NCBI GenBank assembly: GCA_965204535.1
Contig: CBDBEV010000001.1
Location: forward strand, 544,001-608,000
Direction of reading: 5' to 3'
From: a bacterium
Lineage (GTDB): Bacteria; UBA8248
Length of the DNA: 64,000 bases
Shown: positions 1 through 64,000 of the stretch, piece by piece
How the letters are laid out: each line of letters begins with the position of its first letter
How positions within the stretch are numbered: position 1 is the stretch's first letter
Position numbers and translations under genes: made by a program
The notes under the pieces: model-generated
The model's input: the letters and a program-made list of their open reading frames with translations, nothing else
Database searches by the model: none
What the model was told of the DNA's origin: nothing

Positions 1-1706
1 TAGGCGCGTTGATGACGCTCAAGACTGGTGGCGAGATTAACTTTAAACCACGTCTAATTGAAGGTGCTCCACCCCAAGCTCAATCGACAACACCCGAGGC
101 GCTGCTTCTTGATGGACAACAACGTATCACGTCACTGTTTCAAACGACAATTAGTCAATCTGTTGTCGAAACGGTTAATGCAAAAAAGAAAGAAATCAGA
201 CGTTGGTATTATATTGATATGGAGAAGGCCCTTGATGAGGATAGAAATCGCGAGGAGGCAATTATCGGTTTGCCGGATGATAAACGCCTGACCAGCAATT
301 TTAAACGAGAAATACATCTCGACTTGTCAACACCTGAATTTGAATATGAACAATTGATGTTTCCAGTAAATCGAATATTTGATGATCGCGACTGGCAGTA
401 TGGATTTGAAGACTATTGGCGCGAGCGTGGTGATGATAGTAAGCGTGATCTCTATCGGAAATTCTATGAAAAAATTATTCGTGCATTCGATCACTACCAA
501 CTACCTGTGATCATCCTTGATAAGGGAACACCTAAACAAGCGGTCTGTCTGGTCTTCGAAAAGGTAAACACCGGGGGGAAGAAACTTGATGCTTTCGAGC
601 TTCTGACTGCAATCTATGCCGCAGATGAATTTGAGCTACGAAAAGACTGGTATGGTGATCCAAAAACTGGTGATGAGGGCCGTCTACACCGTTTACGAAA
701 GCGCCACCCGCTAGAAGAAATTGCTAGTACGGACTTTTTGCAGGCACTAGCGCTACTTAGCACTCGTGACCGGCGACGTTTGGCTGACCAGGCAGGCAAA
801 ACGGGAAGAGATTTGCCACCCATCTCATGCACACGTTCTGCAATTCTTGACCTTCCTCTCAGTGACTATAAGCATTACGCAGATCAAGTCGAGCTTGGTT
901 TTGATCTCGCCGCTCGTTTCCTCGGAACTCAAAAGATATACCGAGTCAAAGATGTCCCCTATAAAACGCAGATAGTACCCCTCGCCGCTATCCTTTCGGA
1001 GCTCGGTGATCTCTGGGATCAAGAAACAGTAAAAGCTAAAATCCGACAATGGTTCTGGTGTGGCATCTTTGGAGAGCTTTATAGTTCTGCAGTAGAGACC
1101 CGGTTCGCCAATGACTTTGTGGAGGTCCGCGCTTGGATTGATGGGGGTCCAGAACCTGAGACAGTCAAGGAAGCGAGTTTTTTACCCGACCGCCTTGACA
1201 CAATGCGCACACGTCTATCCGCAGCTTACAAGGGCGTTCACGCTCTATTGATGAGCAAAGGAGCGCGAGATTTTCGATCTGGTCAAACAATCGACGACAC
1301 AGTCTTCTTTGATGAGCGAGTCGATATACACCATATTTTTTCACAGAAGTGGTGCGAGGGCAAAGTTGACGCAAAAATCTACAATTCGGTTGTGAACAAG
1401 ACTCCGCTGACGCGTAAGACGAATCAGATTATAGGGGGTGACGCGCCCTCAAAATATCTCTCAAAACTCGTTGCTAAAGATTCGATTGATGACACAACCC
1501 TCGAAGAATGCCTTGAATCTCACTTGATTGATCCTTTGCTCTTGCGAAGTGATAATTTCGACCAATTTTATAGTACCCGTAAGAAAGAGCTTTCCGAACT
1601 AATTTGCGAAGCAATGGGCAAGTCTGCTGACGAAGATGTGGGCTTAGATGAAGATGAAGGGGATGAAGTCTTGGAACCTGAAGATGTGTTGGAAACCACG
1701 GTATAA
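1..1706 (+). CDS. GmrSD-like type IV restriction endonuclease (DUF262 + DUF1524/HNH), N-terminus outside the window
   Basis: DUF262 motifs LLLDGQQR and VFEKVNTGG; C-terminal VDIHHIF...N...N HNH-like motif; frame open to the window edge; lower GC than the neighbouring gene. Confidence 0.8.
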   Translation, partial: GALMTLKTGGEINFKPRLIEGAPPQAQSTTPEALLLDGQQRITSLFQTTISQSVVETVNAKKKEIRRWYYIDMEKALDEDRNREEAIIGLPDDKRLTSNFKREIHLDLSTPEFEYEQLMFPVNRIFDDRDWQYGFEDYWRERGDDSKRDLYRKFYEKIIRAFDHYQLPVIILDKGTPKQAVCLVFEKVNTGGKKLDAFELLTAIYAADEFELRKDWYGDPKTGDEGRLHRLRKRHPLEEIASTDFLQALALLSTRDRRRLADQAGKTGRDLPPISCTRSAILDLPLSDYKHYADQVELGFDLAARFLGTQKIYRVKDVPYKTQIVPLAAILSELGDLWDQETVKAKIRQWFWCGIFGELYSSAVETRFANDFVEVRAWIDGGPEPETVKEASFLPDRLDTMRTRLSAAYKGVHALLMSKGARDFRSGQTIDDTVFFDERVDIHHIFSQKWCEGKVDAKIYNSVVNKTPLTRKTNQIIGGDAPSKYLSKLVAKDSIDDTTLEECLESHLIDPLLLRSDNFDQFYSTRKKELSELICEAMGKSADEDVGLDEDEGDEVLEPEDVLETTV

Positions 1707-1717
1707 GGAGAACAACC

Positions 1718-2509
1718 TTGCCGAAAGCGCGCGTGAACGGTATCGACATCCACTACATCGAACGAGGCGAAGGAACGCCGCTGCTTGCGGTGCACGGGTT
1801 CCAGAACTCGCACTTCAGTTTTACCCCTCTCTTCGACTGGCTCTCGGCGCGCTTCCATGTCTACGCGCTCGATTTGCGCGGCCACGGCGATTCGGACAAG
1901 CCGCGCGGCCCCTACACCATCCAGACCTTCGCGGACGACGTCGTGGGCTTTCTGGACGCGCTCGGCATCGAGCGGGCGGATTATCTTGGCCACAGCATGG
2001 GCGGGCGCACGGGCACCATGGTGGGTATTCAGCACTCAAATCGCCTGAGCCGCCTCATGCTCTCGGCCTCATCCGCAGGCCCGCCCTCGGGCGCGTACCG
2101 TCAGATGTTCGAGGAGCACTTGAAGGTGGCTGAAGTAGAAGGCATGGAAGTGCTGCACGAATTCAAGCTGCACCGCGACGAAGTCCCCGAAGGCCTGCGC
2201 GAAGGCCCCTTGGCGGCCGAGTACAGGCAGAATTTCCTCAAGAACACGCCGCAGACGTTCGCCGATACCGCGCACGCGCTGTTCACGATGCCGGTTTTAA
2301 GGGACGAGCTCCACAGAATCTCCGTCCCCACCTGGGTGTGCCACGGGGAGAACGACGCGGGTCCCATCGATTTTAGCGAGGTGTACGCGAAGCACGTGCC
2401 CGATTGCACGACTTCCATCATCCCCGATGCGGGCCACAGTTCCTTCTGGGATCAGCCGGGAGCCTTCATCGCGGAGATGGAGAAGTTTCTTAAGAAAAAC
2501 CCCCTCTGA
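1718..2509 (+). CDS. Alpha/beta fold hydrolase
   Basis: VHGF oxyanion region, DLRGHG, GHSMGG nucleophile elbow, GEND, AGH catalytic His; AAGGAG RBS before TTG. Confidence 0.9.
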   Translation: MPKARVNGIDIHYIERGEGTPLLAVHGFQNSHFSFTPLFDWLSARFHVYALDLRGHGDSDKPRGPYTIQTFADDVVGFLDALGIERADYLGHSMGGRTGTMVGIQHSNRLSRLMLSASSAGPPSGAYRQMFEEHLKVAEVEGMEVLHEFKLHRDEVPEGLREGPLAAEYRQNFLKNTPQTFADTAHALFTMPVLRDELHRISVPTWVCHGENDAGPIDFSEVYAKHVPDCTTSIIPDAGHSSFWDQPGAFIAEMEKFLKKNPL

Positions 2510-2610
2510 TTCGTCTTTTTGGAGGGCTGTTGAAAAAGCCCCCCTCCTCAGAGGATAAAGGCAACCCCCCCTACCCCCCCTTTTGATATACGGTATCGCA
2601 TTCATTGCCT

Positions 2611-2749
2611 GTGATTTCGATGCAACTTATTGATATTATACTTGTTATCTATTTTATTCAACATCGAGCAAAATCTGTTAGTCGTTGCTTGTAATCAAAC
2701 CGAAAGCGGATTGATTCCAACACCCGCGCATCCATTCGAGCGAACGTCC
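2611..2749 (+). repeat. Conserved non-coding element, copy 1 (IS66 target)
   Basis: 2691-2730 GTAATCAAACCGAAAGCGGATTGATTCCAACACCCGCGCA is 34/40 identical to 48721-48760; IHF-consensus CAACTTATTGATA at 2623-2635. Confidence 0.8.
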
Positions 2750-2818
2750 GTAAGCGTTCGGGCGGGCCGTGATGGTAGTGCCTTGAAGCAGTAGTTCGGG
2801 CCGGGATGGGGGATGATT

Positions 2819-3691
2819 TTACCGGTTGAGGACTTGCTTCCAGTTTCTGCGCAAGGGTCGTAGCCAGATGTCCTTTTTCGGTTGGGCTCGTTTCGTGTAC
2901 CTGTCGTAGCGTCCACGCCCCTGGGTCATACCGACGTGGACCCACCCCGAAGCCCTGTAGACGGCGCCGGTGTAGCGCGGCGTCTCGACGAAGGTCTCGA
3001 CGAGGACGGGGGTCGTGCCATAGCGCTCGGTCCAGTCTTCGGGCAGGCGCCTGCGGATGATGGCGAGGAGATGGGAACCGAGGTTGGGGATCCTGATCCA
3101 GGGCAGGATGAGGAACCTCGGGTTGTCGACCACGAGGGGGAGGTTCTTCTCGCGCAACTGCGGCGTCCAGCCGATGAAGGCGTCGCGCGGGGCGAGCTTC
3201 CACGCGGCGGTGGAGAAGCCGAGCATGGCGAGGGGCCTGCCGTCGCGGTCGTGGACGGCGTAGCGCATCTGGGCGCCGACGAGGGTCTTGTAACCGAGGT
3301 AGTGGTAGCGGGCGACGAACTCGTTCCAGAGCCTGCCCTCGCGGGTTCCGCGCACGGCGACGCGCATATCGAGGGGGCGGACCTCATCGAGGGTCTCAGG
3401 CGCCGGGATGAGGGGAGGTTCGGTGTCGGGTCCGAAGACGACCGGGCCGGGCCGGTTCTGCCGCCACTTCGGAGGCGGCAGCGTGATCAGGCCGTCCTTG
3501 TGCATGGCGAGCATGGTCACCCGGGCCATCATGTCCTTGAGCCCGCCGTCGGGCTTGTACCAGCCGATGCGGCGGCAGAACTCCTTCGACAGCGCGTGGC
3601 GGTTGAGCGCAGGAGGACCTGCGATCAGCGCGCGCAGCAGCGCCATCTCTTCTGTCGTGAAGTCGCGTCCGTAGTAGCGGCACCCGGTCAC
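2819..3691 (-). CDS. DUF4338 (DruA-like) domain protein with N-terminal HTH-like region, inside IS66
   Basis: YHYLGYK..G..MRY, LGFS.AAWKLAPRD.FIGW, NPRFLILPW..IPNLGSH, LVETFVE, G..YRASGW motifs; GTG start at 3691 gives 290 aa, matching copies 2 and 3. Confidence 0.85.
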   Translation of the reverse strand: MTGCRYYGRDFTTEEMALLRALIAGPPALNRHALSKEFCRRIGWYKPDGGLKDMMARVTMLAMHKDGLITLPPPKWRQNRPGPVVFGPDTEPPLIPAPETLDEVRPLDMRVAVRGTREGRLWNEFVARYHYLGYKTLVGAQMRYAVHDRDGRPLAMLGFSTAAWKLAPRDAFIGWTPQLREKNLPLVVDNPRFLILPWIRIPNLGSHLLAIIRRRLPEDWTERYGTTPVLVETFVETPRYTGAVYRASGWVHVGMTQGRGRYDRYTKRAQPKKDIWLRPLRRNWKQVLNR

Positions 3692-3695
3692 GGCG

Positions 3696-6050
3696 TCATC
3701 CCGGCGCCGTGAGGGCGCGCCTGCGCTCCTCATTCATCGACCAGGGCAACCACGCGGAGAGGTCCCCGGGCGGGCGGCCGCCGCCCTCCGCGCAGGCGGT
3801 GAGCCATGCCTCCAGCCAGCGGAGAGTGTCGATGCCGTTTAACGAGAGCGTGCCGAGGACCGTATACATCATCGCCGTGAACCCGGCGCCGGCCTCGCTG
3901 TCGGAGCCGAACGAGAGCCGCCTGCCGATCACGGGGCCCCTGAGCACTCTCTCCGCAAAATTATTATCCATCGGTACCGAGGGGCGTTCGACGAAGACGC
4001 TCAGCCCCTCGCGGTGGTTCAGCAGCGAGCGAAGCGCCTTGCCCTCGCGCGCCTGTGCCGGCAGGGCCGTCAGTTCCCGTGTAGCTTGCGCGAACAGGCT
4101 CTCGAGGGCCTTCTTGAGCGCGTCATGCGCCGCTTCGAACGCCGCGTCCTGTCGTTGGGCCCCCGGGTCGTAACGGGCCAGGCGCGCCTCGTTCAGGCGG
4201 TAGAGCAAGGCAATCCGCTCGATCCATCTCTCGCACCACGGCGTCAGCCGCTCCTCGCCGGCGGCGCAGTGGATATAATCGCGCCGGACGTGAGACCAGC
4301 ACCATGCGAGAGTCACCAGACCCCCGGGAATGCGCGCCAGCTTCTTGTAGGCATTGTAGCGGTCGCAGACGAGGACCGTATGGGAGCCGGACGCGCCGAA
4401 GAGCTTCATCGCGACCTCAGCACTCCGCGAGGGGTCGACGTGGAAGTAGACGGAGTCTGCGCTTACCGAGGTCCATAGCCAGGCGCGGCTCGAGCGGCCC
4501 TCCTCGCGAAGCGACTGAACGCGCCACGTCGTCTCGTCCCCGTGACGCACCGCCGCTTCGTTCTGGCGGTCGAGGATCGCCGCAGCCGGCGGCTCGAAGA
4601 GCGGCGTGAAGCGGTGCGTGCTGTCGCCCAGTGTGCCTGCCGAGACCGGAAGCCCCTGGTCGGAGAGCCATTCGGCGACCCGGCGCAGCGGGCGGAAGCA
4701 GGCGTAGCGCTCGAACAGGAAGCGCGCCCACACGCTCGTCCCGTAAGGCGTGCCCGCGAACAGGCGCGGCGCAGGCGGCGCCGACACTTCCACCGGAGAC
4801 GACGCGCACTCGCATCTCCTGCGCCATCTCGGACGGCGGATGACGCGCTTGTAGGCCGAGACTTCAATCTCGAAGATGGAGGAGACCTCGGCGCCATTGA
4901 CCACGTAGGGCTTCCCGCAACCGGCGCAGACGCGCGCACCGGCCGGCGGGTTGCGAACTTCGGTCCTCTCATCGAGCGCGGGACGCGAGGTGCGGCCATG
5001 GCCCCGGGCGCCGGGCTGACGACCGCGCCTGCGCTCAGAGCGCGGCCTCTCCTGCCGTTCGCTCTTGCGCCCGAACAGTCTTCTCGCCAGCACCGCTCCG
5101 GTGGCGCGAAGCTTCGCGAGCTCGGCCTCCAGCCGCGCCCGGCGAGCCTCCGACTTGCGGAGCGCCCTGCGAAGACGCCCGTTCTCCCTCGACAGCGACC
5201 TGAGCGCCGTCTTCTGGCGCCGCGACCTCCCCAGGGCCTTGCGCAGTTCCTCATCTGCACGAGACGGCGACTTCGAGCGCGCCGCCTCGAGAGCGCGCAG
5301 CAACCGCGCCTTCAGCCGTTCGGTCGCAATACCTGCGGCCCCCAGGGAGACTTCAAGACGGTAGACCTCCGCAGACAGCGACTCGACCACCTCCGCCTGG
5401 TCGCGCAATCGCCTCAACTTCCTGTAGAGCCCGATGGCCTCCTCGTCCAGGCTCCGAATGGTCTCCTTGTCGGTCGCCGACTTCTGCTTCTCCAGGGCCA
5501 GACGATCTTCGAGCCGGGCAACTTCCTTCTCCCGCCGGCCGACCTCCTTGCGCAGGGCATGAATCGTCTCCTTGCGCTCCTCCAGGGCCTTGCGCAGCCG
5601 CCCCGCCTCCCCCGGCGACGGCACGCCCGAGAGCTCCTTGCGAAGCCGGACGACCTCCATGCGCAGCGACATGAGCGGGCTGCGCTTGCGCGGATCGACC
5701 CCCGCCTCCGCAAGCAGCTTCTCCAGCCGCGCCACTTCCGCCTTGAGCGACAGCGCGTCCTTCGCCGCGCGGCGGGCTTCCTTCGCCTCCCCGGCGGCCG
5801 CCTCGAGCTTCTTCCGGCTGGCGTCGAGATGCCGCTTCAGCTTGCCCGCACGGGAGCGGGAATCCACTTCCGCCCAACGCAACTCCTCGCAGCGCGCCTC
5901 CGCCGCCTCCGCGCGCGCACGCTCGCGCTCGTACAGCGAACGCCAGTACGCCTCTGCGGTTGTGGACAACCCGGGGGAATGAGGCCATGGCTCATCCGGC
6001 CTCTCGGCCAACGCCAACTCCGTCTCGACAGCTTCTGCGCGAATCTTCAT
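3696..6050 (-). CDS. tnpC: IS66 transposase (TnpC) with ~320-aa N-terminal coiled-coil extension
   Basis: LFGRKSER, G.QPG..GH, CxxC zinc finger, HGDETTW, CDRY, CWSHVRR, PMDNN.AER.LR motifs. Confidence 0.92.
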   Translation of the reverse strand: MKIRAEAVETELALAERPDEPWPHSPGLSTTAEAYWRSLYERERARAEAAEARCEELRWAEVDSRSRAGKLKRHLDASRKKLEAAAGEAKEARRAAKDALSLKAEVARLEKLLAEAGVDPRKRSPLMSLRMEVVRLRKELSGVPSPGEAGRLRKALEERKETIHALRKEVGRREKEVARLEDRLALEKQKSATDKETIRSLDEEAIGLYRKLRRLRDQAEVVESLSAEVYRLEVSLGAAGIATERLKARLLRALEAARSKSPSRADEELRKALGRSRRQKTALRSLSRENGRLRRALRKSEARRARLEAELAKLRATGAVLARRLFGRKSERQERPRSERRRGRQPGARGHGRTSRPALDERTEVRNPPAGARVCAGCGKPYVVNGAEVSSIFEIEVSAYKRVIRRPRWRRRCECASSPVEVSAPPAPRLFAGTPYGTSVWARFLFERYACFRPLRRVAEWLSDQGLPVSAGTLGDSTHRFTPLFEPPAAAILDRQNEAAVRHGDETTWRVQSLREEGRSSRAWLWTSVSADSVYFHVDPSRSAEVAMKLFGASGSHTVLVCDRYNAYKKLARIPGGLVTLAWCWSHVRRDYIHCAAGEERLTPWCERWIERIALLYRLNEARLARYDPGAQRQDAAFEAAHDALKKALESLFAQATRELTALPAQAREGKALRSLLNHREGLSVFVERPSVPMDNNFAERVLRGPVIGRRLSFGSDSEAGAGFTAMMYTVLGTLSLNGIDTLRWLEAWLTACAEGGGRPPGDLSAWLPWSMNEERRRALTAPG

Positions 6051-6472
6051 GCCGACATCATTAGCACATGTCGAATCGCGTTACCAGTCGCCCGGGAAAA
6101 TTCTATCCGATGGAGGCGATGCGCCCGGCGCCGGGTCCATCACGGCCCGCCCGAACGCTTACGAACGTCCTGGAAGCGACGGCCGGGTAGGCGGGGGCAT
6201 TGCTGCGCACCGCCTACCCGGCCTAACGACGTAACGATTCGGTGGCAGGGTGACGGCCGCGCTGAAACCGGCGGCTGCATGAAGTATTGTCCGAAAGGAG
6301 TCAGACCTGTGCCCTCACCACTTCGGCAGTGGCAGGTGATTCAGGCGGTTCCGGTGAATCAGCAGCATTCTCGCTGACCGTGGGGGACATCGGCCCGCGT
6401 CGTTGACACTCACTCAGGAGAGCTGCGGTCCGCGCCGGCACCGGAGATCGCTTCAGGCAACACCGTGAACCC

Positions 6473-6496
6473 GGCGCCTTGACTTCACAAGGCGCC
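6473..6496. terminator. GC-rich hairpin downstream of the adhesin stop; possible terminator
   Basis: GGCGCCTTG-acttca-CAAGGCGCC, 9-bp stem; no clear U-tract. Confidence 0.35.
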
Positions 6497-6584
6497 AGGT
6501 CCCGTTGAAAAAGTCCGCATCACGGGGATCGATCCGGCGAACGGGGTTTTCCACTCCACGGCCTGCGCTACCCCCGGTCCGCTA

Positions 6585-9500
6585 CTACCACCGCTTCGAG
6601 CCGCGCAGCAGGAGGCCGCCTTCGGGTCTCCCGCCGCCGGCCTGTTCGGTGAGGCTCGCCTCGAGGCTCACCTCCGTGGCCGCCCCGGGCTTCCAGCGCG
6701 CGCCCGCGCGCCAGGTCTCCGCGTTCCCCGAGACCGCCACGCCCGTATAGGGCGTCAGCAGCCCCCGGGGGGCGTCCAGGCCCCAGGCCGCCTCGGCCTC
6801 GAAGCCCGCGGCGCCCGGCTCGAACGCACCGGCAGGCGCCAGGCCCGCCGCCTGCGACCAGAGCCGCTCCGCACCGCCGGCGGAGGCGCCCCAGGACGAG
6901 CCCGCCCGGAGCGAGAGCCCGCGCCCGTCCGAACCCGGCGCGTACCCCACCGAGGCGCTCACGCCCCATTCCTCATAACCGCCCTCGTTGTGGGCGATGA
7001 GGCCGCGCGCTCTCACCTCCGCCGTCAGGGCGCCCGAGGACCAGCGCAGGCCGCCGCCCGCCTCGACGCCCCCGCCCGTCTCCGCGTCGCCCGAATCGTT
7101 CCGGAACCCTATCTCCAGCGAGGGCGTCAGCACCGCATCGCCGAACTTGTACGAGCGCGAACCCTCGAGGGCGAGCCGCACCCGGCTCGTCCCCGCTTCG
7201 GTCTCCGCCAGGCCCGCCGCGGCGTCCGAGCGCGTGTCCGTCACGAGGACGTCCGCGCGGAGGGCGAGCTCGAACCCGCCCGGCCCGCGCGCGGGCAGGA
7301 GGACGCCGCGCGCGCCCCCCGCCGCCATTCCCATCTCGACGTCGGCGTCCATCGACTCAGCCCCCTCGGGCGTGAGCGTCATCCCGCCCGAGCCCAGGCC
7401 CACCACGCCCCAGAGCGAGAACGACCCGCTCACACGGTAGCGCGCGTAGGGGTAGACGCCCGTGAGCGCGCTCTCCACCTCGCCCGCGCCGCCCGCGCCG
7501 TCCGCCCTGTACGAGCCGTCGCCCGAACTCCGCGCGAGCGCCACGCCCACCAGCCAGCGCGCCCGCTCGTAGTCCGCGCCCAGCGCCGCCGTCGTCACGT
7601 CGCCCTCGAGCGTGAGGACGCCCTCCTTGCCGCTGAACGAGGAGCGCGCCCCGCGGCCCCACACCGACCAGCGCCCCGGGGAGGCGCCCGCGTCACCCGC
7701 CGAGGCCATGTGAAACGAACTGCCCAGGAGGAGTTCGCTCATCGAGACCTCGCGCACCGTGAGCGGCGCGTCTTCCCCTCGCTCGAGCCGGGCGCCGGCC
7801 TCGCGCCGGTAGCGTTCCGCCAGGCGCGCGAGGAGCGCCTCGCGGCCGGCGGAGCCGTCCAGGCCCAGTTCCTGCCCGCCCAGCACCATCCCCGCCGCCC
7901 CGGCGCCGCCCTCGATGCGCGCGCTCACCGCTTCCACCACGTTCTCCGCCGCCGTCCGCCCGAAGCGCGCGAGCCACGCCCCCGGCATCGGGTCGTCGTT
8001 CGCGATCACCCCCTTCGCCTCGCGGTGCATCGCGCGCAGGAACGCCCCCTGCGGGTTCGAGAGCTTGAGCACGAACGTCTCCCTGCCCTCGTCGACCGCG
8101 TCGTCGAGCAGCGCCACCGGGACCGTCTTCGCCGTCTCGCCCGCCGCGAAGACGAGCGTGCCCGACGCGGCCGTGTAGTCCGCCCCCGCCGCCGCCGTGC
8201 CGTCGGCCGTCGCGTAGTCCACCGAGACCTCGTGCGACGCCGCGCGGTTCAGCGTCACCGCGAAGTCGAGCGAGGCGTCCTTGCCTTCCTTCGCCCGGGC
8301 GTCCTCGACCCGGACCCGCACCGGGCCGCCGATCTTCGCGACCGGCGCGTTCGCGAGCGCCCGCCCGCCGGACGCGCACACCGCGCCGGCTTCGGCGCAG
8401 CCGCGGCCGTCCGCCAGCGTCACCGTCACGTCGCGCCACGCATCGGGTTTCACCTTCACCCGCCACAGGCCCGCCTCGACCCGCTCCACCTTCCGCGCCT
8501 GGCCGGCGCGCACCTTGAACGACGCCGGGGACGGCGCCACCGCGCCCCCGCCCAGCGCCTCGCTGAAGCGCACGCTCAGCCAGAACGCCGCCTCACCGTC
8601 ATGTTCGGCCGGGACCCCCTCGAACGCCGCCGTCAGCGGCGGACCCGCGCGCGCCACCGTCACCGCGTAAGTCCTCACCGTCCCGTCGGCCGCCGTGACC
8701 TCCACCGCGAGCGCGTTGTCGCCCACCGCGAGCGCGATCGCGCCGCTCGACCCGCCGCCCGCCACCGCGGACAGGTCCGTCCCCTTGCCGGCCTTCACCG
8801 CCGCGCCCGCGTCGTTCGCCGTCGGCGTCAGCCTGGCGTGGGTCGCGCCGTACGCCACCCGCGCGGTGTAGCTCGTGGTCGCCGGCGAGAACGCCGGGCT
8901 CAGCGCGAGCGCGCCGTCGAACGACGCGCCGTCGCCGCTCGTGCTCCCGGTCAAGGCGCGCAAGCTCGCGTCGGAGGACGCCTGCTGCTGCTGCGCCCCG
9001 TCGTCGGTAATCGTCACCTCCACCGAGGACGTGGCGCCCGCGCTCAGCCCCGAAGGCAGGCTCCCCAGCGCCACCGTGAACGTCTCGTCGTCCCCGTCCT
9101 CGTCGTCGTTCGTCGGGATCGCGCCCGTGGCCGACGTGAAGCCGGCGGGCAACGCGATCGACGCGAGCGTCCCGTGGTCCCCGTCCTCCGACGTGCCCCG
9201 GGTCACGGTGAGCGGGATCGTCACGTCCGCCGCCAGCGCCTTCGCCAGCACCGCCGTCACCGTGACCGGGGAGCCCTCCGCCACCGGGTTCGGGGCGGCC
9301 GACAGCGAGACCGCGACCGCGGCCGGCGCCCCGGTCACGTCGATGCGGTAGGTCTTCCGGCCGCTCGAACCGACCGCCATCACCCACAGCTCGGTCGTGC
9401 CGCCGTCCGGCGCGAGCGCCAGCGCGACGGCCGTGCCCGACGGCCGCACCCGCGCCGGGCGCGTGAACGTCGTCGCGCCCCAGCGCGAGCCCGCGAACAC

Positions 9501-12500
9501 GCTCGCCTCGCCGCCCCAGCGCGGCGCCAGCGTCACGCCCGCCGTCCCCGCCGGCACCGACGCCCGGTAGAACGTCACCCCCGGCGCGAACGCCGGGCTC
9601 AGCTCCACCGCCCCCGAACCGGCCGTGAGCGCGAGCCCGCACAGCGGTCCCGCCCCGGCCTCGCAGGCCGGCCGGGCCAGCACCTGCGTCTCCGGCTCCT
9701 TCGCCGCGTCGCCCCGCACCACCGTCAGGGTGTACTTCCGCACCGCCGTCACCTTCGGCACCGACACCTCGATGATGACCGGGTTCTCGCCCTCCTTCAG
9801 CGGCACGTCGACCGCCGGCGTGCCGGAGTCCACCCGCTTCCCGTTCACCTTCACCGCCGCCGACGCGTACTTCACCGCCGGCTTCACCGTCACCCGCTCC
9901 ACCGCGAGCGGCACCCGCACCTCGTAGCTGCTGCTCTTCGCCTCGAGCGCCACCTCGCCCTGCGCCACCCGCTGCGCCGGGTCCGGCGAGGTCACCGTCA
10001 GCGCGCGCAGGTCCAGGCCCCCCGGCCCCGGCAGCGCCAGGTTCGGCGCCGTCAGCCGCGGCGCGTAGGAAGACGCGCGAAGCTCCAGGCGCGGCCCGCC
10101 CCCCCGCAGCACGCACAGCTTCGCCGTCGCCTCCCGCCCGCCGGGCGGGATCTCCACCCTCCCATACCCGGTGATGGGCGAGGGCAGGGTCCGGGCGGCG
10201 GCGGTCCCGCCGCACGCGCCCCACGACGCCGCCCCGACGCCATTGAGGCCGAGGTGCACCGTCATCCCCGGCGCGCTCGGCCGGTCGAGCCGCACGGTCA
10301 CCGTCACCGTGCCGCCCGCCGCCACGGCCTGCGGGTCCGCCTCCACGACGAGCGCCGTCGGCGGGTTCGGCCCCTGCACCCGCACCTTGACGCCCGCCGC
10401 CGTCAGCGCCGGGTCGTGGGTCCCCGCCGTCACCGTCATCGTCCGCCCCGCGCCCGCCGCGGTCGCGCACAGCTTCACCGTCGCCTCCCGCTCGCCGGCG
10501 GCAACCATGTCGGCCGTGCCGTGCTCCCAGGCGCAGTCCGGGCCCCAGCGCGCCGCGCCGCCGTCGCCCGCGGTGTCGAACCACACATCCATCGCCTTCA
10601 TCGCCGGGGCGTCCAGCCGCGCCGTCACCGTCACCGCGCCGCCATGCGCGAGGGCGACGGGGTCCACGCTCAGCGTCAGCGACGCCGGCGGCGCCGGCGC
10701 CCGCGGCGTGCCCGCGCCGGTGGACCAGCGAACGGGGGTCTCATGGGGATAGGCTAACGGACGCACCCGCACGTCGTAGGCCGTGCCGTTGGCCAGCCCC
10801 CCGATCGTGTACGCCGTGCCGGTAGCGTACAAGGTCTGGGGCACGCCATTGACAATCCGCGCGCGCCCGGGCGCCACCCAGCCGGTCGAGGGGTCGCCCG
10901 GCGTCGTCGCGTCCGCGTCCGGCGCCGAGGACACCTTCCACTGCACCTCGTAGCTATGGTTCGGCCCCCACGGCCTGTTCCACGTCAGCGCCAGCGACCC
11001 GTCGCCCGTCGCCACCGACAGCACCAGGCCCGCGCTCGGGCCGGCCGAGACCGGGGTCCTGCCCGGGGCGTCGTCGTCGGCGATCCTCACCGTCACCGAG
11101 TTCGGCGTGCCCGCCGACACCGACGAGGGCAGCGTGCCCAGCGACACCGTGAAGGTCTCGTCCTCGGTGTCGTCGTCCTGCGCCGTGGTGAGCGTGCCCG
11201 TGCCCGTCGTGGACCCGCCGGCAATCGCGATCGACGCGAGCGTGCCGATGTCGCCGGACTCCGCGCTGCCCAGGCTCACCGTCACCGGGATGGAGACGGC
11301 GCCCGTCAGCGCCGCCGACAGCGTCGCCGTCACGGTCACCGAAGACCCCTCCGCCACCGGGTTCGGCGCCGCCGACAGCGAGACCGCCGGGGTCGTGGCG
11401 GGCGGGGTCGTGCCCGAGGCCGCCCGCGTCACCGTCACGGTGTAGGCGACCTTCGTCGTGCCGTCCTGCGCCGTCACCTCGACCTTGATGGCGTTCGCGC
11501 CCTCCGAGAGCGCGATGGCCGTGCTCTCCGTGCCGCTGGTCACCGCCGAGAGGTTCGTCCCCTTGCCGACCTTGATCGAGGCGCCCGTGTGCGCCTTCGT
11601 CGGCGTCAGCTTCACGTGCGTGACGCCGTTGGCCACCGAGGCGGTGTAGGCGGTCGTGGACGCCGAGAAGGTCGACGGGCTCAGCGTCAGCGCAGTGAAG
11701 GTCGAGCCGTCCGTGCTGCTCTTCGCCGTCAGGGCGCTCAGGTTGGCGTTGGAGGACTGGGTGGACTTCTTGAGCACCACCAGGTAGTTGGTGCTCTTGC
11801 GCGCGTTGTTGTCTCGGATCTCCACCGACACCCAGGTATCCCCGCTGGCGGCCAGGGTCACCGTCTTCGACGTGCCCGAGGAGGCGAGCTTGGACCCCGC
11901 CTGGGTCAGGATGCTGTCGTAGTCCGGCGTCGTCGAGGCGACCTTCGTCTCGATGAAGTGGCCCTCGATCCAGGTGGGGGTGACCGAGGCGCTGGTGGCC
12001 GTGGGCGCCACGGTCCCGGTGTACATCGTCGTGCTCGTGGCGAAGGCCGGGCTCAGCGTGACCGCGCTGCCGCCCACCGTCAGCGACAGCCCGACCAGGC
12101 TGTCCGTGTTCGCCTCGTCGTCCCGGATGGTCACCGTCACCGAGTTCGGCGTGCCCGCCGACACCGACGAGGGCAGCGGCGTCCCCAGCGACACCGTGAA
12201 GGTCTCGTGGTCGGCGTCGGTGTCCTGCGCCGTGGTGATGGTGGCGCCGCCGAAGGTGAGCCCCCCGAGGACGGTGATGCTGGTCAGCGTGCCGATGTCG
12301 CCCGCCTCCGCCGAGCCCCGCGTCACCGTCACCGGGATGACCACGTCGCTGCCGAGCGCCGCGGACAGCGTCGCCACGATGGTCGCCGACGAGCCCTCCG
12401 CCACCACGTTGCTCTGGTCGACCGACAGCGAGACCGTCGGGGTCGCGGCGGGCGGGGTCGTGCCCGAGGCCGCCCGGGTCACGGTCACGGTATAGGTCCG

Positions 12501-14969
12501 CTTCGTCGTGCCGTCCTCGGCCGTGACCTCGACCTTGATCGCGTTCGCGCCCTCCGAGAGCGCGATGGCCGAGGTCTCCGTGCCGCTCGTCACCGCGGTC
12601 AGGCTCGTGCCCTTGCCGACCTTGATGGAGGCGCCGGTGTGCGCCTTCGTCGGCGTCAGCTTCACGTGCGTGATACTGTTCGCCACCGAGGCGGTGTACG
12701 AGGTCGTCGTCGCCGAGAAGGTCGACGGGGTCAGCGCGAGCGCCGAGAACGTGCCCGCCGCGCTCGCCGCGCTCTTCACCGTCAGACCGCTCAGCTCCGA
12801 GTTGGTGGATTGGGTGGCCCCCTTGACCGCGCCGTTGACGCGGATCTTCAACTCGACCGAATTGGTTCTCCAGGCGGTGCCGGCACGGCCGTGGCGCGTG
12901 TCCCCGATGCTCCAGCCCGATGCGCTGCCCGAATCCTCGTTGTTGGTCCTCGTGGTCCGCAGCGACCCGGTGGTGGCGCCGCTCCTGTAGACGACCACGA
13001 AATACGAGGTGCTCGCGGCGAGCGACGTGTTCGACGGCGCGGCAAAGGCGACCGCGCCCGCCCCGACCGTCGACGGGACCGTGAGGCTCGCGAGCTTCGA
13101 GTCCGGAGCGCCGGCGCCGGTCGCCGACCACAGCTCCGCCCGCAGGTTCGCAGGCGTGCCCACCGCGGCGGCGAAGTCGATCTCGAGGCTCGCCAGCGTG
13201 TAGCCGGCGGTGGCGCTTCCGGTCGTGAACTTCTGGGCGACCGGATTGCTGCCGACCGTGACGGTGGGCGTGAACGTGGTCTGCCCGAGATTGCTCACCA
13301 GCGCGTTGGCGGAGGCGGGCGCGGCGGTCGAGGTGTCGGCGATGGTTATCGTCGTCTTCTCGCTCGCGCGGACCACCGTGTAGGGCTCGCCGGTGACTTT
13401 CTGCAGGAACCAGGTCGCGGTCTCGGCGCCCTCCGTCGTCCCGTCCGCCACCGCGGCCAGCGTGAAGGTCGCGGTCGTGGCGTTGGCCGGCAGCGCCAGC
13501 ATCCGCGAGCCCGCGCGCCCGGTCAGCCCGCTGAAGGTGTAGTCCTCGGGATTGTTGGACGAGCTCGGGGTCGTCGCCAGGACGGCGACCCTGCTGGCCG
13601 TGGTCAGCGCGGGCGAGATGTTCACCGTCAGCGTGACGCTCGCGCCCTCGTTGACGCTGTAGGTCGTCGAGGCGAAGCTCACCTGCGGGGTCGTCGCGGC
13701 CGCGCAGGACGCGGCGATTTTCAGGGAGACCGGCGTGCCGGCGGTCCAGCCCGGGTTGGTGCTGGTAAGAATCTGGCTGGGAGCAATACCGATTGAATAC
13801 CCGGTCGTGCCGACGCAGAACTTCAGCGCCCGGAGCGCGGCATTCGGGGCAGCGTTGAAACTCACCCCCAGACCAAGGCCGGAGGAGGCCGCTATTTCGG
13901 TGAAATGATATGCGGTGCCGCCAACCGTGAAGCTGTTGTCCGTCAGCCGCGTATCGCAGTTGGTCTTGGACGTGCACCCGATCACATTGTTACCGCTCGC
14001 CGGCGTCAGCGTCGCCGACCAGGGCGCGGTGGTAGTCGAGGACGCCCGGGTCACGGTGACGGTATAGGTCCGCTTCGTCGTGCCGTCCTCGGCCGTCACC
14101 TCGACCTTGATGGCGTTGGCGCCCGCGTCCAGGGCGATGGCGCCGCTCTCCGAGCCGCTGGCCACCGCGGTCAGGCTCGTGCCCTTGCCGACCTTGACCG
14201 TGGCCTTGCCGGTGGCCTCCACCGTCGGCGTCAGCTTCACGTGCGTGACGCCGTTGGCCACCGAGGCGGTGTAGGCGAGGGTCGCCTTGGCGAAGGTCGA
14301 CGGGCTCAGCGCGAGCGCCGAGAACGACGCCGTCGCGCTCGTCGCGCTCTTCGCCGTCAGGGCGCTCAGGTTCGCGTTGGTGGACAGCGCGGCCCCCCTG
14401 GCCGAGCCGTTGACGCGGATCAGCCGGGTCTCGGTCCAGGTCGACCAGCCGCTCGGGGGGTTGCCGCCGCTGCCCGCGCCGAAACGGCTCGTGTCGGCGA
14501 CGCTCCAGCCGGTCGCGGCGCCGCTGTCCTCGTTGTCGCTGGCCGTGTTCAGGATCTGGAATTGCATGTTGGTGGCGGGGGACCGGCTCGCGGCGCCGCC
14601 GATGACGAAGTAGTAGGTGGTGTTCGCCGCGAGCCGGGTGCCCGCCGGCGCCGCGAAGACGATGTTGGCGGGGGTGGCGCCGCTGGCCGTGATGGTGGCC
14701 GGCACCGTCAGGTCCGCGAGCTTCACGCCCGGGTTGCCGGTGACGTCCGACCAGAGCTGCGCCCGGAGCTCGCCCGGTGCGGCCTCGGGCTGGTTGGTGC
14801 GCGCCTCGATGCTGGTCAGCGTGTAGCCGGCCGTGTGGCTCCCGGTGGTGAACGCCTGGGCGTGCCACCGGTTGGCCCACACCCGGCCCCCGCCGGCGGC
14901 CGCGGTCTGCCCGACGGTGCTCACCAGCACGTCGGCGGAGGCGGGCGCGGCGGCGAACGGGGAGAACAT
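6585..14969 (-). CDS. Giant autotransporter-type surface adhesin (cadherin-like beta-sandwich repeats, Calx-beta, FN3, C-terminal beta-barrel); start uncertain
   Basis: Repeated 'NLSALT...N.IKVEVTAEDGTT..TYTVTVTRA' units; Calx-beta motif VDYATADGTA.AG.DY...DD..DEG.ETF; WLARFGRT linker; beta-barrel ending in RW; signal-like RRLALLPVLALLLG lies just upstream of the Met. Confidence 0.88.
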   Translation of the reverse strand: MFSPFAAAPASADVLVSTVGQTAAAGGGRVWANRWHAQAFTTGSHTAGYTLTSIEARTNQPEAAPGELRAQLWSDVTGNPGVKLADLTVPATITASGATPANIVFAAPAGTRLAANTTYYFVIGGAASRSPATNMQFQILNTASDNEDSGAATGWSVADTSRFGAGSGGNPPSGWSTWTETRLIRVNGSARGAALSTNANLSALTAKSATSATASFSALALSPSTFAKATLAYTASVANGVTHVKLTPTVEATGKATVKVGKGTSLTAVASGSESGAIALDAGANAIKVEVTAEDGTTKRTYTVTVTRASSTTTAPWSATLTPASGNNVIGCTSKTNCDTRLTDNSFTVGGTAYHFTEIAASSGLGLGVSFNAAPNAALRALKFCVGTTGYSIGIAPSQILTSTNPGWTAGTPVSLKIAASCAAATTPQVSFASTTYSVNEGASVTLTVNISPALTTASRVAVLATTPSSSNNPEDYTFSGLTGRAGSRMLALPANATTATFTLAAVADGTTEGAETATWFLQKVTGEPYTVVRASEKTTITIADTSTAAPASANALVSNLGQTTFTPTVTVGSNPVAQKFTTGSATAGYTLASLEIDFAAAVGTPANLRAELWSATGAGAPDSKLASLTVPSTVGAGAVAFAAPSNTSLAASTSYFVVVYRSGATTGSLRTTRTNNEDSGSASGWSIGDTRHGRAGTAWRTNSVELKIRVNGAVKGATQSTNSELSGLTVKSAASAAGTFSALALTPSTFSATTTSYTASVANSITHVKLTPTKAHTGASIKVGKGTSLTAVTSGTETSAIALSEGANAIKVEVTAEDGTTKRTYTVTVTRAASGTTPPAATPTVSLSVDQSNVVAEGSSATIVATLSAALGSDVVIPVTVTRGSAEAGDIGTLTSITVLGGLTFGGATITTAQDTDADHETFTVSLGTPLPSSVSAGTPNSVTVTIRDDEANTDSLVGLSLTVGGSAVTLSPAFATSTTMYTGTVAPTATSASVTPTWIEGHFIETKVASTTPDYDSILTQAGSKLASSGTSKTVTLAASGDTWVSVEIRDNNARKSTNYLVVLKKSTQSSNANLSALTAKSSTDGSTFTALTLSPSTFSASTTAYTASVANGVTHVKLTPTKAHTGASIKVGKGTNLSAVTSGTESTAIALSEGANAIKVEVTAQDGTTKVAYTVTVTRAASGTTPPATTPAVSLSAAPNPVAEGSSVTVTATLSAALTGAVSIPVTVSLGSAESGDIGTLASIAIAGGSTTGTGTLTTAQDDDTEDETFTVSLGTLPSSVSAGTPNSVTVRIADDDAPGRTPVSAGPSAGLVLSVATGDGSLALTWNRPWGPNHSYEVQWKVSSAPDADATTPGDPSTGWVAPGRARIVNGVPQTLYATGTAYTIGGLANGTAYDVRVRPLAYPHETPVRWSTGAGTPRAPAPPASLTLSVDPVALAHGGAVTVTARLDAPAMKAMDVWFDTAGDGGAARWGPDCAWEHGTADMVAAGEREATVKLCATAAGAGRTMTVTAGTHDPALTAAGVKVRVQGPNPPTALVVEADPQAVAAGGTVTVTVRLDRPSAPGMTVHLGLNGVGAASWGACGGTAAARTLPSPITGYGRVEIPPGGREATAKLCVLRGGGPRLELRASSYAPRLTAPNLALPGPGGLDLRALTVTSPDPAQRVAQGEVALEAKSSSYEVRVPLAVERVTVKPAVKYASAAVKVNGKRVDSGTPAVDVPLKEGENPVIIEVSVPKVTAVRKYTLTVVRGDAAKEPETQVLARPACEAGAGPLCGLALTAGSGAVELSPAFAPGVTFYRASVPAGTAGVTLAPRWGGEASVFAGSRWGATTFTRPARVRPSGTAVALALAPDGGTTELWVMAVGSSGRKTYRIDVTGAPAAVAVSLSAAPNPVAEGSPVTVTAVLAKALAADVTIPLTVTRGTSEDGDHGTLASIALPAGFTSATGAIPTNDDEDGDDETFTVALGSLPSGLSAGATSSVEVTITDDGAQQQQASSDASLRALTGSTSGDGASFDGALALSPAFSPATTSYTARVAYGATHARLTPTANDAGAAVKAGKGTDLSAVAGGGSSGAIALAVGDNALAVEVTAADGTVRTYAVTVARAGPPLTAAFEGVPAEHDGEAAFWLSVRFSEALGGGAVAPSPASFKVRAGQARKVERVEAGLWRVKVKPDAWRDVTVTLADGRGCAEAGAVCASGGRALANAPVAKIGGPVRVRVEDARAKEGKDASLDFAVTLNRAASHEVSVDYATADGTAAAGADYTAASGTLVFAAGETAKTVPVALLDDAVDEGRETFVLKLSNPQGAFLRAMHREAKGVIANDDPMPGAWLARFGRTAAENVVEAVSARIEGGAGAAGMVLGGQELGLDGSAGREALLARLAERYRREAGARLERGEDAPLTVREVSMSELLLGSSFHMASAGDAGASPGRWSVWGRGARSSFSGKEGVLTLEGDVTTAALGADYERARWLVGVALARSSGDGSYRADGAGGAGEVESALTGVYPYARYRVSGSFSLWGVVGLGSGGMTLTPEGAESMDADVEMGMAAGGARGVLLPARGPGGFELALRADVLVTDTRSDAAAGLAETEAGTSRVRLALEGSRSYKFGDAVLTPSLEIGFRNDSGDAETGGGVEAGGGLRWSSGALTAEVRARGLIAHNEGGYEEWGVSASVGYAPGSDGRGLSLRAGSSWGASAGGAERLWSQAAGLAPAGAFEPGAAGFEAEAAWGLDAPRGLLTPYTGVAVSGNAETWRAGARWKPGAATEVSLEASLTEQAGGGRPEGGLLLRGSKRW

Positions 14970-15141
14970 CCCGAGCAGCAGCGCGAGGACGGGGAGCAGC
15001 GCGAGGCGGCGCCACGCGGACGCGGCCCGGGACCGACGGAGCGGCGGCGCGGCCGGAAAGACAGCGCGCCGGAGAGGTCAGGCGGGAGGACGGGACGCGC
15101 GAGCGGGCCACGGGCTCAGACCCCCTCAGACGCGGACGCAA

Positions 15142-15197
15142 CTCGGCTCTCGGCTCTCGGCTCTCGGCTCTCGGCTCTCGGCTCTCGGCTCTCGGCT
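15142..15197. repeat. Heptanucleotide simple sequence repeat (CTCGGCT)x8
   Basis: Eight perfect tandem units read directly, between the adhesin 5' end and the IS1111 end. Confidence 0.97.
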
Positions 15198-15239
15198 CTT
15201 CTCTAATCGGGACGAGCAAGTCAAGTTCCTCTGCCCTGG

Positions 15240-15470
15240 TTTTTCCGGATCTTTCCGCCTTGGCTTTAGACGATGCTCCATGGGGGTCTCGCTTCTCTAC
15301 GTGATCGGCTCCCGGTCCGGGGCCGTCAACAGGATGGGGTCGGAGAACGAGGTGGAACAATCTCTCATACGCCCTCGCACCGTCACCGACGGAGCGGAAC
15401 TGAGCCGACAGCGAACTCACCTCGTCCCTCGTCCCCACGGGAGCATCCTCTGCCATAGCGGAAGCTACTG
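15240..15470 (-). ncRNA. Putative bridge/seek RNA of the IS1111 element
   Basis: Stem ACGAGGTG/CACCTCGT (15347-15354 / 15418-15425) encloses TCGGCTC and TATGAGAGA, matching the target flanks; a second region carries CCCCATC and TAGAGA, matching the IS ends. RNA ends are approximate. Confidence 0.7.
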
Positions 15471-15506
15471 TAATTTTCGGATTCTTCTCCTTTTGGATTC
15501 CCGATG

Positions 15507-16547
15507 TCAGGAGGCTACGTCATCCACGCCGTCGCGTTTCCAGCGGAACTCACTGCCGTCCATCCATATGCGGTGCATAATGACGCCGAGCCGGCGGGCG
15601 AGCGCAACCTTCGCGCGCGCCTTGCCGCGACGCTTCGCCACACCCATCGCCCAGGCTTTCAGCCACGACCACCGCGTCGTGCGCCCGAGCAAGGCGTTGG
15701 CGGCTTCGTAGAGCGCCGCGCGCATCATCGCGTCGCCGCACTTGGAGATTCTTCCCGTTCGGTCGACCTCTCCGGATTGCCATTTGCGAGGCACAAGCCC
15801 GAAGTGCGCGCCCACCGAGCGCGAGCGCGCAAAACGCGACGGCACGTCGACGCTCGCCCGGAAGGTCAGCGCCGTCACCGGACCCACGCCGGGGACCGTC
15901 ATCAGGCGACGGCAGACCGGGTCGACGCGCACCGCCTCCAGCATCATCCTGTGCAGCCGGACGTATTCCGCCAGCAACGCAGAGCGAGCCCGCAGCATCG
16001 GCGCCACCAGGCGCGCCAACTCCGGGCGATCCGCGACCAGACCCCCTACCCGCGCCTCCAGCCCGCGGCGGGAGACCTTGCCCATCTTCAGTCCGAAGTT
16101 GCGCAACGTGCCCCGGATGTGGGCCTCGGCGTCGCACAACTGCTTCAGCATGAACCTGCGGTTGGCGAGGAGCATGCGTTTCTCCTGGCTCGACACCGTC
16201 TTCACGTGCACCGGGCGAATCAGGTTCGCGCGAACCAGCTGGGCGATCCCGCGCGCGTCGTCGCGGTCGCTCTTGTTCACCGTGGCCGAGAGCACCGCCT
16301 TCAACTGCCGCGTCTCGGCGCAAACCACCGGGAGCCCGGCCTCGGCCAGGCCGTCATGGAGCCACTGCGACAGCGGCCCCGCCTCGAGGCAGATGCGCTT
16401 CACGCCGAAGTCCAGCCCGGTGAAGAACGCCGCGAGGGCCGCGGGTTCGCTCGCGACCTTCGCCTCCCGGACGATCCCGCCGTCCACGTCCACCACGCAC
16501 ACACTCGTCCACTCCAACGACACGTCGAGTCCTGCAAAGTAGTTCAT
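15507..16547 (-). CDS. IS110-family recombinase/transposase
   Basis: DEDD RuvC-like motifs GLDVS, LEAG, KSDRDDA; PGVG..TA, QSG, KCGD, VALARRL; AGGAGG RBS before ATG 16547. Confidence 0.95.
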   Translation of the reverse strand: MNYFAGLDVSLEWTSVCVVDVDGGIVREAKVASEPAALAAFFTGLDFGVKRICLEAGPLSQWLHDGLAEAGLPVVCAETRQLKAVLSATVNKSDRDDARGIAQLVRANLIRPVHVKTVSSQEKRMLLANRRFMLKQLCDAEAHIRGTLRNFGLKMGKVSRRGLEARVGGLVADRPELARLVAPMLRARSALLAEYVRLHRMMLEAVRVDPVCRRLMTVPGVGPVTALTFRASVDVPSRFARSRSVGAHFGLVPRKWQSGEVDRTGRISKCGDAMMRAALYEAANALLGRTTRWSWLKAWAMGVAKRRGKARAKVALARRLGVIMHRIWMDGSEFRWKRDGVDDVAS

Positions 16548-16944
16548 GGCTGCTCCTCCTGCGGGCGAGAGACACCGGAGCCATCCCGGCCTCGCCTCGA
16601 TCATATGACAGAGGAACATCCGCTACACGCGGTAGTTCGAGGGCCAACCCGATTACCCCATCTCTTATATTATGGTTATGAGATGATGCCACGCCTGCAA
16701 TTGTCAAGTCCATTACCCATGCCCCCTGATAAGTCCCGGCGTTTACCGGGAAGCGCGAACGCCGGAACGCCGGGTTCGGTTTGTCCTCCTCCGCCCGAAG
16801 CCGTTTCAGCCTGCTGCCGGCATCCTGCCATGGTTCATGATCCCCAACTCCTCGCCACCCTCCGCCGGCGGGACGACCCGCCGGGAGGGGGGCCGCGATG
16901 AAGCGGACCGGGAGGGACCGACTTCGCTTCCCCCGGTTCCGCCC

Positions 16945-17185
16945 CTACCACCGCATCGAGCCCCTGAGCGCCACGCCGTGGACGGAAGCGCCCCCGTCCC
17001 TCTCGCGCAGGTCGCCCTCGAGGCTCATGGTGAGGGACTCGGCGAGCCGGAAGCGCCCGCCCGCGCGGTACGTCTCCCCGCTCCCGGTGAACGTGAAGCC
17101 GGTGTAGGGCGTCAGGAGTCCGCCCCAGGCGTCGAGGCCCCAGCCCGCCTCGGCGTCGAAGCCCGCCACGGGGTCGAACGCTCCT
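16945..17185 (-). pseudogene. Orphan C-terminal fragment of a second autotransporter
   Basis: AFDPVAGFDAEAGWGLDAWGGLLTPYTG...LRGSMRW aligns with the adhesin C-terminus AFEPGAAGFEAEAAWGLDAPRGLLTPYTG...LRGSKRW. Confidence 0.8.
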
Positions 17186-17527
17186 CCCCCTTTGATGCCT
17201 CCCTTCACAAACTGGTGATGGTCCGGGCCGGTGGTTCCGCGAACCGCCGCTAATCGTTATTATCAGAAGAGAAAGGGCCGACACCCCTCAAAGGGCTGCT
17301 TTGGTAGGGGTTGCTGGGGAACTGCTGCGACACGATTCCCGAGGCGCAGGCCAAGTCGGGGTGCCGGCTGCTTTCATAAAGCGCGAGCAGGGGCTGCCCG
17401 TTGTTCCCCCTCCCGGCTCGAGGACTCAAACTCACAACCGGGAGGGGTACTATTTTGCTCTCACGAAGGAAGCAACCAACGGACAACCCCCTTTTCGCTC
17501 TACTTGAGATTTGCTGCCCGCCCGGCC

Positions 17528-17545
17528 CCGGGGCTAAAGCCCCGG
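17528..17545. terminator. Palindrome CCGGGGCT-AA-AGCCCCGG downstream of lipoprotein copy A (REP-like or terminator)
   Basis: 8-bp perfect stem about 30 bp beyond the stop codon. Confidence 0.4.
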
Positions 17546-17573
17546 AAGCCATAGGCGTCATTGCGCTTCGCCG

Positions 17574-20279
17574 CTACTGCTCCAGGTACGTCCCGAAGCC
17601 GCCGATCAGGCTGTGGGTCACGTCGTCGGCCGTGTCGTCCGCCGTCCCCATGTCGAGGGTCCCGCTCACCCCGAAGGTGCCGATCACCGCGGTCGGGTAC
17701 TTCTTGGCAGCGTCGGCGTTCTCCGCCATCGCCTCGGAGAACCGGCCATGCCAGAACCCGTTCATCGGGTACTCCGCAGAGCTGTCGGTGGGGTCTACCG
17801 TCGGCGTGCCCATCCGGGTGTCGTAATACGTGAAACTCCGGCTGGTTGCGGAGTTCACCGCACCGTACGACAGGATGACCTCGCTCAGCTCCCCCGTCAG
17901 CCTTTCGCCGCCGGAGACGATCTCGTAGATCCTGCCCTCGACGGTGCCCAGTTCGGTAGCCGTGCCGAACTTCGCCGTCAGCTCCGCCTTGGCGTCGAAC
18001 GGCTGGACCGCCTCCTTCGCCCCGGTCATCCCGTGAAGCCCCGCGGCCGAACCCCGGTACGTCGCATTGCCGGTCAGAGCCGTTATGACACCATCGGCAA
18101 TCGTCGAACCGAAGGCGTTGCCGGACGCGAATGCGCCGAGGCGTTCGTCTTGGTTGTTCGCGGTGGAGCCGCCCAGATCCAACCAGTACCCGAAGACCAT
18201 GTAGTCGGGATCGCCCGCCTCCGGCACCGCAGCCGCAGAGCCGGTGACACGCCAGCCGCTGCCGAGCGACGTGATCGTCGCGGTTGCCGCCGCCCCGGTG
18301 CTCGTGTACGAGCAGTCGGCCGGCGCCGTGCAAGCGAAGGTGACGCCGGTGCCGCTGTAGGTGACCCCGTCCTTGGTGAATTTGCTCCCCGCGAGGGTCG
18401 TGATGGTGCCCGCGGTGCTGAGGTCGAACGTCCCCGACACCGTCCCCGAGGAAGCCTGAACGCCGCTGATGTTGCCCGCCTTCACCGCCGCCTTGCGCTT
18501 GGACGGATCGTAGTCGGTGTAGATGTGGACGGCCCGCGTGCCCTGGGTCAGCTCGACGCCGGTGAAGCGGCCGAGCGTCGGCAGGTCCCGCTGCGTCGCC
18601 TGTGCCGTCGTGACCGCCGGGTCCGGCGTCCTCAGGTGCTCGGCAGCGTACTTGCCGAAGCGGTACACGCGGTCCTTGCCGATCTTGTGCTCGATCCGGG
18701 CTCCATAGGCGTTGTTGCCGATCTGGTCGTTGTCGTTGGTGTTGTACTGCCAGAGGCCGTCAACCGAGTTGTCCCGAGTGCCCGTGCCGTCGGTATTCGG
18801 GGTAAGGGCCTTGGCCGCGCCGACGGTGACGTGGGTATCACGTTCCTCGTCACCGGCGTCCTCGATCAGGTTACGCACCAATGTGATGCGCGCCTTCTTC
18901 TCGGCGTCGGCCAGGCCCTGTCCGCTCGCGACCTTGAACAGTTCGAGCGCGTACATCGTGGACGCGGCGACCGCTGCCGTCGCCGCCGCCTTCGCTTCCA
19001 TGTACCTGGCATTCGCGCCGTCATCGCCGGTGTCCTTGGCCATGGCGGTGCGCTGCTGCATCTGCGCCTTGTCACGCTCCGCACGCGCAGTCTCGGCCGT
19101 CACGTCGTCGGCCTTCGAGGCCATGTACGCGGCCTCCGCGGCCCTCGCGGCAGTCTCGGCCGCCGCCGCCGCCGCTTCGGCAGCCGTCGCCGCCGCCTCC
19201 GCTTCCGTGGCCTTCTTGTCGGCCCCGGCGTAGTCCGTCCGCGCCATCTTGGCCTTGTTCGCGGCTTCACGCGCCTTCGTTGCCTCCGCCTGGGCCATAT
19301 CCGCCTTGGCGCGCGCCGAGTCGGCGTGCTCCATGGCGGCGTCCTTGGCCACCTTCGCCGCTTCCTGCGCCTGCTCGATGCGCAGCCGGTTGAGACCGGC
19401 AACCGTCACGCCGGCCTGACGGGCCAGTTCCTCCGCGTCCGCGAGCTTCATCTCCGCCTCGGCCTTCTTGCCCTCGGCGGCCTCCTTCTCGGCCTCCGCG
19501 TCGGCCGACGTCGTGTCCTCCTGCGCATTCTCGGAAGCCGTCTCGGCAGCCATCGCCGCCGCCTCGGCAGCCGTCGCCGCCTCGTCGGCGTCCATGTACG
19601 CCTCCGAATCGGCGCCCAGCATCTCCTTGACCTTGTTCGCCGCCGTGCGCGCCTTCGTCGCCGCCGTGCGCGCAGCCATCGCCGCTGTCGATGCCGCGGT
19701 CTTGGCCTCGGCCAGCTTCCCGGCCTCCTCGGCCGCGGCCGTCACATGACCGGCGAACGTCATGACGGCCGTGTTCGCGGCCATCGCCTTCGCCTTCTCG
19801 GCTTCGGCCTCCGCCTTCTTGGTTTCGGCGATGGCCTGCTGCCGCTTGGCCTCGGCAACGCCCGCTTCCGTCGCCTCCGCCGCCGCCGCGGCGTCGGACG
19901 CCGCCTTGGCCGCCTCGTAGGCCGCCTTGGCCGCCTCGTAGGCCGCCTTGGCGTCAGCCAGGCGATCCATCGCACGCGTGTAGTTGGGAACGTCGTTGTC
20001 CCGCTTGTCCTCAAGGTCGTCGAACGCGCTCTGCGCCGCATCGCGCTCTGCCATCGCCGCATCGCGCGCAGTCATCGCCGCCGCGGCCGCCGCGGCCGCC
20101 GCTTGCCGGGCCGCGCTCAACTGCTCCGCCAGGGTCGGGTCCGGGTCAACGACCGGCGGATCCGGGTCCGGCGCAGCAGCACCACCGCCGCCACCGCCGC
20201 AGCCCGCCAGCGTCAGCGCGAAGACCGCCGCCAGCGCGAAAGCGTAAAACTTGTTAATATACTTGTCTTTGAACATCAT
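17574..20279 (-). CDS. Surface lipoprotein: Ala-rich coiled-coil stalk plus TbpB-like C-terminal beta-barrel, copy A
   Basis: Lipobox LAGC followed by poly-Gly; ~400-aa Ala/Glu/Lys helical region; YMVFGYWL, ATYRGSAAG, AELTAKFG, GGFG motifs. Confidence 0.8.
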   Translation of the reverse strand: MMFKDKYINKFYAFALAAVFALTLAGCGGGGGGAAAPDPDPPVVDPDPTLAEQLSAARQAAAAAAAAAMTARDAAMAERDAAQSAFDDLEDKRDNDVPNYTRAMDRLADAKAAYEAAKAAYEAAKAASDAAAAAEATEAGVAEAKRQQAIAETKKAEAEAEKAKAMAANTAVMTFAGHVTAAAEEAGKLAEAKTAASTAAMAARTAATKARTAANKVKEMLGADSEAYMDADEAATAAEAAAMAAETASENAQEDTTSADAEAEKEAAEGKKAEAEMKLADAEELARQAGVTVAGLNRLRIEQAQEAAKVAKDAAMEHADSARAKADMAQAEATKAREAANKAKMARTDYAGADKKATEAEAAATAAEAAAAAAETAARAAEAAYMASKADDVTAETARAERDKAQMQQRTAMAKDTGDDGANARYMEAKAAATAAVAASTMYALELFKVASGQGLADAEKKARITLVRNLIEDAGDEERDTHVTVGAAKALTPNTDGTGTRDNSVDGLWQYNTNDNDQIGNNAYGARIEHKIGKDRVYRFGKYAAEHLRTPDPAVTTAQATQRDLPTLGRFTGVELTQGTRAVHIYTDYDPSKRKAAVKAGNISGVQASSGTVSGTFDLSTAGTITTLAGSKFTKDGVTYSGTGVTFACTAPADCSYTSTGAAATATITSLGSGWRVTGSAAAVPEAGDPDYMVFGYWLDLGGSTANNQDERLGAFASGNAFGSTIADGVITALTGNATYRGSAAGLHGMTGAKEAVQPFDAKAELTAKFGTATELGTVEGRIYEIVSGGERLTGELSEVILSYGAVNSATSRSFTYYDTRMGTPTVDPTDSSAEYPMNGFWHGRFSEAMAENADAAKKYPTAVIGTFGVSGTLDMGTADDTADDVTHSLIGGFGTYLEQ

Positions 20280-20387
20280 TTAGTGAGTCCTCCTCCTAGC
20301 AATAACCAAGGGACAAAACGACGGGCGGCCCCCGCGAGCCCTTCTTCTCCGCCCCGCCCCCCTCCAGGGGGCGGGGCCGTCTTGCCG

Positions 20388-23093
20388 CTACTGCTCCAGG
20401 TGCGTCCCGAAGGCGCCGATCAGGCTGTGGGTCACGTCGTCGGCCGTGTCGTCCGCCGTCCCCATGTCGAGGGTCCCGCTCACCCCGAAGGTGCCGATCA
20501 CCGCGGTCGGGTACTTCTTGGCAGCGTCGGCGTTCTCCGCCATCGCCTCGGAGAACCGGCCATGCCAGAACCCGTTCATCGGGTACTCCGCAGAGCTGTC
20601 GGTGGGGTCTACCGTCGGCGTGCCCATCCGGGTGTCGTAATACGTGAAACTCCGGCTGGTTGCGGAGTTCACCGCACCGTACGACAGGATGACCTCGCTC
20701 AGCTCCCCCGTCAGCCTTTCGCCGCCGGAGACGATCTCGTAGATCCTGCCCTCGACGGTGCCCAGTTCGGTAGCCGTGCCGAACTTCGCCGTCAGCTCCG
20801 CCTTGGCGTCGAACGGCTGGACCGCCTCCTTCGCCCCGGTCATCCCGTGAAGCCCCGCGGCCGAACCCCGGTACGTCGCATTGCCGGTCAGAGCCGTTAT
20901 GACACCATCGGCAATCGTCGAACCGAAGGCGTTGCCGGACGCGAATGCGCCGAGGCGTTCGTCTTGGTTGTTCGCGGTGGAGCCGCCCAGATCCAACCAG
21001 TACCCGAAGACCATGTAGTCGGGATCGCCCGCCTCCGGCACCGCAGCCGCAGAGCCGGTGACACGCCAGCCGCTGCCGAGCGACGTGATCGTCGCGGTTG
21101 CCGCCGCCCCGGTGCTCGTGTACGAGCAGTCGGCCGGCGCCGTGCAAGCGAAGGTGACGCCGGTGCCGCTGTAGGTGACCCCGTCCTTGGTGAATTTGCT
21201 CCCCGCGAGGGTCGTGATGGTGCCCGCGGTGCTGAGGTCGAACGTCCCCGACACCGTCCCCGAGGAAGCCTGAACGCCGCTGATGTTGCCCGCCTTCACC
21301 GCCGCCTTGCGCTTGGACGGATCGTAGTCGGTGTAGATGTGGACGGCCCGCGTGCCCTGGGTCAGCTCGACGCCGGTGAAGCGGCCGAGCGTCGGCAGGT
21401 CCCGCTGCGTCGCCTGTGCCGTCGTGACCGCCGGGTCCGGCGTCCTCAGGTGCTCGGCAGCGTACTTGCCGAAGCGGTACACGCGGTCCTTGCCGATCTT
21501 GTGCTCGATCCGGGCTCCATAGGCGTTGTTGCCGATCTGGTCGTTGTCGTTGGTGTTGTACTGCCAGAGGCCGTCAACCGAGTTGTCCCGAGTGCCCGTG
21601 CCGTCGGTATTCGGGGTAAGGGCCTTGGCCGCGCCGACGGTGACGTGGGTATCACGTTCCTCGTCACCGGCGTCCTCGATCAGGTTACGCACCAATGTGA
21701 TGCGCGCCTTCTTCTCGGCGTCGGCCAGGCCCTGTCCGCTCGCGACCTTGAACAGTTCGAGCGCGTACATCGTGGACGCGGCGACCGCTGCCGTCGCCGC
21801 CGCCTTCGCTTCCATGTACCTGGCATTCGCGCCGTCATCGCCGGTGTCCTTGGCCATGGCGGTGCGCTGCTGCATCTGCGCCTTGTCACGCTCCGCACGC
21901 GCAGTCTCGGCCGTCACGTCGTCGGCCTTCGAGGCCATGTACGCGGCCTCCGCGGCCCTCGCGGCAGTCTCGGCCGCCGCCGCCGCCGCTTCGGCAGCCG
22001 TCGCCGCCGCCTCCGCTTCCGTGGCCTTCTTGTCGGCCCCGGCGTAGTCCGTCCGCGCCATCTTGGCCTTGTTCGCGGCTTCACGCGCCTTCGTTGCCTC
22101 CGCCTGGGCCATATCCGCCTTGGCGCGCGCCGAGTCGGCGTGCTCCATGGCGGCGTCCTTGGCCACCTTCGCCGCTTCCTGCGCCTGCTCGATGCGCAGC
22201 CGGTTGAGACCGGCAACCGTCACGCCGGCCTGACGGGCCAGTTCCTCCGCGTCCGCGAGCTTCATCTCCGCCTCGGCCTTCTTGCCCTCGGCGGCCTCCT
22301 TCTCGGCCTCCGCGTCGGCCGACGTCGTGTCCTCCTGCGCATTCTCGGAAGCCGTCTCGGCAGCCATCGCCGCCGCCTCGGCAGCCGTCGCCGCCTCGTC
22401 GGCGTCCATGTACGCCTCCGAATCGGCGCCCAGCATCTCCTTGACCTTGTTCGCCGCCGTGCGCGCCTTCGTCGCCGCCGTGCGCGCAGCCATCGCCGCT
22501 GTCGATGCCGCGGTCTTGGCCTCGGCCAGCTTCCCGGCCTCCTCGGCCGCGGCCGTCACATGACCGGCGAACGTCATGACGGCCGTGTTCGCGGCCATCG
22601 CCTTCGCCTTCTCGGCTTCGGCCTCCGCCTTCTTGGTTTCGGCGATGGCCTGCTGCCGCTTGGCCTCGGCAACGCCCGCTTCCGTCGCCTCCGCCGCCGC
22701 CGCGGCGTCGGACGCCGCCTTGGCCGCCTCGTAGGCCGCCTTGGCCGCCTCGTAGGCCGCCTTGGCGTCAGCCAGGCGATCCATCGCACGCGTGTAGTTG
22801 GGAACGTCGTTGTCCCGCTTGTCCTCAAGGTCGTCGAACGCGCTCTGCGCCGCATCGCGCTCTGCCATCGCCGCATCGCGCGCAGTCATCGCCGCCGCGG
22901 CCGCCGCGGCCGCCGCTTGCCGGGCCGCGCTCAACTGCTCCGCCAGGGTCGGGTCCGGGTCAACGACCGGCGGATCCGGGTCCGGCGCAGCAGCACCACC
23001 GCCGCCACCGCCGCAGCCCGCCAGCGTCAGCGCGAAGACCGCCGCCAGCGCGAAAGCGTAAAACTTGTTAATATACTTGTCTTTGAACATCAT
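20388..23093 (-). CDS. Surface lipoprotein, copy B (tandem duplicate, offset 2814 bp)
   Basis: Same 901-aa sequence as copy A except the C-terminal AFGTH vs GFGTY. Confidence 0.8.
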   Translation of the reverse strand: MMFKDKYINKFYAFALAAVFALTLAGCGGGGGGAAAPDPDPPVVDPDPTLAEQLSAARQAAAAAAAAAMTARDAAMAERDAAQSAFDDLEDKRDNDVPNYTRAMDRLADAKAAYEAAKAAYEAAKAASDAAAAAEATEAGVAEAKRQQAIAETKKAEAEAEKAKAMAANTAVMTFAGHVTAAAEEAGKLAEAKTAASTAAMAARTAATKARTAANKVKEMLGADSEAYMDADEAATAAEAAAMAAETASENAQEDTTSADAEAEKEAAEGKKAEAEMKLADAEELARQAGVTVAGLNRLRIEQAQEAAKVAKDAAMEHADSARAKADMAQAEATKAREAANKAKMARTDYAGADKKATEAEAAATAAEAAAAAAETAARAAEAAYMASKADDVTAETARAERDKAQMQQRTAMAKDTGDDGANARYMEAKAAATAAVAASTMYALELFKVASGQGLADAEKKARITLVRNLIEDAGDEERDTHVTVGAAKALTPNTDGTGTRDNSVDGLWQYNTNDNDQIGNNAYGARIEHKIGKDRVYRFGKYAAEHLRTPDPAVTTAQATQRDLPTLGRFTGVELTQGTRAVHIYTDYDPSKRKAAVKAGNISGVQASSGTVSGTFDLSTAGTITTLAGSKFTKDGVTYSGTGVTFACTAPADCSYTSTGAAATATITSLGSGWRVTGSAAAVPEAGDPDYMVFGYWLDLGGSTANNQDERLGAFASGNAFGSTIADGVITALTGNATYRGSAAGLHGMTGAKEAVQPFDAKAELTAKFGTATELGTVEGRIYEIVSGGERLTGELSEVILSYGAVNSATSRSFTYYDTRMGTPTVDPTDSSAEYPMNGFWHGRFSEAMAENADAAKKYPTAVIGTFGVSGTLDMGTADDTADDVTHSLIGAFGTHLEQ

Positions 23094-23517
23094 TTAGCGA
23101 GTCCTCCTGAATACACAGTAGAAAAAAGGATTTTCAGTGAATTTCCGCCTTTCTCCGATTAACCTCCTTTCGTCAGCTTTCATTTCGGGCCTTCACAAAC
23201 TGGTGATTCGTATTTTCGGCCGCCTGAAACGCGGCGGACTTGAACCCTTTCATGGTCCGGGCCGGCAGTTCCGCGAGACACATGTTCCTGCGGCATGCGC
23301 CCGCCTTTCACTGCCTCCAAAGGCGATCCGACTCCCACCCGGCCTTGCCCGCCGTTAATCACTATTATCAGACAGTACAATACCTCTCAAGGCCATGTCA
23401 AGCGCAATTCCGGGGTCCCCGGAGGGGTTTCGGGCGCCGTTTTGCGCCTTTTTTCGCTCATTTGCGGCCCATATGCGCCCCGAAACGCCTCTCCCGGCGG
23501 AAAGCGGGGCTTATGAA

Positions 23518-23541
23518 ATCCGATAATAGTGATTATCGGAT
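23518..23541. promoter_or_regulatory. Perfect palindrome upstream of the tyrosine recombinase; likely recombinase binding/crossover site
   Basis: ATCCGATAAT-agtg-ATTATCGGAT, ending ~76 bp before the recombinase start. Confidence 0.6.
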
Positions 23542-23617
23542 GTTAATCATCGTAAAGATGTGGTAAAAAAACCGATTCGGGCGGGCGATTCCTGGTCGTC
23601 CGCCTTATATATGTTGC

Positions 23618-24652
23618 ATGGAATCGGGACGGCAACTCCACGAACGTGAATCGCCGCCGGAACTTCAGGGCGCCGGCCGAACGACAGATCACGGAGAACC
23701 ATGGGCGAAACCCGCGGCGCCGGGGAGACGCTCCCCCCTGGAAAAACCCGACGAGAGTCACTCACCGCACCCCGGTTCGTTCCGGGCGTCGGCTGATCTG
23801 GTGCGCGCCTCGATCGCCGGGAACACGCGCCGCGCCTACGAGGCGGCGCTGCGCGGCTTCGAGGAATCGGGGCGCCCCGAGACCGACGCCGGGGTGGCGG
23901 CCTACCTCACGGGGCTCTACGGGAAGGGCCGCTCGGCGGCCTGCGCCTCGATGGCGGTCGCGGCGCTGCGGTTCCGGGCGAGGCTGGGCGGCCGCTCCTC
24001 CCCGGTGGGTCCTTCGGCGCTGCGCGCCCTGGCGGGCTTCAGGCGTCTGGGCTCGGAGCGGGGCCGGGGCCCGGTGGCCGGGGTGCGCTGGGAGGAGGCG
24101 GACCTCGCGGCGGCGCTGGCCGAGGGGACGGGGACCCTGGGCGGGCTGCGCGACGCCGCGGTCGTGGCGGTGGCGAGCGACGCCCTGCTGCGGGTGTCGG
24201 AGGTCGCGGCGCTCGACGTCGCGGACGTGGACCTCGGGGAGCAGACGGTGCGGATACGGCGCTCCAAGACGGACCAGGAGGGTGTGGGCGTCGTGCAGTA
24301 CCTCGGAGAACCGACCGTGGCGCGCGTAGAGGCCTGGCTTCTGGGCGCAGGCCTGACGAAGGGGCCGCTCTTCCGGGGCGTGTACAAGGGGGGACGGCTT
24401 CGGCCCGGGCGCCTGACGGACAGGAGCATCCGGAGCATCATCGCGCGGTGGGGGAAGGCCGCGGGCGCCGAGGGGCGCGTGAGCGGCCACAGCCTCCGGG
24501 TGGGGGGCGCGCAGAGCCTGGCCTCGGCGGGGGCGTCGCTGGTCGAGATGCAGCTCGCCGGGCGCTGGCAGTCGCCGGCCATGCCGGGACGCTACGCGCA
24601 GGGACAACTCGCGAAACAGGGCGCCGTGGCGAGGCTGCGATACGGCCTGTGA
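23618..24652 (+). CDS. Cre-like tyrosine recombinase/integrase
   Basis: RDAA...LLRVSE (R), RRSKTDQ (K), SGHSLRVG (HxxR), GRW, RY catalytic Tyr; N-terminal NTRRAY region. Confidence 0.9.
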   Translation: MESGRQLHERESPPELQGAGRTTDHGEPWAKPAAPGRRSPLEKPDESHSPHPGSFRASADLVRASIAGNTRRAYEAALRGFEESGRPETDAGVAAYLTGLYGKGRSAACASMAVAALRFRARLGGRSSPVGPSALRALAGFRRLGSERGRGPVAGVRWEEADLAAALAEGTGTLGGLRDAAVVAVASDALLRVSEVAALDVADVDLGEQTVRIRRSKTDQEGVGVVQYLGEPTVARVEAWLLGAGLTKGPLFRGVYKGGRLRPGRLTDRSIRSIIARWGKAAGAEGRVSGHSLRVGGAQSLASAGASLVEMQLAGRWQSPAMPGRYAQGQLAKQGAVARLRYGL

Positions 24653-24695
24653 GGTCCGCCGCGTGCGGGACGCCCGTCTACTCCCGGATATCTCT

Positions 24696-25397
24696 CTACC
24701 GCCTCTTCTTTCTCCGGGCGGCTCTCTCCCCGGACGTGGAAGTCCACCTGCGGGCGGAGGCCCACTTCTCGAGATCTTCGAGCAGGTAGCGCACCCGGTA
24801 TCCGGTGCGAAGAAAATCCGGCCCCTCTCCACTCACGCGGTAGCGCTCCAGCGTCTTGGGCGAGAGGTTGAGCCAGGCGGCCGCCTCCCGCGTGTTCAGG
24901 TGGTTCTCCCCCGCGCGCTCATCGACGTCTTCTGCGGCGTCCCACGTCCCGTCGAACGGGTCGGGCAAGTGCGCGAGCCTCTCGCGTATGGCGCGGACCT
25001 CCTCTCGCGTCGCGTTGGCCGCCATCCAGGCGCGCACCCGGTCGAAGGTCTTGAGATACGGCGAGGCGCCCCGGCGCAGCCTCCCCACGAAGGAGGGGTT
25101 CCCCACGGCCTCCTCGCCCAGGATCGAGACCTTGGTCCCGCTCACCGCGAGGAACGCCTCGACCTCGGCCCGCAGGAGCGGTCCCAGGGGCGGATACCCC
25201 ATGAACGCCAGCACCCGGTCCGCCGTGTCGACCCGCAGGGGCCGCCCCCGGGCGTACAGTCCCACGAAGCCGGGAACCCCCAGCGCGCCCACCCCGAAGC
25301 GCCGCGCGCTCATCCCCCGGCGCGCGCGCCAGAGCGCAATGCTCCGGCGCAGCCGCTCGTCCAGCGGGGCGCCGGTATCGTCGTCGAAGGCGGTCAT
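24696..25397 (-). CDS. DNA-binding protein with C-terminal excisionase-like HTH
   Basis: Two internal repeated HTH-like units plus LNTREAAAWLNLSPKTLERYRVSGEGP.F....RVRY. Confidence 0.75.
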   Translation of the reverse strand: MTAFDDDTGAPLDERLRRSIALWRARRGMSARRFGVGALGVPGFVGLYARGRPLRVDTADRVLAFMGYPPLGPLLRAEVEAFLAVSGTKVSILGEEAVGNPSFVGRLRRGASPYLKTFDRVRAWMAANATREEVRAIRERLAHLPDPFDGTWDAAEDVDERAGENHLNTREAAAWLNLSPKTLERYRVSGEGPDFLRTGYRVRYLLEDLEKWASARRWTSTSGERAARRKKRR

Positions 25398-25597
25398 GGC
25401 GCGCGAACATAAGGAAAGAACGAGCGCCCGTTCAATCGTTGTCTCTAGCGCGGAAGGTACACCCGGGAAGAGTCCGCGACCGCTCCTGCGAGCGGATCGC
25501 TCACTGGTTCAGCCTGAAATCAAGGGCGTTTCCCGGAAAACGAAGGTCGCCGGAGAACGTGCAGCGAGGCGCTGCGGAAAAAAAGGAACAATGCCGC

Positions 25598-25740
25598 TCA
25601 CACCGCGGCGCCCTGTTTCGCGAGTCGTCGCTGCGAATGGCGCTCCGGCATGACCGGCGATTGGCGGCGCCCGGCGAGTTGCATCTCGACCGGAGAAGCC
25701 CCTGCCGCGGCAAGGCGCTGCGCGCTGCCCGTCCGCCGGA
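25598..25740 (-). pseudogene. Degenerate inverted copy of the recombinase C-terminus
   Basis: AQRLAAAGASPVEMQLAGRRQSPVMPERHSQRRLAKQGAA vs AQSLASAGASLVEMQLAGRWQSPAMPGRYAQGQLAKQGAV; catalytic W and Y are lost. Confidence 0.8.
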
Positions 25741-26168
25741 TGTGTCCGCCGCCCCGACCTTCCACGCCCGCGTCCGTTCGCACATTCCCGGTCGGTTTTC
25801 AACGCTTTCCGCAGCAAGTCATCCCACTCTCCATTCTTTTCCTTCCCTCCCTCGCGGGGAAACCTGAATTTATTTTCCGCATCACTGCGCAGCGTGTCGC
25901 GCACGCGGGCGCAAACCCGGCGGGAACGTCACCGGGACGCTAAAGTTGATGATTGCAGTGCGATTATTTTTGCTTTATGTTCGCTCGCCATGAAAATTCC
26001 CGAGCGCCGGACACACGGCTTTGGAGGGGCGATTGGGATGCGGCGTCGCCGTCTTCCGCGGCTTGCGGCGCCCGGATCCGAAACCACTCGCCGGGACAAG
26101 GCGCCCGGCGCATTCACGAACAGGCCCCGGCTTCCGGGGCCGATCATGAAGAAAAAGGAGAGATGCGC

Positions 26169-26396
26169 ATGAACGAGACTGACAGGAACTACCTGAGCAC
26201 CCGGCAGGCGGCGGAGTGGCTGGGCCTCTCGCCGAGGACGCTGGACCGCTACCGCGTGACCGGCGAGGGACCCGTCTTCCACCGCTTCGGCTCCCGGGTG
26301 CGCTACCTGCTCGCGGATCTGGAGGCGTGGGCCAAGTCGCGGCGGCGGGCGTCGACGTCGGACGACGGAGTCGCCGCAGGGAGGATGACGCGATGA
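26169..26396 (+). CDS. Excisionase-like HTH DNA-binding protein heading the tra operon
   Basis: YLSTRQAAEWLGLSPRTLDRYRVTGEGP.F..FGSRVRY; AAGGAG RBS (start could be 26163). Confidence 0.8.
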   Translation: MNETDRNYLSTRQAAEWLGLSPRTLDRYRVTGEGPVFHRFGSRVRYLLADLEAWAKSRRRASTSDDGVAAGRMTR

Positions 26397-26689
26397 AGGG
26401 ATTCTTCTGGAGCAGGCACGTCCTCGCCGCGCTCCTCTGGGCGCTGTGGGGATCCGGCGCCGCCTGGGCGACGTCGGACACGACGTTCGCGGGTCCGCTC
26501 GGGACGGTGACCGGGATCGTCTCGGGCACGGGCGGACAGCTGGCTGCCGCGCTCGCGGTAGGCGCGGCGCTCGTGGGTTCGGTGCTCCGCTTCAACGCGG
26601 CCCAACTCGCGGGCGCAGTCGGCGTGGGCATCGCGGCGGGCGCCGGGACAGGCGTCGTCACCGGTCTGGTCGGAACGGCGATCGTATGA
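26393..26689 (+). CDS. traA: Conjugative pilin-like protein
   Basis: Signal peptide plus two hydrophobic helices, ~98 aa, directly before traL; ATGA overlap with the upstream gene. Confidence 0.65.
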   Translation: MKGFFWSRHVLAALLWALWGSGAAWATSDTTFAGPLGTVTGIVSGTGGQLAAALAVGAALVGSVLRFNAAQLAGAVGVGIAAGAGTGVVTGLVGTAIV

Positions 26690-26698
26690 GGAGGGCGA

Positions 26699-26992
26699 AT
26701 GAGCGATCAGGCGAAACACGCCATCCCCTCTCGCTTGGACGACCCGGAGCGCTGGCTGTTCTGGACCCTGGACGAGGCGGCGGCGCTGCTGGGACCGGCG
26801 CTCCTGGGACTGGCGGCGAACGCCTTCCTGACGGGGCTCTTGGCCGGTCTCGCGGGCTGGGCATTGCTGCGCCGCGCGAAGCGGGGCGGCGGGGCGGACG
26901 TGGCGATCTGTGCGCTCTACTGGTTCCTGCCCGGCTTCGCGCTCGGGCTCAGGGGCGCGCCGCCGAGCCACCTGCGCCGCTTCATCGGATGA
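26699..26992 (+). CDS. traL: F-type T4SS protein TraL
   Basis: IP.RLDDP.R.LFWTLDE, YWFLP, PPS..R.FIG motifs. Confidence 0.88.
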   Translation: MSDQAKHAIPSRLDDPERWLFWTLDEAAALLGPALLGLAANAFLTGLLAGLAGWALLRRAKRGGGADVAICALYWFLPGFALGLRGAPPSHLRRFIG

Positions 26993-27008
26993 GGAGGCTC
27001 CAGGGGAG

Positions 27009-27566
27009 ATGAAACGCGAACTGATGGAAGCCGAGCGCAGGCGCGTCCGGGACGGGCGCGCGGCGCTGGCGATACTTCTTGGCCTCTCGCTCCTGGCCAA
27101 CCTGGGACTGAGCTTGGGCCTCGCCTCTGTGGAGCGCATGACGGTGCTGGTGCCCGCGGTGGCGGGGCCGGCGTGGGAGGTCGGCGGCGGGCGGACGGGG
27201 ACCCGCTACCTCGAGGACATGGGGCGGACCGTGGCGGTGACGCTGCTGACGCTCACGCCCGAGAACGCGGAACACGCCCGCGAGGCGGCGGCGCGGCTCT
27301 CTCATGCCTCCGCGCGCGGCGCGGTCGGCGCCTGGGTCGCGGCCGAGGCCGGTCGCATGGCGCGGCGCGACCTCTCGACGGCGTTCTACCCCGGGCGGAT
27401 CGAGGCGGACCCCGGGAGGCTGACGGTCGTCGTGGGCGGAGAGCTCGCGACCTGGGTGGGGCGCGAGCCGGTCTCGCGCGAGCGGAAGCGCTACCGGCTC
27501 GTCTTCCGCGTGGACGCGGGCCGGATCGGCCTGCTTCGCTTCGAGGAACTGGAGGAGAATAAATGA
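27009..27566 (+). CDS. traE: F-type T4SS protein TraE
   Basis: N-terminal TM, YLE.M......LTLTPEN, STAFYP; position between traL and traK. Confidence 0.82.
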   Translation: MKRELMEAERRRVRDGRAALAILLGLSLLANLGLSLGLASVERMTVLVPAVAGPAWEVGGGRTGTRYLEDMGRTVAVTLLTLTPENAEHAREAAARLSHASARGAVGAWVAAEAGRMARRDLSTAFYPGRIEADPGRLTVVVGGELATWVGREPVSRERKRYRLVFRVDAGRIGLLRFEELEENK

Positions 27567-28306
27567 CGCAATTGACGAGAAGAGGGGACGCCATCCCTCG
27601 CGCGCCGATTCAGGCGCTGCTCCTGGCCGCGATCTTTCTCTGGGCGGCGCCGGCGTCCGCGATGCAGATACTGGACGCCGCAGACCATGCGGAGCTCGTA
27701 GCCGAGATATCCGACCGCGCGGTGAGCCGGATAACGCTCGCCGGCGACCGGGTGGCGCGCGTGGTCCGGGGGCCGGACGGTTTCATGGTGGAACACGACA
27801 AGGCGCGCGGGGACCTCTACCTGCGTCCCCTGGAGGGCGCGAGCGGGGGCCGCGCGCCGGTGACGCTGTTCATCGGGACGGCGAAGGGCTTCACCTACCG
27901 GCTGACGCTGAGGACCGCCGCGCGCGATTCGGCGCAGATCATGATCCGGAACGCCGCCGCTACGCCACCGGGAAAAAACCTGAGGTCGGACAAGGGCCGC
28001 GTGGGAGCGATCGTGGCGCTGGTCCGCGCGGTCGTGCGGCGTAAAGTTCTCCCCGGCTATGTGATTCACACGGCATCCGGAACGCCGCGCCCAGAGGGCC
28101 TCGCGCTCCTGGAAACCTGGCGCGGGCGGCGGTTTATCGCGCACGTCTACGAGATGGGTTCCATTCCCGGGGACGACAACCAAACCATCATGGAAGGCCT
28201 CGCGCCGGGCGTAGCCGCGATCTGGGCGGGGAAGCCTGCGAGCGGTCCCTCGGACGGACGGCTCGTCGTGACCGTGCGCGAGGCCGGGCGTGGAGGGAGG
28301 CCGTGA
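27563..28306 (+). CDS. traK: F-type T4SS protein TraK
   Basis: Signal peptide, SRI...GDR, GDLYLRP, G.TY.L; synteny. Confidence 0.8.
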   Translation: MTQLTRRGDAIPRAPIQALLLAAIFLWAAPASAMQILDAADHAELVAEISDRAVSRITLAGDRVARVVRGPDGFMVEHDKARGDLYLRPLEGASGGRAPVTLFIGTAKGFTYRLTLRTAARDSAQIMIRNAAATPPGKNLRSDKGRVGAIVALVRAVVRRKVLPGYVIHTASGTPRPEGLALLETWRGRRFIAHVYEMGSIPGDDNQTIMEGLAPGVAAIWAGKPASGPSDGRLVVTVREAGRGGRP

Positions 28307-29529
28307 TGAGCGGTGCGGAAAAAACGACAATCGACCCCGAAAGCCGGAAGATCAGGAGCCGCCAATTGCTCCTGTTCTCGAGCCTGGCGGCTGCCGTGCT
28401 CTTCGCCTTCGCGGCCTGGTTCTCGGCGGGAGGCGGCGGGGCGCCGCCGCCACGCGGCGGGGTCCGGGCGGAACTCGCGGGCGCCGGGTCCGCGGAAGCC
28501 GTCTGGGTCAGGCGATCGGAATCCCGGATCGGCCAGATGGAGGCGCGGCTTCGCGATTTGGAGACGAAGAACCGGCGCTCGGAGGAGGAGAACGCGCGGC
28601 TCAGGGCGCGCCTCGCCAAGGGCGCGGCGGACGGGCGGATGGTGATCGACCGCCAGGCGGCGGCGATCGACGCGTTGCGCCAAAAACTCGACGCCCGCCC
28701 CGTCGCGCCCGTCTCGGCGAAGAAACCAGGGCCAAGTGCCGGGGGCAACAGCGCGCCGTCCGGCGGGAGAGCCTCATCGGCGAACCCGCCCATGATCCGG
28801 GAGTTTCATACCGGCACGGGAGTCGAGGGTACGAACGCCCCTGACAGGGGACCACGCCCCCTCTCCTCCTGGCTGCCCGCGGGCGCCTACGCGGAGGCGG
28901 TGGTGCTGGCGGGCGTGGACGCCTCGGCGGGCGTGTCCTCCCAGGGCGACCCGCGGCCCGTATTGTTTCGCCTCACGGGCAGGGCGCGGAGCGCCGCGGC
29001 GGAAGGCATAGCGATGGAAGCCGACGTCGAGGGGTGCACGCTGACGGGCGCCGCCTACGGCGATCTGTCGTCCGAGAAAGTCTACGTGCGGCTCCAGACC
29101 ATGACCTGCGCCGGGCTGGAACCCGGGACCGTGATCGAGACGAAGGTCTCGGGCTTCGTGGCGGGCGGCGGCAAGGCCGGCGTGCGGGGTCCGGTGGTGA
29201 GCCGCGAGGGAGCGCTCGTGGAGAAGGCCTTCCTCGCGGGCCTGGTATCGGGCGCGGGCGAGACCGCCGCCAACGTGCTCCAGGCGCCTGCCGGGACGGC
29301 GGGGGCCGAGAACGCGGCGAGCCTGGGCGATCTGGGACGCGCGGGGCTGGGCGCGGGCGCCGGGTCGGCCGGCCGCCGGGTGGCGGACTACCTGATCCGC
29401 CGGGCCGAGCAGTACCAGCCCGTTATCCAGCTGCAGACGGGAACGCGGGTCACGGTCGTGTTCATCGAGGGGACCCGGATCGACGGGCAGGATGAGAAGA
29501 AGAGCAACAACCACGGGAGGAATAAATGA
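28303..29529 (+). CDS. traB: TraB/VirB10 family protein
   Basis: TM plus coiled coil, LPAG.....L.GVDA, GC...G.A.GDLSSEK, GK.G.RG.VVSR, YL..RAEQY.PVI. Confidence 0.92.
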   Translation: MMSGAEKTTIDPESRKIRSRQLLLFSSLAAAVLFAFAAWFSAGGGGAPPPRGGVRAELAGAGSAEAVWVRRSESRIGQMEARLRDLETKNRRSEEENARLRARLAKGAADGRMVIDRQAAAIDALRQKLDARPVAPVSAKKPGPSAGGNSAPSGGRASSANPPMIREFHTGTGVEGTNAPDRGPRPLSSWLPAGAYAEAVVLAGVDASAGVSSQGDPRPVLFRLTGRARSAAAEGIAMEADVEGCTLTGAAYGDLSSEKVYVRLQTMTCAGLEPGTVIETKVSGFVAGGGKAGVRGPVVSREGALVEKAFLAGLVSGAGETAANVLQAPAGTAGAENAASLGDLGRAGLGAGAGSAGRRVADYLIRRAEQYQPVIQLQTGTRVTVVFIEGTRIDGQDEKKSNNHGRNK

Positions 29530-30023
29530 GAACGAATATCCAACAAAGAACCGGAATACCCTTGCGAGCGTTCGCCATGTTCCTTGGAGTCCTGCTGCTC
29601 ACGGGCTGCGCGGGAGGGAGCCACGTGGGCGAGAGCTGGCAATGCCCCATCGCGCAGGGCGTCGCCTGCCAGAGCGTATCCGAAGCGGACCCCGCTGTCG
29701 CGAGCGCAGGAGAAGACCTGAAAACCACAGGCCCCTCCCCGGGCCGTTCCGTTGAAACCACCGGAAGTACGGCCCTGAGCGACCTCCTCTCCTGGCTCAT
29801 GAAACTCTTTTCAGGCGAAGAGGCCGAGGAGGTGGCCACGGCAGAGCCGCTGATCGTTCCACAGCCGGCGGAAGAGACTCCGGTAGAGACGAACGAAAAC
29901 CTCCGCACGGAGGAGCGGATCGCGCGGATATGGATAGCGCCCTACGTGGACCGAGGCGGCGTCTATCGCGAAGGCCAATGGGTGCGGACGGTGATAAGGC
30001 CCGCGGGCTGGAGGCTGCCGTGA
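29526..30023 (+). CDS. traV: TraV lipoprotein
   Basis: Lipobox LTGC, C.....G..C.S, R..ER..RIWIAPY.D motifs. Confidence 0.88.
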   Translation: MRTNIQQRTGIPLRAFAMFLGVLLLTGCAGGSHVGESWQCPIAQGVACQSVSEADPAVASAGEDLKTTGPSPGRSVETTGSTALSDLLSWLMKLFSGEEAEEVATAEPLIVPQPAEETPVETNENLRTEERIARIWIAPYVDRGGVYREGQWVRTVIRPAGWRLP

Positions 30024-32521
30024 TGAAGCGCCTGCAGGATCTGTTCGGGGGAAACGAAGCGCTGAAACCCTGGACGCTCCCGGCCACGCCCGCCCCGCTC
30101 GTGGACCTGCTCCCCTGGCGGGCCTGGGACGAGTCGGGCGGGTTCTACGTGAACGCAGGCAACTGCGGCTTCGTCCTGGAACTCCCGCCCTTCGCCGGCG
30201 TGGACGAGGGAACCTTGGACGCCCTGGCGGGAACCCTGGCCGATTCGGCGCCCGATCGCTCGGTGGTGCAGGTGATCCACTGGACGAGCCCGCGCTACGG
30301 CGCCGCTATCGCGGAATGGGCCGGCCCGAGGGAGGCGGCGGGCGGGCTGCAGGCGGTGATGGCGAAACGCCGCGCGGCGCTGTTCACCGGCGCGGGCTGG
30401 CGTCCGCTCCACGCGGGCGGGCCGCCGTTCACCCTGAACGACTGTCGGGTGTTCCTCGCGGCCTGTCTGCCGGGGCGGCCGGGACCGGCGGCGGAGACCG
30501 CGCTCGGCGGCTTCCGCCGGGCGATCGAGGGCGCGCTCGCCTCGATCGGGACCTGGGCGCGGCGGATGGAGCCGGACGAATTGCTCTCGCTCGCGGCGGA
30601 ACTCACGGCCCCCGACCCTGAAGGGCTCCACGACGGCGGGCTCGAACGCCCCGGGAGGCGCTGGTCGCCGCGCGATCCGATTCACCTGCAATGCGCGGCG
30701 CCCGGACGCGCGATGAGCGTGGCGCCGGCGGGCCTCGTCTTCCACCATCCGGACGGGGCGGACGTGGCCGTGCGCGTGCTCTCCGCGCGCGCATACCCGG
30801 AGGTCTGGCCCGGCTGGCGGGGCAATGCGCTGATAGGCGACTTCTATCGCGACTTCCTGCAGCCCGGCGCGCCGGTCCTGACCGCGCTCACCGTGATGAT
30901 GGGCGAGGCGGCGGACGGGGAGCGCGCGTTCCTGAAATCCGCGCGCGCGACGCAGCAGGCGGGGACGGGGATCGCGCGCTACCTGCCGGGGCTGCCCGAG
31001 AAGGCGCGGGACTGGCGCTTCGTGACCGAGCGGCTGAAAGAGGGCGAACGCCTGGTCCGGGCGGGCTACGCCGTCTGCGTCTACGCGCCCTTGGACGCGA
31101 TAGACGAGGCCGAACAGGCGGTGCGCGCCATCTACCACGGACAGGGCTGGCGGCTGGGGGCGGAGCGTTACGCCCATCTCCCCGCCTGGCTCGCCTGCCT
31201 GCCCATGGCCGCGGCGGGCGGACTCGACGCCGACCTCGCCCGGATGGGCCGGATGAAGACGCTGCTCACCTCATCGGCCGTCAACCTCGCGCCCGTGCAC
31301 GGGGAGTGGCGCGGACAGAGAACGACTCCGGACGCGCCGCCGGCGCTCCTGCTCCTGGGGAGGCGCGGGCAGCCCGCCCCCTGGTCTCCTTTCGCGAACG
31401 AGGCGGGAAACTACAACGTGGCCGTGACGGGAAAGTCCGGCTCCGGCAAATCCGTGCTGATGCAGGAACTGGTCGCGGGCATCGCGGGCGCGGGAGGCGA
31501 GGCCGTCGTGATCGATGACGGACGATCCTTCCAGCACACGGCGGAAGCGCTGGGCGGCGCATTCATCGCCTTCGGCAAGGACCCCGCGCGGCTCAATCCC
31601 TTCGCCATGATCGATGCGGAAACGGCCGCGAGGGACGGCGACTACAGGGAGGAGTGCTTCGCCATGCTGGCCTCGGTCATAGGGCGCATGTGCCGGAGGC
31701 GCGGGCGGATTGACGACATCGAGGCGGCGCTTATTGATGAGGCCATCGCGCGCGCCTGGGAGGAAGCGGGCAACGACGCGGACCTGGAACTGGTGCAGAA
31801 AGGACTCGAGGCCGTAGGCGACAGGCGCGCATCCGACCTGGGCGTAGCGCTGGGACCCTGGTGTCCGGGCGGCGCGATGGGGCGGCTGTTCGAGGGGGGC
31901 GGGACGCCCGCGCTCGACGCCGCGCTCACCGTGTTCGAACTCGCGGAGCTCAAGGGCCGCGGCGACCTCCAGGGCGTCGTGCTCATGCTGGTCGTCTTCC
32001 TGGCCACCCAGCGCATGTATCACGGCCCGAGGACGCGGCCCAAGGCTATTGTGATCGACGAGGCATGGGACCTGCTCTCGGGCGAGGACAGCAAGGCGTT
32101 CCTGGAGGGCGCCGCAAGGCGCGCGAGAAAATACCGGGGCGCGCTCGTAACCGGCACGCAGAGCGTGAACGACTACTACGCCAACCCGGCGGCCCGGGCG
32201 GCCTGGGACAACTCCGACTGGGTGATATTCCTGGCGCAAAAGGACGAGTCCGTCGAACTCCTGAAACAGGAGAAGCGCATCCACTGCGACCCCGGGATGG
32301 AGCGCGCGTTAAAAAGCCTCGCCACCGTGGACGGGCGCCACGCCGAAATCGTGCTGCACGGCCCCGACGGCTGGCGGGTGGCGCGCTTGGCGCTCGACCG
32401 CTGGTCGCAGGCGCTCTACTCCTCGCGCGGTCCCGCCTTCGCCGCCATCGAGAAGCTGAAGGAAGAGGGTCTCACCACGGAAGAGGCCGTCGCGCGGGTC
32501 GCCGAAGAGGGCGCGCCGTGA
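30023..32521 (+). CDS. traC: TraC (VirB4) ATPase
   Basis: NYNVAVTGKSGSGKS Walker A, IDEAWDLL, RRARKY.G, GTQS; start ATG 30023 or GTG 30020. Confidence 0.95.
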   Translation: MKRLQDLFGGNEALKPWTLPATPAPLVDLLPWRAWDESGGFYVNAGNCGFVLELPPFAGVDEGTLDALAGTLADSAPDRSVVQVIHWTSPRYGAAIAEWAGPREAAGGLQAVMAKRRAALFTGAGWRPLHAGGPPFTLNDCRVFLAACLPGRPGPAAETALGGFRRAIEGALASIGTWARRMEPDELLSLAAELTAPDPEGLHDGGLERPGRRWSPRDPIHLQCAAPGRAMSVAPAGLVFHHPDGADVAVRVLSARAYPEVWPGWRGNALIGDFYRDFLQPGAPVLTALTVMMGEAADGERAFLKSARATQQAGTGIARYLPGLPEKARDWRFVTERLKEGERLVRAGYAVCVYAPLDAIDEAEQAVRAIYHGQGWRLGAERYAHLPAWLACLPMAAAGGLDADLARMGRMKTLLTSSAVNLAPVHGEWRGQRTTPDAPPALLLLGRRGQPAPWSPFANEAGNYNVAVTGKSGSGKSVLMQELVAGIAGAGGEAVVIDDGRSFQHTAEALGGAFIAFGKDPARLNPFAMIDAETAARDGDYREECFAMLASVIGRMCRRRGRIDDIEAALIDEAIARAWEEAGNDADLELVQKGLEAVGDRRASDLGVALGPWCPGGAMGRLFEGGGTPALDAALTVFELAELKGRGDLQGVVLMLVVFLATQRMYHGPRTRPKAIVIDEAWDLLSGEDSKAFLEGAARRARKYRGALVTGTQSVNDYYANPAARAAWDNSDWVIFLAQKDESVELLKQEKRIHCDPGMERALKSLATVDGRHAEIVLHGPDGWRVARLALDRWSQALYSSRGPAFAAIEKLKEEGLTTEEAVARVAEEGAP

Positions 32522-32574
32522 CGTTTCATCGTCCCTGACACCTGAATACGAACGACAACGCGAAAGGAAACCAC

Positions 32575-33297
32575 ATGAACGCGAGAAGAAGAGCGCCCGC
32601 AAACGGCGCGGGCGGGACGGAGGAGAGGGTTCTCGACTGGCCGGGGGACCCCGAATCGCTGACGGCCGAAGCCGTCGACTTCGAGGCGCTGGCGCACGTC
32701 CTGGCCAATACCTGCCGCCGGGACGGGCGGCTTGCGCGCTTCCACTCCCTGGCCGCCCATGCGGTAACGATGAGCGAGGCGATAGAGGACCTGGGCGGCG
32801 ACGTCCGCGAGGCGGCGCTCCACGCGCTGCTCTTAGAAGCCAGCGTCGCGTGGCTCGGTCCAGAAGCCGCCCCCGCGCGGCGCAAGACGGACAAACTGAA
32901 ACGCCTGGGCGCCCGCGTCGACCGCGTCCTGCGCGAGGCGGCGGGTATCGAGACGGAACCGGCACCTGAGCAGGCCGAGCTTCTGCGCTTCATCGCCCGG
33001 ATGGCCGATGCGGCGGAGGCGCGCGACGTCCCGGGCGCCGGCGGGAACGCGGCGGCCGTCCTCTTCCCGCCGCTCGATCGGAAGATCAGGCTCCTCGATC
33101 CCGCGCGCGCGGCGAAGCTCTGGATCGAGCGCTTGAACGATCTCAAGAGACCGCCCGTTTCGGGCGGGAGCGTATCCGCTCCACACCCCGAGGCATCCGG
33201 CGAAGATAGAGAGGAGAATCCCCATGACATTGACGCACGAAGGGCGGAAGAGCGCGCCGGGACGCAGGCGGAAAGAGGCTCACGCGATGCGGCCTAG
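32575..33297 (+). CDS. Degenerate YfdR/HD-like protein within the tra operon
   Basis: LAHVLANTCR..G...FHSLA.HA resembles HD 5'-deoxynucleotidase-like proteins, but ALLLEA replaces the expected ALLHDA. Confidence 0.55.
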   Translation: MNARRRAPANGAGGTEERVLDWPGDPESLTAEAVDFEALAHVLANTCRRDGRLARFHSLAAHAVTMSEAIEDLGGDVREAALHALLLEASVAWLGPEAAPARRKTDKLKRLGARVDRVLREAAGIETEPAPEQAELLRFIARMADAAEARDVPGAGGNAAAVLFPPLDRKIRLLDPARAAKLWIERLNDLKRPPVSGGSVSAPHPEASGEDREENPHDIDARRAEERAGTQAERGSRDAA

Positions 33298-33538
33298 GCG
33301 CAGGCGGCGGTCTGCTCAAAGGGAGCGCTGCACCCGGGTGTACGAGGACACGGAGGGCGTGTTCCGCGCCGCGGTCGCAGCCGGCGTGCTCTCCGCCGAT
33401 CCCGGGGACCGGCTCTACGCGGGCCGCTACCGCTACATGTTCCACGACGAGGAGGGAACGGCCTGGTTCAGGCGATACGACCGGAAGGACTGGGTCTCGA
33501 TGCGCGCGGAGCGGCGCGCGGCGGGGGAGGGGTCATGA
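33224..33538 (+). CDS. Hypothetical protein (start may be 33287)
   Basis: Fills the operon gap; ATGA overlap with trbI. Confidence 0.55.
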   Translation: MTLTHEGRKSAPGRRRKEAHAMRPRRRRRSAQRERCTRVYEDTEGVFRAAVAAGVLSADPGDRLYAGRYRYMFHDEEGTAWFRRYDRKDWVSMRAERRAAGEGS

Positions 33539-33921
33539 GAGGTCTCCCGGCGTTCGCGGCCGCTCTTCTGCTCGCGGCAGGCGTCTCCGCCGCCGTCTCG
33601 GCCGTGACGGTGCGCCTGGCGCTTGAGCGTGTCCCCCGTATCGCGAGCGTGCGCCTGTCGAGCCTCACGGCGGACTACGTGACGAGGTCGCTGCGCGAGG
33701 GCGGAGATTCGAAGAAGGCCCTGGACGAGGCGCGCGAGTGGGCTAGACGGCTGGAGGAGGCGCTCAGAAAAGTCTCGACAAGCCGGCGCGCGGTGCTGTT
33801 CACGTCGGGCGCCGTCGCCGCCGGCGCAGAGGATCTGACGCGCGAGGTCGAGGCGGCGATGGCGGCGCTCGCGTCCCGGAAGCATCCCCCGAAAAAAAAT
33901 AAGGAGGAAAACACCAAATGA
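33535..33921 (+). CDS. trbI: TrbI-like F-type pilus protein
   Basis: N-terminal TM, AV..GA.DLT motif, position before peptidase/traW. Confidence 0.7.
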   Translation: MRGLPAFAAALLLAAGVSAAVSAVTVRLALERVPRIASVRLSSLTADYVTRSLREGGDSKKALDEAREWARRLEEALRKVSTSRRAVLFTSGAVAAGAEDLTREVEAAMAALASRKHPPKKNKEENTK

Positions 33922-34472
33922 TGATGACAGACGACAAAAGGCCGGGCCGTACCAACCCACGTGGCTTCAGGCTGCTGGTGTGCATGGCCGTGCTTTCGGG
34001 CCTGTGGCTCGCGGCGGCATCGCGCGTCCACGTGAACGCGAGTTGGTCGGACGGCGCATGGGGGTATTTCTCGCTGCCGGTGATGGGCGCGCCCGGCCGC
34101 GGCGACCTCATCCTCTTCGACCCGCCCGAGGCGGCCGGATCGTCCATTCCCTACATGAAGCGCGTTATCGGCCTGCCGGGAGACAGCGTGGCGGTGGACG
34201 CGGAGCGCCGCGTCTTCGTGAGGGGAGAATTCGCCGGCATCGCCAAGAGGCATGCGCTCGACGGACGCGCGCTCGAAGCGATCAGGCCCGGCGTCATCCC
34301 GCCCGGCCGCTACTACGTCCACGCCGATCACGCGGACAGCCACGACAGCCGCTACGCGGAGATCGGCCTGGTGCCGCGCGGGCGCATCCGGGGCCGCGCC
34401 GTGGCGCTTCCCGCCATCCCCTGGCTGAGCCTCGAAGGCCCCCTCGCGAAACCGAAGGGGGCGCGGCCATGA
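33918..34472 (+). CDS. Conjugative S26 signal peptidase (TrhF/TraF-like pilin maturase)
   Basis: NASWS, MKRVIGLPGD, S.DSRY motifs. Confidence 0.9.
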   Translation: MMMTDDKRPGRTNPRGFRLLVCMAVLSGLWLAAASRVHVNASWSDGAWGYFSLPVMGAPGRGDLILFDPPEAAGSSIPYMKRVIGLPGDSVAVDAERRVFVRGEFAGIAKRHALDGRALEAIRPGVIPPGRYYVHADHADSHDSRYAEIGLVPRGRIRGRAVALPAIPWLSLEGPLAKPKGARP

Positions 34473-35140
34473 GGCGGCGTCTTCTTTTCTGTCTGTTCAC
34501 CGCGGCCACCATCTGCTGCGCGCTATTGCTCGCCGCGCCGCCGGGGGCGCCGAAGGACCTGGGCGTCCGCGGAGCGGTATGGCCCATCGAGGAGCCCGAC
34601 CTTTTGCGCGAGATCGAAGCCAGGCTCCGGGAAATGGAGAACACGGGCGAAGCGGACCGCATGAGGCGTGAAGCCGTGGAACGCGCCCGGGAGCGGGTCG
34701 AGGCGCCCGCCCGCGTCGCGGGCGTCAAGCCTGCGCGCTTTTTCAGGATCAGGCGGTTCGACCCCACCGTCACGGTCGAACAGGACATCCTTGCGCCGGA
34801 CGGAGCGCTGCTTGCGTCCCGGGGGAGCCGGATCAATCCGCTCGAAAGACGTCCCCTCACGCGAGAGCTGCTCTTCATCGACGCGACGCGTCCGGTCGAG
34901 GTCGACTGGGCGCTTGCCCGTGAAAAACCCTCCGTGATCGTACTGCTCGCGGGCCGTCCGCTGGACCTCGCGCGGGCCCACGGGCGGGCGTTTTTCTTCG
35001 ACCAGGGCGGCAGGCTCGCGAGGCGTTTGGGCATCGTCGCCACGCCATCTCTGGTGTCGGCTGCGGGAGTTTCTCTGCGCATCACGGAAATCCCTCTGGA
35101 AGGCGAAGAGAGTCTAGAAAGTAAAGGGGATCGGCCATGA
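34469..35140 (+). CDS. traW: TraW
   Basis: DLGV.G.VWPI.EPDLL, FDPT, INPL, FFDQ.G motifs. Confidence 0.92.
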   Translation: MRRRLLFCLFTAATICCALLLAAPPGAPKDLGVRGAVWPIEEPDLLREIEARLREMENTGEADRMRREAVERARERVEAPARVAGVKPARFFRIRRFDPTVTVEQDILAPDGALLASRGSRINPLERRPLTRELLFIDATRPVEVDWALAREKPSVIVLLAGRPLDLARAHGRAFFFDQGGRLARRLGIVATPSLVSAAGVSLRITEIPLEGEESLESKGDRP

Positions 35141-36138
35141 GGCGCCGGATTTTTCTCATTCCAGTCATTTTCCTCTCCTTCGTTTTCTGGGCCGGGAAGG
35201 CGTCGGCGCAATCGTGCACGGGCCGTTTCGTGAACCCCGTGACTGACGTGTGCTGGGAGTGCCTGTTTCCGATATCGATAGGGCCGATACGTATCGGGAG
35301 CGCAACGGGCGCGCCCGACACGCCCAACCCGGGGTCCCCGATCTGTTACTGCGGGAGCCCCATCCCCCGGATCGGCCTCTCGCTCGGGGTGTGGGAACCG
35401 GCGCGCCTGATCGACGCGAGCCGCGCGCCCTGGTGTTTCCCGAATCTCGGTGGGTTGACCATCGACGGGGGTTTGCCGGCGGGACGCGGCCGGACGGGCG
35501 CCTCGGGCGGGGACGGCGCGCAAGGCTCCACCTGGCACGTCCACTACTACGTCTATCCGCTGCTCTCGTGGATCGGGGCGCTGCTCGATCTCGGCTGCCT
35601 GGAAGGCGGCGGACTCGACATCGCCTGGGTCTCCGAACTCGATCCGACCTGGCGGGACGATGAGCTCTCGTTCCTGCTGAGTCCCGAAGCCGCGCTCTTC
35701 GCCGACCTGCCCGCCCAGGCGGCCTGCGCCGCGGACTGTGCGGCGGCCTCAGCGGGCCTGCCGCTCGACGCGCTCTACTGGTGCGCGGGCTGTCAGGGCG
35801 CGATGTACCCCCTGACCGGCAACGTGGGCGCCCACGTGGGCGGCGTGCAGGCATCGCTGCTCGCAGCACAAAGGCTCGTCTTCCGCCTGCACCGCACCCT
35901 GCTCGCCTGGGGCACGTCGGGATCGGCCGCGCTGTGCGGCCGCTACCCCATGCCCATCATGAAGAAATCACAGTACCGCTGGCAGATGACGCAGCCGGTG
36001 CCCGCCACCTCGGCGCTGACCGGCTGCAACCCGACGGGCCGCTCCACGGTTCTCTGGGAGACGCTCCGCGAGCTCCCGGTCGCGGGGGAGAATTTCGGGT
36101 ACCTGCTCTGGCGCAAGCGCAACTGCTGTCTTCTCTGA
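35137..36138 (+). CDS. traU: TraU
   Basis: NPVTDVCWECLFP, WEPARL, SELDPTW, WRKRNCC. Confidence 0.95.
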   Translation: MRRRIFLIPVIFLSFVFWAGKASAQSCTGRFVNPVTDVCWECLFPISIGPIRIGSATGAPDTPNPGSPICYCGSPIPRIGLSLGVWEPARLIDASRAPWCFPNLGGLTIDGGLPAGRGRTGASGGDGAQGSTWHVHYYVYPLLSWIGALLDLGCLEGGGLDIAWVSELDPTWRDDELSFLLSPEAALFADLPAQAACAADCAAASAGLPLDALYWCAGCQGAMYPLTGNVGAHVGGVQASLLAAQRLVFRLHRTLLAWGTSGSAALCGRYPMPIMKKSQYRWQMTQPVPATSALTGCNPTGRSTVLWETLRELPVAGENFGYLLWRKRNCCLL

Positions 36139-36153
36139 TCCGGGGAAAGCGAA

Positions 36154-36852
36154 TTGAACCACGTATTGATTCTCAAAGTTCTTGTCCTGACCTTCCTGCT
36201 CTGGCCCGGAACAGCTCTCGCGCAGGAAACGGCCGAAGAGACCGCCCGGGATATGGTGGAAAGGGCATTACGGAACAAGAAAAAAACTCCACCCGCCGAC
36301 TTGGGCGCCTGGTCGCGTTCCGTGCTGGAGCGCGCCCTCGAACGCGCCGCCAAAAACGCCCCTGAGACCCCCGCCCCCCTGCCGGCGGAAAGCCGCGCCG
36401 GGAGCCTCGCGGAGAATCTGTCAAAGCCTGCGCGAGGCCCGGAAATCATCGTTTTCATGAGCCTCTCCGTCCCTGCCGAGGCCTGGCGGCAGTGGAGTTT
36501 CGAGGCGGCCAGGATCGGCGCGCCGCTGGTGCTGCGCGGCGTCGCGCAGGGAGGACTCAGGGCTACCGTGAAGCAAATAGGTGGACAACTTGCAGAAGGT
36601 GGAGGCGCCGCGATCGACCCGCGCCTCTTCCGGCTGTTCGAGGTGAAGGCGGTCCCCGCCGTCGCCGTCGTCCCGGGCGGCGTCCCGCCTTGTACGAGCC
36701 GGGGCTGCGCCGAAGACCCGGCCCCGCCCCATGACGTTATCGGGGGGAACATCGGCCTCGACGCTGCGCTCGCTGCGATCGCCAAAGAAGGCGGGCCGGG
36801 ACGCGAGACGGCGCGTCGTCATCTCGGGAAACTCAGGGGAGATTACCGGTGA
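36154..36852 (+). CDS. trbC: TrbC (F-type)
   Basis: FMSLSVP, LVLRG, IDPRLF..F....VP, D.IGGN. Confidence 0.9.
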   Translation: MNHVLILKVLVLTFLLWPGTALAQETAEETARDMVERALRNKKKTPPADLGAWSRSVLERALERAAKNAPETPAPLPAESRAGSLAENLSKPARGPEIIVFMSLSVPAEAWRQWSFEAARIGAPLVLRGVAQGGLRATVKQIGGQLAEGGGAAIDPRLFRLFEVKAVPAVAVVPGGVPPCTSRGCAEDPAPPHDVIGGNIGLDAALAAIAKEGGPGRETARRHLGKLRGDYR

Positions 36853-37925
36853 GGCGCAACGACAAAATAAAGGTCGTCATCCTGATCCTGCTCATCCTGG
36901 CGCACCTGTCAGCGGGCGACTCGCGCGCCGAAGACCCCAAGGCAGCCGCCCGCGCGATGGGGGATGCGGGACGGGCGACTGCCGCCGCGTTCGCGCGGGA
37001 CCCTGCCTCGACGTCAAAAGTGCCCGGCTATGCGGGAACGAACCGGCCCGAACGGAACCTGAATGCGGCCGATCTGGAAGACGCCGCTGCCCGTGCGCTC
37101 GCCGATCCCGATGACCAGGGCGGCCGGGCCGGGCGCGCCGTGATCGAGGGGACGACCGCGCGCCCTGAAGCGTCGGTCGGGACGGGCGATCCGATATCTG
37201 TGCGCGGCGATGAGATACAGGGCGAGCCGGGCGCTTCGCGCTTCGGCGCCGCGGGCCTGGCGTCGGGGTCCGTGACGGACTGCGGGAAGGGACTCGCGCA
37301 GGCCGAATCGGGCGGCGCCTGCGGCTCCGTCGCCTGGTGCGTGGGAGCGGACTGCGAGACCAGGACCTCTCAGGCGGGCACCGGGTTCGTGGGCGCGGCG
37401 GCGAAACTCAACATGGTGCTCGAACTGGGCGGCGAGGAATTCGACCGGGGGAACCTGCTCTTCTTCCGGGGCGAGCGCAGATCGTGCCGGATCCGCTGGG
37501 GCGGACTGGCGAACTGCTGCAAGGATTCAGGGCTCCTCATCGGCCTCGGCGACTGCACCGAGGCGGAGCGCCTCCTGGCGCAGGAGCGCCACGCCGGGAA
37601 CACGCATTACCTGGGCACGCGGTGCGCGAAGCGCATCTTGGGGGTCTGTGTGCGCAGGGAGCGGGTCTGGTGCGTCTTCGGCTCCAAGCTCGGCCGCATC
37701 CTCCAGGAGGCGGCGCGGTCGCAGCTCGGAATCGGCTGGGGCAGCTGCCGCGGCTTCACCGTCTCGGAGATGGAGCGGATCGACTTCGAGGCCGTGGACC
37801 TGTCGGAGTTCACGGAAAACCTCATGGACGGCGCGAGCGAGCCTTCCGTCACGCTCCCCGACTCGGGAGATACCGGCTCCTTGATGAGAGGGCGCATACG
37901 CGATTTCTATGACAGGAACAAGTGA
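36849..37925 (+). CDS. traN: TraN (short form)
   Basis: F.G....C, NCC, YLG..C, C.F.SKL.RILQE, CRGFT, IDF..VDLSEF. Confidence 0.9.
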   Translation: MRRNDKIKVVILILLILAHLSAGDSRAEDPKAAARAMGDAGRATAAAFARDPASTSKVPGYAGTNRPERNLNAADLEDAAARALADPDDQGGRAGRAVIEGTTARPEASVGTGDPISVRGDEIQGEPGASRFGAAGLASGSVTDCGKGLAQAESGGACGSVAWCVGADCETRTSQAGTGFVGAAAKLNMVLELGGEEFDRGNLLFFRGERRSCRIRWGGLANCCKDSGLLIGLGDCTEAERLLAQERHAGNTHYLGTRCAKRILGVCVRRERVWCVFGSKLGRILQEAARSQLGIGWGSCRGFTVSEMERIDFEAVDLSEFTENLMDGASEPSVTLPDSGDTGSLMRGRIRDFYDRNK

Positions 37926-37934
37926 GGAACGAGC

Positions 37935-38729
37935 ATGACGAAAATCTGCGCATTGGCCTTCGCCTGCCTTTTCGTGCTGATTACAGCCTTGCCTGTCGAG
38001 GCGCGGGAGTGGCGCCGCTGGTGCGGCGCGGAGGCGTCGCCGCTCGGCTGGCACTTCTATTGCGACCGGAGCGGGGAGGAAACGGAAGATGAGGCGCAGG
38101 CGACGAAGGCGCCGCCGGCTAGGAGCGCCAAAGAGCGGATCCTCGCGACACGCAGGGCGCTGGAGGAGGCCCGCGCGCGGGCTGTCCTCGAACCCACTGC
38201 AAAGAACGTCACGGCCTACCTGCGCCTCCAGCAGGAGGCCCTGCAGAGCGCCGCCGCGTTCTCGGACGCCTTCAGGCGCGCCGTATGGTCGAACCCGGAC
38301 CTCGACTACACGCTGAGACGCCCGGTGGGCGCGCTCGCCAAGAGGCTCTGGACGGAAGAGCGAAGAGCCGAGCGCGAGGGCGCCCTGCAAGGGCTCGGCG
38401 AGCGCTACGGCCTCATCTACCTGGGTTCTGAGAAATGTCCGGGATGCCGCGTCTTCGGGCCGCTCCTTCGCGCCTTCGCGCTCCGGCACGGGATCGAGGT
38501 GCTCGCGGTCTCGATGACGGGAGGAGCGCTCGCGGGCTGGCCGGAGGCGGTCCCGGACAACGGCCGCGCCGCGCGTCTCGGCATTGAAGTCCCGGTACTG
38601 CCCGCCGTGGTCCTCTACGATACGAAGGCCAGGCGAGCGATCCCGGTCTCGTTCGGCGTCGTCGCCGAGGACCAGCTGGCGGAGCGCATCTTCGCCCTCA
38701 CCGCCAGGGAGGTCGGAAGTGACTACTAG
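37935..38729 (+). CDS. traF: TraF thioredoxin-like protein
   Basis: GW.FYC, A.L.PT..NV..Y, CPGC. Confidence 0.9.
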   Translation: MTKICALAFACLFVLITALPVEAREWRRWCGAEASPLGWHFYCDRSGEETEDEAQATKAPPARSAKERILATRRALEEARARAVLEPTAKNVTAYLRLQQEALQSAAAFSDAFRRAVWSNPDLDYTLRRPVGALAKRLWTEERRAEREGALQGLGERYGLIYLGSEKCPGCRVFGPLLRAFALRHGIEVLAVSMTGGALAGWPEAVPDNGRAARLGIEVPVLPAVVLYDTKARRAIPVSFGVVAEDQLAERIFALTAREVGSDY

Positions 38730-40131
38730 CCGAATTTTCATATTGCTCATCCTGGGCGCCGCGTTCCTTTTTGCCTCCCCTGCACGCGCGGACGTGCTGT
38801 CGGAGATGGAGAACTTCTGGCGGGGCGCCGCCGTGAACACCACCGGGCCCACCGCCTTCGACGGCCAGGCGTCCGGCCACTGGACGCTCGGCAATTTGTA
38901 TCTACGCGCGCCGGTGAGGTCCGAATCGGTCGCAACTGTGAGCCTGCCCTCATACCGCGCCGGCTGCGGCGGCATCGACGCGTTCGCGGGTGCTTTTTCC
39001 TTCATCGACTCCGACCAGATGATCGCCTTCGCGCGCGCCGTCGCGCAAAACGCCGCGGGCTTCGCCTTCGAACTGGCGCTCGAGACCATATCGCCCGTGA
39101 TCGCCGAGACCATGTCGAAACTCCGCGCCCTGGCCCAGTGGGTGAACAACCAGAACCTGAACTCCTGCGAGACCGCCCAGGCGCTCGTCGGCGCCGTGTG
39201 GTCGAAGAACGACCGGGCGAGCGCCGCCATCTGCGCCGCGGTCGGGACGCGGCAGGGGATTTTTTCGGACTACGCCGCCGCGCGCCACGGCTGCGGCGCG
39301 GACGGGAAACGCAATTCGACTTTGGCGGCGGCCACGGGTCCGCTCAGGGAACAGACGCCCGTCAACGTGAACTACGCCTGGCGCGCCGTTCAGGCCTCGG
39401 GCTTCCTGGCGTCCGACCGGGACCTGGGCGAATTCGCGATGTCGGTATCGGGCAGCGTGATCGTGACCGCGCCGGTCACCGACGCCGATTCTTCCGGTCC
39501 CCGCGTGCGCGTGCTCGAACCCCTGGCGCTCGACAGGAGGGTGACGGAGGTCCTTATGGAAGGCGCCGGCGACCTGCCGGTCTACCGCTGCGACACTCCC
39601 GTGGAATGCCTGAACCCCACGCTCGGACGCCTCACGGTGCCCGCTGCGCGGGGGTTCCGGAACCGGGTGGCGGAGCTACTCCGCCGCCTCGTCGACGCGG
39701 TGCGGACGGACACGGCGCCTCCGGCGGACGCCCTGGGACTCGTGAACCTCACGACGCTGCCCGTCTACCGGCTCGTGAACGCGGCCGCCGCCTACCGCGG
39801 CGCCGTGGTGGAACAGGAATTGGACGTCCTGGCGGAGGCCGTGGCGCTCGACGTGCTCCAGGTCTGGATATCCGATCTCCACCGCACGATCGAGGAGCGC
39901 GCGGGGTCCATGGACGTCGCCGACGGCGAGCGTCTCACGCGCTGGCGCGAGGGACTGCGCAGGAACCGCGCCGCCCTCGCGCGCCACCGGAACGAGGGCC
40001 TCGAACGCTTCAACACCGCCCTGGCCGTGGTCGAGAAACTCCGCCTCATCGAGACCGAACTCGCGGGTGCGCTCTCGGCGGATCTCCGCGCGGCGCTCGC
40101 CTTCTCGCGCGGCGCGGGGGCCTCACGATAG
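38719..40131 (+). CDS. traH: TraH
   Basis: PS..AGCGGID.F.G.FSFI, NSCETAQ.LV. Confidence 0.92.
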   Translation: MTTSRIFILLILGAAFLFASPARADVLSEMENFWRGAAVNTTGPTAFDGQASGHWTLGNLYLRAPVRSESVATVSLPSYRAGCGGIDAFAGAFSFIDSDQMIAFARAVAQNAAGFAFELALETISPVIAETMSKLRALAQWVNNQNLNSCETAQALVGAVWSKNDRASAAICAAVGTRQGIFSDYAAARHGCGADGKRNSTLAAATGPLREQTPVNVNYAWRAVQASGFLASDRDLGEFAMSVSGSVIVTAPVTDADSSGPRVRVLEPLALDRRVTEVLMEGAGDLPVYRCDTPVECLNPTLGRLTVPAARGFRNRVAELLRRLVDAVRTDTAPPADALGLVNLTTLPVYRLVNAAAAYRGAVVEQELDVLAEAVALDVLQVWISDLHRTIEERAGSMDVADGERLTRWREGLRRNRAALARHRNEGLERFNTALAVVEKLRLIETELAGALSADLRAALAFSRGAGASR

Positions 40132-40152
40132 CGACGGCGAGAGAGACAAACC

Positions 40153-43080
40153 ATGTATGAAATATTCACGCTGGGCGGCGGGATCTACCTGGTCGATCTC
40201 CTGAACGCCGTGGCCGCGATCACCGGCGGGGGCGCCTTCGTGACGCTCGCCCAGATCGCGGGCGCCTGTGGACTCGCCTGGGCGCTCTTCCGAACCGCCT
40301 TCGGGGGGTCGTGGAAGGACAACGCCAAGTGGCTCCTGCTCTTCGTCTGCGTCTGGGGCGCGCTGGTGGTTCCCAGGGCGACGGTGCGAGTAGTGGATCG
40401 GTTGGACCCCGCGCTCGCGCCGGCCGTGGTGGCGAACGTGCCGCTGGGACTGGCGCTGTTCGCCTCGCTGACGAGCCGGGTGGGGGACGGGCTCACGCGC
40501 CTGAGCGAGCAGGCCTTCTCCCTCCCGAACGACCTCGCCTACCGCCGCCACGGGCTCATCTTCGGTTCCAGGCTCGCGGCCGCCGCGACCCGGATGGAAG
40601 TCACCGACGCCGTCTTCGCCCGGAACCTGAGGGCCTACGCGAGACAGTGCGTGTTCCATGCCCTGCTGCTCGGCCATATTTCCGCCGACGACTTGCGCGA
40701 AAGCACGGACCTCTGGGCGCTCGTCACCGCTTCGGGTTCGCCGTCTGCGGGCGCATCGCCCGCGCGCATGGTGGAATACGTCACCCGTGGTGCGCCTTCC
40801 GGCACGGGCGCCACGACACTGGACCGGGAGATCGTGACGTGCGCGGCGGCCGCCTCTCGCCTCGACGCCCTCTGGGCGGCGGAAGTCACGAGGGCGACCG
40901 GCGTATTCGGGATGAGGCTCTTTCCGGGGGCCGCGAGCGAGGCGCTGGCGCGGGCCGAACTGGTGGCCGCGCTCCCCGCCGCGCACGACTACCTGATCGG
41001 GGCGTCGAGGAGTGCAGCCGAGGTGCTGCGCCAGCAGATGGTGCTGAATGCCGTGCACGACGCGGGCGAGCAGTGGAGCGCCGAGGCCGGGAACGCCGCG
41101 GCGCTGAGGGCATACACCGAGGCCAGGGCCGAAGCCCAGACCGTATCGGCCTACCGGGCCATCGGCAGGCAGGCGGAGACCTGGGTGCCCATGCTGCGGA
41201 TCGTCTTCGAGTGCCTCTACGTGGGCGCTTTCCCGATGGCGGTCCTGCTGATGCTGACGCCGGCGGGCGGCGCGATATTCCGCTCCTACTTCTCGGGCCT
41301 CGTCTGGCTGCAGAGCTGGGGTCCGCTCTACGCGATCCTGCACCGGGTCGCCATGGGAGAAGCCGCGGAGCGCATGAGCGCCGCGGCGCTCATGCCGGGC
41401 GGCGACGTCGGCGTATCGCTCATCGCCCAGGCGGGGATACGGGCGGTGGCCGCCGACGTGGCGGTGATGTCGGGCTACCTCTCGATGTCGGTGCCCTTCC
41501 TCGCCGCCGCCCTCGCCTACGGTGTGGGCCGTGCGACCTCTCTCGCCACCTCGGTCCTCTCGGTCGGACAGGAGGCCGCCTCCTCCGCCGCGCAGGAGGG
41601 CACCACGGGCAACATTTCATTGGGAAACACGAGCGCGGACACGCACCGCTTCGCGACGATGGAAGGACACCAGCTCAGGACTTCGGCGCACGTCGATACG
41701 GGCCGCTACACGGGCTTCGCCCCGGGCGGCGCGGCCTACACCGTGACGGCAGAGGGCGCCGCCGTGATGGACGCAGGTCAAGCCACGAGCCGGGTGCCCG
41801 CCGCGGGCGTCAGGCTCTCCGAGTCCCTGGCGGAGAGCCACGAGGTCAGGGCCGGCGAAGCCGTCGAGCAGGCACATCACTGGTCGGCGGAAGCCGCCGC
41901 CGCGCGCACGGCCGCCGCGACGGACTCCGCGGCCATGGTCGAGCGCTTCTCACGCGACGTGCGAAGCGGCCTCACCCACGCGCGGGGGGTGACGGAGAGC
42001 GAGAACCAGGGCGCCCAGCGCCTCGAATCCCATATCGAGAAACTCTCGCAGGCCGGCGGCATCACGAAGGAGCAGGCGGCAACCCTCACGAGCGCGGCCA
42101 GGGTGGGAGGCGGTTTCGACTTCATCGTCAAGGTAGGCGCCGACGGGTCGGCGAGCTGGCGGGGACAGACCTTCTCGCGCGAGGCCTGGAACCGGATGAC
42201 GGACTACGCGGGACAGCACGGGTTGCTCGATCTCTGGTCGCGCGTGGCGGACGCTTCGAGACGCTACGCGTCGGCCTCGGGCGAGAGCGAACTCACAAGC
42301 CTCGAAGAAAGCCTGGGCGCCAATCTCACGAAGATGCGCCGCTTCTCCGAGCAGGAGGCCGTGAGCCGCAGGGAGGCCGAGAGCTGGTCGAGCCAGGCGG
42401 CGGAAGTGCGCGCTGACTCGCGTGCGATCGAGAGCGAACTCGGCCAGCCCTTCTTCTCGTGGCTCGCTACGCGCGAGGGGGCGGACGGACGCGAGATAGG
42501 CGTAGCGGGCGCGATGCGCCTGGCCTCGCCGCAGACGGCGGAAGACGCGGAAGTGCTGCGCGCCCACGCCGCCGCCTTCATCGCCGAGCGTTATCCGGCG
42601 GGCGGGGGGCCGGAGGCGGCTCCCGGCCGGGCGGAATACGAACAGGCAAGAGAGAGGCTGCGCGAGACGGGGGGAACCGGCGCGGCGTGGGATGCGTGGT
42701 CCGGGTCGGTGCGCGAAAGCGCGGGCGGCAAGGGCGCTCCCCGGCCGGGCGGTGCGGGTGAGCGGGCAAAGCGCGGGCGTTTGGAGATCGAGACCGAACT
42801 CGACATCCGCGAAGCCGGACGTGCGGCCCGCAGGGGAGTGACGGGGGAGCGAATCGGGGAGGGGCGTCCTGAAATCGCCGCGGAGACAGAGAAACCTCTC
42901 GCCGAGCACGTCGTCAGGGACCTGCCCGCCGTGGGCGAATGGCTGGGCGGGAAACTCTACGGCACCGCGCGGAACGCGGCGCCCGGAGGGGATGAGAAAA
43001 AAGCCGTGTCCGAACCGGAGAGGAAGAAAGAAAGCGGAGGCGGGAGCGGGTTTTCGGGCGATCAGGTGATGGGGCCGTGA
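40153..43080 (+). CDS. traG: TraG mating-pair stabilization protein
   Basis: MYEIFT.GG...L...LNAVA, VANVP.GLA, WLQSW.PLYAIL, GN.SLGN. Confidence 0.92.
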   Translation: MYEIFTLGGGIYLVDLLNAVAAITGGGAFVTLAQIAGACGLAWALFRTAFGGSWKDNAKWLLLFVCVWGALVVPRATVRVVDRLDPALAPAVVANVPLGLALFASLTSRVGDGLTRLSEQAFSLPNDLAYRRHGLIFGSRLAAAATRMEVTDAVFARNLRAYARQCVFHALLLGHISADDLRESTDLWALVTASGSPSAGASPARMVEYVTRGAPSGTGATTLDREIVTCAAAASRLDALWAAEVTRATGVFGMRLFPGAASEALARAELVAALPAAHDYLIGASRSAAEVLRQQMVLNAVHDAGEQWSAEAGNAAALRAYTEARAEAQTVSAYRAIGRQAETWVPMLRIVFECLYVGAFPMAVLLMLTPAGGAIFRSYFSGLVWLQSWGPLYAILHRVAMGEAAERMSAAALMPGGDVGVSLIAQAGIRAVAADVAVMSGYLSMSVPFLAAALAYGVGRATSLATSVLSVGQEAASSAAQEGTTGNISLGNTSADTHRFATMEGHQLRTSAHVDTGRYTGFAPGGAAYTVTAEGAAVMDAGQATSRVPAAGVRLSESLAESHEVRAGEAVEQAHHWSAEAAAARTAAATDSAAMVERFSRDVRSGLTHARGVTESENQGAQRLESHIEKLSQAGGITKEQAATLTSAARVGGGFDFIVKVGADGSASWRGQTFSREAWNRMTDYAGQHGLLDLWSRVADASRRYASASGESELTSLEESLGANLTKMRRFSEQEAVSRREAESWSSQAAEVRADSRAIESELGQPFFSWLATREGADGREIGVAGAMRLASPQTAEDAEVLRAHAAAFIAERYPAGGGPEAAPGRAEYEQARERLRETGGTGAAWDAWSGSVRESAGGKGAPRPGGAGERAKRGRLEIETELDIREAGRAARRGVTGERIGEGRPEIAAETEKPLAEHVVRDLPAVGEWLGGKLYGTARNAAPGGDEKKAVSEPERKKESGGGSGFSGDQVMGP

Positions 43081-43409
43081 TCGAAGGGATCGTCATCGTA
43101 AAGTCCCCCCTCCTCGTAGTCACGGCGCCAGGCGTAACGCCCCGTGCGGGTCGTCCACTCGAAGCTGTCGGCGTCTTGTTCGGGGAGGCTGTAGCCGGTG
43201 AAGGCGGACCAGTCGCGGCGGCGGATTCCGCGCCACAGGGCGCCCGCGAGCGCCGCGAGGAACGTCCAGAGCGCGGCCCAGAACCAGGCGGCGAACAGCA
43301 GGCTTGCGCCGCTCCCGCTCACGAAGACGTGGAGGGTGAAGAGGAGCGCCAGGGCGGGTCCGCCGAGGACGATTGCCCGCGCCGCACTGGATGGTTTTTC
43401 TTTCGTCAT
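43062..43409 (-). CDS. Small membrane protein convergent with and overlapping traG; entry-exclusion candidate
   Basis: Two TM segments; AAGGAG RBS before ATG 43409; 19-bp overlap with the traG 3' end. Confidence 0.55.
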   Translation of the reverse strand: MTKEKPSSAARAIVLGGPALALLFTLHVFVSGSGASLLFAAWFWAALWTFLAALAGALWRGIRRRDWSAFTGYSLPEQDADSFEWTTRTGRYAWRRDYEEGGLYDDDPFDHGPIT

Positions 43410-43558
43410 GGGTGGCTCCTTATGAGTTGTCATTCAATCGTTGACGGGCGCTACGGCCTCTCCCGGGGTCCTGCTCTTTCACCTCCCGGCCGCCCTCCTC
43501 GACCTCCGCGCAGTGCATCGCGAGGCCAGGACGCCCGCGGCGCCACCATGCAGACAGT

Positions 43559-45505
43559 ATGAAAAAGGAGAATCGGATGACCATCGGAAACGCCACCCTG
43601 CGCGGCGGCCAGACGCTGCTCCACGACGCCAGGATGTGGGGCCAGCTCGCGCGCTGGGGGATTTTTGGACTCGTCCTGACTGTCGTCCTGACGCCCGCGG
43701 TCAGCGTCTTCACGGCGACGAGCGCGCACGAGTGGCGCGTCGTGGGCCTGGGCACGCTGGCCGAGGCCAAGCTCGCCATCGGGTATTCCCCCGATTCGGG
43801 CCAGGTGTACGAGTGGGGCGCGGGTGAGCGGACGATCGAGCGGATCGAGCTCATCGCAAGCGATCCCAGGATAGAGCGGATCAGGAGGCGCATGCTCGAT
43901 ACCATCCATGCCAGGGCGTGGATGGGCCTCTGGATCGGCTTGGGCGGCGTGGCCCTGTTCGCGTTCTTCTTCTGGCTCCTGGGCCGGCGCATGGCCCGCG
44001 CGCACCGGGTGCGGGGCGCGGAGATGACCTCGGACCAGGCGCTCGGGAGGCGCGTGCAGCCCGTTTTTTCCCGCCTGGGGGAAAAATTCTTTCCGGCCTC
44101 GCGCAAGTCCAGACCCCGCATCGCGGGCGTCCCCTGGCCCGAGCGCGCCGAGACCCAGCACACCATCGTCTCGGGCACCACGGGCTCGGGCAAGACCGTC
44201 CTGATCTCGGACCTGGTCGCGCAGATCAGGGAACGCGGCGAGCGCTGCATCCTCTACGACAAGATGGGGAGCTACACGCGGGCCTTCTTCGACCCCGCCC
44301 GCGACGTCCTGATGAATCCCCTCGACGCCCGGGCGCCGCGCTGGTCCCCCTTCCTGGAAGCCAGGACGCCCAGGGACTTCGACACGATGGCCGCCGCCCT
44401 CATCCCGCAGCAGAAGGACACGGTGGACCCCTTCTGGGTCACGGCCGCGCGGCAGCTGTTCGCGAACGGCGCGGGCGTACTCTGGAAGCGCGGCGTGACG
44501 GAGAACCGGATACTCGTCGAGCACCTGCTCAAGACAGAGCTGACCTCCCTGGCCGAGGCCATGGAGGGCACGGTGGCGCAGTCCATCGTGGACCCCGAGA
44601 ACCCCAAGACGGCGCTCTCGGTGCGCGCCATGTTGACCGCGCACCTGGGCGCGCTCGAATGCCTGCCCGACTCAGGAAAGCCCTTCTCGATAAGGGAGTG
44701 GGTGGAGCGCGAGGACGAGACCGGCTTCCTGTTCCTGACCTCGCGCGGCGACCAGCACGCGAGCCTCCGGGGTCTCATCTCGACCTGGCTCGAAATCGCC
44801 GTGAACGCGCTCCTCTCCCTCGGCCGGGACGACGCGCGCAGGATATGGATTGTGCTCGACGAGCTTCCCACCCTGCACCAGGTGCCGAGCCTGCAGCCCG
44901 GACTCGCGGAATCGCGCCAATTCGGGGGGTGCTTCGTGCTCGGGATACAGGTGATCTCCGCCCTGCGCGATCTCTATGGGCGAAACGGCGCCGAGACCGT
45001 ATCGGGTCTCTGCGGCACCCGGGTGGTGCTGGCCGCGCCCGACCAGGAGACGGCGCGCTGGTCGGCCGAGAGCCTGGGGCGCGGCGAGGTCACCGAGTAC
45101 GCGGAGGGGCTCAGCTACGGCGCGAGCGCCATGCGCGACGGCGTCTCGCTCACGCAGCGCCGCGAGATGCGGCCCCTGGCGCTGCCTTCGGAGATCATGC
45201 GCCTCGAGAATCTGCACGGCTACCTCAAGTTCCCCGGCCCCTGGCCCGTGGCGCGGGTCGAGCTCGACTACGTGAAGAGGCCCGAGGCGGCCGAGAGTTT
45301 CATACCGAGAGAGGGCGCGATGCTTCCCGAGGCGAATGAGAGCGCGGGAACCGAAGAGCCCGGGACCGTGGACGCTCCCGCCGATGAAGAGACTGCTCCG
45401 GCCGCTGATCACGAAAGCGACCCTGCTCCTCCCCTGCCGGAAAAGAGCGGAAACGACACGCCCGGCTCCGGGGAACCGCAGCCGGAAAACCTGAGGAATT
45501 TCTGA
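43559..45505 (+). CDS. traD: Type IV coupling protein TraD
   Basis: Two N-terminal TMs, GTTGSGKT, YDK.G, DPFW..AA, LDELP.L, R.FGG. Confidence 0.95.
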   Translation: MKKENRMTIGNATLRGGQTLLHDARMWGQLARWGIFGLVLTVVLTPAVSVFTATSAHEWRVVGLGTLAEAKLAIGYSPDSGQVYEWGAGERTIERIELIASDPRIERIRRRMLDTIHARAWMGLWIGLGGVALFAFFFWLLGRRMARAHRVRGAEMTSDQALGRRVQPVFSRLGEKFFPASRKSRPRIAGVPWPERAETQHTIVSGTTGSGKTVLISDLVAQIRERGERCILYDKMGSYTRAFFDPARDVLMNPLDARAPRWSPFLEARTPRDFDTMAAALIPQQKDTVDPFWVTAARQLFANGAGVLWKRGVTENRILVEHLLKTELTSLAEAMEGTVAQSIVDPENPKTALSVRAMLTAHLGALECLPDSGKPFSIREWVEREDETGFLFLTSRGDQHASLRGLISTWLEIAVNALLSLGRDDARRIWIVLDELPTLHQVPSLQPGLAESRQFGGCFVLGIQVISALRDLYGRNGAETVSGLCGTRVVLAAPDQETARWSAESLGRGEVTEYAEGLSYGASAMRDGVSLTQRREMRPLALPSEIMRLENLHGYLKFPGPWPVARVELDYVKRPEAAESFIPREGAMLPEANESAGTEEPGTVDAPADEETAPAADHESDPAPPLPEKSGNDTPGSGEPQPENLRNF

Positions 45506-45506
45506 A

Positions 45507-48314
45507 ATGGTGGCATCCATCGGCGCCGTCGCCGCCTCCGCGCAGGGGGCGTCCTACTACGAGCGCGACGGCTACTACGCGAAGGACGACCCGGCGCACC
45601 GCGAAGCGAGCGCCTGGCAAGGCAGGGGCGCGGAGGATTTGGGACTCTCGGGTCCGGTCGACCCCGATACCTTCCGCGCGGTGCTCGAAGGCATGGTGCC
45701 CGACGGTTCGGGGCGCAGGCTCGGACGCTTGGGCAAGGACGGGTCGTTCCACCACCGTCCCGGCCGCGACCTCACCCTCTCGGCGCCCAAGTCCGTCTCC
45801 CTCCTGGCTCTCGTCGGCGGCGACGCGCGCGCGATTAGGGCCCACGATGCGGCCGTCGCGCGCACCCTGGACTGGGTCGAGCGAAACGTCGCAGAGACCA
45901 GGATGAGCGACCCCAAGACCGGGCGCATGGTCCGGGCGGGGGAACAGAAGAGCGTCGTCGCGACCTTCCGGCACGACACGTCGCGCAACCTCGACCCCCT
46001 GCTCCACACGCACTCAGTTCTAGCCAACATGGTCCGGGGGACAGACGGCAAATGGCGCACGATGTCGAACGAGAAGCTCTATGCGAATAAGATGCTGATA
46101 GGTGCCATGTACCGCACGGAACTCGCAAGTGAACTTGAAAGAATCGGCTACCGTATCGAGAAGACCCACGCCGACGGGCGCTTCGAGGTCGCGGGCGTGC
46201 CCAGGGACGTGATCGAGGCGTTCTCGACCCGGCGGGCGGAGATAGAGGCCGCGATGGCCGAGCGCGGTCTGGGCGCTACGGCGGAGAACCAGCGCGCAGC
46301 CCAGCGGGCCGCGCTCATGACCCGCGCGCGCAAGCGCGACGTCGACAAGACCGTCCTCGCGGCCGTATGGGAGAAACAGGCGAAGGAGCTGGGCTTCGAC
46401 GCCGGTACCCTCGCGGCGGAAGCGATGGCGAGGAGCGTGGCGACCAGGGAACCGGAACCCGCACGCGAGGCCGTGGAATGGGCCGTGGCGCACCTCTCGG
46501 AGCGGGAAGCGGTTTTCGACCGCGCCGCTCTGCTCGCGGGCGCGCTCGCCTGGCGGCCGGGCGCGGTGTCGATGACGGGCGCCGAACGCGAGGTGGCGAG
46601 GCTGGAGGAGACCGGCGTCCTGCACGCGGCGGACCTGCCGGGAACCAGGGACATGATCACTACGGAGAAGGCAGCGGCGGCTGAGCGTGAGACCATCGCC
46701 CTCCTGAATTCCGGACGCGGGCGGGGGGCGCCCGCCATGCGCGCCCGCGCCGTGGACAAGGCCTTGAGAAACGGCCCGCTGACACATGGCCAGCGCGAGG
46801 CCGTGAAACTCATCCTCACCGACTCCGACCGCGTCGTCGGCGTACAGGGCTACGCGGGCACGGGCAAGACCGCGATGCTCAAGCGCGCCCGCGCTCTATT
46901 CGAGAAGCGCGGCTACGAGGTCATGGGCCTGGCGCCCTCGGCTTCGGCAGCGCGGACCCTCGAAACCGAGGCCGGGATCGCGAGCGAGACGCTCCAGCGC
47001 TTCCTCGCGCGAAACGCCGGGGTCGCCGATGGCCGCCTCACGAGAACGACCGAGAAAAAGATGCGCGCGGGCTACGCGAAGACCGCCCTCGTCGTGGACG
47101 AGGGCTCCCTGGCTTCCACGCGCGAGGTGCGTGAACTCCTGCGGATCGCGGGGACCTTGCGCCTGCCCCGGGTCGTTCTGGTGGGCGACGCGAAACAGCT
47201 CGACGCCGTGGACGCCGGCAAACCCTTCGCGCAGCTGCAGGCCGCGGGCATGAAGACGGCGGTGATGCAGGAGATCATGCGCCAGCGCGACCAGGACCTG
47301 AAAGCCGCCGTCGAGTCCACGCTCACAGGCGACGTGAAGCGCGCCTTCGAGAAGCTGGGTTCCAACGTAGCCGAAGTGAAACCTGACAACCTCGCGGGCG
47401 CCGCCGCCGCGCGCTGGCTTGCGCTCCCGCCCGAGGCGCGTGCAAACGCCGGGCTCATGGCGCCGAGCCATGCGATCCGCGAGAAGATCAACGCCATCGT
47501 GCGCGAGCGCCTGATCCGGGACGGCGTCGTCCACGGTCCGGCTTTCCTCACGGAACGCCTTGTCTCGCGCGGCTACACGAACCCCGAGAAATCGCTCGCC
47601 GCGAACTATTCTCCCGGCGACGTGGTGGCCTTCCACCGGCCCTACAAGCGAATCGGCGTCGAGAAGGGGGATGAGTTGCGCGTGGCGGGTGTCGATCACG
47701 CGAACAGCGCCGTCATCCTCGAAGGTGGGCACGGGCGGGAAATCCGCTGGGAGCCCCGCCGTCTCGCGGCGCGCACCGGCGGTGTCGAGGTATACCGCGT
47801 CGAGCATATGGAACTGCGCCAGGGCGACAAGGTCCGCTGGACCCGGAACGACAAGGACCTCGGTCTCATGAACAGCCAGGCCGCCGAGGTGACGGGCGTC
47901 AGGGGCGGGTGCGTCACCTTCCGGGTCGAGGACGGGCGCGTCCTCGACATGACGAGCGCCGATCCCCAGCTTCGACACGTCGACCGCGCATGGGCCTCGA
48001 CCGTCCACGCCTTCCAGGGCCGGACGGTCGATACCGTCATCGCGGCGATGGAGGCGAACCACCCCGAGCTCACCAACCAGAAGACGCTCTACGTCGAGAT
48101 CAGCCGCGCCCGGGACCGGGCGGAACTCGTGACGGACGACGCGAAGGCCCTGTGCGAACGGCTCGAAACCGCCACCGGGGAGCGCATCGCGGCTCTGGAA
48201 GCGCTCGGTGACAGGATCAGGGATACAGGGAGAACGAAGGAAGCGGCGCAATCGATGGAGCAACGGACGCCGGGGAGGGAGAAGGTTCGCTCAGCGCATG
48301 AGTTGGGAATGTAG
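45507..48314 (+). CDS. traI: MobF (TrwC/TraI) relaxase-helicase
   Basis: YY...GYY, DLTLSAPKSVS, H..SR..DP.LHTH, FSTRR, QGYAGTGKT, VDE, H..QG.T. Confidence 0.95.
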   Translation: MVASIGAVAASAQGASYYERDGYYAKDDPAHREASAWQGRGAEDLGLSGPVDPDTFRAVLEGMVPDGSGRRLGRLGKDGSFHHRPGRDLTLSAPKSVSLLALVGGDARAIRAHDAAVARTLDWVERNVAETRMSDPKTGRMVRAGEQKSVVATFRHDTSRNLDPLLHTHSVLANMVRGTDGKWRTMSNEKLYANKMLIGAMYRTELASELERIGYRIEKTHADGRFEVAGVPRDVIEAFSTRRAEIEAAMAERGLGATAENQRAAQRAALMTRARKRDVDKTVLAAVWEKQAKELGFDAGTLAAEAMARSVATREPEPAREAVEWAVAHLSEREAVFDRAALLAGALAWRPGAVSMTGAEREVARLEETGVLHAADLPGTRDMITTEKAAAAERETIALLNSGRGRGAPAMRARAVDKALRNGPLTHGQREAVKLILTDSDRVVGVQGYAGTGKTAMLKRARALFEKRGYEVMGLAPSASAARTLETEAGIASETLQRFLARNAGVADGRLTRTTEKKMRAGYAKTALVVDEGSLASTREVRELLRIAGTLRLPRVVLVGDAKQLDAVDAGKPFAQLQAAGMKTAVMQEIMRQRDQDLKAAVESTLTGDVKRAFEKLGSNVAEVKPDNLAGAAAARWLALPPEARANAGLMAPSHAIREKINAIVRERLIRDGVVHGPAFLTERLVSRGYTNPEKSLAANYSPGDVVAFHRPYKRIGVEKGDELRVAGVDHANSAVILEGGHGREIRWEPRRLAARTGGVEVYRVEHMELRQGDKVRWTRNDKDLGLMNSQAAEVTGVRGGCVTFRVEDGRVLDMTSADPQLRHVDRAWASTVHAFQGRTVDTVIAAMEANHPELTNQKTLYVEISRARDRAELVTDDAKALCERLETATGERIAALEALGDRIRDTGRTKEAAQSMEQRTPGREKVRSAHELGM

Positions 48315-48623
48315 GATATACGCTATCGAATTTTATCGTATAAAATCGCTAAATGGTATTTTGCCCGTTTAGAGACAGTGGGGGATTTTCAGCGGTGATG
48401 ATATCCTGTATTCTATGTTATAAAAGCTGTGTCGAACATGTTGCGTAAAGGAGGTGGACATGCTTGAAATATTTTCCGTCCAGCCCTCTCCCACATGATT
48501 CCCCAAGCTCATTTGGGGCGCCGGGAGAGGGTTACCTCCCCCTCCCCTTAACTACCTAGCCATGTAAGCAGTTCCCAAAAATTCGATAAATTCACGACGT
48601 CTTTCGCGTGGTTTCAGACAGCG

Positions 48624-48779
48624 GGGGATTGCCGACGGTCGTGAATTCCTTTTAGTTTGTTGAAAGTATTGTGGGTATTGGTTTTTTCGAACTTCGTTCA
48701 GTATTTGCCTTCTGGAAGAAGTAATCAAATCGGAAGCGGATGGATTACAACTCCTGCGCATATCAGCGAGTTCGTGTCG
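48624..48779 (+). repeat. Conserved non-coding element, copy 2 (IS66 target)
   Basis: Core 48721-48760; 48624-48683 is 46/60 identical, ungapped, to 61071-61130. Confidence 0.85.
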
Positions 48780-48848
48780 GTAAGCGTTCGGGCGGGCCGT
48801 GATGGTAGTGCCTTGAAGCAGTAGTTCGGGCCGGAATGGGGGATGATT

Positions 48849-49721
48849 TTACCGGTTGAGGACTTGCTTCCAGTTTCTGCGCAACGGTCGTAGCCAGATG
48901 TCCTTTTTCGGTTGGTCTCGTTTCGTGTATCTGTCGTAGCGTCCACGCCCCTGGGTCATACCGACGTGAATCCACCCCGATGCCCTGTAGACGGCGCCGG
49001 TGTAGCGCGGCGTCTCGACGAAGGTCTCGACGAGGACGGGTGTCGTGCCATAGCGCTCGGTCCAGTCCTCGGGCAGGCGCCTGCGGATGATGGCGAGGAG
49101 GTGTGAGCCGAGGTTGAGGATCCTGATCCATGGCAGGATGAGGAACCTCGGGTTGTCGACCACGAGGGGGAGGTTCTTCTCGCGCAGCTGCGGCGTCCAG
49201 CCGATGAAGCTGTCGCGCGGGGCGAGCTTCCACGCGGCGGTGGAGAAGCCGAGCATGGCGAGGGGCCTGCCGCCCCGGTCGTGGACGGCGTAGCGCATCT
49301 GCGCGCCGACGAGGGTCTTGTAGCCGAGGTAGTGGTAGCGGGCGACGAACTCGTTCCAGAGCCTGCCCTCGCGGGTTCCGCGCACGGCGACGCGCATATC
49401 GAGGGGGCGGACTTCGTCGAGGGTCTCAGGCGCCGGGATGAGGGGAGGTTCGGTGTCGGGTCCGAAGACGATCGGCCCGGGCCGGTTCTGGCGCCACTTC
49501 GGTGGGGGCAGCGTGATCAGGCCGTCCTTGTGCATGGCCAGCATAGTCACCCGGGCCATCATGTCCTTGAGTCCGCCGTCGGGCTTGTACCAGCCGATTC
49601 GGCGGCAGAACTCCTTCGATAGCGCATGGCGGTTGAGCGCAGGTGGACCTGCGATCAGTTCGCGCAGCAGCGCCATCTCTTCCGTCGTGAAGTCGCGTCC
49701 GTGGTAGCGGCACTCGGTCAC
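48849..49721 (-). CDS. DUF4338 domain protein (IS copy 2)
   Basis: Close paralog of 2819-3691. Confidence 0.85.
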   Translation of the reverse strand: MTECRYHGRDFTTEEMALLRELIAGPPALNRHALSKEFCRRIGWYKPDGGLKDMMARVTMLAMHKDGLITLPPPKWRQNRPGPIVFGPDTEPPLIPAPETLDEVRPLDMRVAVRGTREGRLWNEFVARYHYLGYKTLVGAQMRYAVHDRGGRPLAMLGFSTAAWKLAPRDSFIGWTPQLREKNLPLVVDNPRFLILPWIRILNLGSHLLAIIRRRLPEDWTERYGTTPVLVETFVETPRYTGAVYRASGWIHVGMTQGRGRYDRYTKRDQPKKDIWLRPLRRNWKQVLNR

Positions 49722-49725
49722 GGCG

Positions 49726-52080
49726 TCATCCCGGCGCCGTGAGGGCGCGCCTGCGCTCCGTGCTCATCGACCAGGGCAGCCACGCGGAGAGGTCCCCGGG
49801 CGCCCGGCCGCCGTTCTCCGCGCAGGCCGTGAGCCATGCCTCCAGCCAGCGGAGCGGGTCGACCCCGTTCGACGCGAGGGTTCCGAGGACCGAGTACATC
49901 ATCGCCGTAAACCTGGCGCCGGCCTCGCTGTCGGAGCCGAACGAGAGCCGCCTGCCGATCACAGGGCCCCGAAGCGCACGTTCGCTGGCGTTGTTATCCA
50001 TCGGCACCGAGGGGCGTTCGATGAAGACGCTCAGCCCCTCGCGGTGGTTCAGCAGCGAGCGAAGCGCCTTGCCCTCGCGCGCCTGCGCGGGCAGAGCGGC
50101 CATCTCCCGTCGGGCCTGCGCGAACAGGTCCTTGAGCGCCTTCTTCAATTCGTCGTGCGCCGCGTCGAACGCCGCATCCTGGCGTTCGACGCCCGGGTCG
50201 TAACTGGCCAGGCGCGCCTCGTTCAGGCGGTAAAGCAAGGCAATCCGCTCGATCCATCTCTCGCACCACGGCGTCAGCCGCTCATCGCCGGCGGCGCAGT
50301 GGATATAATCGCGCCGGACGTGACTCCAGCACCATGCGAGAGTCACCAGACCCCCGGGAATGCGCGCCAGCTTCTTGTAGGCGCTGTAGCGGTCGCAGAC
50401 GATGACCGTATGGGAGCCGGCCGCGCCGAACAGCTTCATCGCGACCTCAGCACTCCGCGAGGGGTCGACGTGGAAGTAGACGGAGTCTGCGCTGACCGAG
50501 GTCCACAGCCAGGCGCGGCTCGAGCGTCCTTGTTCGCGAAGCGACTGAACGCGCCACGTCGTCTCGTCCCCGTGACGCACCGCCGCTTCGTTCTGGCGGT
50601 CGAGGATCGCCGCAGCCAGCGGCTCGAAGAGCGGCGTGAAGCGGTGCGTGCTGTCGCCCAGTGTGCCTGCAGAGACCGGAAGCCCCTGGTCGGAGAGCCA
50701 CGCGGCGACCCGGCGCAGCGGGCGGAAGCAGGCGTAGCGCTCGAACAGGAAGCGCGCCCACACGCTCGTCCCGTAAGGCGTGCCCGCGAACAGGCGCGGC
50801 GCGGCGGGCGCCGACACTTCCACCGGAGACGACGCGCACGCGCATCTCCTGCGCCATCTCGGACGGCGGATGACGCGCTTGTGGGCCGAGACTTCGATCT
50901 CGAAGATGGAGGAGACCTCGGCGCCATTGGCCACGTAGGGCTTCCCGCAACCGGCGCAGACGCGCGCACCGGCCGGCGGGTTGCGAACTTCGGTCCTCTC
51001 ATCGAGCGCGGGCCGCGGGGTGCGGCCATGACCGGCGGCGCCGGGTTGCCGGCCGCGCCTGCGCTCCGAGCGCGGCCTCTCCTGCCGTTCGCTCTTGCGC
51101 CCGAACAGTCTTCTCGCCAGCACCGCTCCGGTGGCGCGAAGCTTCGCGAGATCGGCCTCCAGCCGCGCCCGGATGGTCTCTGACTTGCGGAGCGCCCTGC
51201 GAAGACGCCCGTTCTCCCTCGACAGCGACCTGAGCGCCGTCTTCTGGCGCCGCGACCTCCCCAGGGCCTTGCGCAGTTCCTCATCTGCACGAGACGGCGA
51301 CTTCGAGCGCGCCGCCTCGAGAGCGCGCAGCAACCGCGCCTTCAGCCGTTCGGTCGCAATGCCTACGGCCCCCAGGGAGACTTCAAGACGGTAGACCTCC
51401 GCAGACAGCGACTCGACCACCTCCGCCTGGTCGCGCAATCGCCTCAACTTCCTGTAGAGCCCGATGGCCTCCTCGTCCAGGCTCCGAATGGTCTCCTTGT
51501 CGGTCGCCGACTTCTGCTTCTCCAGGGCCAGACGATCTTCGAGCCGGGCAACTTCCTTCTCCCGCCGGCCGACCTCCTTGCGCAGGGCATGAATCGTCTC
51601 CTTGCGCTCCTCCAGGGCCTTGCGCAGCCGCCCCGCCTCCCCCGGCGACGGCACGCCCGAGAGCTCCTTGCGAAGCCGGACGACCTCCATGCGCAGCGAC
51701 ATGAGCGGGCTGCGCTTGCGCGGATCGACCCCCGCCTCCGCAAGCAGCTTCTCCAGCCGCGCCACTTCCGCCTTGAGCGACAGCGCGTCCTTCGCCGCGC
51801 GGCGGGCTTCCTTCGCCTCCCCGGCGGCCGCCTCGAGCTTCTTCCGGCTGGCGTCGAGATGCCGCTTCAGCTTGCCCGCACGGGAGCGGGAATCCACTTC
51901 CGCCCAACGCAACTCCTCGCAGCGCGCCTCCGCCGCCTCCGCGCGCGCACGCTCGCGCTCGTACAGCGAACGCCAGTACGCCTCTGCGGTTGTGGACAAC
52001 CCGGGGGAATGAGGCCATGGCTCATCCGGCCTCTCGGCCAACGCCAACTCCGTCTCGACAGCTTCTGCGCGAATCTTCAT
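49726..52080 (-). CDS. tnpC: IS66 transposase (copy 2)
   Basis: Close paralog of 3696-6050. Confidence 0.92.
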   Translation of the reverse strand: MKIRAEAVETELALAERPDEPWPHSPGLSTTAEAYWRSLYERERARAEAAEARCEELRWAEVDSRSRAGKLKRHLDASRKKLEAAAGEAKEARRAAKDALSLKAEVARLEKLLAEAGVDPRKRSPLMSLRMEVVRLRKELSGVPSPGEAGRLRKALEERKETIHALRKEVGRREKEVARLEDRLALEKQKSATDKETIRSLDEEAIGLYRKLRRLRDQAEVVESLSAEVYRLEVSLGAVGIATERLKARLLRALEAARSKSPSRADEELRKALGRSRRQKTALRSLSRENGRLRRALRKSETIRARLEADLAKLRATGAVLARRLFGRKSERQERPRSERRRGRQPGAAGHGRTPRPALDERTEVRNPPAGARVCAGCGKPYVANGAEVSSIFEIEVSAHKRVIRRPRWRRRCACASSPVEVSAPAAPRLFAGTPYGTSVWARFLFERYACFRPLRRVAAWLSDQGLPVSAGTLGDSTHRFTPLFEPLAAAILDRQNEAAVRHGDETTWRVQSLREQGRSSRAWLWTSVSADSVYFHVDPSRSAEVAMKLFGAAGSHTVIVCDRYSAYKKLARIPGGLVTLAWCWSHVRRDYIHCAAGDERLTPWCERWIERIALLYRLNEARLASYDPGVERQDAAFDAAHDELKKALKDLFAQARREMAALPAQAREGKALRSLLNHREGLSVFIERPSVPMDNNASERALRGPVIGRRLSFGSDSEAGARFTAMMYSVLGTLASNGVDPLRWLEAWLTACAENGGRAPGDLSAWLPWSMSTERRRALTAPG

Positions 52081-52270
52081 GCCGACATCATTAGCACATG
52101 TCGAATCGCGTTACCAGTCGCCCGGGAAAATTCTATCCGATGGAGGCGATGCGCCCGGCGCCGGGTCCATCACGGCCCGCCCGAACGCTTACTCGTGTCG
52201 AGTAAGCGTTCGGGCGGGCCGTGATGGTAGTGCCTTGAAGCAGTAGTTCGGGCCGGAATGGGGGATGATT

Positions 52271-53143
52271 TTACCGGTTGAGGACTTGCTTCCAGTTTCT
52301 GCGCAACGGTCGTAGCCAGATGTCCTTTTTCGGTTGGTCTCGTTTCGTGTATCTGTCGTAGCGTCCACGCCCCTGGGTCATACCGACGTGAATCCACCCC
52401 GATGCCCTGTAGACGGCGCCGGTGTAGCGCGGCGTCTCGACGAAGGTCTCGACGAGGACGGGTGTCGTGCCATAGCGCTCGGTCCAGTCCTCGGGCAGGC
52501 GCCTGCGGATGATGGCGAGGAGGTGTGAGCCGAGGTTGAGGATCCTGATCCATGGCAGGATGAGGAACCTCGGGTTGTCGACCACGAGGGGGAGGTTCTT
52601 CTCGCGCAGCTGCGGCGTCCAGCCGATGAAGCTGTCGCGCGGGGCGAGCTTCCACGCGGCGGTGGAGAAGCCGAGCATGGCGAGGGGCCTGCCGCCCCGG
52701 TCGTGGACGGCGTAGCGCATCTGCGCGCCGACGAGGGTCTTGTAGCCGAGGTAGTGGTAGCGGGCGACGAACTCGTTCCAGAGCCTGCCCTCGCGGGTTC
52801 CGCGCACGGCGACGCGCATATCGAGGGGGCGGACTTCGTCGAGGGTCTCAGGCGCCGGGATGAGGGGAGGTTCGGTGTCGGGTCCGAAGACGATCGGCCC
52901 GGGCCGGTTCTGGCGCCACTTCGGTGGGGGCAGCGTGATCAGGCCGTCCTTGTGCATGGCCAGCATAGTCACCCGGGCCATCATGTCCTTGAGTCCGCCG
53001 TCGGGCTTGTACCAGCCGATTCGGCGGCAGAACTCCTTCGATAGCGCATGGCGGTTGAGCGCAGGTGGACCTGCGATCAGTTCGCGCAGCAGCGCCATCT
53101 CTTCCGTCGTGAAGTCGCGTCCGTGGTAGCGGCACTCGGTCAC
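52271..53143 (-). CDS. DUF4338 domain protein (IS copy 3)
   Basis: Identical to the copy 2 protein. Confidence 0.85.
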   Translation of the reverse strand: MTECRYHGRDFTTEEMALLRELIAGPPALNRHALSKEFCRRIGWYKPDGGLKDMMARVTMLAMHKDGLITLPPPKWRQNRPGPIVFGPDTEPPLIPAPETLDEVRPLDMRVAVRGTREGRLWNEFVARYHYLGYKTLVGAQMRYAVHDRGGRPLAMLGFSTAAWKLAPRDSFIGWTPQLREKNLPLVVDNPRFLILPWIRILNLGSHLLAIIRRRLPEDWTERYGTTPVLVETFVETPRYTGAVYRASGWIHVGMTQGRGRYDRYTKRDQPKKDIWLRPLRRNWKQVLNR

Positions 53144-53147
53144 GGCG

Positions 53148-55502
53148 TCATCCCGGCGCCGTGAGGGCGCGCCTGCGCTCCGTGCTCATCGACCAGGGCA
53201 GCCACGCGGAGAGGTCCCCGGGCGCCCGGCCGCCGTTCTCCGCGCAGGCCGTGAGCCATGCCTCCAGCCAGCGGAGCGGGTCGACCCCGTTCGACGCGAG
53301 GGTTCCGAGGACCGAGTACATCATCGCCGTAAACCTGGCGCCGGCCTCGCTGTCGGAGCCGAACGAGAGCCGCCTGCCGATCACAGGGCCCCGAAGCGCA
53401 CGTTCGCTGGCGTTGTTATCCATCGGCACCGAGGGGCGTTCGATGAAGACGCTCAGCCCCTCGCGGTGGTTCAGCAGCGAGCGAAGCGCCTTGCCCTCGC
53501 GCGCCTGCGCGGGCAGAGCGGCCATCTCCCGTCGGGCCTGCGCGAACAGGTCCTTGAGCGCCTTCTTCAATTCGTCGTGCGCCGCGTCGAACGCCGCATC
53601 CTGGCGTTCGACGCCCGGGTCGTAACTGGCCAGGCGCGCCTCGTTCAGGCGGTAAAGCAAGGCAATCCGCTCGATCCATCTCTCGCACCACGGCGTCAGC
53701 CGCTCATCGCCGGCGGCGCAGTGGATATAATCGCGCCGGACGTGACTCCAGCACCATGCGAGAGTCACCAGACCCCCGGGAATGCGCGCCAGCTTCTTGT
53801 AGGCGCTGTAGCGGTCGCAGACGATGACCGTATGGGAGCCGGCCGCGCCGAACAGCTTCATCGCGACCTCAGCACTCCGCGAGGGGTCGACGTGGAAGTA
53901 GACGGAGTCTGCGCTGACCGAGGTCCACAGCCAGGCGCGGCTCGAGCGTCCTTGTTCGCGAAGCGACTGAACGCGCCACGTCGTCTCGTCCCCGTGACGC
54001 ACCGCCGCTTCGTTCTGGCGGTCGAGGATCGCCGCAGCCAGCGGCTCGAAGAGCGGCGTGAAGCGGTGCGTGCTGTCGCCCAGTGTGCCTGCAGAGACCG
54101 GAAGCCCCTGGTCGGAGAGCCACGCGGCGACCCGGCGCAGCGGGCGGAAGCAGGCGTAGCGCTCGAACAGGAAGCGCGCCCACACGCTCGTCCCGTAAGG
54201 CGTGCCCGCGAACAGGCGCGGCGCGGCGGGCGCCGACACTTCCACCGGAGACGACGCGCACGCGCATCTCCTGCGCCATCTCGGACGGCGGATGACGCGC
54301 TTGTGGGCCGAGACTTCGATCTCGAAGATGGAGGAGACCTCGGCGCCATTGGCCACGTAGGGCTTCCCGCAACCGGCGCAGACGCGCGCACCGGCCGGCG
54401 GGTTGCGAACTTCGGTCCTCTCATCGAGCGCGGGCCGCGGGGTGCGGCCATGACCGGCGGCGCCGGGTTGCCGGCCGCGCCTGCGCTCCGAGCGCGGCCT
54501 CTCCTGCCGTTCGCTCTTGCGCCCGAACAGTCTTCTCGCCAGCACCGCTCCGGTGGCGCGAAGCTTCGCGAGATCGGCCTCCAGCCGCGCCCGGATGGTC
54601 TCTGACTTGCGGAGCGCCCTGCGAAGACGCCCGTTCTCCCTCGACAGCGACCTGAGCGCCGTCTTCTGGCGCCGCGACCTCCCCAGGGCCTTGCGCAGTT
54701 CCTCATCTGCACGAGACGGCGACTTCGAGCGCGCCGCCTCGAGAGCGCGCAGCAACCGCGCCTTCAGCCGTTCGGTCGCAATGCCTACGGCCCCCAGGGA
54801 GACTTCAAGACGGTAGACCTCCGCAGACAGCGACTCGACCACCTCCGCCTGGTCGCGCAATCGCCTCAACTTCCTGTAGAGCCCGATGGCCTCCTCGTCC
54901 AGGCTCCGAATGGTCTCCTTGTCGGTCGCCGACTTCTGCTTCTCCAGGGCCAGACGATCTTCGAGCCGGGCAACTTCCTTCTCCCGCCGGCCGACCTCCT
55001 TGCGCAGGGCATGAATCGTCTCCTTGCGCTCCTCCAGGGCCTTGCGCAGCCGCCCCGCCTCCCCCGGCGACGGCACGCCCGAGAGCTCCTTGCGAAGCCG
55101 GACGACCTCCATGCGCAGCGACATGAGCGGGCTGCGCTTGCGCGGATCGACCCCCGCCTCCGCAAGCAGCTTCTCCAGCCGCGCCACTTCCGCCTTGAGC
55201 GACAGCGCGTCCTTCGCCGCGCGGCGGGCTTCCTTCGCCTCCCCGGCGGCCGCCTCGAGCTTCTTCCGGCTGGCGTCGAGATGCCGCTTCAGCTTGCCCG
55301 CACGGGAGCGGGAATCCACTTCCGCCCAACGCAACTCCTCGCAGCGCGCCTCCGCCGCCTCCGCGCGCGCACGCTCGCGCTCGTACAGCGAACGCCAGTA
55401 CGCCTCTGCGGTTGTGGACAACCCGGGGGAATGAGGCCATGGCTCATCCGGCCTCTCGGCCAACGCCAACTCCGTCTCGACAGCTTCTGCGCGAATCTTC
55501 AT
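53148..55502 (-). CDS. tnpC: IS66 transposase (copy 3)
   Basis: Identical to the copy 2 protein. Confidence 0.92.
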   Translation of the reverse strand: MKIRAEAVETELALAERPDEPWPHSPGLSTTAEAYWRSLYERERARAEAAEARCEELRWAEVDSRSRAGKLKRHLDASRKKLEAAAGEAKEARRAAKDALSLKAEVARLEKLLAEAGVDPRKRSPLMSLRMEVVRLRKELSGVPSPGEAGRLRKALEERKETIHALRKEVGRREKEVARLEDRLALEKQKSATDKETIRSLDEEAIGLYRKLRRLRDQAEVVESLSAEVYRLEVSLGAVGIATERLKARLLRALEAARSKSPSRADEELRKALGRSRRQKTALRSLSRENGRLRRALRKSETIRARLEADLAKLRATGAVLARRLFGRKSERQERPRSERRRGRQPGAAGHGRTPRPALDERTEVRNPPAGARVCAGCGKPYVANGAEVSSIFEIEVSAHKRVIRRPRWRRRCACASSPVEVSAPAAPRLFAGTPYGTSVWARFLFERYACFRPLRRVAAWLSDQGLPVSAGTLGDSTHRFTPLFEPLAAAILDRQNEAAVRHGDETTWRVQSLREQGRSSRAWLWTSVSADSVYFHVDPSRSAEVAMKLFGAAGSHTVIVCDRYSAYKKLARIPGGLVTLAWCWSHVRRDYIHCAAGDERLTPWCERWIERIALLYRLNEARLASYDPGVERQDAAFDAAHDELKKALKDLFAQARREMAALPAQAREGKALRSLLNHREGLSVFIERPSVPMDNNASERALRGPVIGRRLSFGSDSEAGARFTAMMYSVLGTLASNGVDPLRWLEAWLTACAENGGRAPGDLSAWLPWSMSTERRRALTAPG

Positions 55503-56305
55503 GCCGACATCATTAGCACATGTCGAATCGCGTTACCAGTCGCCCGGGAAAATTCTATCCGATGGAGGCGATGCGCCCGGCGCCGGGTCCATCACGGCCC
55601 GCCCGAACGCTTACCGTGTCGATCGTTGCGTAGTCCTCCTCCAAAATACGACCTCGCAATGTTCATTCAGAAACCACTAGTCCGCGCCCCATGCAGATGC
55701 ATGATTCGCGTTGTGGAGTAGTCAATCACAACGATGATGATCTTTTGAAGGGAGCGCTCCGCCCGCGGCGTAATCGAACAACTTCCGGCTTTTTTGTTCA
55801 TGCGCGTCTCTTCTTTCGTCCCGTTCGCTCATCCTGCATGCAGATGGGAGTCTGCACCGCTTGCACCCAGGACGGAATAAATCAATAACCGCCCGTTTGC
55901 AAGGGTTTTCGATATTCAGTTTCCAACGCTTTTTGCGTATTCGCGCCCGACCCTGCGAGCGGCTGCTCGGAAGTGCGGCGAAAAAGTTCTTTTGTCGCGC
56001 GCCTCACTTGGCCCGAACGTCGCAGGGCCCGGGCGGGCGTTCATCGCGCACGGCCCCCGAGCCCCGCCTTGCACGACGGGTTCCGGGAGCCTCGGTTGCT
56101 CGATCTTACCGAAACGCAGGGCAAGCTCAGGAGCCAAAGGCTCCGGCTTTCGCTGCGCTACGCATTCTAAGCTTGAGGCCGGGGATTTGGGAGCTTTCGA
56201 TCTAAGGATGTTCATGTGAGCCTTCGGCCGTGAAGCCGACTTCCATGACGTGTATCCTCAATCGACTTATCTAGAACTCCAAAAGCCGCTGTTCGCTATT
56301 CGCGC

Positions 56306-56333
56306 TTGGCAAGGGGCAGTACTTGCTTATAAT
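56306..56333 (+). promoter_or_regulatory. Sigma70-like promoter
   Basis: TTGGCA-N16-TATAAT, 35 bp before ATG 56369. Confidence 0.5.
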
Positions 56334-56368
56334 TGGCTTGCCAAAAGAAAAATGGATAGAGGACGAAA

Positions 56369-57211
56369 ATGTATAACTTGCTTGTTCAGTATATGCCTTG
56401 GGAAGGTGGGAGGGGCACTATATTAACAAGTCGTCTATTTGAACACACCGACGATATACTTCAAGAACAATTCAAAGATGGCGATTTGGTTCTATTGGAC
56501 AAGCTGATTCAATTCCCGTGTTTGTTTATGCAGGAAGGCACGGAAGATGAGCTTGCGCATGTAGGAACAATCACACGTGCACGACGTTCTGGCACCGATA
56601 TTTTGATCGATTATCTCTTCGATCCAGATGTCGACCCAGTTCCTAACAAGGTCATTTTCGCGAATAAAGACGAGTTTGATATGCGAGAACGGTTTGAGTT
56701 CAGCAGAACACATTGGGCACTCAAGGATGTCGACTTGTTCCGCGTGCTCCTCCGACTTTCCCAACCTCTTCGCCAAAGCCCAAAGGTATTCTCGATATCC
56801 GAGAGTGAGATAATTGAGCGCACACTAGTATCCGTAATGATGCCGTTTGATTCGGGGTTTTCCGACGTCTACGAGGCGTTACAAGAAGCGGCGACAGCAG
56901 TTGGACTTCGGTGTCGTAGGGCAGATGAAATCTGGGAAAATCCTGCAATCATTCAAGATATAGTGACGCTAATAGACAAATCTTTTCTGGTGGTATGTGA
57001 CTGTACAAAGAGAAACCCAAACGTATTCTACGAAATCGGTATTGCCCACACTCTTGGGCGTGAGGTGGTTTTGATTACTCAAGCTCATGAAGACATCCCC
57101 TTTGATCTCCGCCATCTGCGCTATATCCATTATCTTAATAATGGTGAGGGGCGTCAGGCGCTCAAAGCGGCGCTCTGTGAACGTTTTAGCTTCCTTCAAG
57201 AAAACCTGTAA
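56369..57211 (+). CDS. Protein with C-terminal nucleoside 2-deoxyribosyltransferase/TIR-like domain; defence candidate
   Basis: VMMPF, RRADE, I..DI...I, D.T..NPNVFYE.GIAH, PFDLRH motifs; N-terminal domain not identified. Confidence 0.7.
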   Translation: MYNLLVQYMPWEGGRGTILTSRLFEHTDDILQEQFKDGDLVLLDKLIQFPCLFMQEGTEDELAHVGTITRARRSGTDILIDYLFDPDVDPVPNKVIFANKDEFDMRERFEFSRTHWALKDVDLFRVLLRLSQPLRQSPKVFSISESEIIERTLVSVMMPFDSGFSDVYEALQEAATAVGLRCRRADEIWENPAIIQDIVTLIDKSFLVVCDCTKRNPNVFYEIGIAHTLGREVVLITQAHEDIPFDLRHLRYIHYLNNGEGRQALKAALCERFSFLQENL

Positions 57212-57633
57212 TCGTAGTCATTGCCCATAGTTGAGAAAATCGTTCGTCAGCGGGGTGATACTGCCAGATTTGGTGTATGTGCTGAATTGAAGAAGGCGGC
57301 GCATTCCTGCTGAAATGTAGTTTTGAAGAATTTTATTTCAGCGAGAGAGGAGACGCGCCATCATGGGCAAAGATACGATGGTTTGTTTTTCGAATTCAGT
57401 CTTTCGGGACAAACTCAGCGGACTGGTGCGCAACGGCACTCGGCGGGTCCAGATCGCCTCACAAGCGGTCATAGCGCGTCAACACCTAGGGGTAACACCG
57501 TCTTCGTATCGATCCAGATCGAGAATCTGAACCGTGGTATCGTCCAGCAAAAAGGACCTCCTTATCCTCTGACGCGTGCCGATTGGATCACACACATGAA
57601 TATTCAAGCAGATCAGTTGGTTGGCGACAAAAC

Positions 57634-58545
57634 TCAATCGCATAACCCCATCTGGATATTGAACCATTCCTGGTTTGTCATTCGACCAGCGCGGTAGAGG
57701 TAAGTTGCCTCCATCTTCTTTTTAACCTCCTCTTCTGATTTGCCGTGCACCGCTTCCAGCCTGACTTTTCGGGCCATCTCTGTCTTTGGGCGTGCATGGC
57801 AGTGCCAATCCTTCCCAGATATTTCCTCAGTATGGTCAATCATGAGCTCGTAGTCATCAAACTTGGGAAAGTTCTGGTCCGACGGACAGGGGTGCTTGAT
57901 CATTCCGGCAAAGGTCTGGAACCCACATTCGTAAGTCTCGACGCGGTCCCAATCCTTATCCGCGTCATCGACCGGGGCATCTATCTGCGTCGAAAGCATC
58001 GCTCCACAGTACGTACACTGATATTCTGCCACCTGCTCCCGAAGTTCTTCGATCTCGGCCTGGAGATCTTGTATCGCCTCACCACTCGTGATCCGTTCCA
58101 GTTCAGCACGTGGGTGTGCACGATAGATATCTGGTCGGACTGTCCTCAGGAGCATGATAGCGGCCTCTTGGGCACTGACCCGGCGGGTGTCAATCGCGAA
58201 TTTGTCCGAGAGTGAAGAGCTCAGCTGGACTACCTCGTGCTTGGTGACGCCATGCCAGATTGGCAAGATTTTGAGATCCTCCTCGACGTCACGATTAACC
58301 AGACCTCGGAGTTCATAATCGGGCCAAGCCTTGCCGATGAAAGCTCTGCTTATCACGACAATGCCGAATCTAGCGCCAGTTATTCCTTTGTCGATCTCGC
58401 GGGTGATGCTGTCGCCAACGTCCAAGGAGAATTCGTCATACCAGACCGACATCCCAAAATTTCGCAGCGCAGTCGCCAGTGAGCGGACAAACCCGTCCTT
58501 ATCTTCTGATGCGTGGCAAACGAATACATCGTAGTCTTGTGGCAT
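57634..58545 (-). CDS. TIR-domain protein with C-terminal coiled coil and Cys-rich region
   Basis: YDVFVCHASEDK..FV, VWYDEF.L..GDS, W..YEL catalytic Glu, ILPIWH; CTYC...C...C. Confidence 0.88.
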   Translation of the reverse strand: MPQDYDVFVCHASEDKDGFVRSLATALRNFGMSVWYDEFSLDVGDSITREIDKGITGARFGIVVISRAFIGKAWPDYELRGLVNRDVEEDLKILPIWHGVTKHEVVQLSSSLSDKFAIDTRRVSAQEAAIMLLRTVRPDIYRAHPRAELERITSGEAIQDLQAEIEELREQVAEYQCTYCGAMLSTQIDAPVDDADKDWDRVETYECGFQTFAGMIKHPCPSDQNFPKFDDYELMIDHTEEISGKDWHCHARPKTEMARKVRLEAVHGKSEEEVKKKMEATYLYRAGRMTNQEWFNIQMGLCD

Positions 58546-58742
58546 CAGGTCGCTCCCTTCGACGTACCTATAGGCTTCCGAGGATGGTTTTAGCAGGTTT
58601 AGTACTTTGGGTCATTTCCGTTTCGGCGATGACCGGCTTGCAATGTGCTCTTACATGGCCGCGGATTTCGGGAGGGTATTCGATTCAATAGTTATGGGGA
58701 TGTCATACCGACAGGCCAGCCGAAAACCTACGAATCAAAGCA

Positions 58743-58954
58743 TCAACGGAATTTCACCTCGGTGCCATTCACCGCTTCCTTGGATTGTTTTCCTGCCTTG
58801 AAGCTTACGACCTTGCGAGCGCTGATGAGCGCTTCCTGACCCGTCTTCGGGTTGCGCCCCACGCGAGCGTTCTTCTTCCTCATCTGGAAGGAGCCGAAGC
58901 GCCTCAAGATGACGGACTCGCCACCCTTAAGTGATTCCTTGATGGTGTCGATGA
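58743..58954 (-). pseudogene. 5'-truncated HU/IHF-family gene
   Basis: IDTIKESLKGGESVILRRFGSFQMRKKNARVGRNPKTGQEALISARKVVSFKAGK; in-frame stop just upstream, no start codon. Confidence 0.85.
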
Positions 58955-59074
58955 TACAGGGGGTTCAGGCGACCCCGCCGCGTGCAGTTCAGACGCAATC
59001 AGGCATCCTGTCCTACATTCGGCGGTAACTCCCAAACATTTGGAACACCTGAAATTCGTTTTGAATTTATTCAA

Positions 59075-59099
59075 TTTACATGGTTTTCGACCATGCAAA
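59075..59099. promoter_or_regulatory. Inverted repeat upstream of abiEi; likely autoregulatory operator
   Basis: TTTaCATGGT-tttcg-ACCATGcAAA in an AT-rich promoter region; AbiEi antitoxins are known to autorepress through inverted repeats. Confidence 0.45.
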
Positions 59100-59150
59100 T
59101 CATATATTGATGAAAACACCTTGAAAATATTTTGAAAATATGAAATTTTA

Positions 59151-59999
59151 ATGGTTATGAGCCATCAAAGAACTCACAGACTGAAACCACTCCTGGACAA
59201 GGTCCCACCGGGCTTTATGGTCGATACGCCGTGGCTCAGGGCGCAGGGCATCGATCCCAAGTCCATCCACAACTACGTGGCTCGTGGATGGCTGGAGCGG
59301 ATCATCCGAGGGGTTTATCGCCGTCCTCTGCCCCAGGGCGTGCAGAGCTCTGCAGGGACATCCTGGGAGATATTCCTGCTCTCGCTGCAATGGGTCATGA
59401 AGCATGACGTTCATCTCGGAGGCGAGAGCGCGCTCGACCTCGCGGGCCATGCCCATTACGTCGGCCTCGGCGGTTTGCCGCGCGTTCATTTCTACGGCCA
59501 TGCGCCGCCATGGCTGAAACGATTGCCGACGCAGGCGAAGATCGTCATGCATCGCTCCGCGCTCTTCGGCGATGACCTAACCGGTGTCATCGACGCCGCT
59601 CATGATACCGAAGAGCCCGCCCGGGCAGTGAATGTCTGGCGGTGGCCCATAAAGGCCTCCTCGCCGGAGCGCGCCGTCCTCGAGGCGCTCGACGAACTGC
59701 CGAACCACGCGAGCTTCGACAACCTGGACAAAATCTTCGAAGGACTGACGACATTGCGGCCGCGGCAATTGATGACACTGCTCACGCTCTGCCGAAGCGT
59801 TAAAGTCCGGCGGCTGTTTTTCGTCTTCGCGGACAGGCACCGACATCCATGGCGCAAGCACCTGAACACCTCGAGGGTTGGCTTCGGTTCGGGGCCGCGA
59901 GCCTTGGTCAAGGGCGGCCGACTTCATCCGACCCATCGGATCTATGTACCCGAGGACTTTGCTTCTGTGAACAGGGACGAGGCAGGCACCGATGCATGA
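59151..59999 (+). CDS. abiEi: Type IV toxin-antitoxin antitoxin AbiEi
   Basis: Y...GWL.R..RGVY.RP, HLGG..AL...G..HY, SSPERA.LE, C.SVKV.RLF. Confidence 0.88.
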   Translation: MVMSHQRTHRLKPLLDKVPPGFMVDTPWLRAQGIDPKSIHNYVARGWLERIIRGVYRRPLPQGVQSSAGTSWEIFLLSLQWVMKHDVHLGGESALDLAGHAHYVGLGGLPRVHFYGHAPPWLKRLPTQAKIVMHRSALFGDDLTGVIDAAHDTEEPARAVNVWRWPIKASSPERAVLEALDELPNHASFDNLDKIFEGLTTLRPRQLMTLLTLCRSVKVRRLFFVFADRHRHPWRKHLNTSRVGFGSGPRALVKGGRLHPTHRIYVPEDFASVNRDEAGTDA

Positions 60000-60906
60000 G
60001 CGCTATGTACATCGGGTTCGGCTGCTGCTGAGCGTCCTGCCGCATATCGCGCGGGAGAACGTGTTCGCGCTCAAGGGCGGTACTGCCATCAACCTGTTCT
60101 ACCGGGACATGCCGCGGCTCTCCGTCGATATTGACCTCACCTACTTGCCGGTGGATAACCGCGAGAAATCGCTCAAGGATATCGACGAGACGCTTGAGCG
60201 GATTATGGCGTCGGTCACTGCTCGCAACCCAAGCCTGGAGGTGAGGCGCATCCCAGGCGGTGGCAACATCGATACACGGATCATGGTCGGTGACGGCCAG
60301 GCGCAGACAAAAATCGAAACCTCACCTGTAACGCGCGGGTCGGTGCATCCGCCATTGCTGATGACGGCATCGGACACCGTGACGGAGCGATTCGGCTTCG
60401 TCGAGGTGAATGTCCTCGCATTTGAGGACCTCTACGGCGGCAAGCTGCATGCGGCGCTCGACCGCCAGCACCCGCGCGACCTCTTCGATGTCAAACTTCT
60501 TTACGAGAACGAAGGCCTCACCGACGAATTGTTCCGCGCGTTCATGGTCTATGTGGCGAGTTCAAGTCGACCGGTGCATGAACTGCTGGCGCCGGGCGCT
60601 CCCTTCCAGGACGAGTTGTACGACGAAGAGTTCGTGGGAATGACGCGAGAAGCCGTGACCAAAGAGGCGCTCATCGAAACGCGCGCGCGCCTGCACACCG
60701 ACATCAGAGAACGGTTGACGGGAGACATTGCGGCCTTCCTGCTTTCGCTCCAGGATGCAGAACCCGACTTCGACCTGATAAACCTTTCCACAGCGGTGGA
60801 CCTTCCTGCGGTTCGCTGGAAGTTGCTCAACCTCGAGAAGCTCAAAGATGAGAACCCTGAAAAGCATGCGGCGCAAAGGGGCATGCTCGAAGACCTGTTT
60901 CACTAA
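59992..60906 (+). CDS. abiEii: AbiEii/AbiGii nucleotidyltransferase toxin
   Basis: FALKGGTAINLF...PRLSVDIDL, GKL.AAL.RQHPRDLFD; overlaps abiEi. Confidence 0.92.
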   Translation: MHERYVHRVRLLLSVLPHIARENVFALKGGTAINLFYRDMPRLSVDIDLTYLPVDNREKSLKDIDETLERIMASVTARNPSLEVRRIPGGGNIDTRIMVGDGQAQTKIETSPVTRGSVHPPLLMTASDTVTERFGFVEVNVLAFEDLYGGKLHAALDRQHPRDLFDVKLLYENEGLTDELFRAFMVYVASSSRPVHELLAPGAPFQDELYDEEFVGMTREAVTKEALIETRARLHTDIRERLTGDIAAFLLSLQDAEPDFDLINLSTAVDLPAVRWKLLNLEKLKDENPEKHAAQRGMLEDLFH

Positions 60907-61070
60907 TGACGAGGCGTTCAAGCCGGGGTTTCTTGCAGAATGTTCAGTTCCCGGGATTTGGATGACCGATTGTCGTTTTCAGGCAATGGGCAGCGGATAA
61001 TGTATCAAGGGAGGTTTAGCAAACTCGTTGAGGATGGTTTGCTCAGTCTTACACTCGTTTATGGGCGCTA

Positions 61071-61225
61071 GGGGATTTCCAACGGCTGTGAAGTCTTTGT
61101 TGTTTGTTGGAACTATTGCAGATATTTGTTTTTTGAATTTCGAACCAGGTTCACTATTTGAAATTTGTTATCAAAACGCAAGCGGATGAATTGCAATTTT
61201 TGCGCACTCCTACGAATGTTTGTCG
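61071..61225 (+). repeat. Conserved non-coding element, copy 3 (unoccupied)
   Basis: Core 61167-61206 GTTATCAAAACGCAAGCGGATGAATTGCAATTTTTGCGCA is 32/40 identical to 48721-48760; upstream block 46/60. Confidence 0.82.
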
Positions 61226-61532
61226 CACCGTCTTCAAAATCCAGTTCAAGGTAGTTTGCTTGTAGTCTTACTCCGGCGTTTCACAAGAAGTCTGAGTCGA
61301 TGATGCGTTGCGACTATATTAGGAACACACCGCTAAAATAGGTTTCTTAGTTGGCCGAAAATATCTGAGTCGCAAGTCTAGTCGCGATTATCTTTCTTCC
61401 ATTCTGAAAAACCGTAGGCAGTTTCGTGTCGTAGTCATGATGCCCATTAGGCTGAAGTGGACAAGCGAGGCGGACTTCTGATAGCGCACCGCGACTTGCT
61501 CAGCAACTCTCAATCGTCTCTGGTCAAAGTCT

Positions 61533-61569
61533 TTGACAGGTTCCGAACTCAAAAACTATAGACTATAAT
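61533..61569 (+). promoter_or_regulatory. Sigma70-like promoter for the ParB-like operon
   Basis: TTGACA at 61533, TATAGA at 61557 (N18), TATAAT at 61564. Confidence 0.45.
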
Positions 61570-61595
61570 GTCAGATATTCGGGAGAAGAGAACTA

Positions 61596-62630
61596 ATGAT
61601 AGAAAATCATAAAATGCTGAATGTCGAAGCGATCTCTTTCGACACCGAAAACCCCAGAATAAAGATGGCACTGGAGAAGTATGGAGATCAGCTAAATGCT
61701 GAGCGCATACATTTTGCTTTGCGTTCGGCTACAGATGGTACAAGAGGGACTTCCTCTTATGCTTCTCTTAGAGATTCAATACTCACAAGTCGTGGGGTGA
61801 TATCTCCGATTACGGTCATTATTCAAAACGGCGAATATGTTTGTATCGACGGAAACACTCGTCTTGCTATCTACAAACAATTTCTCAGAGAAAATGTAGA
61901 GGGGACTTGGGCCGAGATCAAAGCAATTGTATTGGACCGTGCGGACCAACGGGACATTGAGACAATACGCGTATCAGCACATCTGGTTGGCTCCAGAGAA
62001 TGGCCCGCCTACGAAAAGGCGAGGTATCTTCATTATCTACGCAATAGTAGATTTATGGATTACAATGAAATGATAGCACTTTGTGGCGGCAACAAACTCC
62101 ACATAGAACGCGAGATTGATGCTTATCATGACATGAACGAATATTATCGTGATGTAGTTGACGACACGGCATTTCATATTGATAGGTTTAGCGGATTTCG
62201 TGAATTGCAAAAACCGAGGATCAAGGAAGCCATTTTCGAAGCCGGCCTGGAATTGAAGGATTTTGGGGAATGGATTCGCGACGGAAAAATATACAGGTTG
62301 GAAGATGTACGAGACTTACCAACTGTTCTTCGTGACGATGAAGCAAAAGAAATATTTCTTACTGGCGGTCCTCACTCCATAGAAGCGGCGGTCAAATTAC
62401 TTGATCAAAAGGCAGAAAAAGAATCCGGTCAAACAGACGCTGAGATTACACTGGAATCTGCATCTATATTTCAACTAGCGGAGATTCTTTCGCGTCGTAT
62501 CTATGATTTGCCTTATTCTGAAGTGCGGGCGCTAAAAAATAGGGAGCATGACGACGTTGCAGAACAGATAGACACTTTAGAGGGTTTGTCAGCACGTTTA
62601 CAAAGTTTGCTTGAAGATGTCTCAGAGTGA
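61596..62630 (+). CDS. ParB/Srx-like N-terminal domain protein
   Basis: FD.ENPRI, L..SI....GV..PI.V, YVCIDGNTRL, H..G..EW..YEKA.Y. Confidence 0.78.
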   Translation: MIENHKMLNVEAISFDTENPRIKMALEKYGDQLNAERIHFALRSATDGTRGTSSYASLRDSILTSRGVISPITVIIQNGEYVCIDGNTRLAIYKQFLRENVEGTWAEIKAIVLDRADQRDIETIRVSAHLVGSREWPAYEKARYLHYLRNSRFMDYNEMIALCGGNKLHIEREIDAYHDMNEYYRDVVDDTAFHIDRFSGFRELQKPRIKEAIFEAGLELKDFGEWIRDGKIYRLEDVRDLPTVLRDDEAKEIFLTGGPHSIEAAVKLLDQKAEKESGQTDAEITLESASIFQLAEILSRRIYDLPYSEVRALKNREHDDVAEQIDTLEGLSARLQSLLEDVSE

Positions 62631-63060
62631 GCAACACAGAAATTTGGTAATTGAGGTAGTGAAAGCGCTTGAGGCCCGGTGTCCGTTAATGTCGATTATT
62701 GTTGACGTGCAACAGAAGCCTGGCGACGAAGTGCCTCCGCTAATTAATGGCTTCCGCCCGGATGTGTATGCTCGGAAAGATACCGATAATTCTGTCGTTA
62801 TTGCTGAAGCCAAGACCGATAACGACCTCAAGAATAAACATACCGATAACCAAGTAGAGTCTTTTATTTACTATCTTGAGCGAAGAAGAGATGGTTTTTT
62901 CATCCTGTCTGTAACAGGCTGCGGAGCTGATCGCGCCAAGACCTTATTACGGTTTGTGCGTCAGGAAATGCATATAACCAGAACAACCATTGCTGTATTC
63001 GACGGCTGTGACTTTTGGTTGCTGGATTCAAGCGACGGTGTGACATGGCATTTAAGCTAA
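62617..63060 (+). CDS. Small PD-(D/E)XK nuclease-like protein
   Basis: GFRPDVYA...VIAEAKT..D; overlaps both neighbours. Confidence 0.6.
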   Translation: MSQSEQHRNLVIEVVKALEARCPLMSIIVDVQQKPGDEVPPLINGFRPDVYARKDTDNSVVIAEAKTDNDLKNKHTDNQVESFIYYLERRRDGFFILSVTGCGADRAKTLLRFVRQEMHITRTTIAVFDGCDFWLLDSSDGVTWHLS

Positions 63061-64000
63061 GAAAACCCCCAAAACTAAGCTCTAGACATGACGCTTACCC
63101 ATATCAGCTCGATGCGGTCAGGGCGGTGGAATCTCTGCCCTACGCCGCGATATTTCATGAACAGGGGCTGGGCAAGACAAAGATCGCAATTGATCTCATG
63201 TTAGGGTGGCTAACTGAAGATGTCGTCGATACAGTGTTTGTCATTACGAAAAAGACATTGGTTCAAAATTGGGTCGATGAACTGGCGTCTCATTCGCATC
63301 TTACGCCGAGAATTCTGTCGGGTAACCGCCGAGAAAACAGCATTGCTCTGAACTCACCTGTATTGGTCTACATCATGAACTACGAGGTTATATCAACAAA
63401 CCTTGATCTCATTCGCGAGTTCCTTGGCACCTGCCGAGTGGGAGCAATCCTGGACGAAAGCCAGAAGATCAAGAATCCAGAATCAAACCTATCGGCCTGT
63501 TTTCATTCCATAGCCGACAAATTTGAGCGCCGCATCATCATGACTGGTACTCCTGTAGCTAATCGTCCTTATGACATTTGGTCACAGATCAAGTTTCTGG
63601 ATGATGGCAAATCACTTGGGGCCTCGTTTCCCGAATTTAAGACTGCGCTCGATTTGCCGCTCAAATCTTCCTCGGTGTCAGGGTATGGACCGCGGCTAGC
63701 TGATGTTATGGGCAAAATCAAGCATTTCTCAATACGCGATACGAAACGAACAGCAGGGATCGAACTTCCTGACAAAACCATTCTGACTCATTTAGTCGAA
63801 TTGGCGCCTCGCCAGTCAGCAATTTATGCTTTGTACAGAAACGAACTGAGATACGAGTTTCAAGGCGATAGCGGTCTAGTCATTGATGACGCTGAAGACA
63901 TTTTGAAACGCCTTTTGCGCTTGGTTCAGTGCGCCTCGAATCCGGCCCTCCTTGATGAAGCCTACAATGAACTTCCTACGAAATTTTCGAAACTAGTTGA
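63045..64000 (+). CDS. SNF2-family helicase, runs off the window end (absent from the ORF track)
   Basis: YPYQ, EQGLGKT, NYE, LDESQKIKN, MTGTPVAN.PYDIWSQ..FL. Confidence 0.88.
   Translation, partial: MAFKLRKPPKLSSRHDAYPYQLDAVRAVESLPYAAIFHEQGLGKTKIAIDLMLGWLTEDVVDTVFVITKKTLVQNWVDELASHSHLTPRILSGNRRENSIALNSPVLVYIMNYEVISTNLDLIREFLGTCRVGAILDESQKIKNPESNLSACFHSIADKFERRIIMTGTPVANRPYDIWSQIKFLDDGKSLGASFPEFKTALDLPLKSSSVSGYGPRLADVMGKIKHFSIRDTKRTAGIELPDKTILTHLVELAPRQSAIYALYRNELRYEFQGDSGLVIDDAEDILKRLLRLVQCASNPALLDEAYNELPTKFSKLV

Follow-up and report, generated by a model that had tools for sequence, protein, structure and literature searches.

Preferential insertion of an IS66-DruA element at fixed distances from a motif in the end arms of integrative elements

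In the canonical three-gene group of the IS66 family, tnpA and tnpB precede tnpC, and IS66 insertion is generally of low specificity; to our knowledge, a distance-based target preference has not been described for IS66. A search of the open full-text literature (listings and abstracts) returned no report of the IS66 targeting presented here. Insertion tens of bases, at a fixed distance, from a recognized sequence is established for Tn7/TnsD and CAST, and the IS110-family elements IS1111-attC and IS4321/IS5075 target recombination sites or ends of mobile elements and insert within the recognized sequence. Precedents for protein-tethered targeting by DDE elements have been described (PMC7765201, PMC3942029). 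The Tn5053/Tn402 hunters are DDE elements whose target is the res site, together with its resolvase, at which a second mobile element recombines; they can serve defective copies in trans, they also insert off target, and they use TniABQ, a 5-bp duplication, and a preferred orientation (PMC7765201). ISLre2/TnGBS and ISKra4 are simple insertion sequences (ISs) with Mutator-type DDE transposases; they insert at a constant spacing from a site occupied by protein, 15 to 17 bp from sigma-A promoters, with symmetric inverted repeats giving both orientations (PMC3942029).

The element examined here resembled ISBst12-like members of the IS66 family, which lack tnpA and tnpB, in its IS66 DDE transposase, GTAA ends, and 8-bp duplications, but its second gene encoded a Mom-like GNAT protein, its transposase had 250 to 300 extra coiled-coil residues, and its target preference was strong and distance based. 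It shares with Tn5053/Tn402 a preference for recombination sites of other mobile elements, action in trans, and off-target insertion, whereas here the target was a tyrosine-integrase att arm, and the element had two genes, an 8-bp duplication, no TniB or TniQ gene, both orientations, and two offsets. Tn5053-type targeting needs the recombinase bound at the target; here, the corresponding link was the co-occurrence of motif and integrase clade only. Unlike in ISLre2 and ISKra4, the transposase was of IS66 type, and insertion was at 59 or 70 bp, at island ends. Unlike Tn7 and CAST, the element contained no TnsC, TnsD, TniQ, or Cas gene and showed no fixed orientation, and target immunity was absent, because tandem stacks occurred at one site. 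Like IS1111-attC and IS4321/IS5075, it was found at mobile-element ends, but it inserted at a distance, into variable sequence.

The features of the window (the whole 64,000-nucleotide stretch analyzed) were as follows.

2571..2582 (+): likely left recombination core, a 12-bp direct repeat with a partner at C2:650549, outside the window
2623..2635 (-): predicted IHF-consensus site, 68 bp before motif copy 1
2691..2730 (+): target motif copy 1, a predicted array of arm-type sites for integrase, with conservation extending to ~2749
2742..2749 (+): 8-bp target duplication of IS copy 1, second occurrence at 6163-6170
2750..6162 (-): IS66-DruA copy 1, length 3413 bp, offset 59, with 26-bp inverted repeats
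2819..3691 (-): DruA/DUF4338 gene of copy 1, Mom-like GNAT domain plus small helical N-terminal domain
3696..6050 (-): IS66 DDE transposase gene of copy 1, 784 aa, long N-terminal coiled coil
6231..6256 (+; C2:550231): inverted-repeat remnant left by an earlier member of this IS family, displaced from the motif
23618..25397: XerC-like recombinase gene (+) and HTH_17 gene (-), a module recurring near motif copies
27563..48314 (+): island genes for F-type transfer, the coupling protein, and the TrwC relaxase
48586..48617 (+): second (nested) element end, after the relaxase; half of a dispersed target repeat, 7-bp overlap, core half at -117
48653..48665 (-): IHF-like site with 2 mismatches, located 68 bp before motif copy 2
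48721..48760 (+): target motif copy 2
48780..52192 (-): IS66-DruA copy 2, offset 59, duplication TCGTGTCG
52202..55614 (-): IS66-DruA copy 3, duplication CGTGTCGA at 55615-55622, offset 60 (reconstructed empty site)
61051..61225 (+): third element end; core-like half at 61051, IHF-like site at 61100, motif at 61167-61206, no IS

The original prediction held that three copies of the element, each with its own perfect 8-bp duplication, lay at a fixed offset from a motif outside the IS. The three copies were present as claimed, each 3413 bp long with perfect 26-bp inverted repeats, and the duplications of copies 1, 2, and 3 were GAACGTCC, TCGTGTCG, and CGTGTCGA. The motif starts (2691 and 48721; 34/40 identical) and the offsets of 59, 59, and 60 bp (the last in the reconstructed empty site) were likewise confirmed. 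Copies 2 and 3 were identical, and copy 1 differed at 151 positions; at their shared site, copy 3 was likely the earlier insertion and copy 2 the later one. The transposase was of the IS66 DDE type (PF03050, 186.8 bits; NF033517, 280.1 bits against a cut-off of 180), and its gene and that of DruA filled the 3413 bp, with canonical tnpA and tnpB absent from the element. Terminal inverted repeats began with GTAA, and perfect 8-bp duplications flanked 10 of the 13 host copies. No transposase relatives were found among PLSDB plasmids at E 1e-60, and an Rfam search of the window gave no match. That the motif is external to the IS was borne out by an IS-free allele of window site 1 in a relative (G002) and by the lack of a partner repeat; on these grounds, the idea that the motif derives from an IS end by decay, or belongs to the IS, was rejected. 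An IS-free allele of the copy 2/3 site was not found in 5 relatives. The third motif copy in the window, at 61167, bears no IS and is absent from the original prediction.

The host genome contained 13 copies at 10 loci, 7 of which were 59 to 60 bp from the motif; outside the window, 5/8 loci were at this distance (chance, ~7e-21 on 47 sites). The other 3 of the 10 loci had no motif, even with a broadened matrix. The claimed distance held across the genome, but the fixed orientation that had been claimed was ruled out: the DruA end faced the motif at 4 of the motif-adjacent host loci and the transposase-start end at 3, and both ends also faced it in the host's class. A second preferred offset, 68 to 72 bp, was found in miniature elements (MITEs) and in relatives. 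Some loci were duplicates of larger segments (in G042 and in a region shared by C1 and C2).

There was strong support for target selection at a constant spacing from a motif outside the element, the preference being present in the host, in 17 other genomes of its class, and in three Alphaproteobacteria. Motif-to-end junctions in 51 genomes of the class (66 junctions; allowed range, 50 to 80 bp) fell at 58 to 61 bp (35 junctions), 68 to 72 bp (30 junctions), and 78 bp (one junction), so that 65/66 were in two peaks (control, 0); some junctions were nonindependent, 13 G042 matches having near-identical alleles and the tandem pair at C1:900851 sharing a single duplication, and the duplications of the pair at C2:366268 were imperfect. 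With a matrix trained on the host only, 20/25 loci of the class were motif adjacent (14 by the DruA end and 6 by the other end). Distant relatives in the three Alphaproteobacteria had the motif at 57 to 60 bp (G066, 5/11 loci; G068, 3/4; G069, one locus), the remaining 6 G066 loci being without it. Among 51 metagenome flanks, 2 had the motif, at 87 and 88 bp, and none had it at 57 to 72 bp. The targeted elements spanned three separate branches of the transposase tree. Insertions of the 68- to 72-bp class often lay ~10 bp inside an older inverted repeat whose start was at 59 to 60 bp, and the offset stayed at 59 to 61 or 69 to 71 bp with the IHF-like site at -68, -57, or -44; distance, not local sequence, was therefore set. 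Successive insertions were stacked at the same sites, and gene-less MITEs used the same two offsets, so targeting works in trans.

Integrative elements with a tandem pair of arm-type tyrosine integrases carried the motif in each of their end arms, where it was placed between IHF-like sites and the recombination core. IHF-like sites, called with the IHF consensus and predicted to bind IHF, flanked nearly all occupied ends. A direct repeat of 8 to 12 bp was common to 6/9 paired ends at a constant +176 to +180, and the partner core of the window island (C2:650549) lay 177 bp past the integrase-side motif; because this 12-mer has 246 occurrences in the genome, its position alone is informative. 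The window island spans ~104 kb, includes an F-type transfer region, and was missing at 8/9 relatives' loci. Exact empty sites were found in G002 for a 43-kb island and a 71-kb island; such exact joins were seen in some relatives only (2/8 loci, and 1/7 and 2/5 in further tests), the remaining loci being rearranged or carrying other inserts. A tRNA-gene att site was rejected, since no tRNA lay within 3 kb of 44/46 motif sites. A second motif class (class B) comprised 13 sites, of which 12 lay immediately before integrase genes, with mostly tandem Arm-DNA-bind_3 and Phage_integrase pairs as neighbors. The motif tracked the integrase clade: it was present in G066, G068, and G069 (integrases 55 to 65% identical) and not found in G067 (best integrase, 41%) or G070 (no integrase). 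From its position and ~10-bp repeat spacing, the motif is probably an arm-type integrase site, its repeat array presumably comparable to lambda arm arrays. Its place in att arms suggests that the target selector is an integrase encoded by a different mobile element rather than a chromosomal host protein or, as had been proposed, the DUF4338 protein or the coiled coil.

The best-supported reading (probability, about 0.58) is that the IS66 element inserts preferentially 57 to 61 or 68 to 72 bp past the arm motif of tandem-integrase elements, the preferred offsets arising because its transpososome is likely tethered to an integrase predicted to occupy that motif. The transpososome would read the bound protein, not naked DNA, and the two offsets may correspond to successive helical turns on one DNA face. 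Insertion would fall ~180 bp inside the cargo-side end without entering the recombination site, and the IS would then be carried along by the island, which would give it a benign insertion site and transport to new hosts; insertion elsewhere may still occur. Counting against the tether are the motif-less host and G066 loci, the metagenome flanks, the G070 copies at another repeat, and the empty integrase-side motif copies (the last two described below). The element is best read as a candidate "att-arm hunter," akin to the Tn5053 res hunters and the ISLre2 promoter hunters.

A modest chance is left to direct reading of the motif DNA by an IS-encoded protein (the DruA N-terminal helical domain or the transposase), as with TnsD at attTn7 and with no island integrase needed. 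DruA has a separate 70-residue helical N-terminal domain and was better conserved than the transposase, with 9 changed codons against 41 when copies 1 and 2 were compared, insertions were also found beside rather diverged motif copies, and the alphaproteobacterial motif starts with GTAAGCG, as does the IS end. However, the likeness of that domain to winged-helix DNA binders is weak (best Z, 5.3) and within the background range, and the host motif has just GTAA in common with the IS end. Near-identical DruA proteins were paired in G070, a genome without a close integrase, with a different target repeat, 70 to 73 bp from a perfect IHF site, and DruA relatives were fused to or beside other transposases (long ORFs), so DruA looks like a general helper. 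General recognition of a bent, IHF-wrapped att-arm structure, with the motif setting phase only, is less probable still. Beyond the IHF-like sites around occupied ends, a perfect consensus was found within 150 bp at 4/25 motif-less or distant insertion sites versus 4/348 background windows, but 3 of those 4 were one repeat in one genome, and where the spacing between IHF site and motif differed by 10 or 24 bp, it was the motif that the offset kept to.

The absence of active targeting, through a single entry and spread with island copies or survival only at harmless sites, is very improbable and largely refuted already. The segment duplicates noted above would fit it, as would the lack of occupancy of integrase-side motif copies (0/13, versus 15/33 for others; 0/5 in Alphaproteobacteria; one exception overall, a tandem-repeat copy at L037), which is what selection would yield; since the integrase should bind these empty arms too, the tether reading needs selection or a difference between arms to account for them. 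Against it, identical IS copies lay in diverged motif alleles with different duplications and both orientations, site 1 had its IS-free allele, many IS types and MITEs shared the same offsets, and base-pair precision is beyond the reach of selection. Equally hard to credit is the motif as a promoter or a regulator's operator and the IS as a promoter hunter like ISLre2: one class of motif lay 10 to 50 bp before integrase start codons, but occupied copies were those far from any fixed gene start, no sigma-70-type site was found at window positions 48560-48860, and the motif recurred at the two ends of the island, each time with a constant spacing to the core.

The IS66 family is large and usually treated as inserting with little preference, and the subfamily described here was base-pair precise and phase dependent, aimed in distant hosts at the ends of conjugative integrative elements. 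This targeting adds a new kind of target to those of the few known "hunter" transposons, explains the stacked ISs, MITEs, and secondary invaders at these island ends, and offers a compact system for studying how tethering may direct target choice and what the DruA/Mom-like protein, a common partner of transposases, contributes. More tentatively, and at somewhat below even odds, a large, widespread IS66 subfamily may consist of att-arm hunters that need no proteins of their own beyond a transposase and a Mom-like GNAT protein, docking on the intasome of integrative elements and inserting at helical-turn steps (59, 70, and perhaps 88 bp) inside the island end. If so, this would be two-gene, protein-guided targeting with specificity set by the integrase occupying its arm sites, which might then be re-aimed by moving the arm array.

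The role of DruA was considered from its fold and gene context. It matched Pfam DruA and had a GNAT fold (top structural match, Mom 8bv8; Z, 14.3; rmsd, 3.4; 164 residues), giving it a fold in common with phage Mu Mom (PMC13219725) at 13% identity; its activity is putative. Relatives of DruA number over 6000. DruA had no match among PDB sequences, its N-terminal domain had no clear fold match (a structure atlas gave unnamed clusters only), and a complex prediction with integrase residues 10 to 200 was uninformative (score, 0.00). The Pfam DruA family is shared with Druantia, but no other Druantia gene (DruE helicase or partners) was found in the element. DruA is more likely a putative Mom-like modifying helper than the motif reader. 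Copies in G067 had a broken druA and untargeted sites, but the same genome encodes two closely related intact druA genes, and the motif was not found there. The coiled coil is an unlikely ruler, because its length varied greatly among targeted elements while the offset stayed at 57 to 61 bp, an argument weakened by the ability of the transposase to act in trans. All 13 intact druA copies of the host lay within the IS, and the 14th was a fragment.

The IS66-DruA element, an insertion sequence (IS) of 3413 bp with perfect 26-bp inverted repeats, encoded just two proteins, DruA/DUF4338 and an IS66 transposase of 784 aa. Three copies were found in the window. Offsets are distances from the start of a conserved ~40-bp motif outside the IS to the start of the IS.

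Copies of the IS66-DruA element in the window
2750-6162, IS66-DruA copy 1, offset 59
48780-52192, IS66-DruA copy 2, offset 59
52202-55614, IS66-DruA copy 3, offset 60

The original prediction was that this element selects targets at a fixed distance from, and in a fixed orientation to, the motif. The three copies on which it was based, their three 8-bp duplications, these offsets, and the motifs starting at 2691 and 48721 (34/40 identical) were all present; a further motif at 61167 was empty of IS. The nested duplications are most simply read as an earlier insertion of copy 3 at 60 followed by insertion of copy 2 at 59, and the nesting would imply an absence of target immunity.

Target selection by the element was real and reproducible. 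The host genome contained 13 copies at 10 loci, which accounted for all IS66 transposases found there, and the predicted fixed distance held genome-wide, with the motif 59 to 60 bp away at 7 loci; 3 of the 10 lacked the motif. The probability of finding 5 of the 8 host loci outside the window at this offset by chance was ~7e-21. A motif matrix returned 46 sites in the host genome, a few of them duplicates common to both contigs, and 0 in the shuffled genome. Short gene-less elements with the same end type lay 69 to 72 bp from host motifs.

Among 25 loci from the host's class, scored with a matrix trained on the host genome only, the motif was directly adjacent at 20. Of the remainder, two were at 67 to 68 bp once an IS110 within the inverted repeat was discounted, one had other inserts in between, and two were partial. 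The single fixed orientation failed: the end facing the motif was the DruA end at 4 and the transposase-start end at 3 of the host loci, and the DruA end at 14 and the other end at 6 of the class loci. When offsets of 50 to 80 were allowed in a pattern search of 51 class genomes, 18 of them yielded 66 junctions in total (9 junctions from the host; control, 0), with 35 at 58 to 61, 30 at 68 to 72, and 1 at 78; these were not all independent, since 13 came from one genome with near-identical alleles. Insertions at 68 to 72 often lay ~10 bp within an older inverted repeat starting at 59 to 60, which indicates that local sequence at the insertion point is not decisive. Offset 59 was also used by miniature inverted-repeat elements (MITEs) of two sizes, 123 and 235 bp, both with 8-bp duplications; being gene-less, these indicate that targeting acts in trans. 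An IS110-family element occupied the IS66-DruA inverted repeat ~6 bp from its tip (L038/L039, 6230-7600), and IS110 relics lay at +59 in the host (C1:211487 and C1:755997). One end type, presumably group II intron-like, repeatedly abutted the IS66 inverted repeat at its first bases (left ends of loci L032, L043, L051, L072, and L086; host C2:1593059).

The motif, carried by 18 of 23 congeneric genomes, marked the ends of integrative islands. Of the 13 class B motifs (integrase-side end), 12 immediately preceded genes for arm-type tyrosine integrases, mostly tandem pairs (Arm-DNA-bind_3 plus Phage_integrase); after the motif came an IHF-like site and, at ~+177, a junction. Class A motifs (cargo-side end; n = 33) had a core half at ~-118, an IHF-like site at -68, -57, or -44, and cargo downstream. 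Both classes pointed in the same direction, flanking islands with relaxase and transfer genes, and an 8- to 12-bp direct repeat at B +176 to +180 was common to 6 of 9 tested A-B pairs. In genome G002, the sites of a 43-kb and a 71-kb island were empty, with an exact join through one core, and window site 1 was present as an allele lacking the IS; the C1 island was absent from G002 and G016, and the window's island (2571 to C2:650549, ~104 kb) was missing at 8 of 9 loci in relatives. In Alphaproteobacteria, the motif again preceded tandem integrases (55 to 65% identical) and was not found where such integrases were absent or just ~41% identical. Lambda-type att sites comprise a core, an IHF site, and direct-repeat arms on either side, a layout that the motif-bearing ends share. 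Conserved motif letters recurred at ~10-bp steps, and the motif is predicted to be an arm site bound by the island integrase.

A dispersed repeat with 42 intact host copies was a frequent integration target of islands; it consists of two arms about a 7-bp spacer (e.g., C2:459968 and C1:221377). The island family, integrative and partly conjugative, was represented at host C2:647984-650372 (L122:7976-10380) and 12 other sites by two tandem arm-type tyrosine integrases with ~53% mutual identity. Its members, 7 to 104 kb and often nested, integrate in dispersed intergenic repeats, not tRNA genes. Class B motifs also occurred as tandem copies with a 78-bp period (host C2:1072179 and C2:2697679-2697757), in one case without an adjoining integrase.

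Offsets tracked the motif rather than the IHF-like site and formed two peaks one helical turn apart, independent of local sequence and IS orientation. This pattern is consistent with tethering of a symmetric-ended transpososome to a motif-bound protein, for which the island integrase would be the likeliest candidate. Occupancy by IS (15 of 33 cargo-side arms, 0 of 13 integrase-side arms) is a point against a simple tether; an integrase-side insertion at +59 would part arm from core, and selection may account for the empty arms. A parallel use of the target's recombinase as guide is offered by Tn5053 res hunters, which exploit the resolvase of their target (PMC7765201). ISLre2/ISKra4 parallel the fixed distance, inserting 15 to 17 bp from promoters, in both orientations when ends are symmetric (PMC3942029).

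In three Alphaproteobacteria, elements with 55 to 60% identical transposases lay 57 to 60 bp from a related motif (5/11 loci in G066, 3/4 in G068, and one in G069). Scores were 12 to 45 against a background 99th percentile of -1.8, with a broadened matrix partly trained on those genomes' own strict matches. Motif-targeted elements occupied three branches of the transposase tree. Counting against generality, the motif occurred in just 2 of 51 metagenome flanks, at 87 and 88 bp, and searches of G067 and G070 found none; the G070 copies (L055-L057) were associated with another conserved repeat, whose perfect IHF consensus lay 70, 71, and 73 bp away. At locus L204, the transposase-start flank of a distant relative (DruA, 47%) lay ~45 bp beyond the 3' end of a tRNA, an att-arm-like position.

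IS66-DruA targeting combines a site of a new kind with a strategy of a known kind. In the full-text literature, with most subscription papers and all supplements outside coverage, no paper was found that describes IS66 targeting of att arms or assigns DUF4338 a role in target selection, and the available portions of PMC8024623, PMC7824862, PMC10214660, and PMC5658596 contained nothing on either. DruA had a GNAT fold whose nearest structural match was phage Mu Mom (Z 14.3); its N-terminal domain was small, helical, and of uncertain type. DUF4338 is termed a GNAT in PMC10853773, and Mom is described in PMC13219725. The length of the transposase coiled coil differed widely among targeted elements. 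Genome G067 had 135 DruA-like matches, many within ORFs of 730 to 900 aa, consistent with fusion to other transposases.

Past the tandem IS, cargo at 56369-63060 in the window included a TIR-domain gene (57634-58545) and an AbiEi/AbiEii pair (59151-60906); a GmrSD-domain gene lay at 9-1706, and SIR2, helicase, and Cas9 loci followed other island ends. A near-perfect (99.9%) tandem duplication of 2.7 kb (17570-23108) spanned a long ORF without a Pfam match, and 6585-14969 encoded a 2794-aa protein with cadherin-like, Calx-beta, and fibronectin repeats.

Follow-up and report, generated by a model that had tools for sequence, protein, structure and literature searches.

The stretch of DNA analysed here (the window, 64,000 nucleotides) carries on its minus strand a large adhesin-like gene whose likely leader contains an insertion sequence (IS). 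The likely leader start (16662..16713, minus strand) has its ATG at 16713, and the IS (15200..16661, minus strand; 1462 bp, or 1464 bp with a single AG core) follows after leader codon 17, in sense orientation with the adhesin gene. The right flank of this IS copy is a heptamer array of 8.3 units (15142..15199, minus strand). Beyond it are a 52-base segment (15031..15082, minus strand), which is absent from an intact paralogue and shifts the leader out of the signal-peptide frame, and the body of the adhesin-like surface protein (6585..14969, minus strand), whose first ATG falls inside a signal-peptide-like stretch. The protein is called adhesin-like because it contains cadherin-like, Calx-beta, and choice-of-anchor R domains; a Pfam search of it returned no autotransporter domain. 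Elsewhere in the window, two tandem genes for 901-aa lipoprotein-like proteins with no Pfam match (17574-20279 and 20388-23093) differ at 2 of 2706 bases, reflecting either recent amplification or an assembly artefact. Positions 17270-17480 hold one of 14 matches to a non-coding repeat of 170 to 220 bases, which has no Rfam match at gathering score.

The recombinase gene of the IS (15507..16547, minus strand) encodes a 346-aa protein of the IS110-family DEDD type. It matches PF01548 and PF02371, scores 231.6 bits against NF033542 (cut-off of 140), and has residues D8, E55, D94, and D97 along with S258 within a GL-P----SG motif; both the DEDD RuvC-like domain and the Transposase_20 domain with a catalytic serine, by which the IS110 superfamily is recognized, are present. 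Copies of the AG core flank the element on the left (16662..16663, minus strand) and on the right (15198..15199, minus strand). Among homologues, both ends could be called, with AG at both junctions, at 83 of 144 loci, under a search pattern that itself demanded AG; the flanks beyond AG are variable. Sub-terminal inverted repeats, TAATCGGG on the left (16648..16655, minus strand) and its counterpart on the right (15204..15211, minus strand), have arms that co-change among homologues. Their length of 8 bp is at the short end of the range for IS1111 elements, and the gap between them at the predicted junction is 12 bp (6 + 2 for the core + 4). The non-coding stretch downstream of the recombinase gene measures ~307 bp against 114 bp upstream, which is the IS1111-type arrangement. 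The element is an intact IS1111-type IS with a predicted downstream bridge/seekRNA.

Four full copies of the IS are present in the genome to which the window belongs (G000), all identical inside the IS and free of indels, in addition to one IS 5' fragment and one diverged right-end remnant. The closest recombinase homologues (88% to 97% amino acid identity) come from records titled Nitrospinota, Nitrospinaceae, Deltaproteobacteria, or bacterium MAGs, and more distant ones (50% to 80%) are mostly from Alphaproteobacteria. No copy carrying this element's guide was found in the viral contigs searched. The IS 5' fragment, on contig C2 (L169, C2:480683-480889), has a left flank that fits the left guide of the sibling L010 and not that of this element, indicating that a differently programmed sibling was once active. 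The right-end remnant, which comes from a sibling (L173:1800-2050, C2:374338-374544), has no transposase beside it and sits at the head of one of the 170- to 220-base repeats; its target loop, with guides like those of L001, is intact, 32 bases are gone from its donor loop, and its flank fits its own right guide. A further bare IS right end lies at C2:1581077. The solo ssr9 RNAs described for ISPpu9 (PMC12288879) are a possible parallel to such bare right ends.

Near the right end of the IS is the predicted -35 box (TTGACT; 15219..15224, minus strand) of a would-be circle-junction promoter. A TTGAY box stands 17 to 18 bp from the hexamer spanning the predicted circle junction at 77 of 83 homologue loci, and the predicted -10 hexamer of the present element has three of six consensus bases. 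Junction promoters are known in this family, and the conserved spacing agrees with one here, although the promoter is a prediction. A sigma-70 scan of 14900-17400 returned one weak site (15510-15481) and no outward promoter at the IS right end. Since the right flank replaces the final T of the predicted junction -10 hexamer, activation of the adhesin gene from within the IS appears unlikely.

The predicted bridge/seekRNA spans approximately 15270..15466 (minus strand) and comprises a 5' hairpin, a target loop, and a donor multi-loop. An alignment of 16 sequences shows a conserved scaffold with two freely varying stretches, which are the target guides. The preliminary description of this locus had placed four guide segments in the region (TCGGCTC at 15408-15402, TATGAGAGA at 15369-15361, CCCCATC at 15339-15333, and TAGAGA at 15299-15294), the first two inside a stem (15425-15418 and 15354-15347). 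All of these are found where it put them, and their matches are real, while the extents of the guides needed revision. The right target guide is longer, CTGTCGGCTC (15402..15411, minus strand), and in the right flank its predicted pairing partner is the top strand. The left target guide is GTATGAGAG (15362..15370, minus strand) rather than TATGAGAGA, whose final A belongs to the scaffold and is invariant in 16 of 16 aligned RNAs; its predicted partner is the bottom strand across left flank and core. Both donor matches are likewise borne out and extend further: the right donor guide, ACCCCATC (15333..15340, minus strand), complements the core G and the IS left end, and the left donor guide, TAGAGAAG (15292..15299, minus strand), equals the IS right end plus core (15205-15198). 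The order in the RNA is thus right target, left target, right donor, left donor, with the top-strand complement (15411-15402) standing 5' of the bottom-strand match (15370-15362), as in IS1111 elements.

Folding, which the preliminary description had proposed as a check, gave a divided answer. Positions 15200-15506 fold better than shuffled sequences (z = -3.10; 1 of 100 shuffles was as good), and in the consensus fold of the 16 sequences, where 7 of 36 pairs show two-sided change, both target guides are free of pairing; they lie in an internal loop, and the stem noted earlier (5' arm 15418..15425, 3' arm 15347..15354, minus strand) closes it. The right donor guide is also unpaired in the consensus, and the left donor guide lies in a hairpin loop. 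The single-sequence fold, in contrast, partly pairs the two target guides with each other, and 7.2 kcal/mol would be needed to open all four guides. Each of the four segments originally described occurs by itself in some dinucleotide shuffles of 15230-15506 (441, 498, 909, and 1823 per 20,000), the full right guide CTGTCGGCTC (15411-15402) was found in 1 of 20,000 shuffles, and all four segments occurred jointly in none of 20,000. Rfam returned nothing in the window at gathering score.

The target guides covary with the flanks among homologues, which bears out the reading of the locus as an IS1111-type element with a legible guide RNA downstream of its recombinase gene. A transposase match was present at 144 of the 145 loci given, both ends at 83, and parsed guides at 98; the 63 loci with both ends and both guides reduce to 37 distinct guide pairs in 12 guide families, and four mis-parsed rows (L044, L046, L073, and L076) were kept in the covariation counts. 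Across the 37 guide pairs, the left guide agrees with its own flank at 4.19 of 7 positions compared with 2.00 when permuted (0 of 20,000 permutations as high). For the right guide, taking the best of registers 7 to 10 and granting the permutations identical freedom, the values are 5.05 of 6 and 3.04 (0 of 10,000). It reaches at least 5 of 6 in 29 of the 37 pairs, at register 8 (19 pairs), 9 (7), or 10 (3). A fixed 9-base register gives merely 3.89 of 9 because registers differ among homologues. The distance from the core at which the right guide pairs is 8, 9, or 10 bases among the homologues L001 to L141, and it varies even between siblings that have no indel between the anchors. Kin share guides, and the test was therefore repeated with one member per guide family: single draws from the 12 families averaged 10.99 of 13 against 6.76, and 200 of 200 draws exceeded all permutations. 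The covariation foreseen in the preliminary description is thus found across 12 guide families.

Among 16 insertions of close siblings (at least 87% identity) with seven guide sets, the element's own guide fits strictly best in 13; for L007 and L008 the guides of another sibling fit better, and for L011 there is a tie. This natural series, seven guide sets on scaffolds that are 87% to 100% identical in protein, is a clean example of guide reprogramming and would be useful for testing IS1111-type bridge recombinases and their off-target rules. On the donor side, the guides are largely conserved: the left donor guide matches the IS right end in 63 of 66 cases, including both of two variant ends, and the right donor guide matches the IS left end in 52 of 66, with an exact match in none of five variant ends. 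More distant relatives (L012-L014, L025-L029, and L086-L100) aim at other conserved targets, and by eye we take their flanks to resemble IS5-type transposase, resolvase, and tRNA genes.

Three of the four IS copies occupy one common site. It lies in a spacer of a multicopy conjugative-type element, behind a hairpin and T-run and ~80 bases beyond the ssb stop codon. The preliminary description proposed to test whether other copies have flanks like those of the window copy; what these three share is the right flank AGCCGACAG, which the right guide complements throughout. It matches 10 of 10 bases there and 9 of 10 at the window copy, whose flank departs from AGCCGACAG at position +7, and the bases by which the right guide extends beyond TCGGCTC fit the spacer flank and not the heptamer. 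The genome holds 11 paralogues of the spacer (3 filled and 8 empty), with ssb adjoining all 11; a TrwC relaxase lies no more than 6 kb away at 4 of them and within ~35 kb at 9. The spacer was found in 12 of 22 congeneric genomes searched, often in multiple copies, and in G002 it contains the uninterrupted target ATGAGAGAGCCGACAG. Comparison of the filled sites with the eight empty ones and with G002 reveals no target duplication and a fixed site and orientation. A sibling with different guides (L009) has inserted in the same spacer ~65 bases off and on the opposite strand. Insertions of 1.2 to 1.4 kb also split the spacer in G006, G011, and G022, which may make it a hot spot for insertions in general.

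Once the IS had been deleted in silico, guide matching placed the four filled sites first to fourth among the 476,502 AG cores of the genome, a ranking somewhat inflated by the choice of its 9-base register after the four sites had been viewed; its guide letters were taken from the RNA, and 19 of 29 homologues use register 8. The filled sites have one mismatch each and 0, 1, 1, and 1 wobbles, the AG-core sites ranked next show two mismatches or else three wobbles, and each of the eight empty spacer paralogues has two to three mismatches compared with one in the filled sites. The occupied sites are precisely the four in the genome that suit the guides best. By raw count over 15 positions (one mismatch, one wobble), two of the three spacer sites are level with the adhesin site, which is therefore a good site and not a poor one; this counts against the spacer as the preferred target. 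In favour of the spacer, the heptamer's mismatch is at position +7, which is paired in 83% of 29 well-matched homologues, and the spacer's is at position -6, which is paired in 22% of 37 homologue guide pairs.

Around one empty spacer site (L172) are genes for TrwC, SSB, a YspA-type SLOG protein, AbiEi/AbiEii, a DruA-like protein, and several transposases. Two 14.8-kb regions (C1:183065-197838 and C2:2956119-2970891, the latter touching the end of C2) are 99.9% identical, and the two empty spacer paralogues inside them may be one locus assembled twice, judging from this identity. A weak Rfam match to ctRNA at the ssb hairpin in L174 was below threshold and was rejected.

The preliminary description had placed the heptamer array upstream of adhesin genes, but it more likely lies inside the 5' reading frame of the gene. 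Arrays of this heptamer occur twice in the genome, once filled (the window) and once empty. The empty one belongs to a paralogue (C2:26385) that is open for 2992 aa from the same ATG across a 16-unit array and is in frame solely at 7, 10, 13, 16, or 19 units. At the window locus, in-silico removal of the IS leaves at most 440 aa from the upstream ATG at repeat numbers 5 to 17, with or without the extra AG, and there is no in-frame ATG, GTG, or TTG ahead of the adhesin's hydrophobic stretch. The upstream ATG is the presumed start, and downstream starts exist. Without the IS, the 8 units hold the paralogue's ON frame up to the 52-base segment, which would happen by chance in one case in three. 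This segment is unique to the locus within the genome and may contain a one-base assembly error; since it shifts the frame, precise excision of the IS would not restore the gene. The gene upstream of the window adhesin is truncated relative to the paralogous locus, so the window locus looks like a decaying duplicate.

Besides the window locus, heptamer arrays are present in the likely leaders of large adhesin-like genes at C2:17025-17101, C2:31092-31231, C2:1574089-1574235, C1:217921-218004, and C2:26224-26335. The last of these belongs to the paralogue; at the other four, a TCATCCG array follows a ribosome-binding site and ATG. Every third repeat number puts each of the five in frame, and as assembled three are on and two are off. 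Given that the arrays stand within what is probably leader reading frame, these adhesins likely switch natively by slippage of their repeats, a known device, and the array-bearing genes are likely contingency loci in this uncultured lineage. This gene family is perhaps of greater interest than the IS finding.

We consider it highly probable that the bridge/seekRNA is aimed at the ssb spacer and that the window copy is a single insertion into an adhesin leader whose sequence mimics that target almost perfectly. With three of four copies in a repeated mobile element, the adhesin landing is likely a one-off look-alike insertion that acts as no switch. By analogy with IS621, ISEc11, and their relatives, the element would leave as a circle, its joined ends would create a promoter, and the donor loop would read the joined ends while the target loop read both strands of the target. 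Riding in the intergenic spacer of a mobile element would allow it to spread at little harm. The adhesin copy, interrupted and out of frame, would be silenced for good, and the adhesin family's own switch would be heptamer slippage.

The preliminary description read the locus differently, with the element programmed for the first AGAGCCG unit upstream of adhesin genes and acting as their on/off switch. Seven bases of the right guide do complement one repeat unit, and the -6 base of the left guide fits the adhesin flank and not the spacer. The heptamer itself is nevertheless a poor target for the guides: inner repeat units have at least five mismatches, and the first unit of the empty paralogue has three mismatches and two wobbles. 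The quality of the window site as a target comes from its unique left flank and from one AG that is missing in the paralogue. The notion that such arrays are a general target fares no better, as the genome's other array is both empty and a poor match, none of the 22 congeneric genomes searched has three heptamer units in a row or an orthologue of the adhesin leader with an array, and the four TCATCCG arrays at adhesin-like genes are without a copy. With three copies at a non-adhesin site that the right guide matches better, it is exceedingly unlikely that the element is programmed for the array and uses the spacer sites secondarily. The switch can be considered apart from the target, as an IS492-like toggle in which a sense-oriented copy is read through, precisely excised, and re-inserted. 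The orientation of the copy 17 codons into the likely leader, the rank of its site among the four best guide matches of the genome, the ON frame that 8 units would keep as far as the 52-base segment, and the reported dependence of IS621 excision on read-through transcription (PMC13626964) are all consistent with such a toggle. It founders on the frame, which is never full at 5 to 17 repeats and has no start codon before the hydrophobic stretch, and on the location of the other three copies. Published work adds further difficulties, since the rejoined target of ISEc11 is given as undetected (PMC11187229), IS621 is reported to excise less well than it inserts (PMC13626964), and copy-out has been claimed for another IS110 element (preprint 10.1101/2025.10.25.684509). 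We regard this toggle as very unlikely. We give equally little credence to a two-tier version in which slippage at the head of the array creates the target, the IS enters, the adhesin promoter transcribes it, and the IS excises, so that it gates the adhesin; this would hold only if the 52-base frameshift arose late or in assembly. An adhesin switch of this kind would be an RNA-programmed form of phase variation, but the present data do not show one.

A separate question concerns the entry of the window copy, on which alone the following alternative bears. The pre-insertion site may have resembled the paralogue, two bases shorter, with insertion in a shifted register duplicating AG and the paralogue remaining a live target. 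The paralogue is indeed one AG short of the IS-free window sequence, its site has one mismatch and one wobble at a 7-base right register, registers 8, 9, and 10 all occur among homologues, and off-target insertions of IS621 with small added stretches are on record (PMC11208160). The eight empty spacer paralogues and the G002 site, however, have the length expected without duplication, the best 7-register site of the genome is empty, ISEc11 is described as adding no bases (PMC11187229), and slippage of AG in the allele accounts equally well for the two extra bases; we therefore judge entry in a shifted register to be rather unlikely. The simplest alternative, that the guide matches arose by chance in a G+C-rich, purine-biased region, draws on the single short matches, which occur in 2% to 9% of shuffles, and on the pairing of parts of the target guides in the single-sequence fold. 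Its probability is practically nil, given the absence of all four segments together from the shuffles, the fixed positions of the guides in a conserved fold, and above all the covariation across 12 families, which refutes it. The case shows that bridge guides are legible in raw sequence.

The recombinase of this element resembles that of a published group. By a by-eye count, 57 of 75 Tnp-domain residues agree with a protein to which the names ISAzs32, ISMex9, ISMno22, and ISMpo4 are assigned (PMC11208160, Supplementary Table 1 row 899), which is not necessarily ISAzs32 itself. ISAzs32 is one of six elements for which both target and donor guides were predicted (Durrant et al. 2024, PMC11208160, Fig. 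6d, with the legend to Extended Data Fig. 10c). The present element, compared with this group at the protein level, probably has different guides and a different target, and the figures and Supplementary Table 5 of that paper may already describe the core and guides of the clade. It shares with many IS1111 members a donor multi-loop, in which their donor guides are located according to PMC11208160. A literature search, largely of open-access work and mostly at title level, returned nothing on this element and no IS110-family switch at a repeat-bearing adhesin.

In its architecture the element resembles ISEc11, ISKpn4, ISPst6, and ISPa11 (Siddiquee et al. 2024, PMC11187229), with a downstream non-coding region, sub-terminal repeats, and the GL-P----SG motif. 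The seekRNA elements of that study likewise place the top-strand complement 5' of the bottom-strand match, cause no target duplication, have guides naturally reprogrammed between close relatives, and use repeated or mobile-element targets. The inverted repeats of 8 bp are shorter than the 11 to 13 bp usual there and fall within the 7- to 17-bp range of PMC11208160, and the junction gap of 12 bp compares with 7 + 3 in PMC11187229, a difference of counting or of sub-group. The target, a spacer in a TrwC/ssb element that we recognize from sequence only, contrasts with the attC or REP targets in PMC11187229. With IS621 the element has in common a two-base core, a 7 + 2 left guide, separate target and donor loops, rG:dT tolerance, and insertion at sites with one or two mismatches (PMC11208160, PMC13626964). 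IS621 belongs to the IS110 group and differs in having its RNA upstream of the gene, a reversed guide order, a CT core, and a right guide of 4 to 7 bases compared with 8 to 10 here. For IS621, empty sites were found at each of its three genomic copies, and an upstream promoter raised its excision ~100-fold (PMC13626964).

The placement of an IS110-family element in a transcribed surface-structure gene recalls IS492 at epsG of Pseudoalteromonas atlantica. Excision of IS492 at epsG reportedly restores a working gene; unlike that case, the adhesin here stays out of frame, and most IS copies are elsewhere. The heptamer array at Haemophilus hmw1A is said to act on transcription, whereas the arrays here follow a ribosome-binding site and ATG and so would switch by frameshift. 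Heptamer arrays 5' of adhesin-like genes are otherwise a likeness to simple sequence repeat contingency loci such as hmw1A (PMC8262952, PMC2651432, PMC12721329). The RNA-guided mechanism of these IS has been known since 2024, and the present element adds one more member to those that use it.

Follow-up and report, generated by a model that had tools for sequence, protein, structure and literature searches.

Arm E and its copies

The window, i.e., the whole 64,000-nt stretch of DNA analysed here, carries a TrwC/TraI relaxase gene, copies of a short repeat designated arm E, and IS66-family elements (Table 1). The genome that holds the window is designated G000; other G numbers denote relatives, and L numbers denote fetched loci. 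Positions in arm E are counted from the first G of a 59-bp conserved motif (+1). An initial annotation had described three co-oriented copies of the repeat plus a partial copy, and all four pieces are present at the places given. The core of copy 3 is at position 61167, and the partial copy extends over 48369-48425. The size had been given as ~150 bp; the repeat itself stands, but its upstream start, ~108 bp ahead of the palindrome core, had been overlooked, and the length of E is ~170 bp. The right ends of copies 1 and 2 were placed correctly, but an IS66-family insertion with 8-bp duplications lies exactly there and had been missed. The copies were also said to sit at module boundaries, which they do, with the qualification that these boundaries are all inside one 104-kb island that extends beyond the window end.

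The 28-bp imperfect palindrome of the initial annotation is present at 48721-48748. So is the IHF-like site, which is a perfect 13-mer at 2623 in copy 1, 68 bp ahead of the core at 2691, and a weaker match in copy 2, likewise 68 bp ahead of the core at 48721. No tRNA genes were found within the window. Elsewhere in the window, at 17574-23093, are two tandem, near-identical genes for 901-aa alanine-rich proteins with a period of 2,814 bp and no Pfam match.

Table 1. Positions of arm E copies and associated features in the window
Feature	Position	Strand	Remarks
12-bp direct repeat, inferred crossover core	2571..2582	+	second copy near G000:C2:650,549-650,560, beyond the window; part of the multi-copy MITE-like host repeat split by the island
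Arm E, copy 1	2583..2749	+	outermost arm, left end of island
IHF-consensus site, copy 1 (putative)	2623..2635	-	sequence match
59-bp conserved motif, copy 1	2691..2749	+	common to arm R; likely integrase arm-type sites
IS66-family element (TnpC + DUF4338)	2750..6162	-	at +60 of copy 1, 8-bp target duplication; 95.6% identical to the others
Palindromic remnant, group II intron 3′ end (domain VI)	6181..6223	.	intron complete at the same place in G002 (L112)
TrwC/TraI relaxase	45507..48314	+	
Truncated arm E	48360..48425	+	core and first ~55 bp
Left part of AT-rich dispersed host repeat M2	48577..48606	+	interrupted by copy 2
Arm E, copy 2 (focal)	48602..48779	+	internal-subfamily core 48602-48612, IHF-like site 48653-48665, 59-bp motif 48721-48779
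IS66-family element	48780..52192	-	at +60, 8-bp duplication; DUF4338 gene 48849-49721, TnpC gene 49726-52080
Second, identical IS66-family element	52202..55614	-	own 8-bp duplication, shifted by 1 bp
Arm E, copy 3	61059..61225	+	internal subfamily, degenerate, IS-free; motif 61167-61225

A nucleotide HMM built from the three copies, as the initial annotation had proposed, gave 32 matches in G000 at an E-value <=1e-3, and a second iteration gave 33 copies at an E-value <1e-10; the best E-value of the iterated HMM on the reversed genome was only 0.11. Three of the 33 fall in a stretch common to both contigs, which leaves 30 distinct copies. This stretch is >30 kb (C1:183,000-222,000; C2:2,956,000-end plus C2:1-35,000), displays R (see below), integrase genes and three E copies on both contigs, and represents either a duplicated island or an assembly overlap. 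A degenerate pattern search detected E in 22 of the 51 genomes from the phylum, and the reversed pattern had 0 matches in the same 51 genomes. The 80 listed loci with a named taxon in a species-wide collection belong to Nitrospinota, with the exception of one Acidobacteriota bin. A plasmid search with E returned just three chance 44-bp matches (E-value 0.5), and viral contigs had 0 exact matches to the E pattern. Loci L355 and L371 carry a divergent motif resembling E, next to which an IS66-type end lies at +59 and +62, and suggest further arm subfamilies beyond the patterns used.

Two other roles were considered for these sequences. A coding origin of the 59-bp motif was rejected, as its variable positions show no 3-base period, and a replication-fork barrier finds no support, as E is found on both strands and in regions of either GC-skew sign (judged by eye).

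Arm R, tandem integrases and island ends

Weak matches to the E HMM fell just 5′ of tandem integrase gene pairs and revealed a second arm, R. It consists of the same 59-bp motif, then an IHF-type site, and then the junction at about +180. With the IHF consensus applied to both arms, a motif with <=1 mismatch is found in 66/100 E copies (12.5 expected from shuffles), its modal position being -69/-68, and in 25/55 R arms (6.3 expected). An IHF/HU-like gene remnant, read from the DNA by eye, lies inside the island at 58770-58960 of the window (minus strand) and also in L383 and L392; relatives have DNA similar to it between the relaxase gene and intB.

In G000, 12 of the 13 R arms are directly before an integrase gene, and in ten relatives the integrase start is <=150 bp away in 52 of 58 R matches. 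Both integrases, IntA and IntB, display an Arm-DNA-bind_3 domain and the intact R-K-HxxR-H-Y catalytic set. Domains of the arm-binding type recognise accessory sites in the arms, close to the crossover, and Arm-DNA-bind_3 is described as a marker of the IntSXT group (PMC8138268). IntA is found in 19 of the 51 genomes, all with E, and 29 genomes devoid of E are also devoid of IntA, with three genomes having E and no IntA; the genomes compared are kin and these counts are not independent. E outnumbers R in G000 (33 vs 13). Of these E copies, 26 are oriented towards an R on the same strand no more than 120 kb away (15.0 on average when whole clusters are flipped, P=0.003) and seven are not directed at any nearby R.

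Copy 1 and the R arm at C2:650,560 share 12 bp, their longest common string, which delimits an island of 104 kb. Complete islands have the order direct repeat of 8-14 bp, E, cargo, intB, intA, R, and the same direct repeat. Seven E-R pairs in G000 share 8-12 bp at their junctions, one pair being duplicated between the contigs. In G002, where pairs were picked by position, five of ten pairs have 10-11 bp in common with the R junction and the other five have none; in four REP-type pairs of this genome a C/T variant matches at both ends. G032 has a minimal element of 5.2 kb with a 14-bp repeat, reduced almost to the two arms and the integrase pair, and in G030 all eight R arms and seven E copies flank one point of an IS256-type gene. 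A dozen islands coexist in one chromosome.

Relatives were compared for the site without the island. In 19/19 loci, DNA that lies to the right of the island begins no more than 1.5 kb after the gene on the left side of copy 1, in 16 of them with the first gene, and in G002 the left and right flanks are joined within 21 bp. It should be noted that the host MITE is also missing at the joined locus of the relatives, and the exact empty allele is deduced from intact MITE copies. This MITE-like multi-copy repeat is seen at window positions 2524-2582 and at G000:C2:650,560-650,860, split by the island. Contigs from sequencing runs, compared with both island ends, break at the repeats and for that reason show neither a circle nor an empty-site joint. 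The comparison of genomes shows that copy 1 forms the left end of the 104-kb island, which is absent from relatives.

Five of 122 E copies start right after the CCA of a tRNA-Ser gene, at -108 to -111, and one R end, in G008 (L160), has tRNA 3′ letters. The G002 counterpart of copy 1 (L112) is one of the five; copy 1 itself is in a MITE, thus one type of element is found in two kinds of target. As both the junction repeats and the tRNA-CCA ends are upstream of the palindrome, the crossover is probably located ~110 bp upstream of it, with the IHF-type site in between.

The initial annotation had proposed an att-type site linked to tyrosine recombinases and island edges, and this agrees with what is found: E is one end of integrative islands. 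Its further proposal of island accretion applies in part. In an array, the far end of the island has its partner in the outermost copy alone, and the visible pile-up at the element consists of IS66-type DNA.

Integration targets

The core sequences vary by subfamily and match multi-copy host DNA. The left junctions of 153 E copies comprise 44 at M2, 25 with the internal core, 7 REP-like, 5 at tRNA-Ser, 1 at a MITE and 71 unclassed; at the R side, 28/55 junctions are at M2. M2 is made of ~10-bp units with modular flanks, one of which bears an IHF-like site, and is a main integration target. It has 60 listed rows in G000, a few of them doubled or spurious, which corresponds to about 55-60 places. 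The REP-like palindrome has 109 matches and the MITE-like repeat 249 loose matches. Insertion beside one conserved gene, as in the described IntSXT clusters, is not the pattern of the 153 left junctions. Closely related tandem integrases occupy quite dissimilar targets, and in every case the target matches a short core, which suggests that this site-specific integrase can be retargeted. The islands account for many of the accessory regions of these genomes, including adhesin, defence and conjugation genes.

Internal copies

Copy 2, copy 3 and the partial copy belong to an internal subfamily whose pattern matches 25 of 153 E copies; 24 of the 25 share a near-constant core of 7-8 bp and have unrelated left flanks. 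No R with a matching direct repeat was found for these three; like most internal E copies, the focal one has no repeat in common with R. Empty alleles for the flanks of the subfamily were absent from the collected loci.

In many relatives the integrase pair lies no more than about 2 kb from a relaxase homologue that points towards it. In the present island, additional segments with E copies at their head separate the relaxase gene from the integrase genes; G016 has the relaxase gene (traI) followed by AbiE with no E in between, and G020 (L113) has a full E at the site of the partial copy of the window. These arrangements indicate that the internal arms head added segments. Most likely the internal copies are what remains of nested or tandem islands, namely their left ends, the R ends and integrase genes of these islands having been deleted later.

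A different origin, in which internal copies are attC-like cassette sites and E x E recombination at the short core moves single modules, should be considered but is quite unlikely. The near-constant core with unrelated left flanks would suit it, as would the co-orientation of the arrays and the direct junction of traI and AbiE in G016. However, the blocks shared 3′ of different internal copies consist of 2-10 kb of backbone-like DNA whose ends do not coincide with the next E, and E shows no hairpin signal. Nested or tandem islands thus remain the preferred reading of the internal copies.

An IS66-family element at a fixed position in the arm

The element inserted at copies 1 and 2 is 3,413 bp in length and has terminal inverted repeats. 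It contains only the genes for TnpC and DUF4338, without tnpA or tnpB. TnpC matches PF03050 and NF033517 (285.9 bits, cut-off 180), and the element presumably fits the single-transposase ISBst12-like group of IS66. An exact 8-bp target duplication is found at 10 of the 13 copies in G000. Ten of the 13 copies (seven of ten loci) are at E in either orientation, one end of the IS adjoining E at four loci and the other end at three, and three copies are off target. Three loci are doublets; in the doublet of the window, the separate, shifted duplication makes the second IS an independent hit on the same site. Single IS copies are found at the offsets of the doublets too, which shows that the doublets are explained by E.

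The position of insertion is confined to a few nucleotides. Among 14 near-full IS copies in seven relatives, 11 are at +60-62 or +70-73 of the motif (ten in E, one in R), and in the remaining three the terminal repeats adjoin intron or IS1111-type ends. In the sole R arm seen with the IS the insertion is at +60. IS66-type ends are present at 49 of 122 E copies collected irrespective of the IS, and at 65 of 153 copies in a set that includes loci fetched with the IS (41 at +59-62, 23 at +70-73 and one at +65); two control windows have four and one such ends. MITEs of 122-241 bp that consist of the IS ends only are found at the same offsets. The 48 different target 8-mers are varied and have 10,558 occurrences in G000, and one insertion is at +61 despite the replacement of motif positions 33-59. 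The varied 8-mers, together with this insertion beside an altered motif, indicate that position and not local sequence sets the landing site. E is thus also the landing mark of an IS66 subgroup with positional targeting.

On metagenome contigs of other hosts, one of 39 distinct IS ends abuts E. For ten of these 39 the fetched flank includes the gene of an arm-binding integrase, which is a raw proportion. In loci L252, L253, L260, L297 and L300 of other hosts the related IS is found either next to an R-like arm or at a distance of 26-160 bp from genes for arm-binding integrases.

DUF4338 is retained in every full IS copy. Its predicted fold (pLDDT 82; 35 when predicted without an alignment) has a helical N-terminal part followed by a GNAT domain, the top structural matches of which include phage Mu Mom; DUF4338 had no sequence match in the PDB. 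Prediction of a DUF4338-IntA complex gave a score of 0.00, which weighs neither way. In a literature search that covered chiefly papers outside subscription journals, no report was found of IS66 elements targeting att sites, of DUF4338 as an IS gene, or of tandem DUF4102 integrases entering REP-like repeats.

Other elements are found at the ends of the IS. A group II intron (Rfam D1D4-6), oriented antisense to E, is inserted at the tip of the IS66-type terminal repeat, in its outermost bases, in L112 (2016-4020), L094, L328 and L361, and 43-bp palindromic domain-VI remnants of the intron are found at several sites. The intron was considered as a second element that hunts E and rejected, as its insertion point is where the IS66-type terminal repeat ends. 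IS1111-like ends are located ~7 nt inside the terminal repeat (G000 C1:211,429 and C1:755,939; L004, L051, L365 and L369), and suggest an IS110-family element that targets this repeat.

Proposed mechanism and alternatives

We hold it highly probable that E is an island end, which likely serves the two tandem integrases and IHF as attachment arm, and that an IS66-family transposon inserts at a constant spacing from it. By analogy with lambda, the arm-binding domains of the integrases would hold the 59-bp motif, IHF would bend the DNA towards a crossover about 110 bp away, and the short core would pick the target by homology. A complex at the motif, most likely of integrase and IHF or else an IS-encoded domain that reads the motif, may then position the transposase, and the IS would gain a harmless seat on a transferable island.

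Alternatively, the palindrome itself may be the crossover core of a res/Xer-like site served by a simple Cre-like tyrosine recombinase; the initial annotation had parsed it as an 11-6-11 core of this kind. An imperfect symmetry does exist (mean 6.1/11 in E), and a Cre-like gene is within 4 kb of 14 of 122 E copies. However, homology among E copies continues on both sides of the palindrome, flanks switch ~108-116 bp upstream of it, the homologous motif in R is not palindromic (mean 3.1/11), and the Cre-like gene of the window has no adjoining E. We therefore regard this as very unlikely. Extremely unlikely, in our estimate, is a role of the motif apart from recombination, whether as a small RNA or as an operator or promoter element shared by the targets of a regulator. 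The motif in R is located 16-50 bp ahead of the intA start and could double as an operator, but E is at a fixed distance from island junctions whichever gene comes next, and it is absent from relatives without the integrases, three genomes excepted. The small RNA that the initial annotation had allowed for finds no Rfam match at gathering level and no structure signal: in 100 dereplicated E copies the consensus fold is unpaired and the top covarying columns are not complementary, and the folding stability of 45 folded copies shows no excess (mean z -0.55 to +0.35). The attachment arm is thus retained as the preferred reading of E.

The Cre-like gene of the window is part of a convergent pair (23618-25397) with a gene for a 233-239-aa protein that ends in HTH_17. 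The pair is found at eight more places in G000, is often located 0.3-1.5 kb inside outer E copies, and is possibly a resolution or directionality module.

What steers the IS to the arm is a separate question. The peaks at +59-62 and +70-73 are one helical turn apart, from which a bound protein may be inferred, and the presence at the same offsets of MITEs with the IS ends alone implies a targeting factor that acts in trans. Targeting by a complex bound at the motif has, in our view, about an even chance of being correct, and targeting through bent DNA or a survival bias is improbable. It may also be that an IS-encoded domain, either the helical N-terminal part of DUF4338 or the long N-terminus of TnpC, reads the DNA directly and the integrase is unneeded. 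This competes with the targeting step alone of the explanation given above, and we think it rather doubtful though worth serious consideration. It would account for the orphan internal arms that also receive the IS, for the MITEs, and for the presence of DUF4338, with a helical domain ahead of its GNAT fold, in all full copies. Against it, all 14 genomes with the IS also have IntA, and in hosts devoid of E the related IS is near arm-binding integrase genes in the 10/39 cases mentioned, three of them 144-160 bp before the gene, again as a raw proportion.

A more far-reaching reading is put forward tentatively, with somewhat less than even confidence. The IS66 subgroup may be a dedicated “att-arm hunter”, for which the integrase-IHF complex acts as guide and either DUF4338 or the N-terminus of TnpC selects the target; the islands would be two-integrase elements with a swappable core of 8-14 bp; and a four-tier chain would lead from host repeat to island, to IS66, and to intron or IS1111 element. 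If so, the IS66 subgroup travels on conjugative islands, seated one or two helical positions into the arm, and a core swap retargets the island to whichever host repeat is abundant. For the common IS66 family, target choice and mechanism have been poorly described, and here a motif of ~60 bp fixes the landing to within a few bases. Such a defined motif makes IS66 target selection directly testable on a plasmid.

Comparison with known systems

The arms E and R resemble attL and attR of the P4/SXT type, the IntSXT (DUF4102/Arm-DNA-bind_3) elements (PMC8138268): the tyrosine integrases are arm-binding, a short direct repeat stands at both ends, the crossover has an accessory motif and an IHF-type site close by, tRNA 3′ ends are among the insertion sites, and the cargo includes conjugation genes. 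Unlike the IntSXT elements described there, the islands have two tandem integrases, both catalytically intact by their residues. The IntSXT clusters in the same source insert beside conserved genes (tRNA, guaA, prfC), whereas most subfamilies here are found in multi-copy repeats or in an IS gene, each with its own core. The element is thus predicted to be an att arm of a known island class, in an unusual two-integrase, repeat-targeting form.

The IS shares with the IS66 family a DDE domain, the 8-bp target duplication and terminal inverted repeats. It differs from canonical IS66 in the absence of tnpA and tnpB, in its GNAT-fold partner gene DUF4338 and in its strong positional choice of target. 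Repeats of 8 bp are given for two IS66 members in PMC3281130.

The res-site hunters Tn5053/Tn402 are similar in that a DDE transposon is located beside the recombination site of another element and is carried along, and in that defective copies move in trans; as described (PMC7765201), they have TniABQ, 5-bp repeats, serine-resolvase res sites and a preferred orientation. In contrast, the system here has an IS66-family TnpC, 8-bp repeats, a tyrosine-integrase arm, both orientations and two helically phased distances. The ISAba32 subgroup of IS1202, found at XerCD sites, is also a simple IS at a fixed distance from a tyrosine-recombinase site, with repeated insertion at one site and some off-target copies. 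It belongs to another IS family, abuts its core site at 5 bp and has one orientation, according to the preprint (bioRxiv 10.1101/2022.12.17.520857), whereas the IS here lies just inside the accessory arm, about 170 bp from the crossover.

The IS1111 elements that occupy transposon terminal repeats (e.g., IS4321/IS5075; PMC11187229) are the counterpart of the ends found ~7 nt inside the IS66-type terminal repeat. Unlike these, the secondary passengers here were assigned by motif and by a downstream IS110-like peptide alone. With the arms described here, the hunting of recombination sites, i.e., res sites, Xer sites and attC, would extend to the arms of integrases.

Follow-up and report, generated by a model that had tools for sequence, protein, structure and literature searches.

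Tn7, through TnsD, inserts at a fixed distance downstream of the recognised site attTn7, and the site survives the insertion. Several other elements are directed to recombination sites. The ISAba32 subgroup of the IS1202 family targets XerCD sites at a fixed distance (bioRxiv 10.1101/2022.12.17.520857), Tn5053/Tn402 are res-site hunters with resolvase-directed transposition and rare off-target insertions (PMC7765201), and the IS1111-attC group and IS4321/IS5075 target recombination sites or the ends of mobile elements (PMC11187229). For ISPa75, ten different target duplications are given, and no conserved target is stated in the available portion of the report (PMC12888890). ICEs with arm-binding-domain integrases are described as carrying the integrase at one end, short core repeats and conjugation genes (PMC8138268, PMC5812530), and the multi-recombinase SE, GInt and RIT elements as tandem or hybrid structures (PMC10214605).

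Here we analyzed a window of 64,000 nucleotides from a bacterium of the lineage UBA8248 (GCA_965204535.1, contig CBDBEV010000001.1, positions 544,001 to 608,000), and window coordinates are used below. IS66 elements with a DruA-like second gene (IS66-DruA) insert at fixed offsets beside the end of another element, which is targeting. The window also holds an unoccupied copy of the target, ending at 61225. Unlike Tn7, the two IS genes include no TnsC/TniQ homologue (Pfam/NCBIfam), the target is mobile and multi-copy, and it is filled repeatedly, in contrast to target immunity. Like ISAba32, it is a DDE IS abutting a tyrosine-recombinase site, with different ISs and tandem insertions at one site. 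Unlike ISAba32, the present element is an IS66 with an 8-bp TSD, a DruA-like partner, both orientations and two offsets, and the target is a subterminal array about 180 bp from the crossover core and not the core itself. It does not belong to IS1202, since the transposase is IS66 and the TSD is 8 bp rather than a 5-6-bp repeat. Transposition aimed at the recombination site of another element is shared with Tn5053/Tn402; those transposons use TniABQ and serine-resolvase res sites, with a preferred orientation and 5-bp repeats, whereas two IS genes, tyrosine-integrase ends and no orientation bias were seen here. IS1111-attC and IS4321/IS5075 use DEDD transposases and choose the target sequence itself by means of an RNA guide, whereas the DDE IS66 element inserts beside, not in, conserved boxes. 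With classic IS66 and passenger-carrying tIS66, as far as described in PMC12888890, it shares the IS66 DDE transposase, GTAA-type terminal repeats and a TSD; unlike them, it has no TnpA/TnpB, a fixed DruA-like second gene and a strong site preference.

The islands concerned have the features listed above in common with the arm-integrase and multi-recombinase elements, and they also differ from them. Two arm-domain integrases are adjacent with no gene between, so the SE gene order intA-CDS2-intB-CDS4 (PMC10214605) does not apply; the cores are variable and lie in dispersed repeats, not tRNA genes, and there are several orphan distal ends per island. Islands with paired arm integrases, variable cores, stacked orphan ends and defence cargo are undescribed in the literature searched. 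Targeting of ICE ends or arm sites by IS66 was not found in the literature searched either, with subscription journals and ISfinder/TnPedia lying mostly outside that search. Recombination-site hunting is already known; within that literature, neither an IS66 case nor an arm-site target came up.

The IS66-DruA element

The copy at 48780..52192 measures 3413 bp, has 26-bp terminal inverted repeats and lies at offset 0 of the preceding array with the TSD TCGTGTCG; its junction is present in run X4. An identical copy (52202..55614) is a separate insertion at offset +1 with the TSD CGTGTCGA. A third copy (2750..6162), at offset 0 with the TSD GAACGTCC, shows 151 differences from the others. The transposase (49726..52080, minus strand, 784 aa) belongs to the IS66 family (NF033517, 286 bits against a cut-off of 180; PF03050). 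Its structure was modelled at a mean pLDDT of 57.5, and the first ~300 residues are predicted, with low confidence, to form a long N-terminal coiled coil. The only other gene (48849..49721, minus strand) encodes a DruA/DUF4338-like partner of 290 aa (PF14236), which is 81-97% conserved across phyla; the tnpA and tnpB genes of the classic three-gene IS66 are missing. The terminal inverted repeats are of the GTAA type, and most copies have an 8-bp TSD, which is absent at C1:554250.

This genome carries 13 full copies at 10 sites, including three tandem dimers; single copies at arrays without a resident IS end were found at 2750 and C1:733276, showing that the array on its own is sufficient. Among the 13 copies, 12 differ by 0-1 base, while the underlying arrays are 47-80% alike and the TSDs differ, therefore indicating independent insertions. 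The same data bear on a view in which one ancestral insertion spread together with the island ends, or in which survival at safe sites mimics targeting. Island ends are dispensable DNA, as this view would expect. Identical elements on arrays of 47-80% identity, with distinct TSDs and in both orientations, contradict it, and the base-precise, one-sided peaks described below go beyond what selection alone would leave, so that it is already largely refuted and extremely improbable.

In an alphaproteobacterium (L216:1280-1760 and 5360-6380), IS66-DruA is flanked by tandem MITEs of ~123 bp with 0-20-bp spacers, about three on one side and 7-8 on the other. These stacks have a CRISPR-like look and are built by repeated insertion at element ends.

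Anatomy and distribution of the array

In the 59-bp array, two TCAA-type boxes with a spacing of 21 bp are accompanied by GCG(C/T)A, and the terminal GTC(G/C) reads GTCG in the 61225 copy. A profile search of this genome gave 41 hits and 35 copies at E<0.001 (31 distinct, three partial). The array pattern was identified in 21 of 41 genomes, and a reversed control gave zero hits. An IHF-like site, defined by sequence alone as no more than one mismatch to the IHF consensus, precedes the array by 48-84 bp in 20 of 27 copies, against a background of 3%.

Three copies lie in the window, all on the forward strand. The outermost (2623..2749) forms the left end of the island, with its array at 2691-2749 and an IHF-like site at 2623-2635 that matches the consensus perfectly. 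The second (48600..48779) is filled; its IHF-like site is at 48653-48665, its array at 48721-48779, and its core TCTTTCG (48600-48606) is fused to half of a dispersed repeat. The third has an unoccupied array at 61167..61225, which is predicted to hold integrase arm sites, and a degenerate IHF-like site at 61100..61112 with two mismatches to the consensus. For this inner orphan end, the geometry places the counterpart of the att core at 61047..61057, ~120 bp before the arm array; this segment matches no integrase-side core of the island, and no partner array is found within the island. On the other side lies a conserved downstream block of empty copies (61226..61278), a predicted landing zone. 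The 61225 copy scores 55.5 bits, within the range of the filled copies (19-70). The upstream block of the repeat also occurs in truncated, stacked form ahead of the 48779 and 61225 copies (window 48360-48430 and 60960-60995).

The preliminary description had aligned the 61225 copy with that at 48779, and recomputation gave exactly the same figures: 61071-61130 matched 48624-48683 at 46/60 positions and the best core 40-mer at 32/40. The spacing of 96 versus 97 reflects a single 1-bp indel, and the orientation is identical. The local alignment score of 119 was reached by 0 of 1000 dinucleotide shuffles (mean 24, maximum 44), and the copy at 2594-2749 aligned with both others (scores 52 and 70; 0 of 1000 shuffles each). 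No IS66 end follows 61225, in agreement with the reported empty state, and the motif does exist independently of the IS: the majority of copies are empty, and IS66 lands at the motif end.

Two further statements had to be revised. Similarity had been said to stop at about 61225, whereas it continues for ~53 bp, through 61226-61278. In relatives, the block that follows empty copies aligned with this segment; for three of the five copies tested the score was reached by no more than 2 of 2000 shuffles, and for the remaining two by 30-45 of 2000. At several filled sites, this block is also present on the far side of the IS, after the TSD. Similarity seems to end at 61225 because the IS starts there in the 48779 copy. 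The downstream block has two spacings, and insertion offsets are not fixed relative to it. The YGTC shared by the duplications, pointed out in the preliminary description, is a by-product, simply the end of the motif. It is no target consensus because TSDs at the second landing position (+10..+13), such as AAGTGTTC and GACCACCC, and off-target TSDs lack it.

Likeness to dif, attC/attI, oriT or CRISPR leaders, judged on consensus features, was dropped. A Cre-like recombinase with an HTH_17 gene was also rejected as the recombinase of the motif, as this module occurs without the motif and starts 75-90 bp downstream. The 2.5-kb module is present at 23618-25412 and at about ten other loci, often 75-90 bp after an array. 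Another segment of 117 bp (61294-61410) is ~70% like a single locus of this genome (C1:957324), and six congeners each have one such locus as well.

Paired integrases and island ends

A relative of the array sits just upstream of an adjacent pair of tyrosine integrases at 11 loci of this genome, and upstream of a single integrase at one more. Both integrases carry Arm-DNA-bind_3; the adjacent pair is ~52% alike, with no gene between. Close homologues of these integrases bear the name Nitrospinota, at most a hint at the host. Comparison of their profiles showed the distal and integrase-side arrays to be homologous: none of 20000 column permutations did as well, and the result was again 0 when the first 10 columns were left out. 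For this reason the repeat is likely an arm-site region. In ICE-like islands it lies 175-240 bp inward of the integrase-distal end and is likely the arm and IHF region of that end; the array would be bound by the arm domains of the integrases.

The island of the window measures 104 kb, from ~2510-2550 to C2:650.6-650.9 kb. Fifteen genomes have the right-flank gene; 14 of them lack the island, and in the fifteenth the contig ends too early. The 12-bp att core of the island (CTACCCCCCCTT, 2571..2582, forward strand) is repeated at C2:650549-650560 beyond the integrase pair; one copy stands 120 bp ahead of the 2749 array, the other 177 bp past the array on the integrase side. A homologue of the element, located elsewhere in the genome of G002, has an identical core at both ends. 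A second island, of 94 kb, had entered a dispersed repeat; G002 lacks it cleanly, the one informative case among 11 loci. Among 10 end pairs from six relatives, chosen by hand by orientation and distance, six share an 8-15-nt word (a raw count with no null), at +171..+181 on the integrase side and on the distal side at -115..-142 in five and -72 in one; the core repeat is missing at the expected place in the other four.

The island is ICE-like because it carries F-type tra genes, a coupling protein and a TrwC relaxase (26910..48314, forward strand; TrwC, TrwB, TraE/K/B/C/U/N/F/H/G). TIR-domain genes and an AbiE antitoxin-toxin pair lie between the two inner copies (56369..60906); the AbiE genes next to 61225 have a 95-99% copy in a sponge-metagenome run, and in run X1 the sequence of a related strain departs from the window at 61003, directly after AbiE. 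After the empty copy, from 61596 to C2:616 kb (L044), there are unnamed genes of 344 aa and 149 aa, an SNF2 helicase gene and genes for HSP90-like ATPases with weak similarity to defence families, and the part searched occurs in none of 22 congeners. A GmrSD-like gene (9-1706) stands just outside the left end of the island, between two genes that are adjacent in congeners. Two tandem, near-identical alanine-rich ORFs of 901 aa (17574-23093; period 2814 bp) have no Pfam match.

The outermost copies in two islands mark the borders of DNA that relatives lack. The core repeat was found for the 2749 copy and for the G002 homologue, while the 61225 copy, internal and partnerless, has none. The 48779 and 61225 copies are both internal and lack an integrase-side partner in the island; we infer that they are orphan ends left by nested integration and subsequent loss of the partner end. 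Recombination between integrase pairs, following nested integration, would produce such orphan distal ends.

The repeat might instead be another kind of cis element, such as a promoter, a structured RNA, a CRISPR-like leader or an oriT, which the IS favours and which is no recombination end. Several copies per island without a partner end would suit such an element. In eight genomes, 57 of 200 copies also lie beyond 120 kb from a listed integrase, against 143 within that distance, of which 94 are interior and in direct orientation (other classes 27, 15 and 7); the integrase list behind these counts is incomplete, with 54 rows outside it. In this genome, 23 of 31 copies are interior and direct relative to the integrase pair; this prevailing orientation speaks for an island end. 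The fixed distance to island borders and core repeats and the homology to the integrase-side array disagree with a cis element of this kind. Moreover, Rfam and tRNA scans of the window gave no match, and no repeat-spacer array follows the empty copies, unlike a CRISPR leader. We therefore rate it as very unlikely.

An AT-rich dispersed repeat with the CGATAAAT period of ~10 bp has ~50 copies in this genome (G000), for example at 48573-48606 of the window. These islands integrate into it, and a different, REP-like repeat is used by others. Comparison of G000 C1:183-215 kb with the ends of C2 revealed two 14.7-kb segments that are >99.6% identical between contigs, representing either a duplicated ICE or a strain mixture (contamination estimate 5.26%).

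Insertion offsets

Among the 10 IS66-DruA sites of this genome, seven lie directly beside an array, with offsets of 0 or +1 and either orientation of the element, and three are without any trace of the motif. MITEs with IS66-type ends lie at +10/+11. In nine other genomes, 177 listed IS66-type ends were compared with 221 arrays (nine integrase-side rows were dropped and five were unlisted). There were 61 adjacent ends, 36 at -1..+2, 22 at +10..+13 and three elsewhere, so the second landing position is about equally common across relatives. Of the 61, 27 were at exactly 0, and no IS66-type end was detected within 160 bp upstream of the arrays.

Grouped as clusters with paired ends, 37 of 44 in these nine genomes touch an array. 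Six of the remaining seven were rechecked with wider flanks. One (L018) proved to lie at offset 0 of an array on the integrase side, and another (L243) follows, at +1, an array of a third type that adjoins an integrase remnant; two others (L240, L242) had arrays missed by the pattern, with ends at about +11. The third array type beside integrase remnants (L243, L247, L192) has ends at -1/+1. The offset goes with the element subtype: all 16 ends in G030 were at 0, and elements with the TTTATCCAAGCC repeat were at +10..+13 in the loci read. The signal is weaker in Alpha- and Gammaproteobacteria, where, among 35 elements whose ends are defined, four give a clear score at -2..+1; this integrase is in the locus of 10 of the 35, and many elements lie within ordinary genes. 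A pattern scan of JGI metagenomes gave only four matches, at offsets 3, 10, 12 and 12.

Other elements also end near the arrays. Ends of group II intron-like and IS110-like elements were found at 0..+13, the intron-like sequences resembling group II intron 3' ends in shape. Such ends in the same interval suggest a general structural hotspot, in which IHF-bent or transiently opened DNA is open to many elements and IS66 has no dedicated targeting. In the proteobacterial set, an IHF-like site lies within 150 bp of nine of 35 elements (null mean 2.7, maximum 7), which is in agreement with this explanation. However, the peaks are single-base (27/61 at exactly 0, 16/16 in G030) with none upstream, and from one array type to another the ends keep their offset from the boxes but not their distance to the IHF-like site, making a general hotspot unlikely.

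The intron-like sequences are antisense at +2..+12 of many arrays (window 6181-6223, C2:1735544, L005, L078), and a reverse transcriptase fragment adjoins the copy at G000:C2:1735544. Several insertions at +10..+13 lie inside an older IS end at 0..+2, and part of that peak may therefore reflect attraction to resident ends. Elements that we assume to be IS110/IS1111-like, by eye from the ORF start, interrupt IS66 ends ~7 bp in (G000 C1:211429 and C1:755939; L056, L062, L086, L219), and another repeated element abuts IS66 ends with the first base changed to A (L244, L245, L251-L253). Both may hunt IS66 terminal repeats. At L010 (G030:C6:268700-272355), a MITE and an IS with mismatched TSDs separate two arrays that point towards one another, probably as a result of an inversion mediated by the IS.

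Predicted insertion at the empty copy

An insertion at 61225/61226 (±1) had been predicted in related strains or subpopulations. The position is right for the IS66 of this genome, because all seven motif-linked sites are at 0 or +1; the junction itself was not seen. By analogy with the second landing position, related elements would be expected at 61236-61239 (+10..+13), beside 61225/61226-61227 for the element of this genome. Contigs of runs X4, X5 and X6 (at most two samples, possibly the source of the window) cross 61225 uninterrupted, with no junction, and 10 loose ends listed at IS termini in these contigs all match assembled junctions or mixed consensus, none of them 61225. Contigs drop rare variants, and the uninterrupted 61225 therefore says nothing about subpopulations. 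Orthologous cargo downstream of 61225 was present in none of the 22 congeners.

Docking or direct reading

For the locus as a whole, we favour the reading that 61047-61278 is an empty end copy and that IS66-DruA inserts beside such ends by docking on a predicted complex of integrase and IHF on the 59-bp array, and we give it about an even chance of being correct. The integrases would sit on the array through their arm domains, with IHF, and the element would dock on this complex; its insertions lie at two offsets, one helical turn apart and on the cargo side only. The coiled coil of the transposase or the DruA-like protein could serve as the docking part or adaptor. Two one-sided peaks a turn apart, at arrays that share little beyond two boxes, argue for a protein scaffold and not for reading of the cut site. 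As the array survives the insertion, the site is refilled and tandem dimers arise. Landing just inside the end would provide a harmless site that travels with the ICE.

In another explanation, the IS reads the DNA boxes itself, through the transposase or with the DruA-like protein as a TnsD-like reader; the integrase would be unneeded, and the array would still be the island end. It accounts for the filling of orphan copies, and copies far from any listed integrase are filled too, which it fits equally well. The boxes at -59 and -34 are common to all array types that are filled, and at L197 and L208 the second box alone is kept, with IS66-type ends at 0 and -1 from it (by eye). On the other hand, arrays with the same offset are otherwise very divergent, the N-terminus of the transposase models as a coiled coil with no evident DNA-binding fold (low confidence), and no genome was found to have the transposase but lack the integrase. 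Among 41 genomes, the motif occurs in 21, the integrase in 19, all within the 21, and the transposase in 16, all within the 19, in counts that overstate independence because the genomes are kin. Direct reading of the boxes is rated as less likely than docking. Docking on arm-bound integrase is preferred over both direct reading and the structural hotspot, with the odds of its being true about balanced.

More specifically, IS66-DruA elements could be two-gene 'att-arm hunters', in which integrase at the arm sites is contacted either by the 300-residue coiled coil or by the DruA/DUF4338-like protein and insertion is helically phased. We put this forward tentatively, as a proposal more apt to fail than to hold.

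Significance

Target choice and the roles of accessory genes in IS66 are poorly understood, and the present elements offer base-precise, one-sided targeting with many natural replicates, in a clade whose unusual partner gene accompanies targeting of a conjugative-element end. Recombination-site hunting at XerCD sites, res sites and attC is extended to integrase arm regions, and targeting of the array explains the tandem dimers and MITE stacks. If protein-guided, it would give a simple transposon a means of travelling on conjugative elements that has not been described before. If the att-arm hunter proposal is true, it would represent Tn7-like targeting from an insertion sequence and the first role of DUF4338 in target choice, and the arrays would be self-refilling landing pads gathering IS66, MITEs and cargo at ICE ends.
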